Part shown: piece by piece, positions 1 through 18,271 of the stretch
How positions within the stretch are numbered: the first letter of the stretch is position 1
How the letters are laid out: each line of letters starts with the position of its first letter
IMG/VR virus record: IMGVR_UViG_2872698443_000001
Source: a virus
Lineage: Duplodnaviria > Heunggongvirae > Uroviricota > Caudoviricetes
Reading direction: 5' to 3' (one strand)
DNA length: 18,271 nt
The notes under the pieces: generated by a model
Seen by the model: the letters and a program-made list of their open reading frames with translations, nothing else
Databases searched by the model: none
What the model was told of the DNA's origin: nothing
Program-made: the position numbers and the translations under genes

Positions 1-891
1 TTACTTTGTAATGAGATCGGGGTCAACTTCGCTTAACCGGCTTCGTTTTGACAGGTTGCCGGTCTTTCTTTTTTTCACTTTCGCCAGTTCTTCCGCAGAG
101 TAATGCGACGCGACATCCAGCCGTCGAAGCCCCATTTTGATGTACTCGCTGTTGATCTCAATACCAATGAATTTTCGTCCGCTGGCGATGGCTACGGCAC
201 CGGTAGTAAAGCTACCAGCAAACGGGTCGAGAACGATATCGCCTGGGTTGGAAGAGGCGAGAATAATGCGTTTCAGTAAGGCTTCCGGTTTTTGCGTCGG
301 GTGGTTTTCATATTCATCCATCAAATAACGCACGCGCGGAAAATCCCAAACGTTACCCGGTACTTTTTGATGATTGTAAGGCTGTGGAGGATTTTTGCGA
401 TAATCGATCAACGCGCGCTGCGATCCGGTTTTGGCTTCTACCAGAATAGCATCACCGTTGAATGTGTAGTTCTTTGCGTCTTTCACCATCATCAGGATGG
501 GTTCGTACATGGAGCCGTAGTGTTTTTTCGCCTGCACTCCAGAACTGTCATATGACCAGACGATGCGACTTTTGATGGTAAAAAGCTTGCGGCACTGGAG
601 ATCGATAAAGGGCATGTTTTCCGTACTGTTCATGATGTACATGCTGCCCTGCTTTTTCAGAACGCGGTGGCACTCTGCAATCACTTCAAACAGCCAGTCG
701 ATAAACAGATCTTCTTTCCAGGCTTCGATCAGACCATCAAAATTTTTACCGATGTTATATGGTGGGTCGGCAAAGATCAGATCGACACTTTCGGCGGGGA
801 TCTTTTTAAGTTCGGCAAGCGCATCACCGTGAATAATGGTCTTAGCTTCATTACCAAACCGGGTCGGTTCACATCCTGTTCTCATGGTCAC
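1..891 (-). CDS. yhdJ: DNA adenine (N6) methyltransferase YhdJ, complete 296 aa; host gene outside the island
   Basis: Full-length ORF with the FADPPYN N6-adenine methyltransferase motif; sequence recognised as E. coli YhdJ; lies to the left of the island direct repeat. Confidence 0.9.
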   Translation of the reverse strand: MTMRTGCEPTRFGNEAKTIIHGDALAELKKIPAESVDLIFADPPYNIGKNFDGLIEAWKEDLFIDWLFEVIAECHRVLKKQGSMYIMNSTENMPFIDLQCRKLFTIKSRIVWSYDSSGVQAKKHYGSMYEPILMMVKDAKNYTFNGDAILVEAKTGSQRALIDYRKNPPQPYNHQKVPGNVWDFPRVRYLMDEYENHPTQKPEALLKRIILASSNPGDIVLDPFAGSFTTGAVAIASGRKFIGIEINSEYIKMGLRRLDVASHYSAEELAKVKKRKTGNLSKRSRLSEVDPDLITK

Positions 892-907
892 TCCCTTTGT
901 GACACCT

Positions 908-985
908 ATAAAAAAGGCGCTTCCCCATGCCGAGTAGCGCCTTTTTAATCAAGCATTTAGCTAACCTGAATTAGTTCATGCCGTA
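908..985. repeat. Left copy of ~78-bp imperfect direct repeat (att-type junction) carrying a fis-terminator-like hairpin and a diverged fis 3'-end remnant
   Basis: 908-947 matches 17912-17951 at 39/40 positions (AAAAAAGGCGC-N-TCCCCATGCCGAGTAGCGCCTTTTTA); 948-985 matches 17952-17989 at 28/38, including a perfect GTTCATGCCGTA block that is the reverse complement of the fis C-terminal codons. Confidence 0.8.
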
Positions 986-1114
986 CTGTCATATTAGCTG
1001 TTTTCATGCTTTTAGATGATTTTAATATTCATATAATAATCAATGTGTTGTATAAATTCATGCCTGTATATTGTTCCAGTGTTTTTCTTTGTTTATGCTA
1101 TTATGCAAGCAATT

Positions 1115-1137
1115 CTGTATAAACATTTGTATAAACA
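1115..1137. promoter_or_regulatory. Tandem TGTATAAACA decamers (x2), candidate integrase arm-type binding sites or int promoter element
   Basis: CTGTATAAACATTTGTATAAACA lies just upstream of int; an almost identical 23-bp block in the same orientation occurs at 17886-17908 at the opposite end of the element. Confidence 0.45.
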
Positions 1138-1155
1138 CTTTGGGCTGGGTGGTCT

Positions 1156-2376
1156 ATGGCTGGCGAACTTAACAAACTGAGCGACAGGAAGTTAAAGGGA
1201 TTACATGGTATCCCGGCCAGTAAGATTGAGTTCTATGCTGATGGTGCCGGGCTGAGCGCCAAGGTAACTAAAGCTGGTGGTATTAGCTGGGTGTTTACTT
1301 ACCGACTCGACGGGCAGAAGCTGCATCGTCTTACTCTGGGACGATACCCGGATATGAGCCTCAAAGAGGCCCGTTCTTCGCGTGATAAATGCCGCCAATG
1401 GCTGGCCTCAGGTAAAGATCCAAAGCACCAGTTGGCGCTGACCACTCAGGAAACGCTTAAACCGGTCACTGTTAAGGAAGCTATAGAATACTGGATACGC
1501 GAATATGCAGAAGAGAACCGCGCGAATGTTGAACGGCACAAAGCGGAGCTGCGAAAACACATTTATCCTTATATAGGGAAAATGGCGCTCGCTGACTGTG
1601 AAACACGATACTGGCTTGACTGCTTTGACAGGATGAAAAAGAAAACTCCAGTCGCCGCAGGTTATGTGTTCCAGATGTGCAAACAAGCCCTGAAATTCTG
1701 CCGGGTTCGTCGCTATGCTGTGAGTACCGCGCTTGAAGATTTAACAATTCCAGATGTCGGTAAAAAACAGGCAAAAAAAGACCGGGTATTAAACGATAAA
1801 GAGGCTGGCGATTTATGGGCTGCCATTTCCTCTGGCACTTGCTTCATGCCTTACTACACCAGGCTACTGACAATCTTAATGGTGTTTGGGTGCCGAACGC
1901 AGGAGGCCAGGCTATCAGAGTGGAGTGAATGGGATATGGATGCCTGGGTCTGGACAGTTCCCAAAGAGCACAGCAAGGGCGGCGAGAAGATTGTAAGACC
2001 TGTGCCGGATGCCATGCGCAAATTCATTGAAATACTGCATGATGAAACGAAACGATCCGGCCTTTTGCTTGGGTCGGTTAAAGGCAGTGAAGCGGTAAGT
2101 CAGTGGGGCCGCGGTGTTTATAAAAAGCTGGGGCATTCTGAACCATGGACACTGCACGATCTAAGACGAACTTTAGCAACGCATATGAATAATATGGGTA
2201 TAGCACCACACGTTGTCGAACAGTTGTTGGGGCACTCAATGCCGGGAGTTATGGCGATTTATAACCGTAGTCTGTACTTGCCTGAGAAATTGGATGCGTT
2301 GAATAAATGGTATGACAGACTTGATATTTTATCAGGTGGATTCACTAACATTGTTTTGTTGAATAGGGCTGAATAA
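1156..2376 (+). CDS. Tyrosine-type site-specific integrase (P4-like, 406 aa)
   Basis: Long ORF adjacent to the att repeat; C-terminal catalytic signatures (HDLRRT, GHSMPGVMAIYNRS with the presumptive catalytic Tyr); N-terminal region resembles the arm-binding domain of P4-family integrases. Confidence 0.9.
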   Translation: MAGELNKLSDRKLKGLHGIPASKIEFYADGAGLSAKVTKAGGISWVFTYRLDGQKLHRLTLGRYPDMSLKEARSSRDKCRQWLASGKDPKHQLALTTQETLKPVTVKEAIEYWIREYAEENRANVERHKAELRKHIYPYIGKMALADCETRYWLDCFDRMKKKTPVAAGYVFQMCKQALKFCRVRRYAVSTALEDLTIPDVGKKQAKKDRVLNDKEAGDLWAAISSGTCFMPYYTRLLTILMVFGCRTQEARLSEWSEWDMDAWVWTVPKEHSKGGEKIVRPVPDAMRKFIEILHDETKRSGLLLGSVKGSEAVSQWGRGVYKKLGHSEPWTLHDLRRTLATHMNNMGIAPHVVEQLLGHSMPGVMAIYNRSLYLPEKLDALNKWYDRLDILSGGFTNIVLLNRAE

Positions 2377-2923
2377 TGACTAGTTTTCTAAAATTGGGTA
2401 TTTTCGAGCGAGAAGCCAAAGCCCCGGAACTCAATATTAAACAACTTGCACTACTTATGTGTGGGGTAGATCCGACAGTTAAAACTGCTGATATCCCTGA
2501 GGCGAAAGTTGAAGCTTACAATATATACTATCGACAACTGAGTAGATGGTTATCAGCATCTAAATTATTTCGAGGTGGAAACTCAACAGCCTATCCCGCA
2601 GACTATATGTTTGCTCTGGCATATCCTCTTATTGATGAAGATATTACACCACAACCCATAAAGGACAGATGCCTTGCGGCGGTGGCTATAATTGCTAATC
2701 AAAACAAAGGAAAAGAGCATCTTTATGCTATGGGAGGGGATGAGCTTTTACAGGTCGGAATTGCATTGAAAAGCAGCAAACGCGGCTTGCATCGTAAAGA
2801 AGATGAAAAGGAATATAATGATAAATTAATGGGGATGCTGGTCAAGCTTATAGCACATAAGATAGGCCGGTAATGCTGCCAACTTACTGATTTAGTGTAT
2901 GATGGTGTTTTTGAGGTGCTCCA

Positions 2924-3199
2924 GTGGCTTCTGTTTCTATCAGCTGTCCCTCCTGTTCAGCTACTGACGGGGTGGTGCGTAACGGCAAAAGCACCGCCGG
3001 ACATCAGCGCTATCTCTGCTCTCACTGCCGTAAAACATGGCAACTGCAGTTCACTTACACCGCTTCTCAACCCGGTACGCACCAGAAAATCATTGATATG
3101 GCCATGAATGGCGTTGGATGCCGGGCAACTGCCCGCATTATGGGCGTTGGCCTCAACACGATTTTACGTCACTTAAAAAACTCAGGCCGCAGTCGGTAA
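2924..3199 (+). CDS. insA: IS1 InsA
   Basis: 91-aa [26 protein letters not shown]... recognised as IS1 InsA with its zinc-finger and HTH region. Confidence 0.95.
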
Positions 3200-3621
3200 C
3201 CTCGCGCATACAGCCGGGCAGTGACGTCATCGTCTGCGCGGAAATGGACGAACAGTGGGGCTATGTCGGGGCTAAATCGCGCCAGCGCTGGCTGTTTTAC
3301 GCGTATGACAGGCTCCGGAAGACGGTTGTTGCGCACGTATTCGGTGAACGCACTATGGCGACGCTGGGGCGTCTTATGAGCCTGCTGTCACCCTTTGACG
3401 TGGTGATATGGATGACGGATGGCTGGCCGCTGTATGAATTCCGCCTGAAGGGAAAGCTGCACGTAATCAGCAAGCGATATACGCAGCGAATTGAGCGGCA
3501 TAACCTGAATCTGAGGCAGCACCTGGCACGGCTGGGACGGAAGTCGCTGTCGTTCTCAAAATCGGTGGAGCTGCATGACAAAGTCATCGGGCATTATCTG
3601 AACATAAAACACTATCAATAA
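3118..3621 (+). CDS. insB: IS1 InsB (expressed as InsAB' transposase by -1 frameshift)
   Basis: 167-aa ORF recognised as IS1 InsB; overlaps insA in the -1 frame; frameshift site TTAAAAAAC at about 3173-3181. Confidence 0.9.
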
Positions 3622-3939
3622 GTTGGAGTCATTACCAGATAGGCCATTCGTTTGGCACCTCTAAAAAACCAAGCATCTCGGCTATTTTAAACGAACTATA
3701 TAAATTAGCTGATGAGGAAGGTATATCTAAAACTGGATTATCCAAATCAGCAATATATGATAAAATTCGCAAGGCATTAAATTCGATTTATTATACGGAA
3801 TGAATATTATTTTGCAGTGTTAGTGGGTATTATTTATATTTCATGTGAAAATACTAATTAATTATATTTGTTGGAGCTTTTGGCGATTCTATGATCGCCA
3901 AGGAGATTCAATTGTTATATTTGATGTTTATTACAGTTA

Positions 3940-4020
3940 CATTCAACAGCATTCAACAGCATTCAACGACACGTAATGACACGTAACGGCACCCGACAGC
4001 ACCTAACAATACCTAGCTCC
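3940..4020. repeat. Array of ~10-bp phased direct repeats (CATTCAACAG x3, CACGTAAYGR x2, CACCYRACA-like x2)
   Basis: Read directly: successive near-identical decamers with exact 10-bp spacing in the AT-rich intergenic region upstream of alpA. Confidence 0.6.
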
Positions 4021-4060
4021 ATCCACGGTCTCTACTAGGTCATTACTTGCTAACTTTTTC

Positions 4061-4120
4061 CATCTTTGTTCATGGTTATTCATCACTGTTCATCAGCGTT
4101 CATCATTGTTCATCTTTGTT
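4061..4120. repeat. Six phased CATC-NN-TGTT decamers (iteron-like, TGTTCAT core); candidate crr-like or regulatory protein-binding array
   Basis: CATCTTTGTT CATGGTTATT CATCACTGTT CATCAGCGTT CATCATTGTT CATCTTTGTT at exact 10-bp periodicity; the TGTTCAT core resembles the TGTTCACC iterons at 8571-8799, about 4.5 kb away. Confidence 0.5.
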
Positions 4121-4373
4121 ATGAACAATCCAAGGCGAATCAAATCGTTAGAGAACGGTGATCTTCGGCGAGTTATTGAAATTCATGATTTTTTCTCTCG
4201 CGACAGCCGTTGAAATTACTGTGGAAATTGTTTTCAACAGGGGAGCGTTATCTTGATGGAATTTCTATCTTTCAATGGAATTGCGTGTTCTTTTAAAGGA
4301 TTCCAGAATCAATGGAAATGCTGGTCGTTTATCCACTAATCTCTTCGCATAACATTGAAACAGTGGAGGCAGC

Positions 4374-4658
4374 ATGCAAAATATAACCTTTACCCCGCCA
4401 AATCCTGAACAACGCCGCACCCTTTTAGAAGAGTACGGCTTTAAGTTTGATCGCCGAATCCGTGAAGATGAATGCAGCGAGATCACCAGTCTTTCCCGTT
4501 CCAGCCGCTGGAAGATGGAACAGCAGGGGCGCTTCCCTCCGCGCTGTCACTTTGGCCGCAATAGCTGTGCTTGGCTTCTTTCGGATGTGCTCTGGTGGGT
4601 TCGTAATCCGCCAGCAGTAGAGAACGTCAATAACCCATACAGCCGTAAATCTGCTTAA
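4374..4658 (+). CDS. alpA: AlpA-family phage transcriptional regulator (94 aa)
   Basis: Translation contains the AlpA-type HTH region (ITSLSRSSRWKMEQQGRFPPRCHFGRNSCAWLLSDVLWW); GGAGG Shine-Dalgarno 5 nt upstream of the ATG. Confidence 0.85.
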   Translation: MQNITFTPPNPEQRRTLLEEYGFKFDRRIREDECSEITSLSRSSRWKMEQQGRFPPRCHFGRNSCAWLLSDVLWWVRNPPAVENVNNPYSRKSA

Positions 4659-4678
4659 TTAACCACAGGTAATCTGAG

Positions 4679-5371
4679 ATGAAAAAGATTAATGCCCTCC
4701 ACGGGCAGGGATTCGCTCACCCTGTAGCCAGCCAGCACGATATTTCAGCGAACCGTAAACAGGTTATTGCCGGTGACTGGTCGCCCATTAATCGTGGTGA
4801 ATTTACGCTTGCCGATCTGGGGTTGCGCCACAACGGTAACGGGCTGGTGTGGCTGCGTTCCGGCGTGTCCGTGCATGAGGCAGACCATGATGCAGGGATA
4901 AGCGGCAAGGACAAGACCAAAGGAAGGGTTAACGGCCTTCCTTTTGAATTTGTCGGCCAGTGGCAGGAATACCCGACTAAACGCAGCTTTGCCGTTTCAG
5001 TATCTACGGAACTACGGCGCCAGTATTACCCGGACGATGCCGCATTCAGTAAGGCAATGCGTGAGGCTGGTTATGTTCCGGTGCGCACTCGCAAACTGAC
5101 CGGAAAGGATGCTCGTTTTTGGCTGTACCGTGTAACGGGCAATGATAAGGGGGTTGTCGCAGCAGAATCCGCGCCACACAAGGCTTGCGCGCCAGTTGTC
5201 CAGACCATATCTAAGCCTCATCCGTGGTTTAAGCGTGTGGCACTCGATGGTAAATGGCAGTACGTCTACGCAGATCACATCCGCTTTCTGACTAAAAAGC
5301 GTCATCGCGTCGATGGTGTTCGGGTTCAGGGGTATACCGCTGGCGGGCTGAAAGTGGAGGCTATTGTATGA
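4679..5371 (+). CDS. Hypothetical protein (230 aa)
   Basis: Long ORF co-directional with alpA; its stop overlaps the next ORF start (ATGA). No family recognised. Confidence 0.6.
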   Translation: MKKINALHGQGFAHPVASQHDISANRKQVIAGDWSPINRGEFTLADLGLRHNGNGLVWLRSGVSVHEADHDAGISGKDKTKGRVNGLPFEFVGQWQEYPTKRSFAVSVSTELRRQYYPDDAAFSKAMREAGYVPVRTRKLTGKDARFWLYRVTGNDKGVVAAESAPHKACAPVVQTISKPHPWFKRVALDGKWQYVYADHIRFLTKKRHRVDGVRVQGYTAGGLKVEAIV

Positions 5372-5723
5372 CAGGCAAAACAAAGGCGGCCATGCCGGGC
5401 CGCCTGAGTCTCAACGCTTTACTGAAACATCGCCAGATTACCAGGCTTGCCGCTGGTGGTCAAACCTTGAGCCAACGAAATCCGTACGCACAAATTAACC
5501 GCGTACGTTTAATGTACGGAGATCGAGACAAAGGCGAACAGTATTCGGGTTCATGGCAAAACAACGTTAAACGTGGTTTAGAGGCTCCGACGAAAAACGT
5601 AGAGAGCTGCGAAGATAACCAACCCTCTTTAAGAGGGGAGCCTCTGCACAACTCATTAATAGTTGCGCAAAACAGACCCTTTTTAAGAGGGGCAGTCCAC
5701 AGCATTACGGGGAGTAACCCTGT

Positions 5724-5897
5724 TCAGCCTTTTGGCTCGATGCCGCGCTTATCAAGTTCACGGCGCAAAAGGCGTTTTATCCATCCCGACTTATTATCGT
5801 CACCGTCTTCTTTCATCGCTAAAGCGAGCCGCTCTGACAGTTCTTTATCGAGTCTGAGCTGCACAACATGGCGCTCTTTATTTTCGCTTGTTGACAT
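5724..5897 (-). CDS. Ribbon-helix-helix (CopG/Arc-like) small DNA-binding protein, 58 aa, antisense to the surrounding operon
   Basis: MSTSENKERHVVQLRLDKELSERLALAMKEDGDDNKSGWIKRLLRRELDKRGIEPKG shows a beta-strand then two helices typical of RHH proteins; AGGAG Shine-Dalgarno 6 nt upstream of the ATG (reverse complement of 5895-5908). Start chosen at an internal Met of the 95-aa track ORF. Confidence 0.6.
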   Translation of the reverse strand: MSTSENKERHVVQLRLDKELSERLALAMKEDGDDNKSGWIKRLLRRELDKRGIEPKG

Positions 5898-5940
5898 TGT
5901 CAACTCCTGTGGTCTAGTCTGTAGTGGAGTTGACAATGTA
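5894..5940. promoter_or_regulatory. Perfect 14-bp inverted repeat (ACATTGTCAACTCC / GGAGTTGACAATGT) with 18-bp spacer overlapping the RHH gene start; candidate operator
   Basis: Arms at 5894-5907 and 5926-5939 are exact reverse complements; each arm contains a TTGACA hexamer and an SD-ATG arrangement. Confidence 0.5.
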
Positions 5941-6037
5941 CTACATTGCATGACTTTTAGTAAAGCAAAGCCCGGCAGTGGTGGAACACTAACCGGGCCT
6001 CTAACCACCACCGTTAGCGAAAGTAACGAGGCAGCTA

Positions 6038-6228
6038 TGAAAGATCATATCACACACCCGCAAGGGCGGAAGTCCTACATCTGGCGTTTTCTTGCACTGA
6101 GCGCCATCGGTCGCAACGTCATTCACATCACAGCTAACACTGAGCGCGAAGCCCGTGAGCAATCACCGGCTGGCTGCGTGATGGTATTCGCTGGCCGTCT
6201 ACCAGTTCAGGAGGTTCGCTATGCGTGA
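6038..6228 (+). CDS. Small hypothetical protein (63 aa), possible true 3' portion of the 286-aa track ORF
   Basis: Internal ATG at 6038 preceded by GAGG; its stop overlaps the start of the next ORF (ATG 6221, TGA 6226-6228), consistent with translational coupling. Weak evidence. Confidence 0.3.
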
Positions 6229-6415
6229 GCCAATCTGTCTGGAGCAGGCCGAATATAAATCAGCGCTGGCTTCATCACTTTACGAAACCATCCTGGAAAA
6301 AGCCTCTGCTGAATGTTCAGAAACGCTGCTGAATCTGATTTCTATTGCGTGTGATTTTAATCAGGAAATTCACCGGGCATTAATCGCCGAGCTGCACATG
6401 GGAGAGACAAAGTGA
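6221..6415 (+). CDS. Small hypothetical phage protein (64 aa)
   Basis: ORF in a chain of overlapping small genes immediately upstream of the replication gene. Confidence 0.5.
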   Translation: MREPICLEQAEYKSALASSLYETILEKASAECSETLLNLISIACDFNQEIHRALIAELHMGETK

Positions 6416-6627
6416 GACAGGTTCCTTTTGAAGTCCTGATGCACGCTGAAAATGCCCTTTCAGAAAGTGAGTGCGCAATGTCTGTGCTAAGCATGTGGAT
6501 TGACAGCATTCCCGACGGTGAAGAACACCGTGAGGAAGCGTGCCGTGTCGGAGCAATTATGTCTCTGCTGCACAAATCTATCGGCGAGCTGGTGAAGGCG
6601 CGGGAGGCTTACAGTGCGAAATCCTGA
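6412..6627 (+). CDS. Small hypothetical phage protein (71 aa, GTG start)
   Basis: GTG start preceded by GGAGAG; overlaps the previous stop, indicating translational coupling. Confidence 0.5.
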   Translation: MRQVPFEVLMHAENALSESECAMSVLSMWIDSIPDGEEHREEACRVGAIMSLLHKSIGELVKAREAYSAKS

Positions 6628-6805
6628 AATCAACGATAGCTGGAAGGATAAGCGCGGCGAACTGGTCACGGTGAAAGATAACGCATTTAACCGGGTAACG
6701 TTTGTGCGTGATGGTTACGATTTTCCGTGCATCTTTCCGCTGGAAAGGTTCGTTAAAGAGTTCACTTTCGTTAGCTGGGGGCTGAAAGATGAAAAACGCG
6801 CCTAA
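6614..6805 (+). CDS. Small hypothetical phage protein (63 aa, GTG start)
   Basis: GTG start preceded by GGGAGG; overlaps the start of the replication gene. The pattern resembles small proteins I recall next to P4-family replication genes, but that is from memory and uncertain. Confidence 0.5.
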   Translation: MRNPEINDSWKDKRGELVTVKDNAFNRVTFVRDGYDFPCIFPLERFVKEFTFVSWGLKDEKRA

Positions 6806-8540
6806 TGTGAAAACCCTCCCGCGCGACAAAATGGAGGAGGCCATCATCTTTGCTGGAACGGGAGCATGGAAAGCCGCTCAGGATTACCAGAAAGGGAAGG
6901 GCGAGCATGGAGACGATGTTCCGCCTGTGGTTCTGGATCACACTCAACTGGCGGAATTGCCACACCTGCGCATTGTTGATAAAGGCCGTCGATTTGCCCG
7001 TGTCTGTCAGGCCGGGCTTATCGAGCAAAACCAAATCAGCATGATTGCAAATAAGCTGTGTGAGGCTGGCGTTACCAATGCTGAGTTTATCAACGAAAAA
7101 GGCGAGAAAGAGGACTGGACGCCATTGATGAAACGTCTGGAAGACGAGCCACTTATGGTGACTACGAGGGGAAGTGCTACGCCTGCGCTTAACCAGATGG
7201 GAGCCAGCCAGCGCGGGGAAGTTCTGCTTGCTCATTACGATGGCAATCTGGCGATCCATGCTGATTCCGACACGGTTCATCATTACAACGGCGTGGTGTG
7301 GGTTCCGCTTTCGGATAAAGAGCTGCAGCGAGAAATGGCGCAGATTTTTATTGATTCCGAAGTCGCCTATTCGCAGAACGCGATTAAATCCGCTGTCGAT
7401 ACAATGAAGCTGGGCCTCCCGGTAATGGGTAACACAGCCCGTAACCTGATTGGTTTCAGCAACGGGGTTTTTGATACCCGGTTAGGCCAATTTCGACCGC
7501 ATGATAAAAAGGACTGGCTTATCGTTGCGAGCGAATTGCCATTCAGCGAACCAGCAGAAGGTGAAACTCTGGCAACCCATGCGCCTAACTTCTGGAAATG
7601 GCTCCGCCGCTCTGTGGCGGATAATGACCGAAAAGCAGACCGCGTACTGTCTGCGCTGTTTATGGTGCTGGCGAACCGGTACGACTGGCAGCTGTTTCTT
7701 GAGGTAACGGGGCCGGGCGGAAGTGGTAAAAGTGTTATGGCTGAGATCTGCACGATGCTGGCGGGCAAGGCCAACACCGTATCGGCGAGCATGGCGGCGC
7801 TGGAGAACCCAAGGGAAAGGGCGCTGGTAGTGGGCTATTCGCTGATTATCATGCCGGATATGACCCGGTACGCTGGCGACGGCGCAGGGATTAAAGCTAT
7901 CACTGGCGGGGATAAGGTAGCCATTGACCCTAAACACAAAGCGCCATATTCAACCCGTATACCTGCGGTGGTGCTGGCCGTCAATAACAATGCCATGTCG
8001 TTCAGCGACAGAAGCGGGGGGATTTCCAGACGGCGGGTGATTTTCAACTTCTCCGAAGTGGTACCGGAAAACGAACGCGATCCTATGCTGGCCGAGAAGA
8101 TTGAAGGTGAGCTGGCTGTAATCATTCGCCACCTGCTCACTCGCTTTTCCAGGCAGGACGAAGCCAAACAGCTTTTGCATGAGCAGCAAAAATCAGAAGA
8201 AGCGCTGGCCATTAAACGTGAAGGGGATTCACTGGTGGACTTTTGCGGCTACCTGATGGCTTCGGTGGTTTGTGATGGAATGCTGATTGGTAATGCCGAG
8301 ATCGTGCCATTCAGCCCGCGCCGTTATCTGTATCACGCTTATCTGGCTTACATGCGGGCCAATGGTCTTAGCAAGCCTGTATCGTTAATGCGGTTCGGTA
8401 CGGATATGCCAGGCGCAATGGCTGAATATGGCAAGGAGTACCAGAAGCGCAAAACTAAACATGGCATAAGATCGAACGTCACCCTGCATGATGATTCAGA
8501 AGACTGGATGCCAATGTGTACCGATACAACAAAAGAATAA
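6789..8540 (+). CDS. P4-alpha-like replication protein with SF3 helicase domain (583 aa); no obvious primase domain
   Basis: Walker A GPGGSGKS in a D5/P4-primase-C-terminal-type helicase context; followed immediately by an array of TGTTCACC iterons, the recognition sequence of P4 alpha. Confidence 0.85.
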   Translation: MKNAPNVKTLPRDKMEEAIIFAGTGAWKAAQDYQKGKGEHGDDVPPVVLDHTQLAELPHLRIVDKGRRFARVCQAGLIEQNQISMIANKLCEAGVTNAEFINEKGEKEDWTPLMKRLEDEPLMVTTRGSATPALNQMGASQRGEVLLAHYDGNLAIHADSDTVHHYNGVVWVPLSDKELQREMAQIFIDSEVAYSQNAIKSAVDTMKLGLPVMGNTARNLIGFSNGVFDTRLGQFRPHDKKDWLIVASELPFSEPAEGETLATHAPNFWKWLRRSVADNDRKADRVLSALFMVLANRYDWQLFLEVTGPGGSGKSVMAEICTMLAGKANTVSASMAALENPRERALVVGYSLIIMPDMTRYAGDGAGIKAITGGDKVAIDPKHKAPYSTRIPAVVLAVNNNAMSFSDRSGGISRRRVIFNFSEVVPENERDPMLAEKIEGELAVIIRHLLTRFSRQDEAKQLLHEQQKSEEALAIKREGDSLVDFCGYLMASVVCDGMLIGNAEIVPFSPRRYLYHAYLAYMRANGLSKPVSLMRFGTDMPGAMAEYGKEYQKRKTKHGIRSNVTLHDDSEDWMPMCTDTTKE

Positions 8541-8570
8541 AGGCGGGGAAAATTAAAAGTAATGGGATAA

Positions 8571-8799
8571 GTGTTCACCACTGTTCACCATGTATAAAAA
8601 TCATTAAATAACAATATGTTAATGGGTGAACACTTTTTTATGAAGTGTTCACCAAGTATTCACCAGTTCACCTTTAAAGGGCTTTTCTTTTAAAAGGTGA
8701 AGGGTTAAGGTGAACACTAGTGAATACTTAAAATCATAGTCTTCACCCTGTAACCGAATGAATTTAAATAGGAAAAATGCAAAGGTGAACAGGTGAACA
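8571..8799. repeat. Origin-type iteron array: about 10 copies of TGTTCACC / GGTGAACA in both orientations (P4 ori-like)
   Basis: Copies at about 8572, 8582, 8625 (rc), 8646, 8657 (variant), 8665 (variant), 8709 (rc), 8720 (rc variant), 8784 (rc) and 8791 (rc), in AT-rich DNA just downstream of the helicase gene. Confidence 0.8.
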
Positions 8800-8837
8800 C
8801 TTAAACGCATATTTTTAAATTTTACAGGAGGGGCTGT

Positions 8838-9098
8838 ATGCCAATCACTAACGAGGAACGTAGGGAACACCTGGAAAAGTTTGGTTTAACCAGTCTTGAT
8901 ACAACGCACACTGCCGATTACCGTAAAGCCCTTGAAGAGGAAGCGTTCTTTTGGGATGACCCACACGGTTTTGTGATGCACACGCTTTCCGGAGAGCGAC
9001 TCGTTACGAATACAGAACAGCTGGATGCCTTGCTCGAGCATCTGGAAGGATACCGTGCTTTATTGCCTGACCCTCCGGAATGGATGAGAGAAGATTAA
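8838..9098 (+). CDS. Small acidic hypothetical protein (86 aa)
   Basis: ATG preceded by AGGAGGGG; the protein has many more Asp/Glu than Lys/Arg residues. No family recognised. Confidence 0.55.
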   Translation: MPITNEERREHLEKFGLTSLDTTHTADYRKALEEEAFFWDDPHGFVMHTLSGERLVTNTEQLDALLEHLEGYRALLPDPPEWMRED

Positions 9099-9104
9099 TC
9101 AAGT

Positions 9105-9125
9105 GGCCTCATCACAGATGAGGCC
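9105..9125. terminator. Hairpin between convergent genes (8-bp stem GGCCTCAT / ATGAGGCC, loop CACAG); possible bidirectional terminator
   Basis: Perfect inverted repeat between the stop of 8838-9098 (+) and the stop of 9137-9658 (-); flanking T-tracts are weak. Confidence 0.4.
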
Positions 9126-9136
9126 TAATATGAGAT

Positions 9137-9658
9137 TTAACGATGTAATTCATTAATTTTGTCGCTGACGTTTTTTTTCCTTAACTCATTCAAGAAAAAA
9201 TAATTAACAAGTATCACCCTAAATATCGCTGCGAATTGCGCGATAGCCAAGAAAGCTACAAATGTAAAATTAAGGTATTTAACATAAGGGATATAGTTAA
9301 CATCAACCAGGCCTTTAAGTAAAGGGGCGAAGAATTGTATAAGAAGAACAGCCATTAATACAACAGCTGATACCATGACGATCTCAACTAATTCGCTTAA
9401 ATAATTAGCATCTTTATGTGATTCCTTCCCCTCGGCTTTATTTGATTGAGGTGAGTCCCTCTTATTTAATATTCTCGCCATCGCCCTTGGATAAATAATT
9501 GCTATCCAGGCGCCTATAATGGCAAATATTATAGATGAAATATTAAGCAGGGCACCTAGCGTGTCCTTGTAATCATTATAGCCAAGCGTTGTTATTCGGC
9601 CTCTAAATATAATGGCCATCAAGGCTGCTATAAGCACATAAATTATATATTTTATCAT
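9137..9658 (-). CDS. Small integral membrane protein with four predicted transmembrane helices (173 aa); second gene of cargo operon
   Basis: Four hydrophobic stretches (about residues 4-18, 34-56, 88-113, 129-153) separated by charged loops; its start is 1 nt after the upstream gene's stop (TGA-C-ATG on the minus strand); visibly AT-rich. Confidence 0.75.
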   Translation of the reverse strand: MIKYIIYVLIAALMAIIFRGRITTLGYNDYKDTLGALLNISSIIFAIIGAWIAIIYPRAMARILNKRDSPQSNKAEGKESHKDANYLSELVEIVMVSAVVLMAVLLIQFFAPLLKGLVDVNYIPYVKYLNFTFVAFLAIAQFAAIFRVILVNYFFLNELRKKNVSDKINELHR

Positions 9659-9659
9659 G

Positions 9660-10694
9660 TCACCCCCCTGCTGGTGGTGTCTTCATTTTGTTTAACAACT
9701 CTGCTCTGCGTTTTATTATAGCAGATAACAGTCTTTCTGGAGCTATTATGTGGTTATCTTTTCGCCGAACATTTAGCTCGGTTTCAAAAGCAACATTTGC
9801 ACCGCTAAGCCAGATAGATTTCCCGTCACTATATTTGAAGCCAACATTCCTTATAGGTGAGCTATTACCTAACTCATTATAGTTTTTAATAATTAATTTT
9901 AGCTGTGATTCTGTTGGTTTGAATTCCATCTCGTGAAAGATCGTTCTTTCCTGTGTGTTTGCTGGTGTGTTTTTTAACAGGCCAGAAAAAACTCTTTCAA
10001 TTATTTTTCTATCATCTGGGGCTAAATAAGTTATTTTTTCTCTTTTTAATATCTTTGTGATTCTGTGAATGTTATTAATTAACTCTGCCTGAACCTCATC
10101 ATATTTCATTCCTACAGCATAAAATTTAGGGTTTAATTTTTCTGAATCAGAGTTTTTCTTAGCATCAGCGGAAAAGCCAATTACTTTATCATCATTATCG
10201 AGCACGCGATATGGGGATTTGTTTGCAAGATATCCATTGAGATAGTTATCAAGATTACCCTTTCCCATTAGAGAGTGTTCAAATTTGATTGAAGCAAAAG
10301 CATTTTCATCAGGAATGAACCAAAAGTAACAAGGAAATCCTGGAATAGCCTTATCGACATCAAATCCAGTGGTTAACATATCCACTTTACCGGGTTTAGC
10401 TAGCGGTGGCATACCATATATCACCCCACTATCATTGGGAACCTCTGCCCAAAGAGTTAAAAGGTGGTCTCCGTACTGCCTGTCTGACGCCAAACCACAA
10501 AAATAGGTATTGCGGATGTCCTCTTCCTTTTCGGCTTGGTAGGTAAGAGTATTGATGAACTCTCTTCCATCAGAAGCCCAACCTTTCAGTTTAAGCAATG
10601 TATCAGTGGTGTTGCCTAAGTCTGGTTTTTTAGAGCCGTGCTTGTAATATCCGCATCTATTGATATCAAAAAACTTCAGTTTTGCAGTTAGCAT
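9660..10694 (-). CDS. Hypothetical soluble protein (344 aa); first gene of cargo operon, candidate sensor or effector of a defence system
   Basis: Long ORF with a good RBS (AAAGGAAAATAA-ATG); visibly AT-rich compared with the flanking capsid and replication genes; no nucleotidyltransferase, ATPase or other motif recognised by eye. Confidence 0.75.
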   Translation of the reverse strand: MLTAKLKFFDINRCGYYKHGSKKPDLGNTTDTLLKLKGWASDGREFINTLTYQAEKEEDIRNTYFCGLASDRQYGDHLLTLWAEVPNDSGVIYGMPPLAKPGKVDMLTTGFDVDKAIPGFPCYFWFIPDENAFASIKFEHSLMGKGNLDNYLNGYLANKSPYRVLDNDDKVIGFSADAKKNSDSEKLNPKFYAVGMKYDEVQAELINNIHRITKILKREKITYLAPDDRKIIERVFSGLLKNTPANTQERTIFHEMEFKPTESQLKLIIKNYNELGNSSPIRNVGFKYSDGKSIWLSGANVAFETELNVRRKDNHIIAPERLLSAIIKRRAELLNKMKTPPAGG

Positions 10695-10708
10695 TTATTT
10701 TCCTTTTT

Positions 10709-10736
10709 ATTATCACTACCGAGAGGCTGTGGTTAA
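10709..10736 (-). promoter_or_regulatory. Candidate sigma70 promoter for the cargo operon (extended -10 GTGATAAT, -35 TTAACC, 16-nt spacer)
   Basis: Reverse complement of 10709-10716 is GTGATAAT and of 10731-10736 is TTAACC; positioned just upstream of the 344-aa gene. Motif-level only. Confidence 0.3.
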
Positions 10737-10845
10737 ATAATCTAACAAAAAAATTCTTTTGTAAATTATTTGTTCTCATGTTTATTCGTGATTGCCTCTG
10801 TCTATGTACGGGGTTTTCTTTATATTTTTCATGTATATCTTTAAG

Positions 10846-10933
10846 AGTGGCACTCAGACGTGAGCCGCCACTGGCCGTTAAGTCAAGCTGTAGCGAGTAC
10901 AGCCTGCGAGAGGCAGAAAAAGATTTAACGGCC
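10846..10933. other. GC-rich nested inverted-repeat element in an otherwise AT-rich divergent intergenic region
   Basis: Outer 9-bp stem GGCCGTTAA (10873-10881) / TTAACGGCC (10925-10933) enclosing hairpins GCTGTA-GCGAG-TACAGC and CTGC-GAGAG-GCAG; a further GTGGC/GCCAC stem at 10846-10870. Confidence 0.35.
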
Positions 10934-10988
10934 TCCCCTCCAAGCGCTGGTTTCACGTCTCAACGTTAATTGTTACGGAAACCACTCC

Positions 10989-12155
10989 ATGAAGAAACTA
11001 CTCGAATTACGCCAGCAGAAAGCCGCACTCAAAACACAGATGCGTTCCATGCTGGACAAAGCCGACACCGAAAAGCGCAGCCTGAACGAAGAAGAGGGCC
11101 AAAAGTTCGATGAACTCCGCGCCCAGGCTGATGCGCTTGAAGTTGAAATCACCCGTCTAGAAGCCGTCGCCGACGATCAGCGCAATCTGCCTGGTACTTC
11201 CGTTGAAGGTGAGCCAGTAAGCAACGACGAGCTGCGCCACTACATCATGACAGGTGATACCCGTTCTCTCTCCACGCTGGTGCAGGCTGATGGCGGCTAT
11301 ACCGTTATCCATGAGCTGGACAAAGAGATTATGCGCCAGTTGCAGGATGATAGCGTGATGCGCTCCATCGCAACGGTGAAGACCACCAAAACCAACGAAT
11401 ACCAGAAGCTGGTATCTGTGGGCGGCACTACCGTTAATCGTGGTACCGAAGGTGAGGCACGTACCGAAACCAGTACGCCGAAGATGGAGCGCGTTGATAT
11501 CAAACTCAACCCGATCTACGCCTACCCGAAAACCACTCAGGAGATTCTCGACTTCTCCGAGGTGGATATTTTGGGCTGGCTGTCTTCTGAAATTGCCGAC
11601 ACCTTCACCGCGACCGAAGAAAGCGACTTTGTGAACGGCGACGGTGATAAAAAATCCAAAGGCTTCCTGTCTTACCCTCGCGCGGCCACTGCCGACAAAA
11701 CCCGTCCGTTCGGTACGCTGGAGAAGATGGAAGCGGCTGACGTTTCCTCTGATGGCCTGATCGACCTGCTGTATAAGCTGAAAGCCAAATACCGCAAAAA
11801 CGCCGTATGGGTGATGAACTCCAACACCGCAGCCAAACTGCAAAAGCTGAAAAACGGCAACGGGGATTACATCTGGCGCGATCGTCTGGTTGCCGGTTCT
11901 CCCGATACGCTGCTGGGCCGTCCTGTTCAGTATCTGGAAACCATGCCGGATGCGGAGGCAGGTAAAGCATTCCTCGCGGTAGGCGACTTCAAGCGCGGCT
12001 ATTTCATCGTGGATCACACCACTGGCGTGCGTACCCGCCCTGACAACATCACCGAACCGGGTTTCTACAAGGTGCATACCGATAAATACCTGGGCGGCGG
12101 CGTGGTGGACTCCAACGCCATCAAGGTGCTTGAGCTTTCAGGCTCCGGTTCCTGA
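10989..12155 (+). CDS. HK97-fold major capsid protein (388 aa) with N-terminal coiled-coil scaffolding (delta) region
   Basis: N-terminal charged coiled-coil segment followed by a capsid-like body; size and composition typical of HK97-family major capsid proteins; followed by an intrinsic terminator. Confidence 0.9.
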   Translation: MKKLLELRQQKAALKTQMRSMLDKADTEKRSLNEEEGQKFDELRAQADALEVEITRLEAVADDQRNLPGTSVEGEPVSNDELRHYIMTGDTRSLSTLVQADGGYTVIHELDKEIMRQLQDDSVMRSIATVKTTKTNEYQKLVSVGGTTVNRGTEGEARTETSTPKMERVDIKLNPIYAYPKTTQEILDFSEVDILGWLSSEIADTFTATEESDFVNGDGDKKSKGFLSYPRAATADKTRPFGTLEKMEAADVSSDGLIDLLYKLKAKYRKNAVWVMNSNTAAKLQKLKNGNGDYIWRDRLVAGSPDTLLGRPVQYLETMPDAEAGKAFLAVGDFKRGYFIVDHTTGVRTRPDNITEPGFYKVHTDKYLGGGVVDSNAIKVLELSGSGS

Positions 12156-12165
12156 TTTGACGTTT

Positions 12166-12187
12166 AAGGGGCTTCGGCCCCTTTTTG
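12166..12187 (+). terminator. Rho-independent terminator after the capsid gene
   Basis: AGGGGC-TTCG-GCCCCT hairpin followed by TTTTT. Confidence 0.7.
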
Positions 12188-12206
12188 CCCTCTGTGGAGT
12201 CCAGTA

Positions 12207-12767
12207 ATGAAAACAATCGATTTTGAAATCCGTACCTCCGAAGTGAGCGCCAGCAACAAAAAGCTGGTGGGCTATGCCGTACGCTGGAACAGTCTCTCTG
12301 AAATTATCTGGGACGAGTTCCGCGAGCAGTTTGCGCCGGGAGCGTTTAAAGACAGCCTGGCATCCGGTAGCGATGTGCGTGCGCTGTACGAGCATAACTA
12401 TACCCAGCTGCTGGGCCGCACTAAATCCGGCACGCTGGTGCTGTCAGAAGATGATACCGGGCTGCGCTTCGAGCTGACCCCGCCGAATACCCAGCTTGGC
12501 AACGATGTGCTGGAGCTGGTGGAGCGTGGGGATATCTCCGGCATGAGCTTTGGTTTCCGGGCGCTGAAAGAGGCGTGGGATATCGGCCAGTCTCCATACC
12601 TGCGCACTGTTACCGCAGCCGAACTGCGGGAGATTACCGTTACCTCTATGCCTGCTTATCCTGAGTCTGGAGTGGAAATCGCGCACCGTTCGCTTTTCTC
12701 CCAACATCCTGAACTGTGCCGCGCTGGCGATAACCGTCGCCGCTGGGCTGAATTAGCGGGGCTCTGA
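12207..12767 (+). CDS. HK97-family prohead (head maturation) protease (186 aa)
   Basis: Size, position within the head module and sequence pattern consistent with HK97-type prohead proteases; GGAG RBS upstream. Confidence 0.8.
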   Translation: MKTIDFEIRTSEVSASNKKLVGYAVRWNSLSEIIWDEFREQFAPGAFKDSLASGSDVRALYEHNYTQLLGRTKSGTLVLSEDDTGLRFELTPPNTQLGNDVLELVERGDISGMSFGFRALKEAWDIGQSPYLRTVTAAELREITVTSMPAYPESGVEIAHRSLFSQHPELCRAGDNRRRWAELAGL

Positions 12768-12768
12768 T

Positions 12769-14010
12769 ATGTGGAATATCTGGCCGTTTGGCCGTAAGTC
12801 TGAACCCTCTGAGCAGCGCAGCATGACCATTGATGAATTTCTGGCGATGGCAGGGATTCCAAATACCGGATCAGGCGAGTATGTGTCTGCGGGTACTGCG
12901 GAATCTCTGCCGGCGGTCATGAACGCCGTATCAGTTATCAGTGAGGCGGTGGCAACAATGCCCTGCTACCTCTACCGCGTGCGTAATGATAACGGGCGTG
13001 AGGCGCGAGAATGGCTGAGCAATCATCCGGTGGATTTTCTGCTGAACGAGCAGCCGAACGACTGCCAGACACCTTACCAGTTTAAACGCACGATGATGCG
13101 CCATTGTCTGCTGAATGGTAACGCCTATGCGGTGATCCAGTGGGGCCGCGACGGCCAGCCGCAATCCCTGCATCCGTATGCGCCGGGGGCGGTTGTTCCT
13201 GAGCGTATCGGCCAGCATAAGTACAAATACACCGTTACTGAACCGTTTACCGGGGCAGTGCGCACCTACTTGCAGGAAGAGATTCTGCACCTGCGTTACT
13301 CGACCGATGATGGTTTTCTGGGGCGCTCGCCGATCACCATCTGCCGTGAGGCGCTGGGGTTAGGTCTGGCCCAGCAGCGCCACGGTGCCAGCATTATGAA
13401 AGATGGCATGATGGCGGCGGGCGTAGTCACGACTGCTGAATGGCTCGATAGTGTGAAGGGTAAGCAGGCGCTGGACGCGCTTGAGCGCTACAAAGGTGCC
13501 AGAAATGCCGGTAAAACGCCGATCCTTGAAGGTGGCATGGACTATAAGCAGCTTGGCATGAGCAATCAGGATGCTGAGTGGTTGGCCTCCCGGCGCTTCA
13601 CCATCGAAGATATTGCCCGCATGTTTAACGTTTCTCCCATCTTCTTGCAGGAATACAGCAACAGCACCTACAGCAATTTTAGTGAGGCGAGCCGCGCCTT
13701 TCTTACCATGACAATGCGCCCGTGGCTGGCGAACTTTGAGCAGCAGATTAAATCCGCGTTGCTGGTGGCATCGCCTGTACCCGGAATCCGTTATCAGGTG
13801 GAGTTCGACTCTGCCGATCTTCTTCGAGCCACTCCAACCGAACGCTACGCAACTTATGAGCGCGGTATCAAGAACGGGATCATGAACCCGAACGAAGCCC
13901 GCGAACGCGAAGGGATGCCGCCGCGTGAAGGTGGCGACGAATACAGCCAGGCATGGAAGCAGGAAGTGAAGGTCAGTACCGATTCTGAGACTAAGGAGGA
14001 TGCGTTATGA
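12769..14010 (+). CDS. Phage portal protein, HK97 family (413 aa)
   Basis: Size, position in the head module and conserved central region typical of HK97-family portal proteins; its stop overlaps the start of the next gene. Confidence 0.85.
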   Translation: MWNIWPFGRKSEPSEQRSMTIDEFLAMAGIPNTGSGEYVSAGTAESLPAVMNAVSVISEAVATMPCYLYRVRNDNGREAREWLSNHPVDFLLNEQPNDCQTPYQFKRTMMRHCLLNGNAYAVIQWGRDGQPQSLHPYAPGAVVPERIGQHKYKYTVTEPFTGAVRTYLQEEILHLRYSTDDGFLGRSPITICREALGLGLAQQRHGASIMKDGMMAAGVVTTAEWLDSVKGKQALDALERYKGARNAGKTPILEGGMDYKQLGMSNQDAEWLASRRFTIEDIARMFNVSPIFLQEYSNSTYSNFSEASRAFLTMTMRPWLANFEQQIKSALLVASPVPGIRYQVEFDSADLLRATPTERYATYERGIKNGIMNPNEAREREGMPPREGGDEYSQAWKQEVKVSTDSETKEDAL

Positions 14011-14342
14011 GGCCGGGAGGATTAAGGCAACGCGTCACGATTCAGAATTTTACTACCAGCCGAACCCCTTCTGGTGGCGTCATTCAGGAATGGTACGACG
14101 TTGCGACAGTCTGGGCAGAAGTGAAGGGGATCAGTGGCCGTGAGCTGATTGCTGCGGGTGCTGAAATGTCCGAGGTTACATTTCGTATGTGGATACGTTA
14201 CCGCTCTGACGTAACCAGCGCCAGCCGGATCATCTGGAAACAGAAAGGACATGATGCAAAAGCATTTGATATTCAGTCGGCAATTCCTGATGAAAAGGCT
14301 ACCAGGCTGGAGTTGCTTTGTAAGGGAGGGCTTAAGCCGTGA
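14007..14342 (+). CDS. Head closure / head-tail joining protein (111 aa)
   Basis: Small protein translationally coupled to the portal gene; sequence pattern (RVTIQ..., ATVWAEV..., ELLCKGG) resembles phage head-tail joining proteins. Confidence 0.7.
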   Translation: MRPGGLRQRVTIQNFTTSRTPSGGVIQEWYDVATVWAEVKGISGRELIAAGAEMSEVTFRMWIRYRSDVTSASRIIWKQKGHDAKAFDIQSAIPDEKATRLELLCKGGLKP

Positions 14343-14638
14343 GTGAACTAATTGGGCTTGATGAGGCAAAACTTCACTGCCGCATCGATAACGATGATTC
14401 CTATGAAGATGCAATGATTCAGGCATACATCGAAGCGTCACTGGAAGTCTGCCAGAAGCATATCGGTAAACGGTTCGGTGCTGGCCTGGAATTCACTCCT
14501 GCCATCAAGATCGGATGCCTTATGTACGTTTCCCAACTGTACGAATACCGCACGATGATTAGTGATGTGGAGGCGAAAGAGATCCCCCTTGCTATCTCTG
14601 CATTGTGGTCTGTGTATCGCGATGTGGGGGTGTACTGA
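14339..14638 (+). CDS. gp6-like head-tail connector protein (99 aa, GTG start)
   Basis: GTG start after AAGGGAGGG; N-terminal LDEAKLHCRIDNDD...DAMIQAYIEAS pattern typical of gp6-like connector proteins. Confidence 0.7.
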   Translation: MSELIGLDEAKLHCRIDNDDSYEDAMIQAYIEASLEVCQKHIGKRFGAGLEFTPAIKIGCLMYVSQLYEYRTMISDVEAKEIPLAISALWSVYRDVGVY

Positions 14639-15081
14639 TGCCGTGGCAACCAATGCGCCGGTGCACTGAGCCGGGATGCAATAAGCGGGTGAAGTCTGGT
14701 AAGTGCGATGAGCACAAGCGGGAAGCCTGGCGGGCGGAAGATGCCAGACGCGGCCACCGTCGCGCCCGTGGTTACTCAGCATCATGGGAGAAGTACCGCG
14801 CTCAGTATCTGAAACGTCAGCCGCTATGTGTCGAGTGCCAGAAGCTGGGCCTCTACGTTCCTGCAAAGATTGTCGATCACATCATCCCTATCGACGGCGG
14901 TGATGATGTTCTGTTCTGGCCTGAGTGGAATCACCAGCCGTTATGCCAGATGCATCATAACCAGAAGACCACGCAGCAAGACCCCATCACCAAAGCGAAC
15001 CGTAAGGCAGGGCTGTACCGAGAGCAGGAAGAGCGTGCAGCCCATCGCAATGACTGGATGTATGAGGCCAGCAATGAATGA
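14638..15081 (+). CDS. HNH endonuclease (packaging-associated), 147 aa
   Basis: Cys-rich HNH region (CNKRV...C...HK...C.EC...DHIIPI...H...N...C..HH); start taken at the ATG overlapping the upstream stop (TGATG); located directly upstream of terS and terL. Confidence 0.85.
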   Translation: MPWQPMRRCTEPGCNKRVKSGKCDEHKREAWRAEDARRGHRRARGYSASWEKYRAQYLKRQPLCVECQKLGLYVPAKIVDHIIPIDGGDDVLFWPEWNHQPLCQMHHNQKTTQQDPITKANRKAGLYREQEERAAHRNDWMYEASNE

Positions 15082-15226
15082 GAAAGACGTGGTGAATCTG
15101 TACCGATCATTGATGCGCTGCCGTGATGGCTTCATGCAGGGGAGAAGCAGGCGCAATGAGCGCCAGCCTGTGCAGCGTATGAGCGAGCGTGAACGGGAGT
15201 TGCGGGAATGCTTCCGCAACCGCTGA
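15074..15226 (+). CDS. Possible small basic protein (50 aa) in the HNH-terS intergenic region
   Basis: ATG overlapping the HNH stop; Arg-rich translation MNEKDVVNLYRSLMRCRDGF...; no RBS assessed. Low confidence. Confidence 0.25.
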   Translation: MNEKDVVNLYRSLMRCRDGFMQGRSRRNERQPVQRMSERERELRECFRNR

Positions 15227-15356
15227 CAGGCCGCATGGACGGGGTGGGGGAGGTTTTCAGGACAAACCTCAAGGTGCCAGGCACCGCCCGCCCCCTCAAA
15301 TTTTTACGCACGGTGATTTTTTTGAAAATAAAACGCGATGGAAACGAGAAATTTTT

Positions 15357-15713
15357 ATGGCAAGACCACCAAAACCGCCAGCTTACCTTGATGAGTTAGC
15401 CGCGCAGCAGTGGAAAGCGAAAGCGAAGCAACTGGCCGAGCGTGGCGATCTGACACCCGCCGACTGGAACAACCTTGAGCTTTTTTGCGTCAACTATTCG
15501 ATGTACCGCAAAGCAGTGGAAGACCTTGCCAGCCGTGGGTTCAGCATTGTTAACAGCCAGGGGGGCGAGAGCCGAAATCCTGCACTGAGTGCAAAGGCCG
15601 ATGCTGAAAAAATCATGATTAAAATGTCGTCGCTGCTGGGCTTTGATCCGGTAAGCCGCCGCCGTAACCCGGTAGAAACGGAAGAGGAGGACGAGCTTGA
15701 CCGTCTGGAATGA
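15357..15713 (+). CDS. Terminase small subunit, P27-like (118 aa)
   Basis: From internal Met: MARPPKPPAYLDELAAQQWKAKAKQLAERGDLTPADWNNLELFCVNYSMYRKA... matches the P27-family TerS pattern. The 56 codons upstream in the track ORF are low-complexity and probably not translated. Confidence 0.8.
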   Translation: MARPPKPPAYLDELAAQQWKAKAKQLAERGDLTPADWNNLELFCVNYSMYRKAVEDLASRGFSIVNSQGGESRNPALSAKADAEKIMIKMSSLLGFDPVSRRRNPVETEEEDELDRLE

Positions 15714-17358
15714 GTACGCAAATGCGATAAAAACGGGCGAAATTCCGGCCTGTAAGCGCGTAAAACAGGCCGTGGAAAGGTACTTTTCAGACCTGAATGA
15801 CCCCCGATATGAGTTCGATACGGCGACCGTAGAGCGGTTTATTGCGTTCTCGCGGCTCTGTCCTCACGTCAAAGGCCCGCTTCGGGGCCAGCCAATCGAT
15901 CTGGAACCGTGGCAGCAGTTCGCCTTTGCTAACCTGCTGGGCTTTAAAGTCAGAGAGACAGGCCGCCGTAAGTACAGCAGCGCCTTTATTGAGGTGCCGC
16001 GCAAGAATGCCAAATCCACCGTGGCCGCCATGCTGGCTAACTGGTTTCTGGTAATGGAGAAGGGCCAGCAGGATATCTATACGGCGGCGGTGAGCCGGGA
16101 TCAGGCCCGAATCGTGTTCGACGATGCCCGCCAGATGTGCCTGTTGTCAAAACCGCTGAAAAAGCGCGTAAATATTCAGGCGCATAAAGTCATTTTCCCG
16201 AAGAGCAACAGCCTGCTAAAGCCGCTGGCGGCGAAAGCGTCCACCATTGAAGGGACTAACCCCAGCCTAGCGATTGTCGATGAGTACCACCTTCACCCGG
16301 ATAACGGCGTTTATTCCGCCCTTGAGCTGGGTATGGGCGCACGTCCTGAGGCTATTTTGTTCGCCATAACGACCGCCGGGAGTAACGTTGTCTCAGCCTG
16401 TAAACAGCATTACGACTACTGTTGTCAGATTCTGGCCGGGGAAGAGAGCAACGATTCGCTGTTTGTCCTGATCTACGAGCTGGACGACGAAAGCGAGGTT
16501 GAGCAGCCTGAAATGTGGATCAAGGCCAACCCTAACCTGCATGTGTCCGTTGACGCGGCGAAGCTGGAATCCACCATCCAAAAAGCGCGGGGTATACCGT
16601 CGCAATGGGTGGAGATGCTGACCAAGCGTTTCAATATCTGGTGTCAGGGTTCTACACCGTGGATGGGTGCCGGGGCATGGGATGCCTGTGCACTCGATTA
16701 TGCCGAAGAAGATCTGGTCGGGATGGAGTGTTACGCCGGATTTGACCTGTCCTCAACCAGCGATATTACCAGCGTGAGTTACGCTTTCCCGTTTGAACGC
16801 GAGATCAGGCTTCTTACTCGGCACTATCTGCCCGAAGCGCAGCTACTTAACGTTGCTAACAAAAACCGCGCCATCTATCGCCAGTGGGTAAAAGCGGGCT
16901 GGATACGAACCACCCCCGGCGACTGTATCGACTATGACCGCATCCGTGACGATATCCTGCGCGATGCTGAAACATTCAATATCCGGCTGGTGGGCTTTGA
17001 TACGTGGAACGCCACTCACTTGCGAACCCAGTTACAGGGGGCCGGCCTCGATGTGGAGCCGTTCCCGCAAACCTATCTGAAATTCAGTCCGGTAGCGAAA
17101 TCTTTTGAGGTTTTTGTTAACCGCAAGGTGGTGCGCCATCGTGGCGATCCGGTTCTGGCTTGGGCGATTGGTAACGTGGTGATGGAGTCCGACGCCAACG
17201 CCAATATCAAACCCAACAAAAAGAAATCCTCCAACAAGATAGACCCGGCGGTTTCTGCACTCATGGCGTTCGGCACATTCCAGGCAGAACACGAAGATTT
17301 TGCTTTCGATATGAGCGACAGTCACAAAGAGCGACTGGCTTTATTTAATGGGATTTGA
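15697..17358 (+). CDS. Terminase large subunit (553 aa, TTG start)
   Basis: GAGGAGG RBS 6 nt upstream of the TTG start; overlaps the terS stop; size and ATPase/nuclease architecture typical of TerL. Confidence 0.9.
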   Translation: MTVWNEYANAIKTGEIPACKRVKQAVERYFSDLNDPRYEFDTATVERFIAFSRLCPHVKGPLRGQPIDLEPWQQFAFANLLGFKVRETGRRKYSSAFIEVPRKNAKSTVAAMLANWFLVMEKGQQDIYTAAVSRDQARIVFDDARQMCLLSKPLKKRVNIQAHKVIFPKSNSLLKPLAAKASTIEGTNPSLAIVDEYHLHPDNGVYSALELGMGARPEAILFAITTAGSNVVSACKQHYDYCCQILAGEESNDSLFVLIYELDDESEVEQPEMWIKANPNLHVSVDAAKLESTIQKARGIPSQWVEMLTKRFNIWCQGSTPWMGAGAWDACALDYAEEDLVGMECYAGFDLSSTSDITSVSYAFPFEREIRLLTRHYLPEAQLLNVANKNRAIYRQWVKAGWIRTTPGDCIDYDRIRDDILRDAETFNIRLVGFDTWNATHLRTQLQGAGLDVEPFPQTYLKFSPVAKSFEVFVNRKVVRHRGDPVLAWAIGNVVMESDANANIKPNKKKSSNKIDPAVSALMAFGTFQAEHEDFAFDMSDSHKERLALFNGI

Positions 17359-17508
17359 GCATAAAGCGTAAAGGAAGAATTATCTTGAGGTTATCAGGAA
17401 TATAAAATTGCTCTAGATCACTACATTGCTGTCGTGGAATAGGAAGAGTCTGTTTTGTTGTTTATAAATGTATTGCAGGGCTTTTCCTGTTCAAACTTCT
17501 GGTGAAAT

Positions 17509-17817
17509 ATGACTGATAAATGGGCTGATTACCTTATTTCTAAAGTCCGATATAACGATAAACACACTCACATTACCCATGTGTATGTGCATGTCGATAA
17601 TGGCGATACTGTTGGAGAAGGGACATCAGAAACACGGCAGTGGGTAGTGAATAAAATCGATAGCGGCTATACCTTTTACACCATTTTCAAAGGTGATGAC
17701 GGTAAGTGGAAGAAAGGTCAAAAAGTGGTTAAGGACCGTGTCAACGGTACTGATTACATTACTACTAGACCTAATGGTACATCCAAGGATAACTTAGAAA
17801 ACCTTCCTGAGTACTAA
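17509..17817 (+). CDS. DUF3892-like protein (102 aa), terminal cargo gene
   Basis: HITHVYVHV... and ...TTRPNGTSKDNLENLPEY motifs match my recollection of DUF3892 proteins; AT-rich; sits between terL and the right att repeat. Confidence 0.65.
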   Translation: MTDKWADYLISKVRYNDKHTHITHVYVHVDNGDTVGEGTSETRQWVVNKIDSGYTFYTIFKGDDGKWKKGQKVVKDRVNGTDYITTRPNGTSKDNLENLPEY

Positions 17818-17842
17818 ACACTTTGGTTACTAAAGGCATAAA

Positions 17843-17870
17843 GCATCAGAATTGTTCTGGTGCTTTTTTG
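17843..17870 (+). terminator. Rho-independent terminator after the DUF3892-like gene
   Basis: GCATCAGAA-TTG-TTCTGGTGC hairpin (one G-U pair) followed by TTTTTTGTTTGTT. Confidence 0.65.
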
Positions 17871-17885
17871 TTTGTTCAGCCAAAG

Positions 17886-17908
17886 CTGTATAAACATCTG
17901 TATAAACA
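17886..17908. promoter_or_regulatory. Second tandem TGTATAAACA pair, candidate arm-type integrase binding sites on the opposite arm
   Basis: CTGTATAAACATCTGTATAAACA matches 1115-1137 at 22/23 positions in the same orientation, 4 bp from the right att repeat. Confidence 0.45.
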
Positions 17909-17911
17909 ATA

Positions 17912-17989
17912 ATAAAAAAGGCGCATCCCCATGCCGAGTAGCGCCTTTTTATTCAATAACATAGCTGAAATGTATCAGTTCATGCCGTA
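17912..17989. repeat. Right copy of ~78-bp imperfect direct repeat; includes the fis terminator and the last five fis codons
   Basis: See 908-985; this copy is contiguous with the intact fis gene (stop at 17975-17977). Confidence 0.8.
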
Positions 17990-18271
17990 TTTTTTCAATT
18001 TTTTACGCAGCGTACCACGGTTGATGCCCATCATCAGCGCAGCACGGGTCTGGTTACCACGGGTGTATTGCATCACCATGTCCAACAGGGGCTGTTCTAC
18101 TTCAGCCAGTACCAGCTCATAGAGGTCATTCACATCCTGACCATTCAGTTGAGCAAAATAGTTCTTCAGTGCCTGTTTAACCGAGTCACGCAGGGGTTTT
18201 TGGGTTACCTGATCCTGAGAGTTAACGGTAGAAACGGTCAGTACGTCAGAATTTACGCGTTGTTCGAACAT
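17975..18271 (-). CDS. fis: DNA-binding protein Fis (complete, 98 aa; host gene)
   Basis: Translation is recognised as Fis, ending ...[13 protein letters not shown]; the ORF exactly fills the window end. Confidence 0.95.

Follow-up and report, generated by a model that had tools for sequence, protein, structure and literature searches.

A fis-integrated capsid-forming satellite in Escherichia coli DETEC-P61, almost certainly an IS1-carrying copy of EcCIGN02175

The stretch of DNA analysed here (the window, 18,271 nt) is 100% identical to NZ_CP116152.1:462837-481107, from E. coli DETEC-P61, and sequence comparison indicates that its island of about 17.0 kb (window 973/986-17989), lying between intact yhdJ and intact fis, is almost certainly an IS1-carrying copy of the capsid-forming PICI (cf-PICI) EcCIGN02175, inserted at the fis 3' terminus. 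EcCIGN02175 is the experimentally studied cf-PICI of E. coli GN02175, and CP116152:463,811-480,825 (17.015 kb) has been catalogued as a 99.94% copy of it (He et al. 2025, bioRxiv 10.1101/2025.02.11.637232, Table S1). This range corresponds to window positions 975-17989 (17,015 bp), and its size is the sum of 16,238 bp, an IS1 of 768 bp and a target duplication of 9 bp. Nothing in the present analysis contradicts the assignment to EcCIGN02175 or to the cf-PICIs. The original prediction, which had read the island as a satellite with its own head and no tail and had deemed it worth documenting, was hence correct but not novel: element, genome and coordinates are already in the literature (He et al. 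2025), and the fis attachment site has been documented for 2,642-3,565 PICIs, excision having been demonstrated experimentally for a fis PICI from Klebsiella (PMC10111431).

The junctions were defined by comparison with the empty K-12 site and with the attP of KpCIDSM30104 (the K. pneumoniae DSM 30104 cf-PICI), as contained in LR881103, a virion-derived record deposited as 'phage' vB_KppS-Ant. As predicted, both flanking genes are intact: yhdJ, encoding an adenine DNA methyltransferase (1..885, minus strand), according to the ORF list and the RefSeq annotation of the identical record, and fis, encoding 98 aa (17975..18271, minus strand), according to these and to the junction alignment. The island is flanked by a 78-nt repeat (908-985 versus 17912-17989, 86% identity), which the comparison with the empty K-12 site identifies as marking a genuine insertion junction; of 5,426 complete E. 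coli genomes, 5,309 have an uninterrupted fis-yhdJ site. The start of the element, however, had been placed at 908 and must be moved to the crossover block at 973-985, since positions 908-972, which match the empty K-12 site at 100% identity, are the native fis terminator together with intergenic DNA and constitute the bacterial arm of the left junction. This 13-bp left block, AGTTCATGCCGTA, whose reverse complement TACGGCATGAACT forms the last fis codons, is the sole stretch common to the K-12 attB, both junctions and the KpCIDSM30104 attP, and alignment with the latter and with the empty site places the right block, again AGTTCATGCCGTA, at 17977..17989. Upon integration the fis stop codon changes from TAA to TGA, and fis is now served by an element-borne copy of its terminator (17912..17976), which is 86% identical to the native copy and adjoins island DNA directly in the KpCIDSM30104 attP. 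The junction alignment and the presence of the published attachment site block thus agree with the 3' end of fis as the integration site. Just inside the junctions, a doubled TGTATAAACA motif occurs at 1116..1137 (P' arm, plus strand) and, as its partner, at 17887..17908 (P arm, plus strand; also in the KpCIDSM30104 attP). These make four exact copies, two per island end (7 matches at up to one mismatch, versus 1.07 expected), and their occurrence at both ends, together with the Arm-DNA-bind_3 domain of the integrase, suggests that they are probably arm-type integrase binding sites.

The left arm of the island is encoded on the plus strand and begins with the tyrosine integrase gene (1156..2376; Pfam Arm-DNA-bind_3 5e-19, Phage_integrase 4e-18), followed by a 216-aa ORF (2376..3804; phrog_30524, 4e-90 in the PHROG search) that is split into 2376-2868 and 3646-3804 by an IS1 of 768 bp (2869..3636, plus strand; insA/insB, annotated by PGAP as an IS1A-family transposase). 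A 9-bp target duplication, AGATAGGCC, bounds the insertion (2860-2868 and 3637-3645), and four otherwise near-identical island copies from E. coli lack the resulting 777 bp; rebuilt without IS1, the ORF is identical to L003 6343-6993. Neither IS1 (2869-3636) nor the low-GC cargo pair at 9137-10694 had been mentioned in the original prediction. Upstream of alpA, Tandem Repeats Finder detects arrays of 10-bp phased tandem repeats (CATTCAACAG, GACACGTAAT and GTTCATCA; 3940..4120), the copy number of which differs among relatives and which presumably form a regulatory region. The alpA gene itself (4374..4658; Pfam Phage_AlpA 5e-10, phrog_2790 1.5e-39) encodes a regulator/excisionase and, like the integrase gene, was recovered as predicted by Pfam, NCBIfam and PHROGs. 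AlpA is the induction switch of Gram-negative PICIs, and an alpA mutant of EcCIEDL933 is not induced. Downstream of alpA lie a 230-aa ORF (4679..5371) with no family match in Pfam, PADLOC and PHROG searches; a variable gene of 286 aa with a C-terminal Icd-like domain (5368..6228; NCBIfam phage_ICD_like 2e-17), of which the phrog_6196 match spans residues 200-283 and PGAP annotates only 6037-6228, and which is also open in KpCIDSM30104 (52% identity); and three small ORFs (6221..6805; 6221-6415, 6412/6478-6627 and a DUF4222 gene at 6614-6805, Pfam 9e-20) with PHROG matches of no assigned role.

The presence of IS1 raises the possibility that the DETEC-P61 copy is decaying and can no longer be transferred, either because the insertion kills a needed gene or because it overfills the small head, and in favor of this reading IS1, with its fresh 9-bp duplication, truncates an int-adjacent ORF that is 100% conserved in KpCIDSM30104, while the genome to be fitted into a small head grows from 16.24 to 17.02 kb (+4.8%). 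On the other hand, all 11 core genes and the iterons are intact, as are the putative cos and the att junctions at both ends, three E. coli strains (counted regardless of clonality) are listed with the 17.015-kb form, and islands of 17.3 kb (K. pneumoniae TH12880) and 18.05 kb (RHBSTW-00066) are known among natural relatives, so that the enlarged size is probably tolerated. We regard decay as unlikely and consider that this IS1-bearing copy of EcCIGN02175 may well remain mobile.

The original prediction of a full head and packaging set was borne out for all its genes by Pfam, NCBIfam and PHROGs. Encoded on the plus strand, the set comprises an HK97-fold major capsid protein (10989..12155; Pfam Phage_capsid 4e-68), a prohead serine protease of the S78 type (12207..12767; Pfam 7.5e-48), a portal protein (12769..14010; Pfam 6e-96), a head closure protein (14007..14342; Pfam Phage_HCP 1.6e-26, phrog_25), a gp6-like head-tail connector (14339..14638; Pfam Phage_connect_1, NCBIfam TIGR01560), the HNH endonuclease of the packaging module (14638..15081; Pfam HNH, phrog_144 3e-42), a 50-aa ORF matching phrog_3173 in the PHROG search (15074..15226), the small terminase TerS of the P27 family (15357..15713; Pfam Terminase_4 9e-25, TIGR01558) and the large terminase TerL (15697..17358; Pfam TerL_ATPase and TerL_nuclease). 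Full-length homology (66% identity, E 7e-160) links the capsid protein to that of the T=4 shell of EcCIEDL933 (PDB 9GYI), and the head closure protein is the 'head-tail adaptor' of He et al., one determinant of tail fit. Just upstream of terS, a highly conserved non-coding stretch (15240..15345) is probably the cos site: it is kept across 11 islands even where the adjoining genes are 76-82% identical, the virion-derived record LR881103 has one of its ends on each side of this stretch, and cohesive ends have been reported for cf-PICI islands. Scans for sigma-70 promoters and terminators gave no more than shuffled sequence did, and the operon structure was hence deduced from the order of the genes and from published work.

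Since the genes for head and packaging are of the ordinary HK97 phage type, and a relative has been deposited under a phage name (vB_KppS-Ant), the island might be seen as a defective prophage that has lost its tail and lysis genes. No island ORF matches tail, baseplate, fibre, holin or endolysin families in Pfam, NCBIfam or PHROGs, and the 6 kb to either side in the source genome hold only acrEF/acrS/yhdU and dusB/prmA/panF, as anticipated by the original prediction. Yet the precisely att-bounded island is found in 16 strains belonging to 7 species, with 97.7-100% identity, it possesses a PICI left arm (int, alpA, and pri-rep with its ori), related islands of many genera stop at the same points beside fis, none of 3,565 surveyed fis islands carries tail genes (PMC10111431), and the prototype EcCIGN02175 has been mobilised experimentally as a satellite, all of which makes a remnant very improbable. 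The cf-PICI assignment is further upheld by SatelliteFinder, all 11 cfPICI core components being present in the island and the forbidden tail and holin components absent, as well as by the EcCIGN02175 catalogue, which names the same genome and coordinates.

Two variable regions surround the packaging operon. The one preceding it, where immune systems are expected (He et al.), holds a gene pair of low GC content (9137..10694, GC 0.39) encoding, on the minus strand, PDC-M18A (344 aa, 9660-10694; PADLOC 1.9e-71) and the membrane protein PDC-M18B (173 aa, 9137-9658; PADLOC 7.8e-23), a candidate anti-phage cargo. The one following it contains a DUF3892 accessory gene (17509..17817, plus strand; Pfam 4e-12) with a terminator-like hairpin 3' of it (17840-17866).

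The replication module accounts for the likeness to satellite P4 that the original prediction had emphasized. Pri-Rep (6789..8540, plus strand; Pfam D5_N, DUF5906 and Pox_D5), a superfamily 3 helicase and origin-binding initiator, is homologous to residues 327-775 of P4 alpha (51.5% identity, E 4e-150, tblastn), and its C-terminus matches PDB 1KA8, the chain of the P4 alpha C-terminal domain (E 2e-25), a domain with an origin-binding role. No primase domain is recognisable in Pri-Rep, the N-terminal primase domain of P4 alpha having no counterpart. Directly downstream of the initiator gene, as in P4 crr, lies the replication origin (8572..8799), where AT-rich DNA is surrounded by seven exact TGTTCACC iterons and by degenerate ones; the seven are the only exact occurrences in the window, shuffles expect 0.64 and none of 200 reaches seven, and no second iteron cluster was found in the island. 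In P4, the identical octamer is annotated at ori and crr as 'ori type 1 repeat'. An 86-aa ORF (8838..9098, plus strand; phrog_1957, PHROG search) follows. The predicted P4-alpha-like helicase and iterons were thus recovered, as were weak P4 matches of Int (26% identity) and Vis/AlpA (31%), but calling the element a chimera of P4-like and cf-PICI modules overstates the case: its left arm is normal for its lineage, the sister island KpCIDSM30104 shares its replication module, and replication modules swap freely among related islands. That the island is a P4-like satellite needing a P2-like helper and redirecting the size of its capsid, as the Pri-Rep and iteron likeness, the Vis/AlpA-like and Icd-like genes and a PDC-M18 cargo also known from the P4 defence hotspot might suggest, has a negligible probability and is refuted on gene content, because homologues of sid, psu, delta and epsilon are absent from the island, which makes its own capsid, portal, protease and terminase whereas P4 resizes the capsid of P2, integrates at fis with an integrase unlike that of P4, and falls in a SatelliteFinder family cleanly divided from the P4-like one.

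Taken as a copy of EcCIGN02175, the island may be postulated to lie silent in the chromosome, where its tyrosine integrase would have recombined the 13-bp core overlapping the last fis codons and the island would provide fis with a replacement stop codon and terminator. An induced helper prophage would turn on alpA, and AlpA would in turn promote excision and island gene expression, after which the P4-alpha-like initiator would bind the iterons downstream of its own gene and replicate the circle. Island capsid protein, protease and portal would then form small heads, probably T=4 as in EcCIEDL933, into which TerS, TerL and HNH would package unit-length island DNA from the putative cos. The adaptor and connector would complete the heads, to be released tail-less and to become infective only after joining phage-made tails, the fit of which the two connector proteins would decide, and the two variable regions would bear the accessory genes (the PDC-M18 defence candidate and the DUF3892 gene). 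Induction, small-capsid packaging, tail-less particles and rescue by HK106/HK022 tails have been shown experimentally for the prototype or relatives, and others have demonstrated, on the near-identical prototype or relatives, both the requirement for AlpA and the part played by adaptor and connector.

Compared with known systems, the island is the same element as EcCIGN02175, from which it differs by the IS1 and its duplication splitting the int-adjacent ORF (17,015 versus 16,238 bp); apart from these 777 bp, identity to the window is 99.8% for the IS1-free copies in GN06667, GN05476 and CU37RT-2 and 99.7% for that in OW1E2. KpCIDSM30104 presents the same architecture, attP and TGTTCACC origin, with 100% identity in Int, AlpA and orf230 (the 230-aa ORF), 98.5% in Pri-Rep, 97.7% in the capsid protein, 97.3% in the portal and 93% in TerL, but its adaptor and connector are only 50% and 83% identical, which are the values published between it and EcCIGN02175 and from which the window island is judged to bear the same alleles as the latter. 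KpCIDSM30104 also diverges in the middle of the Icd-like ORF, lacks the PDC-M18 cargo before the capsid gene and has, where the window island has DUF3892, a 765-aa gene after TerL annotated, probably wrongly, as a tape measure. The more distant prototype cf-PICI EcCIEDL933 (Alqurainy et al.; bioRxiv 10.1101/2022.09.08.507074) has the same module order without tails, int, alpA, rep, capsid, protease, portal, two connectors, HNH, TerS and TerL being all in common, although its adaptor and connector reportedly share about 40% and 61% identity with those of EcCIGN02175. With the fis-integrated PICIs described by the Williams laboratory (PMC10111431), finally, the island shares the identity block published for the end of fis (TACGGCATGAACTAA/TGA), found at both window junctions and reaching into the terminator, and the position of yhdJ across the island; those PICIs, however, are mostly classical ones without a full head module, whereas the window island is capsid-forming.

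The window belongs to the E. coli chromosome, on the strand opposite to that of fis, and contains intact copies of yhdJ (1-885) and fis (17975-18271), both on the minus strand and separated by about 17 kb of foreign DNA. The GC content of this island is uneven (approximately 0.55 for the packaging genes, falling to 0.37-0.39 in two accessory regions), and no tRNA genes are found in the window. Its gene content was assessed, through Pfam and PHROG family matches, against the 11 core components of the SatelliteFinder cfPICI model for capsid-forming PICIs (PMC10085698). The PICI left arm is complete, with a tyrosine integrase (1156-2376; Phage_integrase and Arm-DNA-bind_3), an AlpA-type regulator (4374-4658; Phage_AlpA) and, as primase/replicase component, a helicase-initiator here termed Pri-Rep (6789-8540; D5_N/DUF5906/Pox_D5). 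The head module comprises an HK97-type capsid protein (10989-12155; Phage_capsid), an S78 prohead protease (Peptidase_S78), a portal (Phage_portal), a head closure protein or adaptor (14007-14342; Phage_HCP) and a gp6-like connector (14339-14638; Phage_connect_1), the last two also matching PHROG connector families. The island further encodes its own packaging components, namely HNH (HNH), a P27-family small terminase (Terminase_4) and a large terminase (TerL_ATPase and TerL_nuclease), and a DUF3892 gene (17509-17817) occupies the second variable region. No match to tail, baseplate, fibre, holin or endolysin families of Pfam or PHROG was obtained for any annotated or long ORF, and the 6-kb flanks of the source genome, in which such genes were sought as part of the same element, harbor acrEF-acrS-yhdU on one side and dusB-prmA-panF on the other, with no tail or lysis genes. 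The size of the island (17.0 kb, or 16.2 kb without IS1) falls within the range of about 10-17 kb expected of cfPICIs, and its location at fis corresponds to an attachment site unused by prophages.

With all cfPICI components present and the forbidden tail and holin components absent, these results support assignment of the island to the cf-PICIs. They confirm, with small coordinate corrections, the original prediction of a tail-less, capsid-encoding satellite at fis-yhdJ, every gene of which was recovered by Pfam, NCBIfam or PHROG; a cf-PICI can hence be recognized from raw sequence alone. Reading the element as a temperate tailed prophage is incompatible with the lack of tail, lysis and immunity-repressor modules in the att-bounded 17 kb and the 6-kb flanks, and a defective prophage was likewise weighed and rejected.

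To define the insertion, both junctions were aligned to the empty K-12 fis-yhdJ site and to the attP of a virion-derived relative. The 78-nt flanking repeats proposed originally as its borders (908-985 and 17912-17989, 86% identity) are real and mark the insertion, but the K-12 alignment leaves 908-972 outside the island. The left copy is 100% identical to K-12 through AGTTCATGCCGTA and continues as island DNA, whereas in the right copy island DNA runs as far as the same 13 bp, with fis beyond them. Since the K-12/island switches fall at these shared 13 bp, the crossover block can be placed at 973-985 (left) and 17977-17989 (right). Position 908-972 corresponds to the native fis terminator and 17912-17976 to an island-borne copy of it, 86% identical, so that after integration fis ends in TGA in place of TAA and is followed by the terminator copy of the island. 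Fis is a global regulator, and an effect of integration on the 3' end or stability of the fis mRNA is conceivable. The reverse complement of the crossover block is the identity block reported for fis-integrating PICIs, TACGGCATGAACT (PMC10111431), and the attL/attR block TACGGCATGAAC(T) lies here at the fis stop codon, with fis on one side and its normal downstream gene on the other. The same survey, in which 2,642 to 3,565 fis islands were mapped, found no prophage among the 3,565 and cites experimental excision at the fis site (PMC10111431). Two exact copies of TGTATAAACA are present at each island end (1116-1137; 17887-17908), and these doublets are probably arm-type integrase sites. The empty site sought in other strains proved to be the usual state: an uninterrupted fis-yhdJ site was present in 5,309 of the 5,426 complete E. 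coli genomes, which leaves approximately 2% occupied.

The replication module was likened originally to that of P4, and this likeness is both substantial and sharply delimited. Residues 134-579 of Pri-Rep share 51.5% identity with residues 327-775 of P4 alpha, and the Pri-Rep C-terminus matches PDB 1KA8 (E 2e-25), a chain of 100 residues whose deposited name is "putative P4-specific DNA primase" and which we regard as the P4 alpha origin-binding domain. Seven exact copies of TGTTCACC, all inside 8572-8799, are found where shuffled sequence is expected to yield 0.64 (seven copies were reached in 0/200 shuffles), and in P4 this same iteron is annotated, at ori and crr, as the type 1 repeat. The replication origin of the island would be the iteron field itself, directly downstream of Pri-Rep. 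The helicase/origin-binding part of alpha and its iterons are therefore present and the primase part is absent: nothing in the window corresponds to residues 1-326 of P4 alpha, presumably its primase domain, and residues 1-133 of Pri-Rep (6789-7190) match no Pfam family. Pri-Rep is annotated as a 'DNA primase family protein' and the island has no further primase gene; the missing domain might imply reliance on a host or helper primase.

Beyond this module the P4 likeness ends. When all 13 P4 proteins were compared with the window by tblastn, only alpha (327-775), Int (26%) and Vis (31%) had counterparts at E <0.05, and none was found for sid, psu, delta or epsilon. The first three are involved in capsid-size and late-gene control, and epsilon in helper derepression. 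The absence of these four genes rules out a P4-like satellite, a reading that the helicase and iterons might otherwise invite. The identity of 51% to P4 alpha, the 1KA8 match and the identical TGTTCACC iteron nevertheless led us to consider whether alpha from a P4-like satellite in the same cell might recognize the island origin, and vice versa. Such cross-recognition seems unlikely; if it did occur, it would entail cross-activation or incompatibility between two satellite families, and could contribute to the lower-than-expected co-occurrence of P4-like satellites and cfPICIs reported in E. coli. A literature search for TGTTCACC returned unrelated primer matches only.

Upstream of alpA, three adjoining arrays of 10-bp phased tandem repeats (CATTCAACAG, GACACGTAAT and GTTCATCA) span 3940-4120, and their copy number varies among close relatives. 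The GTTCATC phased repeats at 4061-4120 lie some 4.45 kb from the TGTTCACC cluster, a distance resembling P4 ori/crr spacing, and could in principle form with it a bipartite P4-style origin. This was ruled out by related islands sharing the packaging module, since L008 and L013 carry the same P4-type rep and TGTTCACC without the array, and in L011 a comparable array accompanies a rep and an iteron unrelated to these. Because the arrays vary independently of the replication initiator, they are probably regulatory and not part of the origin. A P4-type regulatory RNA at 5371-6037 was also considered and discarded, as no Rfam family was matched anywhere in the window with a cut-off of E 0.1. Predicted sigma-70 promoters and terminators were no more numerous than in shuffled sequence; the fis terminator hairpins, with loops larger than the scanner limit, were not called. 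At 5368-6228, the PGAP annotation is limited to an Icd-like protein of 63 aa (6037-6228). Its PHROG match starts approximately 24 residues upstream of the PGAP start, a 286-aa ORF is open in the window, and the corresponding product of KpCIDSM30104, the sister island from K. pneumoniae DSM 30104, has 325 aa and 52% identity despite a replaced middle segment. The Icd-like gene is thus probably longer than annotated, and two 22-nt repeats with hairpins (5617-5638 and 5671-5692) lie inside its ORF.

A non-coding stretch between a 50-aa ORF and terS (15240-15345, GGGGTGGGGG ... CCGCCCCCTCAAATTTTTACGCACGGTGATTTTTTTGAAAATAAAAC) is conserved across 11 islands, including those in which identity between the adjoining genes drops to 76-82%. 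It is bracketed by the two ends of the virion-derived record LR881103, in which 69 nt are missing here. Given this non-coding conservation and the position of the LR881103 ends on either side, cos is likely to lie at about 15240-15345.

The low-GC gene pair on the minus strand at 9137-10694 was identified by PADLOC as the candidate system PDC-M18, with PDC-M18A (344 aa) matching at E 1.9e-71 and PDC-M18B, a 173-aa membrane protein, at E 7.8e-23. The pair occupies the position where He et al. expect immune systems, and PDC-M18 recurs in the P4 defence hotspot (PMC11754643); its sequence makes it a candidate defence-system cargo. PDC-M18B is 29% identical to the 4-TM partner of the 'RexA + 4TM' P4-hotspot system, which might suggest a RexAB-like identity. 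A RexA relationship could not be confirmed for PDC-M18A, which has no Pfam match to a RexA domain, even at E up to 10. The system containing the 4-TM relative showed no activity on the panel tested by Rousset et al. 2022. A single-sequence AlphaFold model of PDC-M18A (pLDDT 34) was unusable.

The window matches NZ_CP116152.1:462837-481107, from E. coli DETEC-P61, at 100% identity, and positions 463,811-480,825 of CP116152 are listed in Table S1 of He et al. 2025 (bioRxiv 10.1101/2025.02.11.637232) as a 99.94% copy of EcCIGN02175 (strain GN02175, CP041550:1,227,235-1,243,472). Since these DETEC-P61 coordinates equal 975-17989 of the window, the element is a catalogued copy of an experimentally studied cf-PICI, its identity being judged by Table S1 and the copies listed there. 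GN06667, GN05476 and CU37RT-2, listed as 100% EcCIGN02175 copies, match the window at 99.8%; with OW1E2 (99.7%), they make up four E. coli genomes in which the island is free of IS1. The IS1 copy (768 bp, 2869-3636) is flanked by a 9-bp target duplication, AGATAGGCC (whole insertion, 2860-3645), and adds 777 bp, which accounts for the size classes of 17,015 and 16,238 bp (prototype). It splits a conserved 216-aa ORF of no assigned function (phrog_30524) beside int that, when rebuilt without IS1, is identical to its intact counterpart in KpCIDSM30104. As its core parts are all intact and natural relatives reach 17.3-18.05 kb (He et al. 2025), the IS1-bearing copy is probably still mobile. The element is already known, down to this very copy, and its attachment site, spread across genera and tail-borrowing mechanism are all published, so that it carries little weight as a discovery. 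What is gained is annotation detail: the exact junctions, the replacement of the fis stop codon and terminator by the island, IS1 as the cause of the 17.015-kb class, how far the P4 alpha homology reaches and where it stops, the probable position of cos and the accessory pair as PADLOC candidate PDC-M18.

A life cycle can be proposed by mapping onto the island the steps described in experimental papers on EcCIEDL933 (the prototype cf-PICI), EcCIGN02175 and KpCIDSM30104, for all of which helper-induced excision and replication, self-made small capsids and tail-dependent infectivity have been demonstrated. A helper prophage would switch on alpA, mutation of which abolishes induction and transfer in EcCIEDL933, and the element would excise at the core and then replicate. 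Small heads would be built from its own capsid, protease and portal, and unit-length cos DNA packaged by TerS, TerL and HNH. The heads would be released tail-less, becoming infective on meeting compatible phage tails, with tail specificity set by adaptor and connector; EcCIGN02175 accepts both HK106 and HK022 tails, its transfer rising by nearly four logs.

In a scan covering one genome per species, the packaging module recurs in Citrobacter, Enterobacter, Kluyvera and Intestinirhabdus with capsid identities of 98-99%, and more distant versions, often beside fis, extend across the Enterobacterales. Positions 6053-12284, cargo pair included, are matched at 99.4% by a C. freundii metagenome contig. 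The replication module is shared with KpCIDSM30104 and with Pluralibacter and Pectobacterium islands, but the region preceding the capsid gene holds, among islands with this packaging module (L006-L013, L019 and L073), no fewer than five unrelated replication modules, each initiator having its own iteron cluster immediately 3' (TGTTCACC, TGCGGCAT, AGTGCGGC, GTTGGTTC or GGGATAAG). The P4-like module is, in this context, a case of modular exchange inside a known family.

LR881103 (LR881103.1, L003), a record of 16.5 kb, was deposited under the name of a 'filamentous ssDNA phage', vB_KppS-Ant, and its 765-aa gene after TerL (2036-4333) is probably an accessory gene to which the annotation 'tail length tape measure protein' was wrongly given. 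Because the authors of the record noted >99% identity between it and a segment of the K. pneumoniae DSM 30104 genome, we equate it with KpCIDSM30104, which served He et al. as second model island. The capsid protein of EcCIEDL933 (PDB 9GYI; T=4, 47.5-nm shell) is 66% identical to that of the island over its full length (E 7e-160). KpCIDSM30104 is much closer, with protein identities of 100% for Int, AlpA and orf230, 98.5% for Pri-Rep, 97.7% for the capsid, 97.3% for the portal and 93% for TerL, falling to 83% for the connector and 50% for the adaptor, and these last two values equal those published for EcCIGN02175 and KpCIDSM30104.

Follow-up and report, generated by a model that had tools for sequence, protein, structure and literature searches.

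Paired decamers on both attachment arms of a capsid-forming satellite at fis are predicted to be arm-type sites of its own integrase

The window, i.e., the whole stretch of 18,271 nucleotides analysed here, carries a mobile element that spans approximately positions 986-17911. The yhdJ gene lies at the left edge, and the flank up to position 985 matches, at 100% identity, the yhdJ-fis region that is free of an insertion in ~5,400 E. coli genomes. Related satellites are found at the same fis position in other E. coli strains. Pfam assignments gave the element the gene set of a capsid-forming PICI (cf-PICI). The left module codes for a tyrosine integrase (Int), an IS1 transposase, an AlpA-family protein and a D5-type primase-helicase, and the right module codes for an HK97-type capsid protein, a prohead protease, a portal protein, head completion/connector proteins, an HNH protein, TerS and TerL. 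No tail genes were found among the Pfam-assigned genes of the element. Because of this gene set, the att repeats, and the same organisation in the RefSeq-annotated loci L001-L006, we conclude that the element is a capsid-forming PICI, i.e., a phage satellite, integrated at the 3′ end of E. coli fis. The features considered below are collected in Table 1.

Table 1. Positions of the attachment-region features and associated genes in the window
Feature	Position	Strand	Basis or remark
attL copy of the 13-nt identity block AGTTCATGCCGTA; candidate strand-exchange region	973..985	.	left repeat is the empty-site sequence
IHF-consensus match AATCAATGTGTTG between core and proximal sites	1038..1050	+	consensus match only; binding predicted
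Conserved box CTGTATATTGTTCCAGTG	1064..1081	+	contains -10-like TATATT
Int-proximal arm-type site 1 (predicted), TGTATAAACA	1116..1125	+	exact decamer; kept at this position in 14 class-A loci
Int-proximal arm-type site 2 (predicted), TGTATAAACA	1128..1137	+	18 nt 5′ of the int ATG
int, tyrosine integrase of 406 aa, DUF4102/IntSXT-P4 type	1156..2376	+	Pfam and PDB sequence match
int codons 1-65, arm-binding-domain segment tracking motif class	1156..1350	+	class separation; Pfam domain at residues 8-92
AlpA-family protein, candidate excision factor	4374..4658	+	Pfam PF05930; not tracking the motif
Distal arm-type site 1 (predicted), TGTATAAACA	17887..17896	+	between the terminator of the last element gene and the fis-terminator surrogate
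Distal arm-type site 2 (predicted), TGTATAAACA	17899..17908	+	exact decamer
Element-borne surrogate of fis stop codon and terminator	17912..17976	.	86% like host 908-972
fis, host target gene	17975..18271	-	RefSeq annotation of identical sequence
attR copy of the 13-nt identity block	17977..17989	.	continuous with the fis coding sequence

Int contains an Arm-DNA-bind_3 domain (PF13356, residues 8-92, E-value 5e-19) and a catalytic domain (PF00589, residues 212-373). Residues 8-92 also match, distantly (E-values 2e-7 to 1e-6), the sequences of PDB entries 3JU0 and 3JTZ/3RMP, which PMC8138268 presents as DUF4102-family arm-type binding domains of island integrases (HPI/HAI7). A single-sequence AlphaFold model of Int residues 1-110 (pLDDT 57) placed strands at residues 32-37, 43-51 and 55-64, and a helix at residues 69-85. 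At this low model confidence, the predicted strands and helix would be compatible with an arm-binding fold. An integrase 100% identical to that of the window, with the same arm sites, is encoded in another genus, by Enterobacter hormaechei B17-3 (L021, 1454-2671), which fits the occurrence of identical cf-PICIs across genera described in the cf-PICI literature.

Several other features of the window copy were recorded. The IS1 copy (2869-3640, with the left terminal repeat at 2869-2891 and InsB at 3118-3621) truncates the 3′ end of the gene that follows int, and of the 220 positions of profile phrog_30524 the remaining orf165 covers only 4-168. On the minus strand, a neighbouring pair of ORFs (9137-10694; 173 and 344 aa) gave matches to PDC-M18, a candidate defence system in PADLOC (M18B, E-value 8e-23; M18A, E-value 2e-71). 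Homologues were present in none of 28 related satellites, so that this pair looks like cargo particular to the window copy. Two further groups of repeats were noted: three tandem TGTTCATCA-like units with 10-nt spacing upstream of alpA (4079-4115), which may serve as a regulatory operator, and clustered inverted GGTGAACA repeats directly after the primase gene (8549-8822), which may be the replication origin.

The decamer TGTATAAACA is present in the window in four exact copies, all on the + strand and none elsewhere, which are grouped as two pairs (1116-1137 and 17887-17908) with 12 nt from start to start. When up to one mismatch was allowed, seven matches were obtained relative to 1.07 expected, and none of 200 shuffled sequences reached seven. 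The 22-mer TGTATAAACATNTGTATAAACA, at up to three mismatches, matched solely at the two pair positions (0.00 expected). Since these copy counts exceed the shuffled and expected values, the decamer pairs are beyond chance. A preliminary description of this DNA had reported identical blocks of 23 bp, in direct orientation, just inside each end of the element. The direct orientation is that of all four decamers, and the decamers themselves are exact copies, but the 23-mers at 1115-1137 (CTGTATAAACATTTGTATAAACA) and 17886-17908 (CTGTATAAACATCTGTATAAACA) are equal at 22 of 23 positions, a single spacer base being T in one and C in the other. As to placement, the right pair is indeed 3 nt from the right copy (17912-17989) of a 78-nt repeat, whereas the left pair lies 130 nt inward of the left copy (908-985) and ends 18 nt before the int ATG (1156), so that the arrangement is asymmetric. 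The terminator of the last element gene, which precedes the distal pair, is at 17840-17866. The 2-nt spacer of the proximal pair (1126-1127) and its flanks vary freely among relatives. Degenerate extra copies at 1049 (TGTATAAATT), and on the reverse strand at 1090 and 17869, are not kept among relatives and were not counted as sites.

The two copies of the 78-nt direct repeat are 86% identical, and the whole repeat had been taken previously as a core of ~78 bp. That assignment has to be abandoned: the left copy has the sequence of the host empty site, and the right one is a version that the element itself carries. Hence, strand exchange would take place after the last difference between them, in the 13 nt that both share, and the crossover region must be the block AGTTCATGCCGTA, formed by the last fis codons, in which the exact cut sites are placed by inference. 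The other 65 nt of the right copy would then be part of the attP distal arm and not of the core. They form a surrogate of the end of fis: as read from the sequence, fis terminates after insertion at TGA instead of TAA, and its terminator is supplied by the element. The surrogate varies among elements while the host copy is constant, and sometimes it equals the E. coli host sequence (L006, L021). Relative to the 13-nt block, the proximal pair occupies +131 to +152, counted from the block's end. The distal pair is ~69-90 nt before the block and ends ~81 nt before the block's end.

Viral contigs were then searched with the predicted attP junction, and ten loci were obtained. Nine of them are integrated, with host flanks, and one, the 15.5-kb metagenome contig L094, is an excised form. 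The order of features in L094 is TerS, TerL, distal pair (2935-2956), core (3025-3036), proximal pair (3168-3189) and int (3208), followed by alpA and the capsid, protease and portal genes; fis, yhdJ and any host genes are absent from the 15.5 kb. The arrangement that had been foreseen for the excised circle, with the blocks flanking the core on both sides, can thus be seen directly. The repeated sites are on both arms of attP, outside the core, and are unlike the core in sequence. The functional attP is defined as a segment of ~260 bp, with a 13-nt crossover region and 2+2 predicted arm sites.

For comparison, 80 loci with flanks sufficient for both ends were fetched from Enterobacterales genomes with a capsid-protein query, and 35 loci with a related integrase (fetched loci, the window and E. 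coli loci) formed the comparison set. A period-12 pair of ~10-nt units is found just upstream of int in all 35 loci, and the same motif pair recurs at the far end in 30 of them. Five motif classes were distinguished, which replace one another on both arms: TGTATAAACA (class A); GTGCAGTCAGT and variants; GGTGGGGTAAT or GGTGGGGTAC (class C); GTGTATCAAT; and GTATTGCA-like motifs. With the exception of L053, the mapped loci all show 122-132 nt from the identity block to the start of the proximal pair, and ~81-89 nt from the end of the distal pair to the end of the identity block. This pair-to-crossover geometry is nearly constant across motif classes, at fis and at no fewer than four other attB sequences. 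In class A, positions 4-8 and 10 of the footprint are invariant in 56 sites from 14 loci, and the spacer and flanks are unconstrained; judged from this comparison, the conserved footprint appears to be exactly the decamer. Some relatives (L028, 2018-2051, and L019, 1193-1226) carry three period-12 copies on the int-proximal arm instead of two.

The preliminary description had read the repeats as arm-type integrase sites. We considered that the pairs could instead be transcription operators only, bound by Int or by another repressor, for int and for the last operon, with no role in recombination. The position of the proximal pair, 18-40 nt before the int ATG, the TATAAA inside each decamer, and the match of orf286 (5368-6228) to phage repressor families would all suit such operators. 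However, a terminator precedes the distal pair and the fis-terminator surrogate follows it, which leaves nothing for an operator to control at this place; classes that lack TATAAA take the same positions, and most relatives are without orf286 homologues. Furthermore, the distances from pair to crossover are kept across attB sites and motif classes, which fits a recombination scaffold. A purely regulatory role is thus very improbable.

Motif class was found to track the N-terminus of Int. The identity between Int N-domains is 82% within a class and 57% between classes (maximum 67%), and 34 of the 35 N-domains have a nearest neighbour of their own motif class. These counts overstate the independent events, since the loci are phylogenetically related. 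About three independent switches between classes A and C are evident (Proteus; Xenorhabdus; Enterobacteriaceae vs Rosenbergiella). The rest of Int does not separate the classes, with up to 96% identity between them, and neither does AlpA, with up to 98%. The 21 proteins of the window's element were tested against 28 complete loci for class separation. Only residues 1-65 of Int told class A (identity of 72% or more) apart from the other loci (57% or less); for every other protein, either the class ranges overlap or the protein is not universally present. The class-specific residues F26, A31, A35 and T48 of Int are in the strand region predicted by the low-confidence model.

A natural swap of the same segment was found in Proteus. 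The L026 and L028 satellites carry TGTATAAACA and the L034 satellite carries GGTGGGGTAC; between the former and the latter AlpA is 97-98% identical, Int from residue 61 onwards is ~99% identical, and Int residues 1-60 are ~43% identical. On the proximal arm, the DNA of these satellites is near-identical from the crossover to the bases beside the pair; the adjoining stretch, which ends at int codon ~60, is unrelated, and identity resumes after it. A second, separate replacement of ~100 bp affects the distal arm, where it includes the pair and is bordered by conserved flanks. The Proteus elements also differ in other accessory genes, which do not track the motif elsewhere. In the A/C switch of Xenorhabdus, AlpA is 91-96%, the rest of Int 72-81%, and the N-domain 58-63% identical, and a likewise A/C switch separates the window from the Rosenbergiella locus L020. 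Since only Int 1-65 separates the classes, and in view of the Proteus swap, these comparisons suggest that the site sequence changes when the arm-binding domain changes.

These data also bear on the proposal that the decamers are bound by the AlpA-family protein, as an excision factor or regulator, instead of by Int. Direct repeats close to att sites are targets of AlpA-type proteins in other elements, and in the first E. coli comparison AlpA differed together with the motif (42% identity between the window-type and L005-type proteins). Excision-factor sites, on the other hand, are usually restricted to one arm. AlpA is 88-98% identical in three comparisons between elements with different motifs (window vs L018, L026 vs L034, and L069 vs L044), it does not separate class A from the other classes, and in the Proteus swap both pairs change with AlpA unchanged. 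We regard AlpA as a still less probable ligand of the decamers than the operator proposal is as an explanation of them. The pairs might also be a functionless remnant, either of a longer duplication left by past recombination of the element ends or of a chance match in AT-rich DNA. The neighbouring DNA is indeed AT-rich, and in family D2 of the repeat finder the match spans 37 nt with 81% identity, but zero matches are expected by chance, the decamers alone are conserved from E. coli to Xenorhabdus while spacer and flanks drift, and on at least three occasions other motifs took over both arms together, which makes a remnant hardly credible. Binding of the decamers by a host protein that the att region attracts (Fis, IHF, LexA or the like) can be dismissed almost entirely: host factors take part in intasomes, the element adjoins fis, and CTGTATAAACATCTGT superficially resembles the CTGT half of a LexA box, but elements from a single host genus (Proteus, Xenorhabdus) carry different motifs, and a separate, position-conserved IHF consensus is already present between core and proximal pair. 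A LexA box was also rejected on its own terms, given that the units are direct repeats and not an inverted CTGT-N8-ACAG, and that the motif varies within one host genus.

Two loci depart from the rule. In the Pectobacterium locus L015 the proximal arm is of class A and the distal arm of class B, and in Xenorhabdus anantnagensis L069, a tandem array at fis, the proximal arm is of class A and the distal arm of class C. The order in L069 (1840-2210 and 19410-19530) is class-C distal arm, core, class-A proximal arm with int, class-C distal arm, core and fis. Matching arms are not universal, because these two loci are mismatched; judging from their arrangement, both may be trapped recombinants that are unable to excise. 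The proximal half of the association of motif and N-domain could be accounted for by physical linkage, because the proximal pair adjoins the co-varying int codons. The argument rests on the distal pair, which changes in concert across conserved intervening DNA.

We conclude that the satellite's own tyrosine integrase very probably uses the four TGTATAAACA decamers as its arm-type (accessory) binding sites. The reading put forward in the preliminary description is supported by the excised form L094, by the arm-binding domain of Int, and by the co-variation of the motif with Int residues 1-65 in 35 loci. In the literature searched, we found no binding or recombination results for this integrase or its close relatives. 

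In 25 of 28 loci, a sequence that fits the IHF consensus WATCAANNNNTTR with at most one mismatch lies between the core and the proximal pair, at +48 to +62, and the N positions of the consensus vary. On the distal arm of the window no match to the IHF consensus was found at up to one mismatch. The box CTGTATATTGTTCCAGTG, which lies between the IHF-like site and the proximal pair, is kept in classes A and C, from E. coli to Xenorhabdus, and is replaced in classes B and D; it tracks neither the AlpA type nor the motif class cleanly. In L027, a promoter-like match uses the TATATT of the box. The box is a candidate int promoter, excision-factor site or other element. 

In the excised circle, attP would consist, over ~260 bp, of the distal pair, the fis-terminator surrogate, the 13-nt crossover region, the IHF-like site, the conserved box and the proximal pair, followed by int. 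We infer that the N-terminal domain of Int (residues ~8-92, with specificity in ~1-65) would dock on the decamers, and that the core-binding and catalytic domains of the same protomers would hold the core at the fis end. A bend, probably introduced by IHF at the consensus match, would let Int bridge arm and core, in an assembly like that of lambda-type intasomes.

The same geometry could affect int expression. Scans of the window, L027 and L040 gave no convincing sigma-70 promoter over the proximal pair. In the integrated state, the int promoter must lie within the 170 nt from crossover to ATG, so that Int bound at the proximal pair would probably damp its own transcription; occupancy of the proximal pair would lower int transcription. 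In KplE1 (IntS) and P4 (Int), arm sites in attL overlap the int promoter, which leads to autoregulation that was shown for IntS and reported for P4 (PMC2951348). The geometry of the satellite and the KplE1 precedent hint that int may be autoregulated in a similar way. Between the proximal pair and int, the motif ATGAACTAA (or ATGAACTGA) is present in L005, L012, L014, L020, L034 and L044, which are of classes B and C; it occurs twice in the long leader of L034 and is absent from the window. This motif may represent a three-codon leader ORF, or else belong to the ribosome-binding region.

Arm sites as such are to be expected with an integrase of this type, and the interchangeable pairs of motif and N-domain are the more interesting by-product. 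At least five arm classes are accommodated in one fixed geometry, and by sequence they look mutually exclusive. A tentative proposal, which we consider possible but somewhat doubtful, is that the ~60-codon arm-binding segment of Int and the two site pairs form an exchangeable specificity module that has been swapped repeatedly among cf satellites that have the fis 3′ end as their common core site. If this were the case, several satellites could share one chromosomal site, even in tandem, without cross-excision; recombinants with mismatched arms, such as L015 and L069, would be trapped; and the set would hold a natural recognition code for DUF4102-type arm-binding domains. Five motif/N-domain pairs on one scaffold, together with natural chimeras that show hardly any other differences, provide a system in which DNA reading by DUF4102 domains can be studied, and the set could be used to test whether arm specificity keeps co-resident satellites independent. 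It is also a possible source of orthogonal integrase and attP parts. The cf-PICIs move between bacterial genera, and the chemistry of their attachment is not described in the literature searched.

Phage lambda offers the first comparison. Lambda Int is heterobivalent, with an N-terminal arm-binding domain that recognises ~10-bp sites on both arms of an attP of ~250 bp. In lambda attP the core is short, the arm sites are not equidistant from it, and IHF-type sites lie in the intervals; the arm sites number 2+3 (P1 and P2, and P′1-P′3), in mixed orientation. Like lambda, the satellite has an Int with an N-terminal arm domain and predicted ~10-nt sites on both arms at unequal distances; on its proximal arm, a match to the IHF consensus lies in between. 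Unlike lambda, the N-domain of its Int is of the DUF4102/PF13356 family, its predicted sites are 2+2, in strict period-12 pairs of one orientation, and its target is the 3′ end of a protein gene, for which the element carries a surrogate stop codon and terminator. 

The predicted sites belong with those of the P4/CP4-57/HPI-type (IntSXT) integrases, with which the satellite shares the N-domain family, both by Pfam and by sequence match to solved domains, the location of int at the element edge beside attL, and an AlpA/Vis-type small protein encoded nearby. However, those elements mostly target tRNA genes, and their arm-site sequences differ. As in KplE1 IntS/TorI, int is transcribed away from attL, and the start of int is separated from the crossover by arm-type sites, which are predicted in the satellite. 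For KplE1, negative autoregulation results from this arrangement (PMC2951348). The cf-PICI literature searched, which gives attB sites, makes no mention of arm-type sites. With the EcCIEDL933-family cf-PICIs the element has in common the gene set and its order, the lack of tail genes, and a length of ~15-17 kb; unlike them, the window copy carries IS1 and the PDC-M18 candidate defence pair.

Follow-up and report, generated by a model that had tools for sequence, protein, structure and literature searches.

The 18,271-nt stretch of DNA analysed here (the window) carries, in order, genes for an integrase, AlpA and a 230-aa protein, the interval at 5368–6228, and genes for a primase, capsid, protease, portal, connectors, HNH endonuclease and terminase. 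With int, alpA and primase joined by its own set from capsid to terminase, and with tail and lysis genes absent, the window is by gene content a capsid-forming PICI (cf-PICI)-type phage satellite of E. coli, an assignment based on the annotation of an identical E. coli island and of vB_KppS-Ant. A profile search of the window matched AlpA to PF05930 and also matched DUF4222. The interval itself is 100% identical to an E. coli chromosomal island, with strains OW1E2 and TUM9754 having the same sequence there, and contains the following features.

5368–6228, plus strand: long 'eta-like' open reading frame (ORF) of 286 aa with an ATG start (ORF list and translation).
5384–5405, minus strand: strong intrinsic terminator at the boundary with the 230-aa gene (8-bp stem with 7 G-C pairs, then UUUGUUUUG).
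5623–5637, minus strand: hairpin A (CCCTCTTTAAGAGGG), a second terminator-like site (terminator scan; conserved).
5645–5723, strand ambiguous: conserved hairpins B (5645–5670) and D (5699–5723).
5677–5691, minus strand: hairpin C, the likely terminator of the ribbon-helix-helix (RHH) transcript, followed on the minus strand by UCUGUUUUG.
5724–5897, minus strand: RHH gene of 57 aa, a candidate repressor (translation, homologues, fold, selection).
5891–5920, plus strand: predicted promoter of the icd-primase operon (-35 TTGACA 5891–5896, 18-nt spacer, -10 TAGTCT 5915–5920).
5894–5907: left arm of a perfect 14-bp inverted repeat, with a CATTG box at 5895–5899.
5926–5939: right arm of the same repeat, containing CAATG at 5934–5938.
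5935–5964, minus strand: predicted RHH promoter (-35 TTTACT 5959–5964, 18-nt spacer, -10 TACATT 5935–5940).
5962–6038 (about), minus strand: predicted small conserved antisense RNA of ~77 nt (covariation, strand test, covariance model).
6037–6228, plus strand: Icd/Kil-like gene (icd) of 63 aa, which forms the 3' end of the long ORF and shares its frame (NF033153, RefSeq).
6045–6050, minus strand: -10 element of the predicted antisense-RNA promoter, TATGAT with TGA ahead (an extended -10), inside icd codons 3–5.

The 286-aa ORF is start-stop coupled to the preceding 230-aa gene through an ATGA overlap at 5368–5371, and its end overlaps the start of the next gene (ATGCGTGA), so that it is coupled downstream too; it is probably translated only from transcripts initiated upstream. 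The nested icd has its own ribosome-binding site (GAGG, 6028–6031), matches the NF033153 phage_ICD_like model (E 2e-17, 62.9 bits) and is annotated in RefSeq as Icd-like (WP_024188218); in every element compared it is the first gene of the operon, ahead of primase. The 65-aa kil ORF of P4 matches the same NF033153 model with 76 bits, whereas the window Icd and P4 Kil gave no BLASTP alignment, so it is the shared HMM alone that links the two proteins. The locus thus has an ORF of the Kil/Icd family nested in frame within a longer, start-stop-coupled ORF, as in the eta/kil arrangement of P4, except that the upstream partner is the 230-aa gene and not alpA.

The initial annotation had regarded the 286-aa ORF as probably spurious, and the strong form of that view, in which antisense translation accounts for the frame entirely and nothing but the RHH gene and its palindrome matters, has several points in its favour. 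The N-terminal 223 aa found no family match in profile searches, the third codon positions of the frame coincide with those of the RHH gene, a naturally stop-poor configuration, and amino-acid identity among relatives merely follows nucleotide identity; this last result indicates that the frame is held open while its protein sequence is not conserved. However, the frame is also open across a ~350-nt non-coding block, an intergenic region and an RNA gene, and its C-terminal part is a genuine gene. Over 73 distinct contexts the open stretch in frame into icd has a median of 244 codons and reaches at least 100 in 62 of them, whereas the other two frames upstream of icd have medians of only 5 and 7 codons. 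This opening is retained irrespective of which unrelated gene underlies it on the minus strand, and the same was seen in genome loci. Indels in relatives are multiples of three, and an overlap between the start of the frame and the preceding stop codon recurs in elements whose upstream genes differ (1 nt in the L002 locus). We consider a pure artefact very improbable: on these sequence comparisons the 286-aa ORF is the conserved counterpart of P4 eta/kil and no accident. In PMC10111431 (citing Forti et al. 1999), eta and kil are described as nested, and translation of the long eta frame as preventing transcription termination. By analogy, the conservation of the open frame suggests that translation of the long ORF here may prevent Rho-dependent termination.

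The minus-strand gene beneath this frame encodes a protein of 57 aa plus a stop codon (MSTSENKERHVVQLRLDKELSERLALAMKEDGDDNKSGWIKRLLRRELDKRGIEPKG), not 58 aa as first annotated; the assignment as an RHH protein and the strong ribosome-binding site both hold, the latter being a Shine-Dalgarno AGGAG at 5904–5908, 6 nt ahead of the ATG. The product (WP_162842356) is annotated in RefSeq as 'hypothetical protein'. It has the beta-strand-helix-helix fold of the RHH superfamily, and comparison with relatives revealed strong purifying selection. It did not reach threshold against curated RHH models (PF01402, 14 bits against a cut-off of 20.5); sub-threshold matches were to the NikR N-terminal model (E 0.035) and the Arc-like phrog_228 (E 0.034), and its alignment profile met chance matches only among PDB sequences. 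Homologues, alignment, fold and selection agree, and the RHH gene is real. With ~8 residues past helix B the protein is a bare DNA-binding module and hence has no toxin-binding tail. It has no match to PF05534 (HicB), whose C-terminal RHH region only the L002 allele matched, and no HicA gene lies nearby, so it does not belong to a HicAB pair. Otherwise near-identical elements harbour different cassettes in the RHH slot. The remaining minus-strand genes of the element are solely a two-gene candidate defence cassette (9137–10694), which bears out the earlier statement that the RHH gene is the only regulator-like gene opposing the replication genes.

Downstream of the RHH gene, terminators were found on the minus strand only. 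The stem of hairpin C is kept in relatives via compensatory changes (CCCCUCUU/AAGAGGGG and CCCCGA/UCGGGG, each then followed by UUGUUUUG), and the terminator at 5384–5405 is predicted to halt minus-strand read-through. Hairpin B shows a compensatory AAC/GTT to GGG/CCT change. A protein-coding role under selection was rejected for the conserved block at 5372–5723, in which the protein is poorly conserved and the sequence is a mosaic of modules; regarded as one structured RNA, the block folds on both strands, with a mixed strand signal apart from the terminator-like hairpins. Pairing of 5573–5589 (plus strand) with the icd leader at 5992–6008, in the manner of P4 seqA/B/C, was likewise rejected, since in a larger set three elements were consistent with it and six were not. 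At these sites two relatives carry a change from U-A to C-G that had looked compensatory.

The arms at 5894–5907 and 5926–5939 are complementary at 14 of 14 positions and lie 18 nt apart, or about three helical turns from centre to centre, confirming the perfect repeat described at the RHH start. No other perfect inverted repeat in the 18.3-kb window combines arms of 12 nt or more with a loop of 3–60 nt; arms of 14 nt or longer arose in 0 of 100 simple shuffles, and the analytic expectation is 0.004. The TTGACA hexamers noted earlier are also present, on the plus strand at 5891–5896 and 5930–5935 and as TGTCAA at 5898–5903. The left arm overlaps the last 3 nt of the icd promoter -35, the adjoining spacer and the RHH start codon, and the right arm lies immediately downstream of the icd -10 and overlaps the -10 of the RHH promoter. 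The icd -35 is encoded in RHH codons ATG-TCA-A. It is this first TTGACA, overlapping the RHH start codon, that is conserved among relatives; the second (5930–5935) was rejected as the icd -35, having no usable -10 after it and no conservation in relatives. The window -10, TAGTCT, is weak (3 of 6 positions), and a promoter scan of the window itself called no promoter in the interval. At the same site in relatives, the scan found TTGACA-16-TATATT (11 of 12 matches) on the icd strand, overlapping the RHH start codon, and nearly all alleles have TTGAC[AG] or TTGAAG at the -35. For the RHH promoter, the orthologous site in the L013 locus reads TTTACA-18-TACATT (9 of 12, promoter scan), and GTACATTG is conserved among relatives.

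The repeat is widely conserved only in a 6-bp core, and the 14-bp extension is lineage-specific. The spacing of the distal ACATTG and the start-codon CAATGT is fixed in most of the 15 loci with the window-type RHH family, and that of the CATTG/CAATG boxes is constant across genera. The CAATG at 5934–5938 additionally pairs with CATTG at 5944–5948, forming a conserved CAATG-N5-CATTG palindrome (5934–5948). Unrelated RHH-like alleles of the YlcI/YnfO or HicB type have repeats of their own, placed directly after the -35 and after the -10 with a spacing of ~30–33 bp. Where alleles share a beta-strand they also share an operator core; beta-strand similarity correlates with operator similarity with a rho of 0.32, reached in 9 of 1000 permutations, against 0.21 for the rest of the protein, a modest correlation that is confounded by relatedness. 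Allele-specific repeats in the same geometry are what would be expected of immunity operators.

The repeat might instead function as an RNA hairpin that buries the RHH Shine-Dalgarno and AUG in minus-strand transcripts from upstream of 5939, such as read-through of the antisense-RNA terminator, so that translation of the RHH protein would be confined to transcripts from the RHH promoter. The proximal arm does include the Shine-Dalgarno and start codon, and in two lineages the arms were lengthened to 11–14 bp by differing sequences (ACATTGTCAAC..GTTGACAATGT versus ACATTGGTGTT..AACACCAATGT), changed jointly on both sides. However, the predicted RHH promoter (-10 at 5935–5940) leaves most of the distal arm untranscribed, most relatives retain merely 6–8 bp, and the repeats of the unrelated alleles, in the same geometry, are often direct and so cannot form hairpins. 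We therefore judge an RNA hairpin in place of an operator unlikely. In the L020 locus, the only pairing open to the 14th repeat position is a U·G wobble on the minus strand, which hints at a role at the RNA level. The suggestion of an autoregulated repressor or immunity-like switch stands as the best reading, with the repeat at an operator position and the alleles carrying repeats of their own, but the repeat relates to the icd promoter differently from what was first pictured, in that the RHH start codon partly coincides with the -35 and the -10 lies between the two arms.

A further element, not remarked on in the initial annotation and not listed in Rfam, lies between the RHH promoter and icd. 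This predicted ~77-nt minus-strand RNA lies antisense to the 5' leader, Shine-Dalgarno and start codon of icd, and consists of a 5' hairpin (6012–6028), a conserved linker (GUGGUUAGA, 6000–6008), a terminator hairpin (5970–5998) and a U-rich tail (5962–5969). Analysis with RNAalifold and pair counts showed 96.7% of cells paired and compensatory changes in 14 of 22 pairs, equalled by none of 500 shuffles, and the pairing result was repeated on 44 distinct sequences. The minus strand had 932 of 966 cells paired, including 175 G·U, against 760 of 966 with 3 G·U for the plus strand. A covariance model matched 77 of 79 icd-like loci, each time abutting the icd ATG, and the minimum free energy is -34.5 kcal/mol (z -3.8). 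In all 33 distinct upstream sequences compared, a TAnnnT hexamer occupies the -10 position of the predicted promoter. The -11 A of this hexamer coincides with the third base of an icd His codon that is invariably CAT, and no -35 is recognisable. The U-tail is interrupted (UUUGCUUU), so what looks like a separate RNA could be an attenuator within an extended RHH leader. Taken together, these features make the antisense RNA a candidate layer of an immunity switch. Searches with Rfam found no family at the gathering threshold in the whole window; in E-value mode (up to 10) over 5300–6300 they returned only noise and a full-length but weak match to SymR (RF01809; 22.4 bits, E 0.12, where the gathering score is 61). 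Membership of SymR, C4 and IsrK was rejected, as none reaches its Rfam threshold.

The resemblance to SymR, which extends to placement relative to the start codon, raises the question of an addiction module that stabilises the island, with the Icd/Kil protein as toxin and the RHH protein (type II) and/or the antisense RNA (type I) as antitoxin. Icd-like proteins are cell-division inhibitors (NF033153), and a related RHH allele, the one with the PF05534 match, is annotated as a HicB-family antitoxin. Nevertheless, the lack of a toxin-binding tail and of a HicA partner argues against such a module, as do the SymR score, the divergent orientation of the RHH gene, which is not co-transcribed with icd, the presence of allele-specific repeats on the promoter of the entire replication operon, and the constant place of icd at the head of the primase operon. 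Toxin–antitoxin function appears quite unlikely to be what this locus provides.

We instead favour, with some reservation, the view that the interval is the regulatory core of the satellite, in which a two-layer immunity switch of repressor and antisense RNA is laid over a P4-like eta/kil arrangement; all five steps of the model are inferred from sequence anatomy and comparative data. The 57-aa RHH protein would bind the CAATG-containing repeats as a dimer of dimers, and since the arms bracket the icd-primase -10 and overlap the RHH -10, binding should both silence the replication operon and autoregulate the repressor. The antisense RNA would be made constitutively, beginning at about the icd start codon and terminating just before the RHH promoter, and would pair with the icd leader, Shine-Dalgarno and AUG to block translation of escape transcripts. 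With translation blocked, Rho would, by analogy with P4, be able to terminate such a transcript ahead of the primase gene. On induction, a helper phage would turn on AlpA, and transcription would enter via alpA and the 230-aa gene. Ribosomes would then pass by start-stop coupling into the 286-aa frame and translate through the target of the antisense RNA, making read-through independent of the icd ribosome-binding site, and the same upstream transcription would meet the RHH gene head-on and should silence it. Differing RHH/operator alleles in one slot, satellite by satellite, would set immunity specificity. By analogy, the model borrows from P4 both its Rho dependence and the requirement that the long frame be translated.

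More tentatively, and with somewhat less than even confidence, we propose this module as the long-sought system by which Gram-negative PICIs and cf-PICIs achieve repression and immunity, with RHH-like repressors, antisense RNA and an eta-like frame defining heteroimmunity groups. Tiny allele-specific RHH-like repressors (the window family, YlcI/YnfO and HicB-like) would act on matching operators at the icd-primase promoter; a near-universal cis-antisense RNA would take the place of the P4 CI RNA; and the eta-like frame, overprinting both repressor and RNA, would allow AlpA-driven translated transcripts to override the block. A literature search found no description of small minus-strand genes or of an antisense RNA at icd. 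If correct, the proposal supplies a concrete, testable off-switch for widespread satellites, in which the cassette sets immunity specificity, explaining the sharp cassette differences between otherwise identical elements. The ~77-nt RNA would be a family new to Rfam, long ORFs annotated 'hypothetical protein', such as the 324-aa ORF of vB_KppS-Ant, would be eta-like read-through frames and not ordinary proteins, and the labels 'HicB antitoxin' and 'YlcI/YnfO' on small genes would mask likely repressors. Satellites are under consideration as delivery vehicles, which gives their control circuits practical interest.

Comparison with known systems places the module among several partial parallels. 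The immI region of P22 has the RHH repressors Mnt and Arc, opposed Pant and Pmnt promoters and the sar antisense RNA. The present locus differs in having one RHH gene only and in being overprinted throughout by a long sense ORF; its operon consists of Icd/Kil and primase and not of an antirepressor, and there is no sequence homology. In immI of P1 and P7, which comprises c4 RNA, icd and ant, the RNA blocks translation of icd and thereby expression of the genes behind it. The shared features are an RNA that acts, or here is proposed to act, on icd translation and an Icd-family protein as first gene, whereas c4 lies upstream on the same strand and acts via short complementary loops, and Rfam C4 is unmatched here. 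The c4 RNA has been described (PMC12197685). A candidate repressor divergent from, and facing, the satellite excision and replication operon recalls Stl/Rpr of Gram-positive PICIs, but Stl repressors are large, of the helix-turn-helix type, and are relieved by proteins of the helper phage (PMC6092414), whereas we predict a 57-aa RHH protein with an antisense RNA and propose induction via the activator AlpA. SymE/SymR provides a ~77-nt two-hairpin antisense RNA that starts a few nt from the start codon of its target; by its score the window RNA is no member of that family, and it would target the gene that opens a replication operon.

The closest parallel is P4. A sense CI RNA of the P4 type with seqA and seqC targets was not found: there was no Rfam C4/CI match in the window or in 5300–6300, the interval showed no BLASTN similarity to the immunity region of P4, and the covariance model of the antisense RNA had no match in P4. 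The likeness is instead one of architecture. On the P4 map summarised in PMC10111431, both elements have, in order, an AlpA/Vis-type regulator, a long ORF with a nested in-frame Kil/Icd-like ORF, small genes and primase; the long ORF is start-stop coupled upstream, and an internal promoter serves the short ORF. The icd promoter would be the analogue of the P4 PLE promoter, kil and the window icd match the same HMM, and in each case an RNA acts, or is proposed to act, on the kil/icd translation start. PMC10111431 also describes the P4 immunity factor as a sense-strand RNA that is processed from the leader and pairs with seqA and seqC. The satellite studied here differs in placing a 230-aa gene between alpA and the long ORF and, where P4 lacks both the RHH gene and this RNA, in having a predicted cis-encoded antisense RNA and a candidate protein repressor gene that runs antisense within the long ORF.

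The minus-strand gene at 5724-5897 is a real gene whose product is predicted to adopt a ribbon-helix-helix (RHH) fold. Its coordinates in the initial annotation were confirmed, but the protein has 57 residues rather than the 58 claimed. A search of a large database returned 102 homologues of 56–60 aa with 72–98% identity, from taxa including Klebsiella, Citrobacter, Morganella, Serratia, Yersinia, Pectobacterium, Xenorhabdus, Photorhabdus and Regiella, and their alignment has an invariant core (VVQLRLD..L..RL..AM.EDGDDNK.GWIKRLL). Across 12 loci, the amino-acid identity of the gene (72–93%) is far above its nucleotide identity (61–82%) and dN/dS is at most 0.08, with dS saturated; in the overlapping plus frame of these loci, amino-acid identity equals nucleotide identity. 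Single-sequence HMM matches of the protein were exclusively to RHH families, every one below threshold. In Tenebrionibacter, Kosakonia and an Enterobacteriaceae MAG, two tandem RHH paralogues, 43–53% identical to each other, take the place of one (L017 3801-4162, L021 3713-4165 and L018 2450-2811).

Features around the RHH gene (window positions).
5368-6228, plus strand: 286-aa, eta-like open reading frame
5372-5723: conserved block
5724-5897, minus strand: RHH gene, candidate repressor
5891-5896 (TTGACA) and 5915-5920 (weak TAGTCT), plus strand: predicted icd promoter, equivalent of the relatives' site
5894-5907 and 5926-5939: arms of the inverted repeat
5959-5964 (TTTACT) and 5935-5940 (TACATT), minus strand: predicted RHH promoter, equivalent of the relatives' site
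about 5962-6038, minus strand: predicted antisense RNA element
6037-6228, plus strand: icd, an Icd/Kil-like gene

The inverted repeat was found where first reported: its arms are complementary at 14 of 14 positions, and 18 nt separate them. For loops of 3–60 nt, the window has no other perfect inverted repeat whose arms reach 12 nt; 0.004 repeats with 14-nt arms are expected, and none of 100 shuffles yielded one. Relatives that share this RHH family carry TTGACA-16-TATATT on the plus (icd) strand (scanning-tool score 11 of 12), with its TTGACA overlapping the start codon of the RHH gene (ATG TCA A), and TTTACA-18-TACATT on the RHH strand. The scanning tool called neither promoter in the window. 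From the predicted promoter positions, the left arm covers the −35 and spacer of the icd promoter, and the right arm covers the start region of that promoter together with the RHH −10. In most of 15 loci compared, the distal ACATTG and the CAATGT at the start codon lie in a constant 45-nt register, and CAATG-N5-CATTG palindromes are common; different sequences lengthen the arms to 11–14 bp, TCAAC(TCC) in one lineage and GTGTT in a second.

We read the repeat as a predicted operator chiefly because of allele swapping in the slot occupied by the small minus-strand gene. The flanks of the interval in vB_KppS-Ant and FDAARGOS_1283 are near-identical to those in the window, and the slots of these two elements hold unrelated small minus-strand genes of the DUF3950/YlcI-YnfO and HicB types, with intergenic DNA that is also unrelated to that of the window. 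A YlcI/YnfO-family gene occupies the slot in most E. coli PICIs. In 24 distinct alleles of this type, a TG-N7-CAC(C) motif directly follows the −35 (TTGAC[AG]/TTGAAG), recurs after the −10 and usually appears once more near the small gene, and alleles with an equal predicted β-strand have a common motif core.

Predicted β-strands of YlcI/YnfO-type alleles and their motif cores.
QTVAARV/QTIAARV: TGTT[TC]AACACC
KRIDARV: TGTCCCACAC
QKLQ[AT]RA: TGGATTCCAC

The β-strand correlates with the operator motif at rho 0.32, a value reached by 9 of 1000 permutations, against 0.21 for the rest of the protein. HicB-type alleles show the same geometry with 13–14-bp repeats, inverted or direct, that lie 30–33 bp apart. 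Such a pattern is what would be expected of repressor–operator immunity cassettes. Some YlcI/YnfO-type slot proteins (L097, L102, L081, L062) have 101 aa; in these, a further helical stretch of ~40 aa (..ARRQAEGSGENPLVSSLDALAQVEKIG..) is inserted ahead of the basic C-terminus, possibly as an added oligomerisation or sensor module.

The 286-aa plus-strand frame has the coordinates originally assigned, but it is not the probably spurious ORF it was taken for, as icd lies at its end and the frame is kept open across contexts. Its last 63 codons are an Icd-like gene (NF033153) with its own ribosome-binding site. For 73 distinct contexts, drawn from IMG/VR and E. coli, the open stretch 5′ of the icd ATG was measured; its median was 244 codons in the icd frame (at least 100 codons in 62 of 73) and 5 and 7 codons in the two other frames. 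Nine of the contexts lacking an icd frame of at least 100 codons carry a long frame shifted by one base. The frame stays open whichever minus-strand gene underlies it, and indels among relatives are multiples of three. The stop codon of the preceding gene overlaps the frame's start ATG in the window (as ATGA) and also in one element whose upstream gene is a different one, and the frame's own stop overlaps the start of the following gene. Public records disagree on the eta-like frame: in vB_KppS-Ant it is a 324-aa 'hypothetical protein' (L003 8578-9552), and in an E. coli genome it is a 134-aa 'Icd-like protein' overlapping the start of the YlcI/YnfO gene (L026 2369-2773). The old 137-aa 'cI' ORF of the P4 record and the 324-aa ORF of vB_KppS-Ant are the same kind of annotation artefact.

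The block at 5372-5723 is 82–100% identical in many IMG/VR satellites, whatever cassette is present. It is a mosaic of shuffled short modules (at about block positions 1-98, 96-154, 164-267, 243-275 and 320-352, in the window and L027-L060) that recur, sometimes twice, in combinations that differ from satellite to satellite. On the minus strand, two hairpins of the block run into stretches of U, and compensatory changes preserve their stems; both probably terminate the RHH transcript. A scan found a strong minus-only terminator at 5384-5405, and hairpins B and D are also present in the interval besides the terminator-like ones.

The stretch from the RHH promoter to the icd ATG contains a hairpin–linker–hairpin element common to all relatives. 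RNAalifold analysis of 18 sequences gave 22 pairs, 14 with compensatory changes, and 96.7% of cells paired, a level reached by none of 500 shuffles (slid controls, 30–49%); 44 distinct sequences gave the same figures. A covariance model built from the 18 sequences matched 77 of 79 further icd-like loci at 43–87 bits, always on the strand opposite icd and ending at the icd ATG; P4 gave no match to it. Pairing holds in 932 of 966 cells on the minus strand, including 175 G·U pairs, against 760 of 966 and 3 G·U pairs on the plus strand, which clearly points to the minus strand as that of the RNA. The 3′ hairpin is wholly variable in sequence, always precedes a U-rich tail and was flagged as a terminator by the scanning tool in L008. 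All of 33 distinct sequences have a TAnnnT box 7 nt upstream of the 5′ end of the model, and its −11 A falls on the third position of a His codon, invariably CAT. Folding of the window copy gives −34.5 kcal/mol (z −3.8). No Rfam family matched the RNA at threshold, the best hit being a 22-bit SymR-like alignment. In L062 and L076, one satellite holds two tandem copies (about 676-759, 1421-1503), each beside its own small RHH-like gene and icd-like start, and in L062 an in-frame open stretch passes through both.

Chromosomal islands of several E. coli genomes match the interval 5300-6300 at 100% identity, and in strain OW1E2 the island adjoins yhdJ. The annotated order of genes in that island is tyrosine integrase, a hypothetical gene, an AlpA-type regulator and a 230-aa hypothetical gene; next, a hypothetical gene of 57 aa on the minus strand, an Icd-like gene, three small genes and a primase; and finally two minus-strand genes followed by capsid, prohead protease, portal, head closure, connector and HNH genes. 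Family scans confirmed AlpA (PF05930), DUF4222 and IS1 in the window, and the induced 'phage' vB_KppS-Ant has the backbone of the window island plus terminase genes. Judged by gene content, which matches that of capsid-forming PICIs (bioRxiv 10.1101/2022.09.08.507074), the window element is a capsid-forming PICI. The IS1 element (768 bp, 2869-3636, with a 9-bp target duplication) splits a 216-aa gene after the integrase and is missing from the otherwise near-identical OW1E2 island. Between the primase and capsid genes, a low-GC (37%) two-gene minus-strand cassette at 9137-10694 matches the PADLOC candidate defence system PDC-M18 (A, E 2e-71; B, E 8e-23), with no Pfam domains in its genes, and is likely anti-phage cargo of the satellite. 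Just 3′ of the primase gene, AAGTGTTCACC occurs three times, at 8569-8579, 8625-8635 and 8643-8653 (direct, inverted, direct), and may represent a replication origin or iterons.

The anatomy of the interval fits a proposed two-layer switch of repressor and antisense RNA. In the quiescent state, the protein repressor and the antisense RNA would together hold the operon off, and upon induction, AlpA-driven, translated transcription would override both layers. In Gram-negative PICIs, AlpA is an activator and the presence of a global repressor is unclear (PMC6092414); our literature search found no description of the small minus-strand genes or of the antisense RNA. In P4, a 65-aa kil ORF matches the same Icd-like HMM as the window icd and is nested in the longer eta frame, exactly as in the window, with eta beginning at the stop codon of the AlpA homologue vis. 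A passage of PMC10111431, citing Forti et al. 1999, describes translation of full-length eta as confined to expression from the upstream late promoter and as preventing termination, which lets the downstream genes be reached. The P4 immunity region has the same eta/kil logic as the window, but its CI RNA is sense and a protein repressor is absent. The closest known systems also include P22 immI, with RHH repressors at opposed promoters and the sar antisense RNA, and P1 immI, in which the c4 RNA lies upstream of icd. As none of the defining RNA families was matched, the window system is not a member of these systems and is, judged by its sequence, a new variant beside the immunity regions of P4, P22 and P1.

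Follow-up and report, generated by a model that had tools for sequence, protein, structure and literature searches.

Two groups of described replication origins come closest to the locus considered here, those of phage P4 and those of PICIs. In the P4 record (NC_001609), six copies of the 'ori type 1 repeat' are annotated in ori (9310–9413) and ten in crr (4291–4590). If GGTGAACA is written as '>' and TGTTCACC as '<' on the plus strand, and the gaps between them are given as numbers of bp, P4 ori reads > 2 > 3 > 14 < 35 > 2 >, and a P4 crr unit reads > 6 < < < 35 > >.

In PICIs, the conserved origin is the region 3' of rep, where two sets of iterons flank AT-rich DNA (PMC6092414). EcCICFT073's pri-rep-ori segment maintains a temperature-sensitive plasmid in E. 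coli at the restrictive temperature (Fillol-Salom et al., 2018, PMC6092414), and deletion of either rep or ori impairs plasmid maintenance (PMC6092414). This shows that rep and ori of EcCICFT073 need no further island gene in E. coli. Capsid-forming PICIs (cf-PICIs) of the type studied below have been reported from several genera and replicate once they are induced (bioRxiv 10.1101/2025.02.11.637232), and two relatives of our island, KpCIDSM30104 (L007) and vB_KppS-Ant, have been induced and packaged. The origin is not treated in the cf-PICI papers.

The Island and Its Genes

The window (the whole 18,271-bp stretch of DNA that was analyzed) contains a complete island, which we annotated from the identical region of E. 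coli TUM9754 and by Pfam. The island and its initiator gene are as follows:

922–17951, plus strand: the whole island, a capsid-forming PICI of 17.0 kb located between yhdJ and fis
6789–8540, plus strand: the initiator gene, 583 aa, with Pfam matches to D5_N, DUF5906, Pox_D5 and PPV_E1_C

The island is bounded by a 26-bp direct att repeat (922–947 and 17926–17951). Its genes run rightward and include int (1156–2376), alpA (4374–4658), an Icd-like gene, a DUF4222 gene, rep, ori and two accessory genes, as well as a complete head and packaging module consisting of an HK97-type capsid, protease, portal, connectors, HNH, TerS and TerL. cf-PICIs are defined by their own capsid and packaging genes, by the lack of tail or lysis genes and by a length of 10–18 kb. 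The island has such a module, carries neither tail nor lysis genes and falls within this size range; it is thus a cf-PICI of the EcCIGN02175/KpCIDSM30104 type.

Several other features of the island should be mentioned. int is followed by a gene behind which an IS1 element or fragment (2924–3621, transposase match) is inserted; in E. coli TUM9754, the identical island has this element annotated as IS1A, and there it truncates a hypothetical gene. The 286-aa ORF 5368–6228 matches its family, the Icd-like cell-division inhibitors, only in the last ~50 residues, and it is probably over-extended, since PGAP restricts its annotation in the related island to a short Icd-like gene. Past the origin, an AT-rich pair of minus-strand genes (9137–9658 and 9660–10694) matches components A (1.9e-71) and B (7.8e-23) of PDC-M18, a candidate defence system of PADLOC. 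This cassette (9137–10694) has no Pfam or NCBIfam match and occupies a variable accessory slot whose content differs among related islands. Paired TGTATAAACA repeats are located just inside both ends of the island near att (~1105–1135 and 17880–17910) and are likely arm-type sites for the P4-family integrase.

Two 10-bp-phased arrays were revealed upstream of alpA, one at 3924–4015 (CATTCAACAG-like, about eight units) and the other at 4045–4126 (TGTTCATC-like, five to six units). The TGTTCATC-like array is made of one-mismatch words and terminates in a TTGTTATGAACAA palindrome. Phased arrays built of a different word are present in EcCICFT073 (locus L033, 7181–7252 and ~7445–7500). The arrays upstream of alpA are probably sites for a regulator of this gene and not tied to origin specificity. 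They are unlikely to be a second alpha-type site, equivalent to P4 ori, given that several relatives lack them and that they show no covariation with the binding domain of the initiator.

An Array of Twelve Iterons Downstream of the Initiator Gene

The segment 8541–8837 is intergenic and separates the stop codon of ORF 6789–8540 from the start of ORF 8838–9098. The initial annotation had placed a P4-type origin here, with about ten iterons immediately downstream of the helicase gene. The last base of the helicase stop codon is indeed 8540, and 31 nt separate it from the first iteron, which begins at 8572. Seven exact matches to TGTTCACC/GGTGAACA occur in the 18,271-bp window, every one of them within 8572–8799. 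Three read TGTTCACC on the plus strand (8572, 8582 and 8646) and four read GGTGAACA on the same strand (8625, 8709, 8784 and 8792). The GC content is 33% across 8550–8849, as compared with 49–57% in the helicase gene, so that the description of an octamer repeated in both orientations within ~230 bp of AT-rich DNA was accurate. The assignment of the octamer to the P4 type I iterons was equally correct, as exactly TGTTCACC is annotated as 'ori type 1 repeat' in the P4 GenBank record.

The octamer is expected 0.64 times per window by chance, and none of 200 dinucleotide-preserving shuffles reached seven copies. Chance or low complexity as the source of the repeats is thus ruled out by the shuffles (a mean of 0.64 versus seven). 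The exact iterons of the complete island are confined to a single cluster of 228 bp; since the whole island lies inside the window, the absence of a second cluster of exact iterons is real.

Besides the exact copies, we found three with one mismatch at 8657 (TATTCACC), 8665 (AGTTCACC) and 8740 (TCTTCACC) and two with two mismatches at 8696 (GGTGAAGG) and 8719 (AGTGAATA). The latter two occupy positions predicted by the layout of the array and are kept in relatives. The total is therefore 12 sites (seven exact and five degenerate) instead of the ten or so counted before. The region consists of the following elements:

8549–8571, no strand: left outer AT-rich flank AAAATTAAAAGTAATGGGATAAG, the mirror of 8800–8822 (inverted repeat I1)
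8572–8589, plus strand: outer iteron pair of the left unit, TGTTCACC ac TGTTCACC (8572–8579 and 8582–8589); column majority 0.94–0.98 in 12 relatives
8590–8624, no strand: left 35-bp AT-rich spacer, a candidate DNA-unwinding element; 35 bp long in 12 of 12 relatives, mean AT content 76%, variable in sequence
8625–8632, minus strand: single inverted iteron of the left unit (GGTGAACA on the plus strand), present in 11 of 12 relatives
8633–8645: 13-bp spacer before the left triplet, invariant in length in 12 relatives
8646–8672, plus strand: inner triplet of the left unit, TGTTCACC aag TATTCACC AGTTCACC (starting at 8646, 8657 and 8665)
8673–8695, no strand: dyad centre, 23 bp, A/T-rich, the least conserved part of the region (column identity 0.67)
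8696–8726, minus strand: inner triplet of the right unit, GGTGAAGG gttaa GGTGAACA ct AGTGAATA (starting at 8696, 8709 and 8719)
8740–8747, plus strand: single inverted iteron of the right unit, TCTTCACC, preceded by a 13-bp spacer (8727–8739)
8748–8783, no strand: right 36-bp AT-rich spacer; 36 bp long in 12 of 12 relatives, mean AT content 78%
8784–8799, minus strand: outer iteron pair of the right unit, GGTGAACA GGTGAACA
8800–8826, no strand: right outer flank CTTAAACGCATATTTTTAAATTTTACA, conserved across genera (column identity 0.83), which mirrors 8549–8571
8649–8870, minus strand: 73-aa ORF, not a gene; in-frame stops in 11 of 13 aligned relatives

On the plus strand the whole array reads < 2 < 35 > 13 < 3 < 0 < [23-bp centre] > 5 > 2 > 13 < 36 > 0 >. 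It is composed of two six-iteron units that lie in inverted orientation around 8684–8686, each with three direct iterons, 13 bp, one inverted iteron, an AT-rich spacer of 35 or 36 bp and two direct iterons. The mirror symmetry reaches ~23 bp past the outer iterons, and in inverted repeat I1 the segment 8549–8579 pairs with 8792–8822 (31 nt, 77% complementary). A further inverted repeat, I12 (8667–8678 with 8690–8701), is carried by the dyad centre, the sequence of which is replaced in KpCI/vB_KppS-Ant. Single-strand folding of the region yields a single long but imperfect hairpin (–50.4 kcal/mol, z = –8.1), which simply reflects the dyad symmetry. Only two 30-mers of the whole window are less stable than 8593–8622, a segment of the left spacer. 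The right outer flank (8800–8826) may serve as a tract for helicase entry or for unwinding.

The gaps between sites were then compared with those of P4 ori, as the initial annotation had recommended. They are 0, 3, 13, 35 and 2 bp in the left unit, 5, 2, 13, 36 and 0 bp in the right unit and 2, 3, 14, 35 and 2 bp in P4 ori; both units thus share their six-iteron layout with P4 ori. In global alignments, the left unit shows 74% identity to P4 ori and 77% to the ori-like unit of a P4-like element from Erwinia (z = 11–13 against shuffles in these comparisons); the right unit reaches 63–67% with ori and 64–68% with crr.

No DnaA box was found anywhere in the window and no IHF consensus in the iteron region. 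A scan of 8300–9200 revealed no consensus of a sigma-70 promoter or of a terminator, and an Rfam search of the window matched no family.

The 73-aa minus-strand ORF that overlaps the array had been dismissed as an artefact, and its interruption in most relatives bears this out. The homologous frame is open only in L006 and L004, which are the two relatives closest to the window among the 13. Moreover, the ORF has no Pfam match, and PGAP annotates no gene for it in the E. coli genomes in which the region occurs. It is a by-product of the AT-rich repeats.

The Initiator Lacks the Primase Part of P4 Alpha

The product of ORF 6789–8540 is composed, in this order, of an N-terminal domain (aa 1–133), D5_N, an SF3 helicase core and a C-terminal winged-helix origin-binding domain (aa 479–575). 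Residues 134–581 are 51% identical to residues 327–775 of P4 alpha, which comprise its helicase and origin-binding part. Residues 479–575 match the origin-binding domain of P4 alpha in the PDB (1KA8) with E=2e-25, in agreement with the earlier assignment of this gene as the initiator.

The N-terminal part is different. Neither Zn_Ribbon_Prim nor Toprim was detected by Pfam in the 583-aa initiator, whereas P4 alpha contains both (residues 30–299), and no primase was found elsewhere in the island. The replicon is therefore not self-sufficient in the way that the P4 replicon is, and the name 'helicase/initiator' fits this protein better than the database label 'DNA primase'. Residues 1–133 have no match in Pfam or NCBIfam and a sole match in PHROG, to a family of unknown function. 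Comparison of these residues with the P4-type primase region by hhalign gave a probability of 0.1%, and a profile search of the PDB gave nothing significant. The single-sequence AlphaFold model of this domain was poor (pLDDT 48).

It can be added that the N-terminal domain, encoded by 6789–7187, stands in the place of the Zn-ribbon/Toprim primase of P4 alpha, and that the N-terminal domains of the initiator homologs are of two unrelated types. A Toprim domain is retained in the homolog from locus L014 and the full P4-type primase in that from L031.

Among close homologs, a protein from a Citrobacter freundii MAG is 100% identical to the initiator. The helicase of K. pneumoniae ATCC 13883 (= DSM 30104, the host of KpCIDSM30104) is 98% identical to it, and that of vB_KppS-Ant, an induced 16.5-kb 'phage', is 98.5% identical.

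The Iteron Word Changes Together With a Segment of the Binding Domain

To compare the region among relatives, we scanned one genome per species and found 26 loci with relatives of the initiator (56–100% identical). In 25 of them an AT-rich region (32–40% GC) with a repeated word follows straight after the stop codon. Twelve non-redundant sequences that use GGTGAACA, from several enterobacterial genera, were compared column by column. The majority fraction was 0.948 in the iteron columns versus 0.763 in the spacer columns (p=2e-14). The lengths of the spacers (35, 13, 13 and 36 bp) never vary among these 12 sequences, while their nucleotide sequences do.

The iteron words of the different loci fall into six or more classes (GGTGAACA, GGTAGACA, GGTGGAGA, GCGGACA, GGTGGACA and GGTAGATA), and the palindromic layout is retained in most loci with other words. 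When the loci were arranged by iteron word and by the segment of the binding domain that corresponds to residues ~549–560 of the window protein, the sorting was nearly block-diagonal. For instance, KRKTKHGIRSN is paired with GAAC, KRKQCTRGPDKGRTISN with AGAC and IRKKSTKGNMRSN with GGAG. That all twelve sites change together with one segment of the protein would be hard to explain unless the domain binds them, and the predicted binding of the initiator to the iterons is indirectly supported by this covariation of word and segment. By analogy with other winged-helix proteins, we infer that residues ~549–560 form the beta-hairpin wing of the binding domain.

Two loci from one MAG, L022 and L030, illustrate the same relation. 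Their binding domains are nearly identical except for residues 549–560 and the C-terminal tail, and their iterons differ. They are located on contigs 24 and 9 of the Enterobacterales SMAGNO137 MAG, with GGTGAACA and GGTGGAGA as the respective iterons. The initiators of these two islands in one genome diverge chiefly in the wing segment, as if a switch of specificity had served to avoid incompatibility.

The classical PICI EcCICFT073 encodes a Pri-Rep that is 41% identical to the initiator over its full length, the N-terminal domain included (585 aligned residues, E=4e-155). The gene order is the same as in the window: a DUF4222 gene, a gene for a 584-aa 'DNA primase family protein' and a gap of 288 bp. 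With the word TGTCTACC, this gap reads < 1 < 40 > 12 < 3 < 1 < [25] > 3 > ... 12 < 40 > 1 >.

Probable Origin Function and Its Alternatives

Taken together, sequence comparison and the published experiment on a homologous module indicate that 8549–8826 is very probably the vegetative replication origin of the cf-PICI. The function proposed in the initial annotation thus gains support from the layout of P4 ori, which is present twice, from the covariation in 26 loci and from the ability of the homologous EcCICFT073 module to replicate a plasmid.

We suggest the following mechanism. After induction of the island, the C-terminal domain of the initiator would bind the iterons, with the specificity for the origin determined mainly by residues ~549–560. 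The initiator would assemble on both units and melt at least one AT-rich segment, the least stable one being the left 35-bp spacer. It would then load itself as a hexameric helicase, plausibly with one hexamer per unit, and two hexamers facing opposite ways would give bidirectional theta replication. Since the initiator lacks the Zn-ribbon/Toprim primase, priming would probably be performed by the host primase or by the N-terminal domain. The idea of a double hexamer is plausible by analogy with other SF3 helicases (PMC12137749); among them, poxvirus D5/E5 forms an SF3 double hexamer (PMC12137749).

As the main alternative, the region could be merely a crr-like auxiliary site (an enhancer or an anchor), with initiation occurring elsewhere, for example inside the helicase gene or at the TGTTCATC array. 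The array does lie at the position of P4 crr, directly 3' of an alpha-type gene, and in P4 the cluster at this place is an auxiliary site and not the one where replication starts. Its right unit resembles crr units (64–68% identity, as given above) and has the orientation of crr relative to the gene. Both units, however, have the six-iteron layout of P4 ori and not that of crr. In P4, an alpha-internal ori2 that functions with crr is said to have been described by Tocchetti et al. in 1999. The one-mismatch array upstream of alpA is 4.6 kb away and holds roughly the place of P4 ori relative to the AlpA homolog, but such arrays are absent in L008, L010, L025 and L027. In EcCICFT073 they are unlike its own iteron, and so the alpA arrays do not covary with the binding domain. 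In addition, rep of EcCICFT073 together with the region downstream of it suffices for plasmid replication. We consider the crr-like role as the sole function of the region to be very unlikely.

It is also conceivable that the iterons act chiefly as an operator or copy-control site, through autoregulation of the operon, control of the gene at 8838–9098 or handcuffing and incompatibility, and not as the start of replication. Dual roles of this kind are known for plasmid iterons. The downstream gene differs among relatives while the array is conserved, and promoter consensus sequences are found neither within nor beside the array, which argues against such a main role even though the array lies between rep and a following gene of the same orientation, and no terminator was found there. 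The presence in one MAG of two islands with different specificities is consistent with incompatibility avoidance; on the other hand, the fixed length of the AT-rich spacers and the experiment on the homolog favour an origin. A purely regulatory function therefore seems very unlikely, and any regulatory role of the array would most likely come on top of the origin function instead of replacing it.

Finally, a packaging (cos/pac) or recombination site, or a region that encodes the 73-aa protein or an RNA, is extremely unlikely: this is repeat-rich intergenic DNA in a packaged element with the minus-strand ORF open, but the linear record of the induced vB_KppS-Ant begins just before terS, the att sites lie at 922–947 and 17926–17951, the ORF is interrupted in most relatives and no Rfam family was matched.

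Significance of the Locus

Origins of this kind, the iteron and elements of this type have all been published already, and the current picture of satellite replication is unchanged. We found no description in the literature of the exact P4 ori layout in each unit, of the fusion of two inverted units at the crr position, of an alpha-type protein that lacks the primase or of the link between the wing segment and the specificity class. These undescribed features of the origin in the window are refinements.

For a family of capsid-forming satellites that pass from one genus of gut enterobacteria to another, the results pin down the cis-acting origin together with its initiator. This can be used in annotation, in the construction of minimal replicons and in predicting incompatibility between satellites residing in the same cell. 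A short wing segment appears to set the origin specificity, which can be tested. P4 and the cf-PICI of the window share the iteron and should therefore cross-react.

A broader view can be put forward only tentatively, and we would sooner doubt it than accept it as it stands. The palindromic origin and the combination of P4 ori with a distant crr required in cis might be two forms of one machine, in which two opposed units load two SF3 hexamers head to head. The units would lie side by side in PICIs and cf-PICIs and would be joined by alpha-mediated looping in P4. A swap of a wing of ~12 residues would suffice to create new, mutually compatible replicon specificities (six or more classes), and the core formed by the helicase and the binding domain would work with or without a fused primase. 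The long-unexplained need of P4 for crr may then reflect a requirement for two inverted units.

Comparison With Known Systems

Several systems can be compared with the origin of the window. One group comprises the palindromic origins of SF3-helicase viruses (SV40 large T antigen and poxvirus D5/E5). As in the system described here, the SF3 helicase possesses an origin-binding domain of its own; the sequences of these origins are unrelated to that of the window. By analogy with such helicases, a dyad-symmetric origin suggests head-to-head loading of two hexamers. P4 alpha-type proteins are not known to form double hexamers.

Relatives with other arrangements were also observed. In Erwinia rhapontici (L031), a full-length P4-type alpha of 773 aa with a primase is accompanied by two units (21–123 and 6487–6589), an ori-like one 4.3 kb upstream of the alpha stop codon and a crr-like one 2.1 kb downstream of it. 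This is the two-part arrangement of P4, and no array adjoins the alpha gene. Pasteurella phage Pmp7 (L005), which is satellite-like and has an initiator 35% identical to ours, contains a single unit (3000–3110) between rep and int that resembles the right arm of the window array. This suggests that one iteron unit can suffice in some lineages.

P4 ori has the same octamer as the units of the window, the same six-iteron layout and the same spacings (13–14 bp and a 35-bp AT-rich spacer), and its cognate initiator has a winged-helix binding domain homologous to that of the window protein. With respect to the initiator gene, the left unit is oriented like P4 ori and the right unit like crr. However, P4 ori is a single unit that lies 2.3 kb upstream of the alpha start codon (~4.7 kb from the stop codon) and also needs crr, whereas in the window two inverted units are fused directly 3' of the initiator gene. 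P4 ori also contains 'type 2' repeats, which were not found in the window array, and P4 alpha bears its own primase, which frees P4 replication from host DnaG and which the window initiator lacks. The label 'P4-type origin' given in the initial annotation thus holds for the iteron, the layout and the binding domain, and not for a two-part origin or an initiator with its own primase.

P4 crr is placed similarly to the window array, directly downstream of alpha, and ends 46 nt from the alpha stop codon. It comprises two units of ~100–120 bp with about ten type I iterons in both orientations, and it has in common with the window units a module made of an inverted iteron, 35 bp and an iteron pair. 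Yet the units of crr are repeated in direct orientation at a distance of 180 bp (one iteron, three inverted iterons, 35 bp and two iterons), while those of the window are inverted, abutting and ori-like. The locus of the window is the P4 iteron in the P4 ori layout at the crr position, and it joins units that P4 keeps kilobases apart.

By membership, the closest family is the Pri-Rep/ori replicon of PICIs, known from Gram-negative PICIs such as EcCICFT073 and from SaPIs, in which the origin lies directly 3' of rep, as it does here. The palindromic layout (2-1-3 / 3-1-2) is common to EcCICFT073 and the window array, and the island context (int, alpA, Icd-like, DUF4222 and rep) matches as well. 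EcCICFT073 differs in its iteron word (TGTCTACC/GGTAGACA) and in its long spacers (40 bp versus 35–36 bp here). It is a classical PICI that uses the capsids of its helper, whereas the island of the window makes its own capsid, and it is the window allele, not EcCICFT073, that carries the iteron of P4.

What the first reader, a model, noticed from the sequence alone, without database searches (positions are those of the whole stretch)
9137..10988. AT-rich minus-strand two-gene cargo operon (344-aa soluble protein + 173-aa 4-TM protein): candidate uncharacterised anti-phage or abortive-infection system
These are the only long genes on the opposite strand inside the satellite, wedged between the replication origin and the head module and visibly more AT-rich than their neighbours (I did not compute GC). 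The two genes are translationally coupled (stop and start 1 nt apart) and have their own RBS and a candidate promoter. The architecture, a cytoplasmic protein followed by a small four-helix membrane protein, is that of sensor plus membrane-effector abortive-infection pairs (lambda RexA/RexB is the classic example; homology to it is not established). I could not recognise any catalytic motif in the 344-aa protein, so it may belong to an undescribed family. Satellites are known to carry defence cargo.
Basis: partly seen in the sequence, partly recalled or inferred. Interest (0 to 1): 0.85.

Follow-up and report, generated by a model that had tools for sequence, protein, structure and literature searches.

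The report
Rex-like defence candidate on phage satellite
The two AT-rich minus-strand genes are real, swappable cargo of a capsid-forming phage satellite, but they belong to an already catalogued, untested defence candidate (PADLOC PDC-M18) that resembles phage lambda's RexA/RexB exclusion system.

Summary
A 344-aa soluble protein (9660-10694, minus) and a 173-aa four-helix membrane protein (9137-9658, minus) lie 1 nt apart at 35-38% GC, against 48-55% in the rest of the element. The element is an E. coli capsid-forming PICI integrated between yhdJ and fis.

The family is not undescribed. Both proteins match PADLOC candidate PDC-M18 over their full length (E = 1.9e-71 and 7.8e-23). PDC-M18 is also hotspot system #4 of P4-like satellites in Rousset et al. 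2022 ("RexA + 4TM").

The pair is variable cargo. Six of 39 E. coli genomes with this capsid family carry it, and related satellites hold other genes in the slot, including a defence-associated nuclease. In 71 of 80 homologous loci across several phyla, the large gene is followed by a small membrane-protein gene.

My best reading is a Rex-like sensor plus membrane-effector abortive-infection module (confidence 0.55). Against this, the one tested homologue (pFR81) protected against none of eight coliphages.

It is a new member of a known candidate kind, of moderate interest.

The parts
9660..10694 (-). Gene A: 344-aa soluble protein (39 kDa, pI 8.9), a PDC-M18A family member with a RexA/RdgC-like fold. 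Its best-conserved motif is IPGxPxYFWFxP.
9137..9658 (-). Gene B: 173-aa four-helix inner-membrane protein, PDC-M18B family, the presumed effector. TM2 carries the conserved motif LLNISSIIFAIIGAWIAIIYP. The predicted topology is N-in/C-in, with a basic 30-aa loop 2 and a basic C-tail in the cytoplasm.
   Evidence: ORF. PADLOC PDLC04500, E = 7.8e-23. Hydropathy. AF2 helices, pLDDT 79. Family alignment. Loop charges +7/-4 and +5/-3.
9656..9662 (-). Stop/start junction TGAcATG, indicating tight translational coupling of A and B.
   Evidence: Sequence. In 71 of 80 homologous loci the next gene starts between -29 and +29 nt, often with a 4-nt overlap.
10695..10756 (-). The cargo's own 5' region: the Shine-Dalgarno sequence AAGGA and promoter-like hexamers. 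One hexamer pair lies at 10709-10736. A second starts at 10737 and runs to 10765, just past the cargo boundary.
   Evidence: Sequence. Consensus scan, which found no more sites than in shuffles, so this is only a candidate promoter.
9105..9125 (.). Perfect 9-bp inverted repeat GGCCTCATC/GATGAGGCC between the converging ends of gene B and the 86-aa ORF. It is a likely bidirectional terminator.
   Evidence: the repeat finder pair I16. The terminator role is inferred; the terminator scan did not call it, since no T-run follows on the minus strand.
9099..10756 (.). Extent of the exchangeable cargo module, between conserved backbone on both sides.
   Evidence: The right boundary falls at 10756/10757/10760 in three related satellites. 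On the left, the 86-aa ORF (8838-9098) is conserved at protein level in a satellite with an empty slot (31% identity, E = 3e-13).
10757..10988 (+). Conserved non-coding satellite backbone upstream of the capsid gene.
   Evidence: It is 87-97% identical in satellites that lack the pair.
8838..9098 (+). Conserved 86-aa satellite ORF that forms the left border of the slot.
   Evidence: (an 86-aa neighbour in the Enterobacter cf-PICI).

Best explanation
The pair is a horizontally acquired, exchangeable defence-type cargo. It sits in the variable slot just upstream of the packaging operon of an E. coli capsid-forming PICI. It is a member of the PDC-M18 candidate family, which I read as a distant, structurally recognisable relative of the lambda RexA/RexB phage-exclusion system.

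Proposed mechanism (inferred, not shown):
1. The two genes are co-transcribed from their own promoter and translationally coupled, which fixes their ratio.
2. Protein A is a cytoplasmic, basic, RexA/RdgC-fold protein. It probably forms a dimer that clamps DNA, and it senses a product of phage infection such as a replication or recombination DNA-protein intermediate, or a specific phage protein.
3. Activated A engages the basic cytoplasmic loop 2 or C-tail of B.
4. B oligomerises or opens as a pore or channel in the inner membrane.
5. The membrane depolarises or becomes permeable, ATP falls, growth stops and the infection aborts. This protects sister cells that carry the satellite, and incidentally the satellite's helper prophage, from competing phages.

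What is shown: the gene anatomy, family membership, RexA-like fold, conservation of the pair, and variable-cargo status. What is inferred: sensing, the A-B interaction, membrane damage and the defence phenotype.
For: - **Family.** Both proteins match PDC-M18A/B over their full length. Payne et al. define PDCs as genes embedded in BREX, DISARM or type I RM loci.
- **Other hotspots.** The same family is the fourth most common cargo of the P4 satellite defence hotspot.
- **Architecture.** A soluble protein is followed immediately by a four-TM protein of about 170 aa. This holds in 71 of 80 loci from Proteobacteria, Desulfobacterota, Campylobacterota, Cyanobacteria, Spirochaetes and Planctomycetota.
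- **Moron-like positions in phages.** In Pseudomonas phage Ps59 the pair lies downstream of the repressor with two genes between, the same layout reported for P. putida rexAB. In Burkholderia phage phiBt-TXDOH it lies next to attP and the integrase.
- **Variable cargo.** Six of 39 E. coli genomes with this capsid family carry the pair. Related satellites have nothing, other small ORFs, or a PADLOC Aga_Nuclease homologue (E = 7e-84) in the slot. An Enterobacter cf-PICI carries the pair in the same slot next to a different replication module.
- **Literature on the slot.** The cf-PICI literature expects immune systems in the variable regions flanking the packaging module.
- **Mechanism by analogy.** In Rex-type systems a RexA partner triggers RexB-dependent membrane damage and growth arrest.
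Against: - The only tested family member, pFR81 from E. coli IAI75 (25% and 29% identical to A and B), is listed among tested systems that were not validated as protective. [quoted passage not shown]
- No sequence-level link to RexA or RexB was found. BLASTP, Pfam, PADLOC RexA/RexB models, hmmsearch and three hhalign comparisons were all non-significant, with a best E of 0.03 and probability below 2%.
- The B model has no significant structural match, and RexB was not among the hits.
- The promoter is not supported beyond chance.
- The host satellite carries an IS1 insertion and may be decaying.
- There are no functional data for this locus.
Confidence: 0.55

Rival explanations
1. The module is Rex-like with reversed logic, as in mycobacteriophage Butters gp30/gp31. 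The soluble RexA-like protein A is the growth-arresting effector, for example by clamping or occluding DNA. The membrane protein B only sequesters or restrains it until infection releases it.
For: The Butters system is described this way among the five known Rex-like systems. A has a RexA/RdgC DNA-clamp-like fold. B has no recognisable pore or enzyme signature and no structural match.
Against: Four of the five described Rex-like systems use the membrane protein as effector. B has a very strongly conserved TM2 motif, invariant across phyla, which fits an active membrane function better than a passive tether.
Confidence: 0.12
2. The pair serves the mobile element's own life cycle rather than host defence. 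It could bias the maintenance-versus-induction decision, time helper exploitation, or stabilise the island in an addiction-like way. Lambda RexA similarly modulates the CI/Cro bistable switch independently of RexB.
For: RexA has a documented role in the bistable switch, and DNA binding is not strictly needed for exclusion. The P4-borne homologue showed no defence phenotype. In temperate phages the pair sits next to the repressor or integrase.
Against: The pair occurs on unrelated elements with unrelated regulators: cf-PICIs with two different replication modules, P4-like satellites, tailed temperate phages, and a site beside a filamentous prophage in Vibrio. It also occurs on chromosomes with no phage or integrase genes called within about 8 kb (Methylomonas), and embedded in RM/BREX/DISARM loci. 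It is absent from most sister satellites, which evidently function without it.
Confidence: 0.13
3. The pair is a passenger module with no defence role under natural conditions. It could be an unrelated membrane function or a selfish two-gene cassette that spreads through hotspots.
For: One homologue tested negative. Neither protein has a catalytic or transport signature. PDCs are explicitly described as untested.
Against: Four independent kinds of defence-type genomic context converge on this family: the P4 hotspot, the cf-PICI slot, embedding in RM/BREX/DISARM, and moron positions in phages. The pair is strongly conserved in sequence and gene order across phyla. A single narrow phage panel is a weak negative, and many validated systems act on only one or a few phages.
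Confidence: 0.2

Closest known systems
PADLOC PDC-M18, which is P4-like satellite hotspot system #4 of Rousset et al. 2022 (pFR81, 'RexA + 4TM', E. coli IAI75)
   Same: Same two protein families: PDC-M18A/B HMMs hit both the window proteins and the pFR81 proteins. They share gene order, tight coupling, a four-TM partner and a location in a satellite defence hotspot. They also share the conserved G-x-P-x-Y-[FY]-W-F motif in the large protein (GFPCYFWFIP here, GEPAYYWFVP in pFR81).
   Different: Identity is only 25% (A) and 29% (B). The carrier is a capsid-forming PICI, and the slot lies between the replication origin and the capsid gene. In P4 the slot lies between psu and int. The P4 version was tested and showed no protection; this version is untested.
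Phage lambda RexA/RexB exclusion system
   Different: No significant sequence similarity for either protein. PADLOC and Pfam RexA/RexB models do not hit. A is 65 residues longer and B 29 residues longer. The pair is not adjacent to a cI repressor here. T4 rII exclusion and membrane depolarisation are untested.
Pseudomonas putida prophage P1 RexABpp (PP_5643/PP_5644; Rosendahl et al. 2026)
   Different: I could not obtain the PP_5643/5644 sequences, so family membership is untested. Primer-derived sequences were absent from all searchable collections. PP_5643 gives HHpred 98% probability to RexA, closer than anything I saw for PDC-M18A. RexABpp has experimental support: defence, DNA binding, and RexB-dependent membrane damage.
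Actinobacteriophage Rex-like pairs (Sbash gp30/gp31, CarolAnn gp44/gp43, Butters gp30/gp31)
   Same: Prophage-encoded pairs of a soluble RexA-like protein and a membrane protein that exclude specific heterotypic phages. Their RexA homologues dimerise and bind DNA.
   Different: Different hosts and no sequence comparison done here. Their triggers are specific phage proteins. Butters uses the soluble protein as effector.

Membership tests
PADLOC PDC-M18 (two-gene phage defence candidate) | Large protein matches a PDC-M18A profile | tested here: met
   PDLC04494, E = 1.9e-71, residues 3-336 of 344 against profile positions 4-337 of 339. Five further PDC-M18A profiles also hit.
PADLOC PDC-M18 (two-gene phage defence candidate) | Small protein matches a PDC-M18B profile | tested here: met
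   PDLC04500, E = 7.8e-23, residues 5-168 of 173. Four further PDC-M18B profiles also hit.
PADLOC PDC-M18 (two-gene phage defence candidate) | The two genes are adjacent on one strand | tested here: met
   There is 1 nt between stop and start. The same arrangement occurs in 71 of 80 homologous loci.
PADLOC PDC-M18 (two-gene phage defence candidate) | Anti-phage activity. This is not part of the candidate definition but is needed to call it a defence system. | not testable with these tools
   PDCs are described as untested candidates. One homologue, pFR81, is listed among tested but non-protective systems.
Lambda RexAB-type exclusion system | RexA-family sequence (Pfam PF15969 or PADLOC RexA profile) | tested here: not met
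   No RexA hit in Pfam or PADLOC for this protein or for 25 family members. hhalign family profile against RexA profile gave E = 0.075 and 0.03, with probability below 2%. hmmsearch scored -1.6 bits. As a control, lambda RexA hits PADLOC RexA at 9e-110 and no PDC-M18 model.
Lambda RexAB-type exclusion system | RexA/RdgC-like fold | tested here: met
Lambda RexAB-type exclusion system | RexB-family sequence (Pfam RexB family or PADLOC RexB profile) | tested here: not met
   No RexB hit for B or for 20 family members. hhalign probability 0.4%. hmmsearch scored 2.8 bits with high bias. The only trace is a weak BLASTP match in TM1 (E = 0.002 pairwise).
Lambda RexAB-type exclusion system | Small four-TM inner-membrane partner encoded immediately downstream of the soluble protein | tested here: met
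   Hydropathy shows four segments, and the AF2 model is built of four long helices. The charge distribution fits N-in/C-in. The structural search of B was uninformative.
Lambda RexAB-type exclusion system | The soluble protein is a DNA-binding dimer that activates the membrane protein, causing depolarisation, growth arrest and phage exclusion | not testable with these tools
   Inferred only, from RexA, RexApp and the actinophage systems.
Capsid-forming PICI (context of the cargo) | Integrase, AlpA-type regulator and primase/replication module, plus its own capsid, protease, portal, head-tail connectors, HNH, TerS and TerL, with no tail or lysis genes | tested here: met
   RefSeq annotation of the source locus between yhdJ and fis. 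The component list follows SatelliteFinder's cfPICI definition.
Satellite defence-hotspot cargo | The slot's content varies among closely related elements while the flanks stay conserved, and alternative occupants are defence-related | tested here: met
   Six of 39 genomes with this capsid family carry the pair. The right boundary is sharp at 10756/10757. Alternative contents include an empty slot and a PADLOC Aga_Nuclease homologue. The literature expects immune systems in this slot.

The most novel reading that the evidence does not exclude
PDC-M18 and lambda RexAB may be two branches of one ancient and very large 'Rex superfamily': a RexA/RdgC-fold DNA-clamp sensor paired with a small four-TM effector. 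The PDC-M18 branch alone has 690 clusters at 50% identity, spanning Proteobacteria to Cyanobacteria, Spirochaetes and Planctomycetota. On satellites the module may be tuned to the satellite-helper conflict. For example, it could exclude phages that compete with the tail-donating helper, or sense helper replication intermediates. That would explain why a generic eight-phage panel saw nothing.
Probability: 0.2. Interest if true: 0.6.

Novelty: new member of a known kind. Interest (0 to 1): 0.4.

Why it matters
If the module is active, it would be the first functional evidence for PDC-M18. That family is the fourth most common cargo of the P4 defence hotspot and has hundreds of clusters across bacterial phyla. 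It would also tie the family mechanistically to RexAB, the oldest known abortive-infection system, whose trigger is still unknown after 70 years.

It would confirm that the slot upstream of the cf-PICI packaging operon is a defence hotspot, as the Penadés group expects. It would also provide a diverged second test case after the negative pFR81 result.

If it is inactive, it remains a correctly annotated candidate. In practical terms, these two "hypothetical proteins" in RefSeq can be annotated as PDC-M18A/B, a Rex-like candidate.

Tried and rejected
- **Sequence homology to RexA/RexB.** I tried BLASTP and hhalign of the family profile against single RexA and RexB sequences. I also compared profiles of 47 and 120 family members against an 18-sequence RexA profile. 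Pfam scans of every alignment member and local hmmsearch with all filters off completed the set. All were non-significant, so I do not file the pair as a RexAB family member by sequence.
- **PDB sequence-profile search.** Only noise was returned: calmodulin and endoglycosidase at E above 0.2.
- **Structure search for B.** BFVD gave nothing significant and no RexB. The afdb50 library was unavailable.
- **Is P. putida RexApp (PP_5643) a PDC-M18A member?** I reconstructed the gene ends from published primers. I searched a 25-mer from rexA and a 26-mer from rexB. The 25-mer was absent from viral, genome and metagenome collections; the 26-mer was absent from viral and metagenome collections. The N-terminus MHRTATFV loosely fits the family's first strand (x-I-T-F-Y) but proves nothing. 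The question is unresolved.
- **Transporter, metabolic, holin or toxin-antitoxin annotations.** Pfam and NCBIfam gave only sub-threshold noise. A UniRef label 'MotA/TolQ/ExbB' on one B homologue had no Pfam support in the scan of the 20 aligned B-family members, which included it.
- **Promoter.** Consensus hits were no more frequent than in shuffles.
- **Non-coding RNA.** Rfam found nothing in the window.
- **E. coli S163-2 as a cargo swap.** This strain has a 100% identical capsid gene but no pair. It turned out to be an IS1-adjacent deletion of the whole left arm, not a cargo exchange.
Full report
**1. The observation**

The window is a chromosomal segment of E. coli DETEC-P61 (100% match, NZ_CP116152.1). 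It contains a satellite integrated between yhdJ and fis.

The satellite's genes, in order, are:
- integrase
- an ORF truncated by IS1A
- an HTH regulator
- Icd-like and DUF4222 genes
- a primase
- an 86-aa ORF
- the two minus-strand genes under study
- major capsid protein, HK97 protease, portal, head-closure and head-tail connector proteins
- HNH endonuclease, TerS (P27 family), TerL and a DUF3892 protein

It has no tail or lysis genes. This is the component set of a capsid-forming PICI.

One base separates stop and start (TGAcATG), and both starts have Shine-Dalgarno-like sequences. GC is 0.377 and 0.351, against 0.484 and 0.547 for the rest of the element.

The small protein has four hydrophobic segments. 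Its AlphaFold model is built of four long helices (pLDDT 79). Loop charges place the 30-residue loop 2 (+7/-4) and the C-tail (+5/-3) in the cytoplasm.

To the left lies an iteron array, GGTGAACAC in at least 10 copies in both orientations (8569-8802).

Two details need correcting. The promoter-like hexamers upstream are no more frequent than in shuffled sequence.

**2. What the proteins are**

Pfam and NCBIfam return nothing above noise. PADLOC gives full-length matches to PDC-M18A (E = 1.9e-71) and PDC-M18B (E = 7.8e-23). PHROGs has both as families of unknown function.

PDCs are "phage defence candidates". Payne et al. predicted them because at least one family member is embedded inside a BREX, DISARM or type I RM locus, and they describe the 145 candidates as untested.

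The Domainator paper equates PDC-M18 with system #4 of the P4-satellite hotspot catalogue of Rousset et al. 2022, found in 24 of 910 hotspots. [quoted passage not shown]

Their construct pFR81 ("RexA + 4TM", E. coli IAI75) appears in Table S2B, among tested systems that were not validated as protective. [quoted passage not shown]

I confirmed that the pFR81 proteins are PDC-M18A/B (2e-34 and 3e-16). They are homologous to the window proteins over their full length, at only 25% and 29% identity. The family is therefore described, though not functionally validated.

**3. Relation to RexA/RexB**

Every sequence method failed to link either protein to lambda RexA or RexB:
- BLASTP
- profile against single sequence
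- profile against profile, with up to 120 family members against 18 RexA homologues (E = 0.075 and 0.03, probability below 2%)
- hmmsearch with all filters off
- Pfam scans of all alignment members

Lambda RexA and RexB hit only PADLOC's RexA and RexB models, not PDC-M18.

In my reading of the secondary structure, the model has three parts:
- an N-terminal strand-rich domain
- an inserted α/β domain with about four to five strands and four helices
- C-terminal helices

This resembles the published description of RexA, a split globular domain interrupted by a dimerisation domain. The comparison rests on that reading, not on a superposition.

The non-significant hhalign alignment is collinear over 219 columns. 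It places the family's best-conserved motif (GFPCYFWF...FASIKF) on RexA's conserved GFPSFLFV...IGFARTVF. This is suggestive only.

For protein B I could show only shared architecture. BFVD gave no significant structural match.

In summary, A has a RexA/RdgC-like fold, B is a RexB-like partner by architecture only, and sequence-family membership in RexAB is tested and not met.

**4. Conservation and spread of the pair**

A profile search of 1.84 billion representatives found 690 clusters (385 at E ≤ 1e-30). Nearly all of the 150 best matches listed are single-domain proteins of 335-375 aa.

A scan of species-representative genomes returned 80 loci from Gamma- and Betaproteobacteria, Desulfobacterota, Campylobacterota, Cyanobacteria, Spirochaetes and Planctomycetota. 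In 71 of 80, the A gene is followed within -29 to +29 nt by a 140-220-aa protein with three or four hydrophobic segments, often with a 4-nt overlap. Some of the remainder are visibly frameshifted or truncated A genes, or lie near contig ends.

Contexts are typical of mobile, accessory genes:
- another cf-PICI in Enterobacter sp. C2, with the pair in the same slot but a different replication module
- Vibrio parahaemolyticus, next to small integrated phage-like elements and a Zot-encoding filamentous prophage
- a Methylomonas chromosome, among housekeeping genes (fumarase, Lon protease), with no phage or integrase genes called within about 8 kb
- eight deposited phage genomes

In Pseudomonas phage Ps59 the order is repressor, two genes, A, B. 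This is the layout reported for rexAB in P. putida prophage P1. In Burkholderia phage phiBt-TXDOH the pair abuts attP and the integrase.

**5. Variable cargo**

This capsid gene family occurs in 39 of 5,426 complete E. coli genomes, and the pair in six of them.

Related satellites share the 232-bp pre-capsid region, with homology resuming at window position 10756, 10757 or 10760. Upstream of that point they differ:
- PE15 has only the homologue of the 86-aa ORF, so the slot is empty.
- PCP06171, integrated at the same att site, has two unrelated small ORFs.
- SCU-125 has two small ORFs.
- ABW_S38 has a 281-aa protein matching PADLOC's Aga_Nuclease at 7e-84.

The cargo is therefore 9099-10756.

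**6. Mechanism**

The best-supported model is by analogy with Rex-type systems. In lambda, P. putida, Sbash and CarolAnn, the soluble RexA-type protein is a DNA-binding dimer. It is activated by infection and triggers the membrane protein. The result is depolarisation or permeabilisation, growth arrest and aborted infection. The ratio of the two proteins matters.

Three features here fit that model: tight translational coupling, a basic RexA-fold protein (pI 8.9), and a B protein with basic cytoplasmic surfaces and an invariant TM2 motif. None of the functional steps is shown for this locus.

The rivals are:
- Butters-like reversed roles, with A as effector
- a role in the element's own life cycle, like RexA's effect on the lambda bistable switch
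- an inert passenger

The negative pFR81 result weighs against a broad-spectrum defence. It is a weak negative, however. The panel was small, other hotspot systems in that study acted on only one or a few phages, and the window proteins are only 25-29% identical to pFR81.

**7. Novelty and verdict**

The claim of a possibly undescribed family does not. This is a new, diverged member of a catalogued candidate system, in a new but anticipated carrier context.

- explicit structural evidence that PDC-M18A has the RexA/RdgC fold
- the size and phylogenetic breadth of the family
- near-universal pairing with the four-TM gene
- the pair's presence in the cf-PICI pre-packaging hotspot

I could not determine whether the experimentally validated P. 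putida RexABpp belongs to this family. That single check would most change the assessment.

Interest is 0.4.

Noticed in passing
window 2376-3641: An IS1A element (transposase CDS at about 2924-3621) interrupts the gene immediately downstream of the integrase. RefSeq marks 2376-2867 as a partial pseudogene missing its C-terminus. In the Enterobacter cf-PICI, the gene at that position is an intact 301-aa DUF6387 protein. The satellite may therefore be partly disabled.
   Followed up: partly
L095 (E. coli S163-2, NZ_CP058709.1 3346753-3357919): The same satellite is at the same att site, with a 100% identical capsid gene. Here the IS1 copy abuts the capsid gene directly. The whole regulation, replication and cargo arm (equivalent to window positions about 3642-10988) has been lost, apparently through an IS1-adjacent deletion.
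   Followed up: partly
window 8569-8802: A dense array of the 9-mer GGTGAACAC/GTGTTCACC, at least 10 copies in both orientations, lies in AT-rich DNA just after the primase gene. It is a probable iteron-type replication origin. The region is 92% conserved in ABW_S38 up to position 8825.
   Followed up: partly
window 10757-10988: A 232-bp non-coding stretch upstream of the capsid gene is 87-97% identical across satellites whose neighbouring cargo and replication modules differ. It contains a terminator-like hairpin on the plus strand (10796-10813). It is presumably the regulatory region of the packaging operon. Rfam finds nothing there.
   Followed up: no
L004 4151-4996 (E. coli ABW_S38): The equivalent slot of a sister satellite holds a 281-aa protein matching PADLOC 'Aga_Nuclease' (E = 7e-84), preceded by a 114-aa ORF with no match. 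This is a different defence-associated cargo in the same hotspot.
   Followed up: partly
L015 (Citrobacter freundii MAG, QFQQ01000144.1) and L012 (Enterobacter sp. C2): A 99.4% identical copy of this region, primase through capsid gene including the cargo, is present in a Citrobacter freundii metagenome-assembled genome. A version about 76% identical is in Enterobacter sp. C2, with a RepA-helicase replication module instead of the primase. This fits the reported spread of cf-PICIs between genera.
   Followed up: partly
window 17250-18271: After terL, GC drops to 0.38-0.42. This region holds a DUF3892 gene (17509-17817) and a 63-aa ORF (17931-18122) before fis. It is the second variable region, after the packaging module, where the cf-PICI literature also expects immune genes. 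The DUF3892 protein has no PADLOC hit.
   Followed up: partly
window 3500-4370: A low-GC stretch (0.36-0.41) between IS1 and the HTH regulator gene has no ORF of 50 aa or more and no annotation. The expected 3' remainder of the IS1-disrupted gene is not visible as an ORF.
   Followed up: no
L009-L011 (Vibrio parahaemolyticus): The PDC-M18 pair there is always followed by a convergent DUF3653 gene. It sits at the edge of different small integrated elements: one with P2_N/P2_C and REP_ORF2-G2P hits, another a Zot-encoding filamentous prophage. This suggests a shared integration or cargo hotspot.
   Followed up: no
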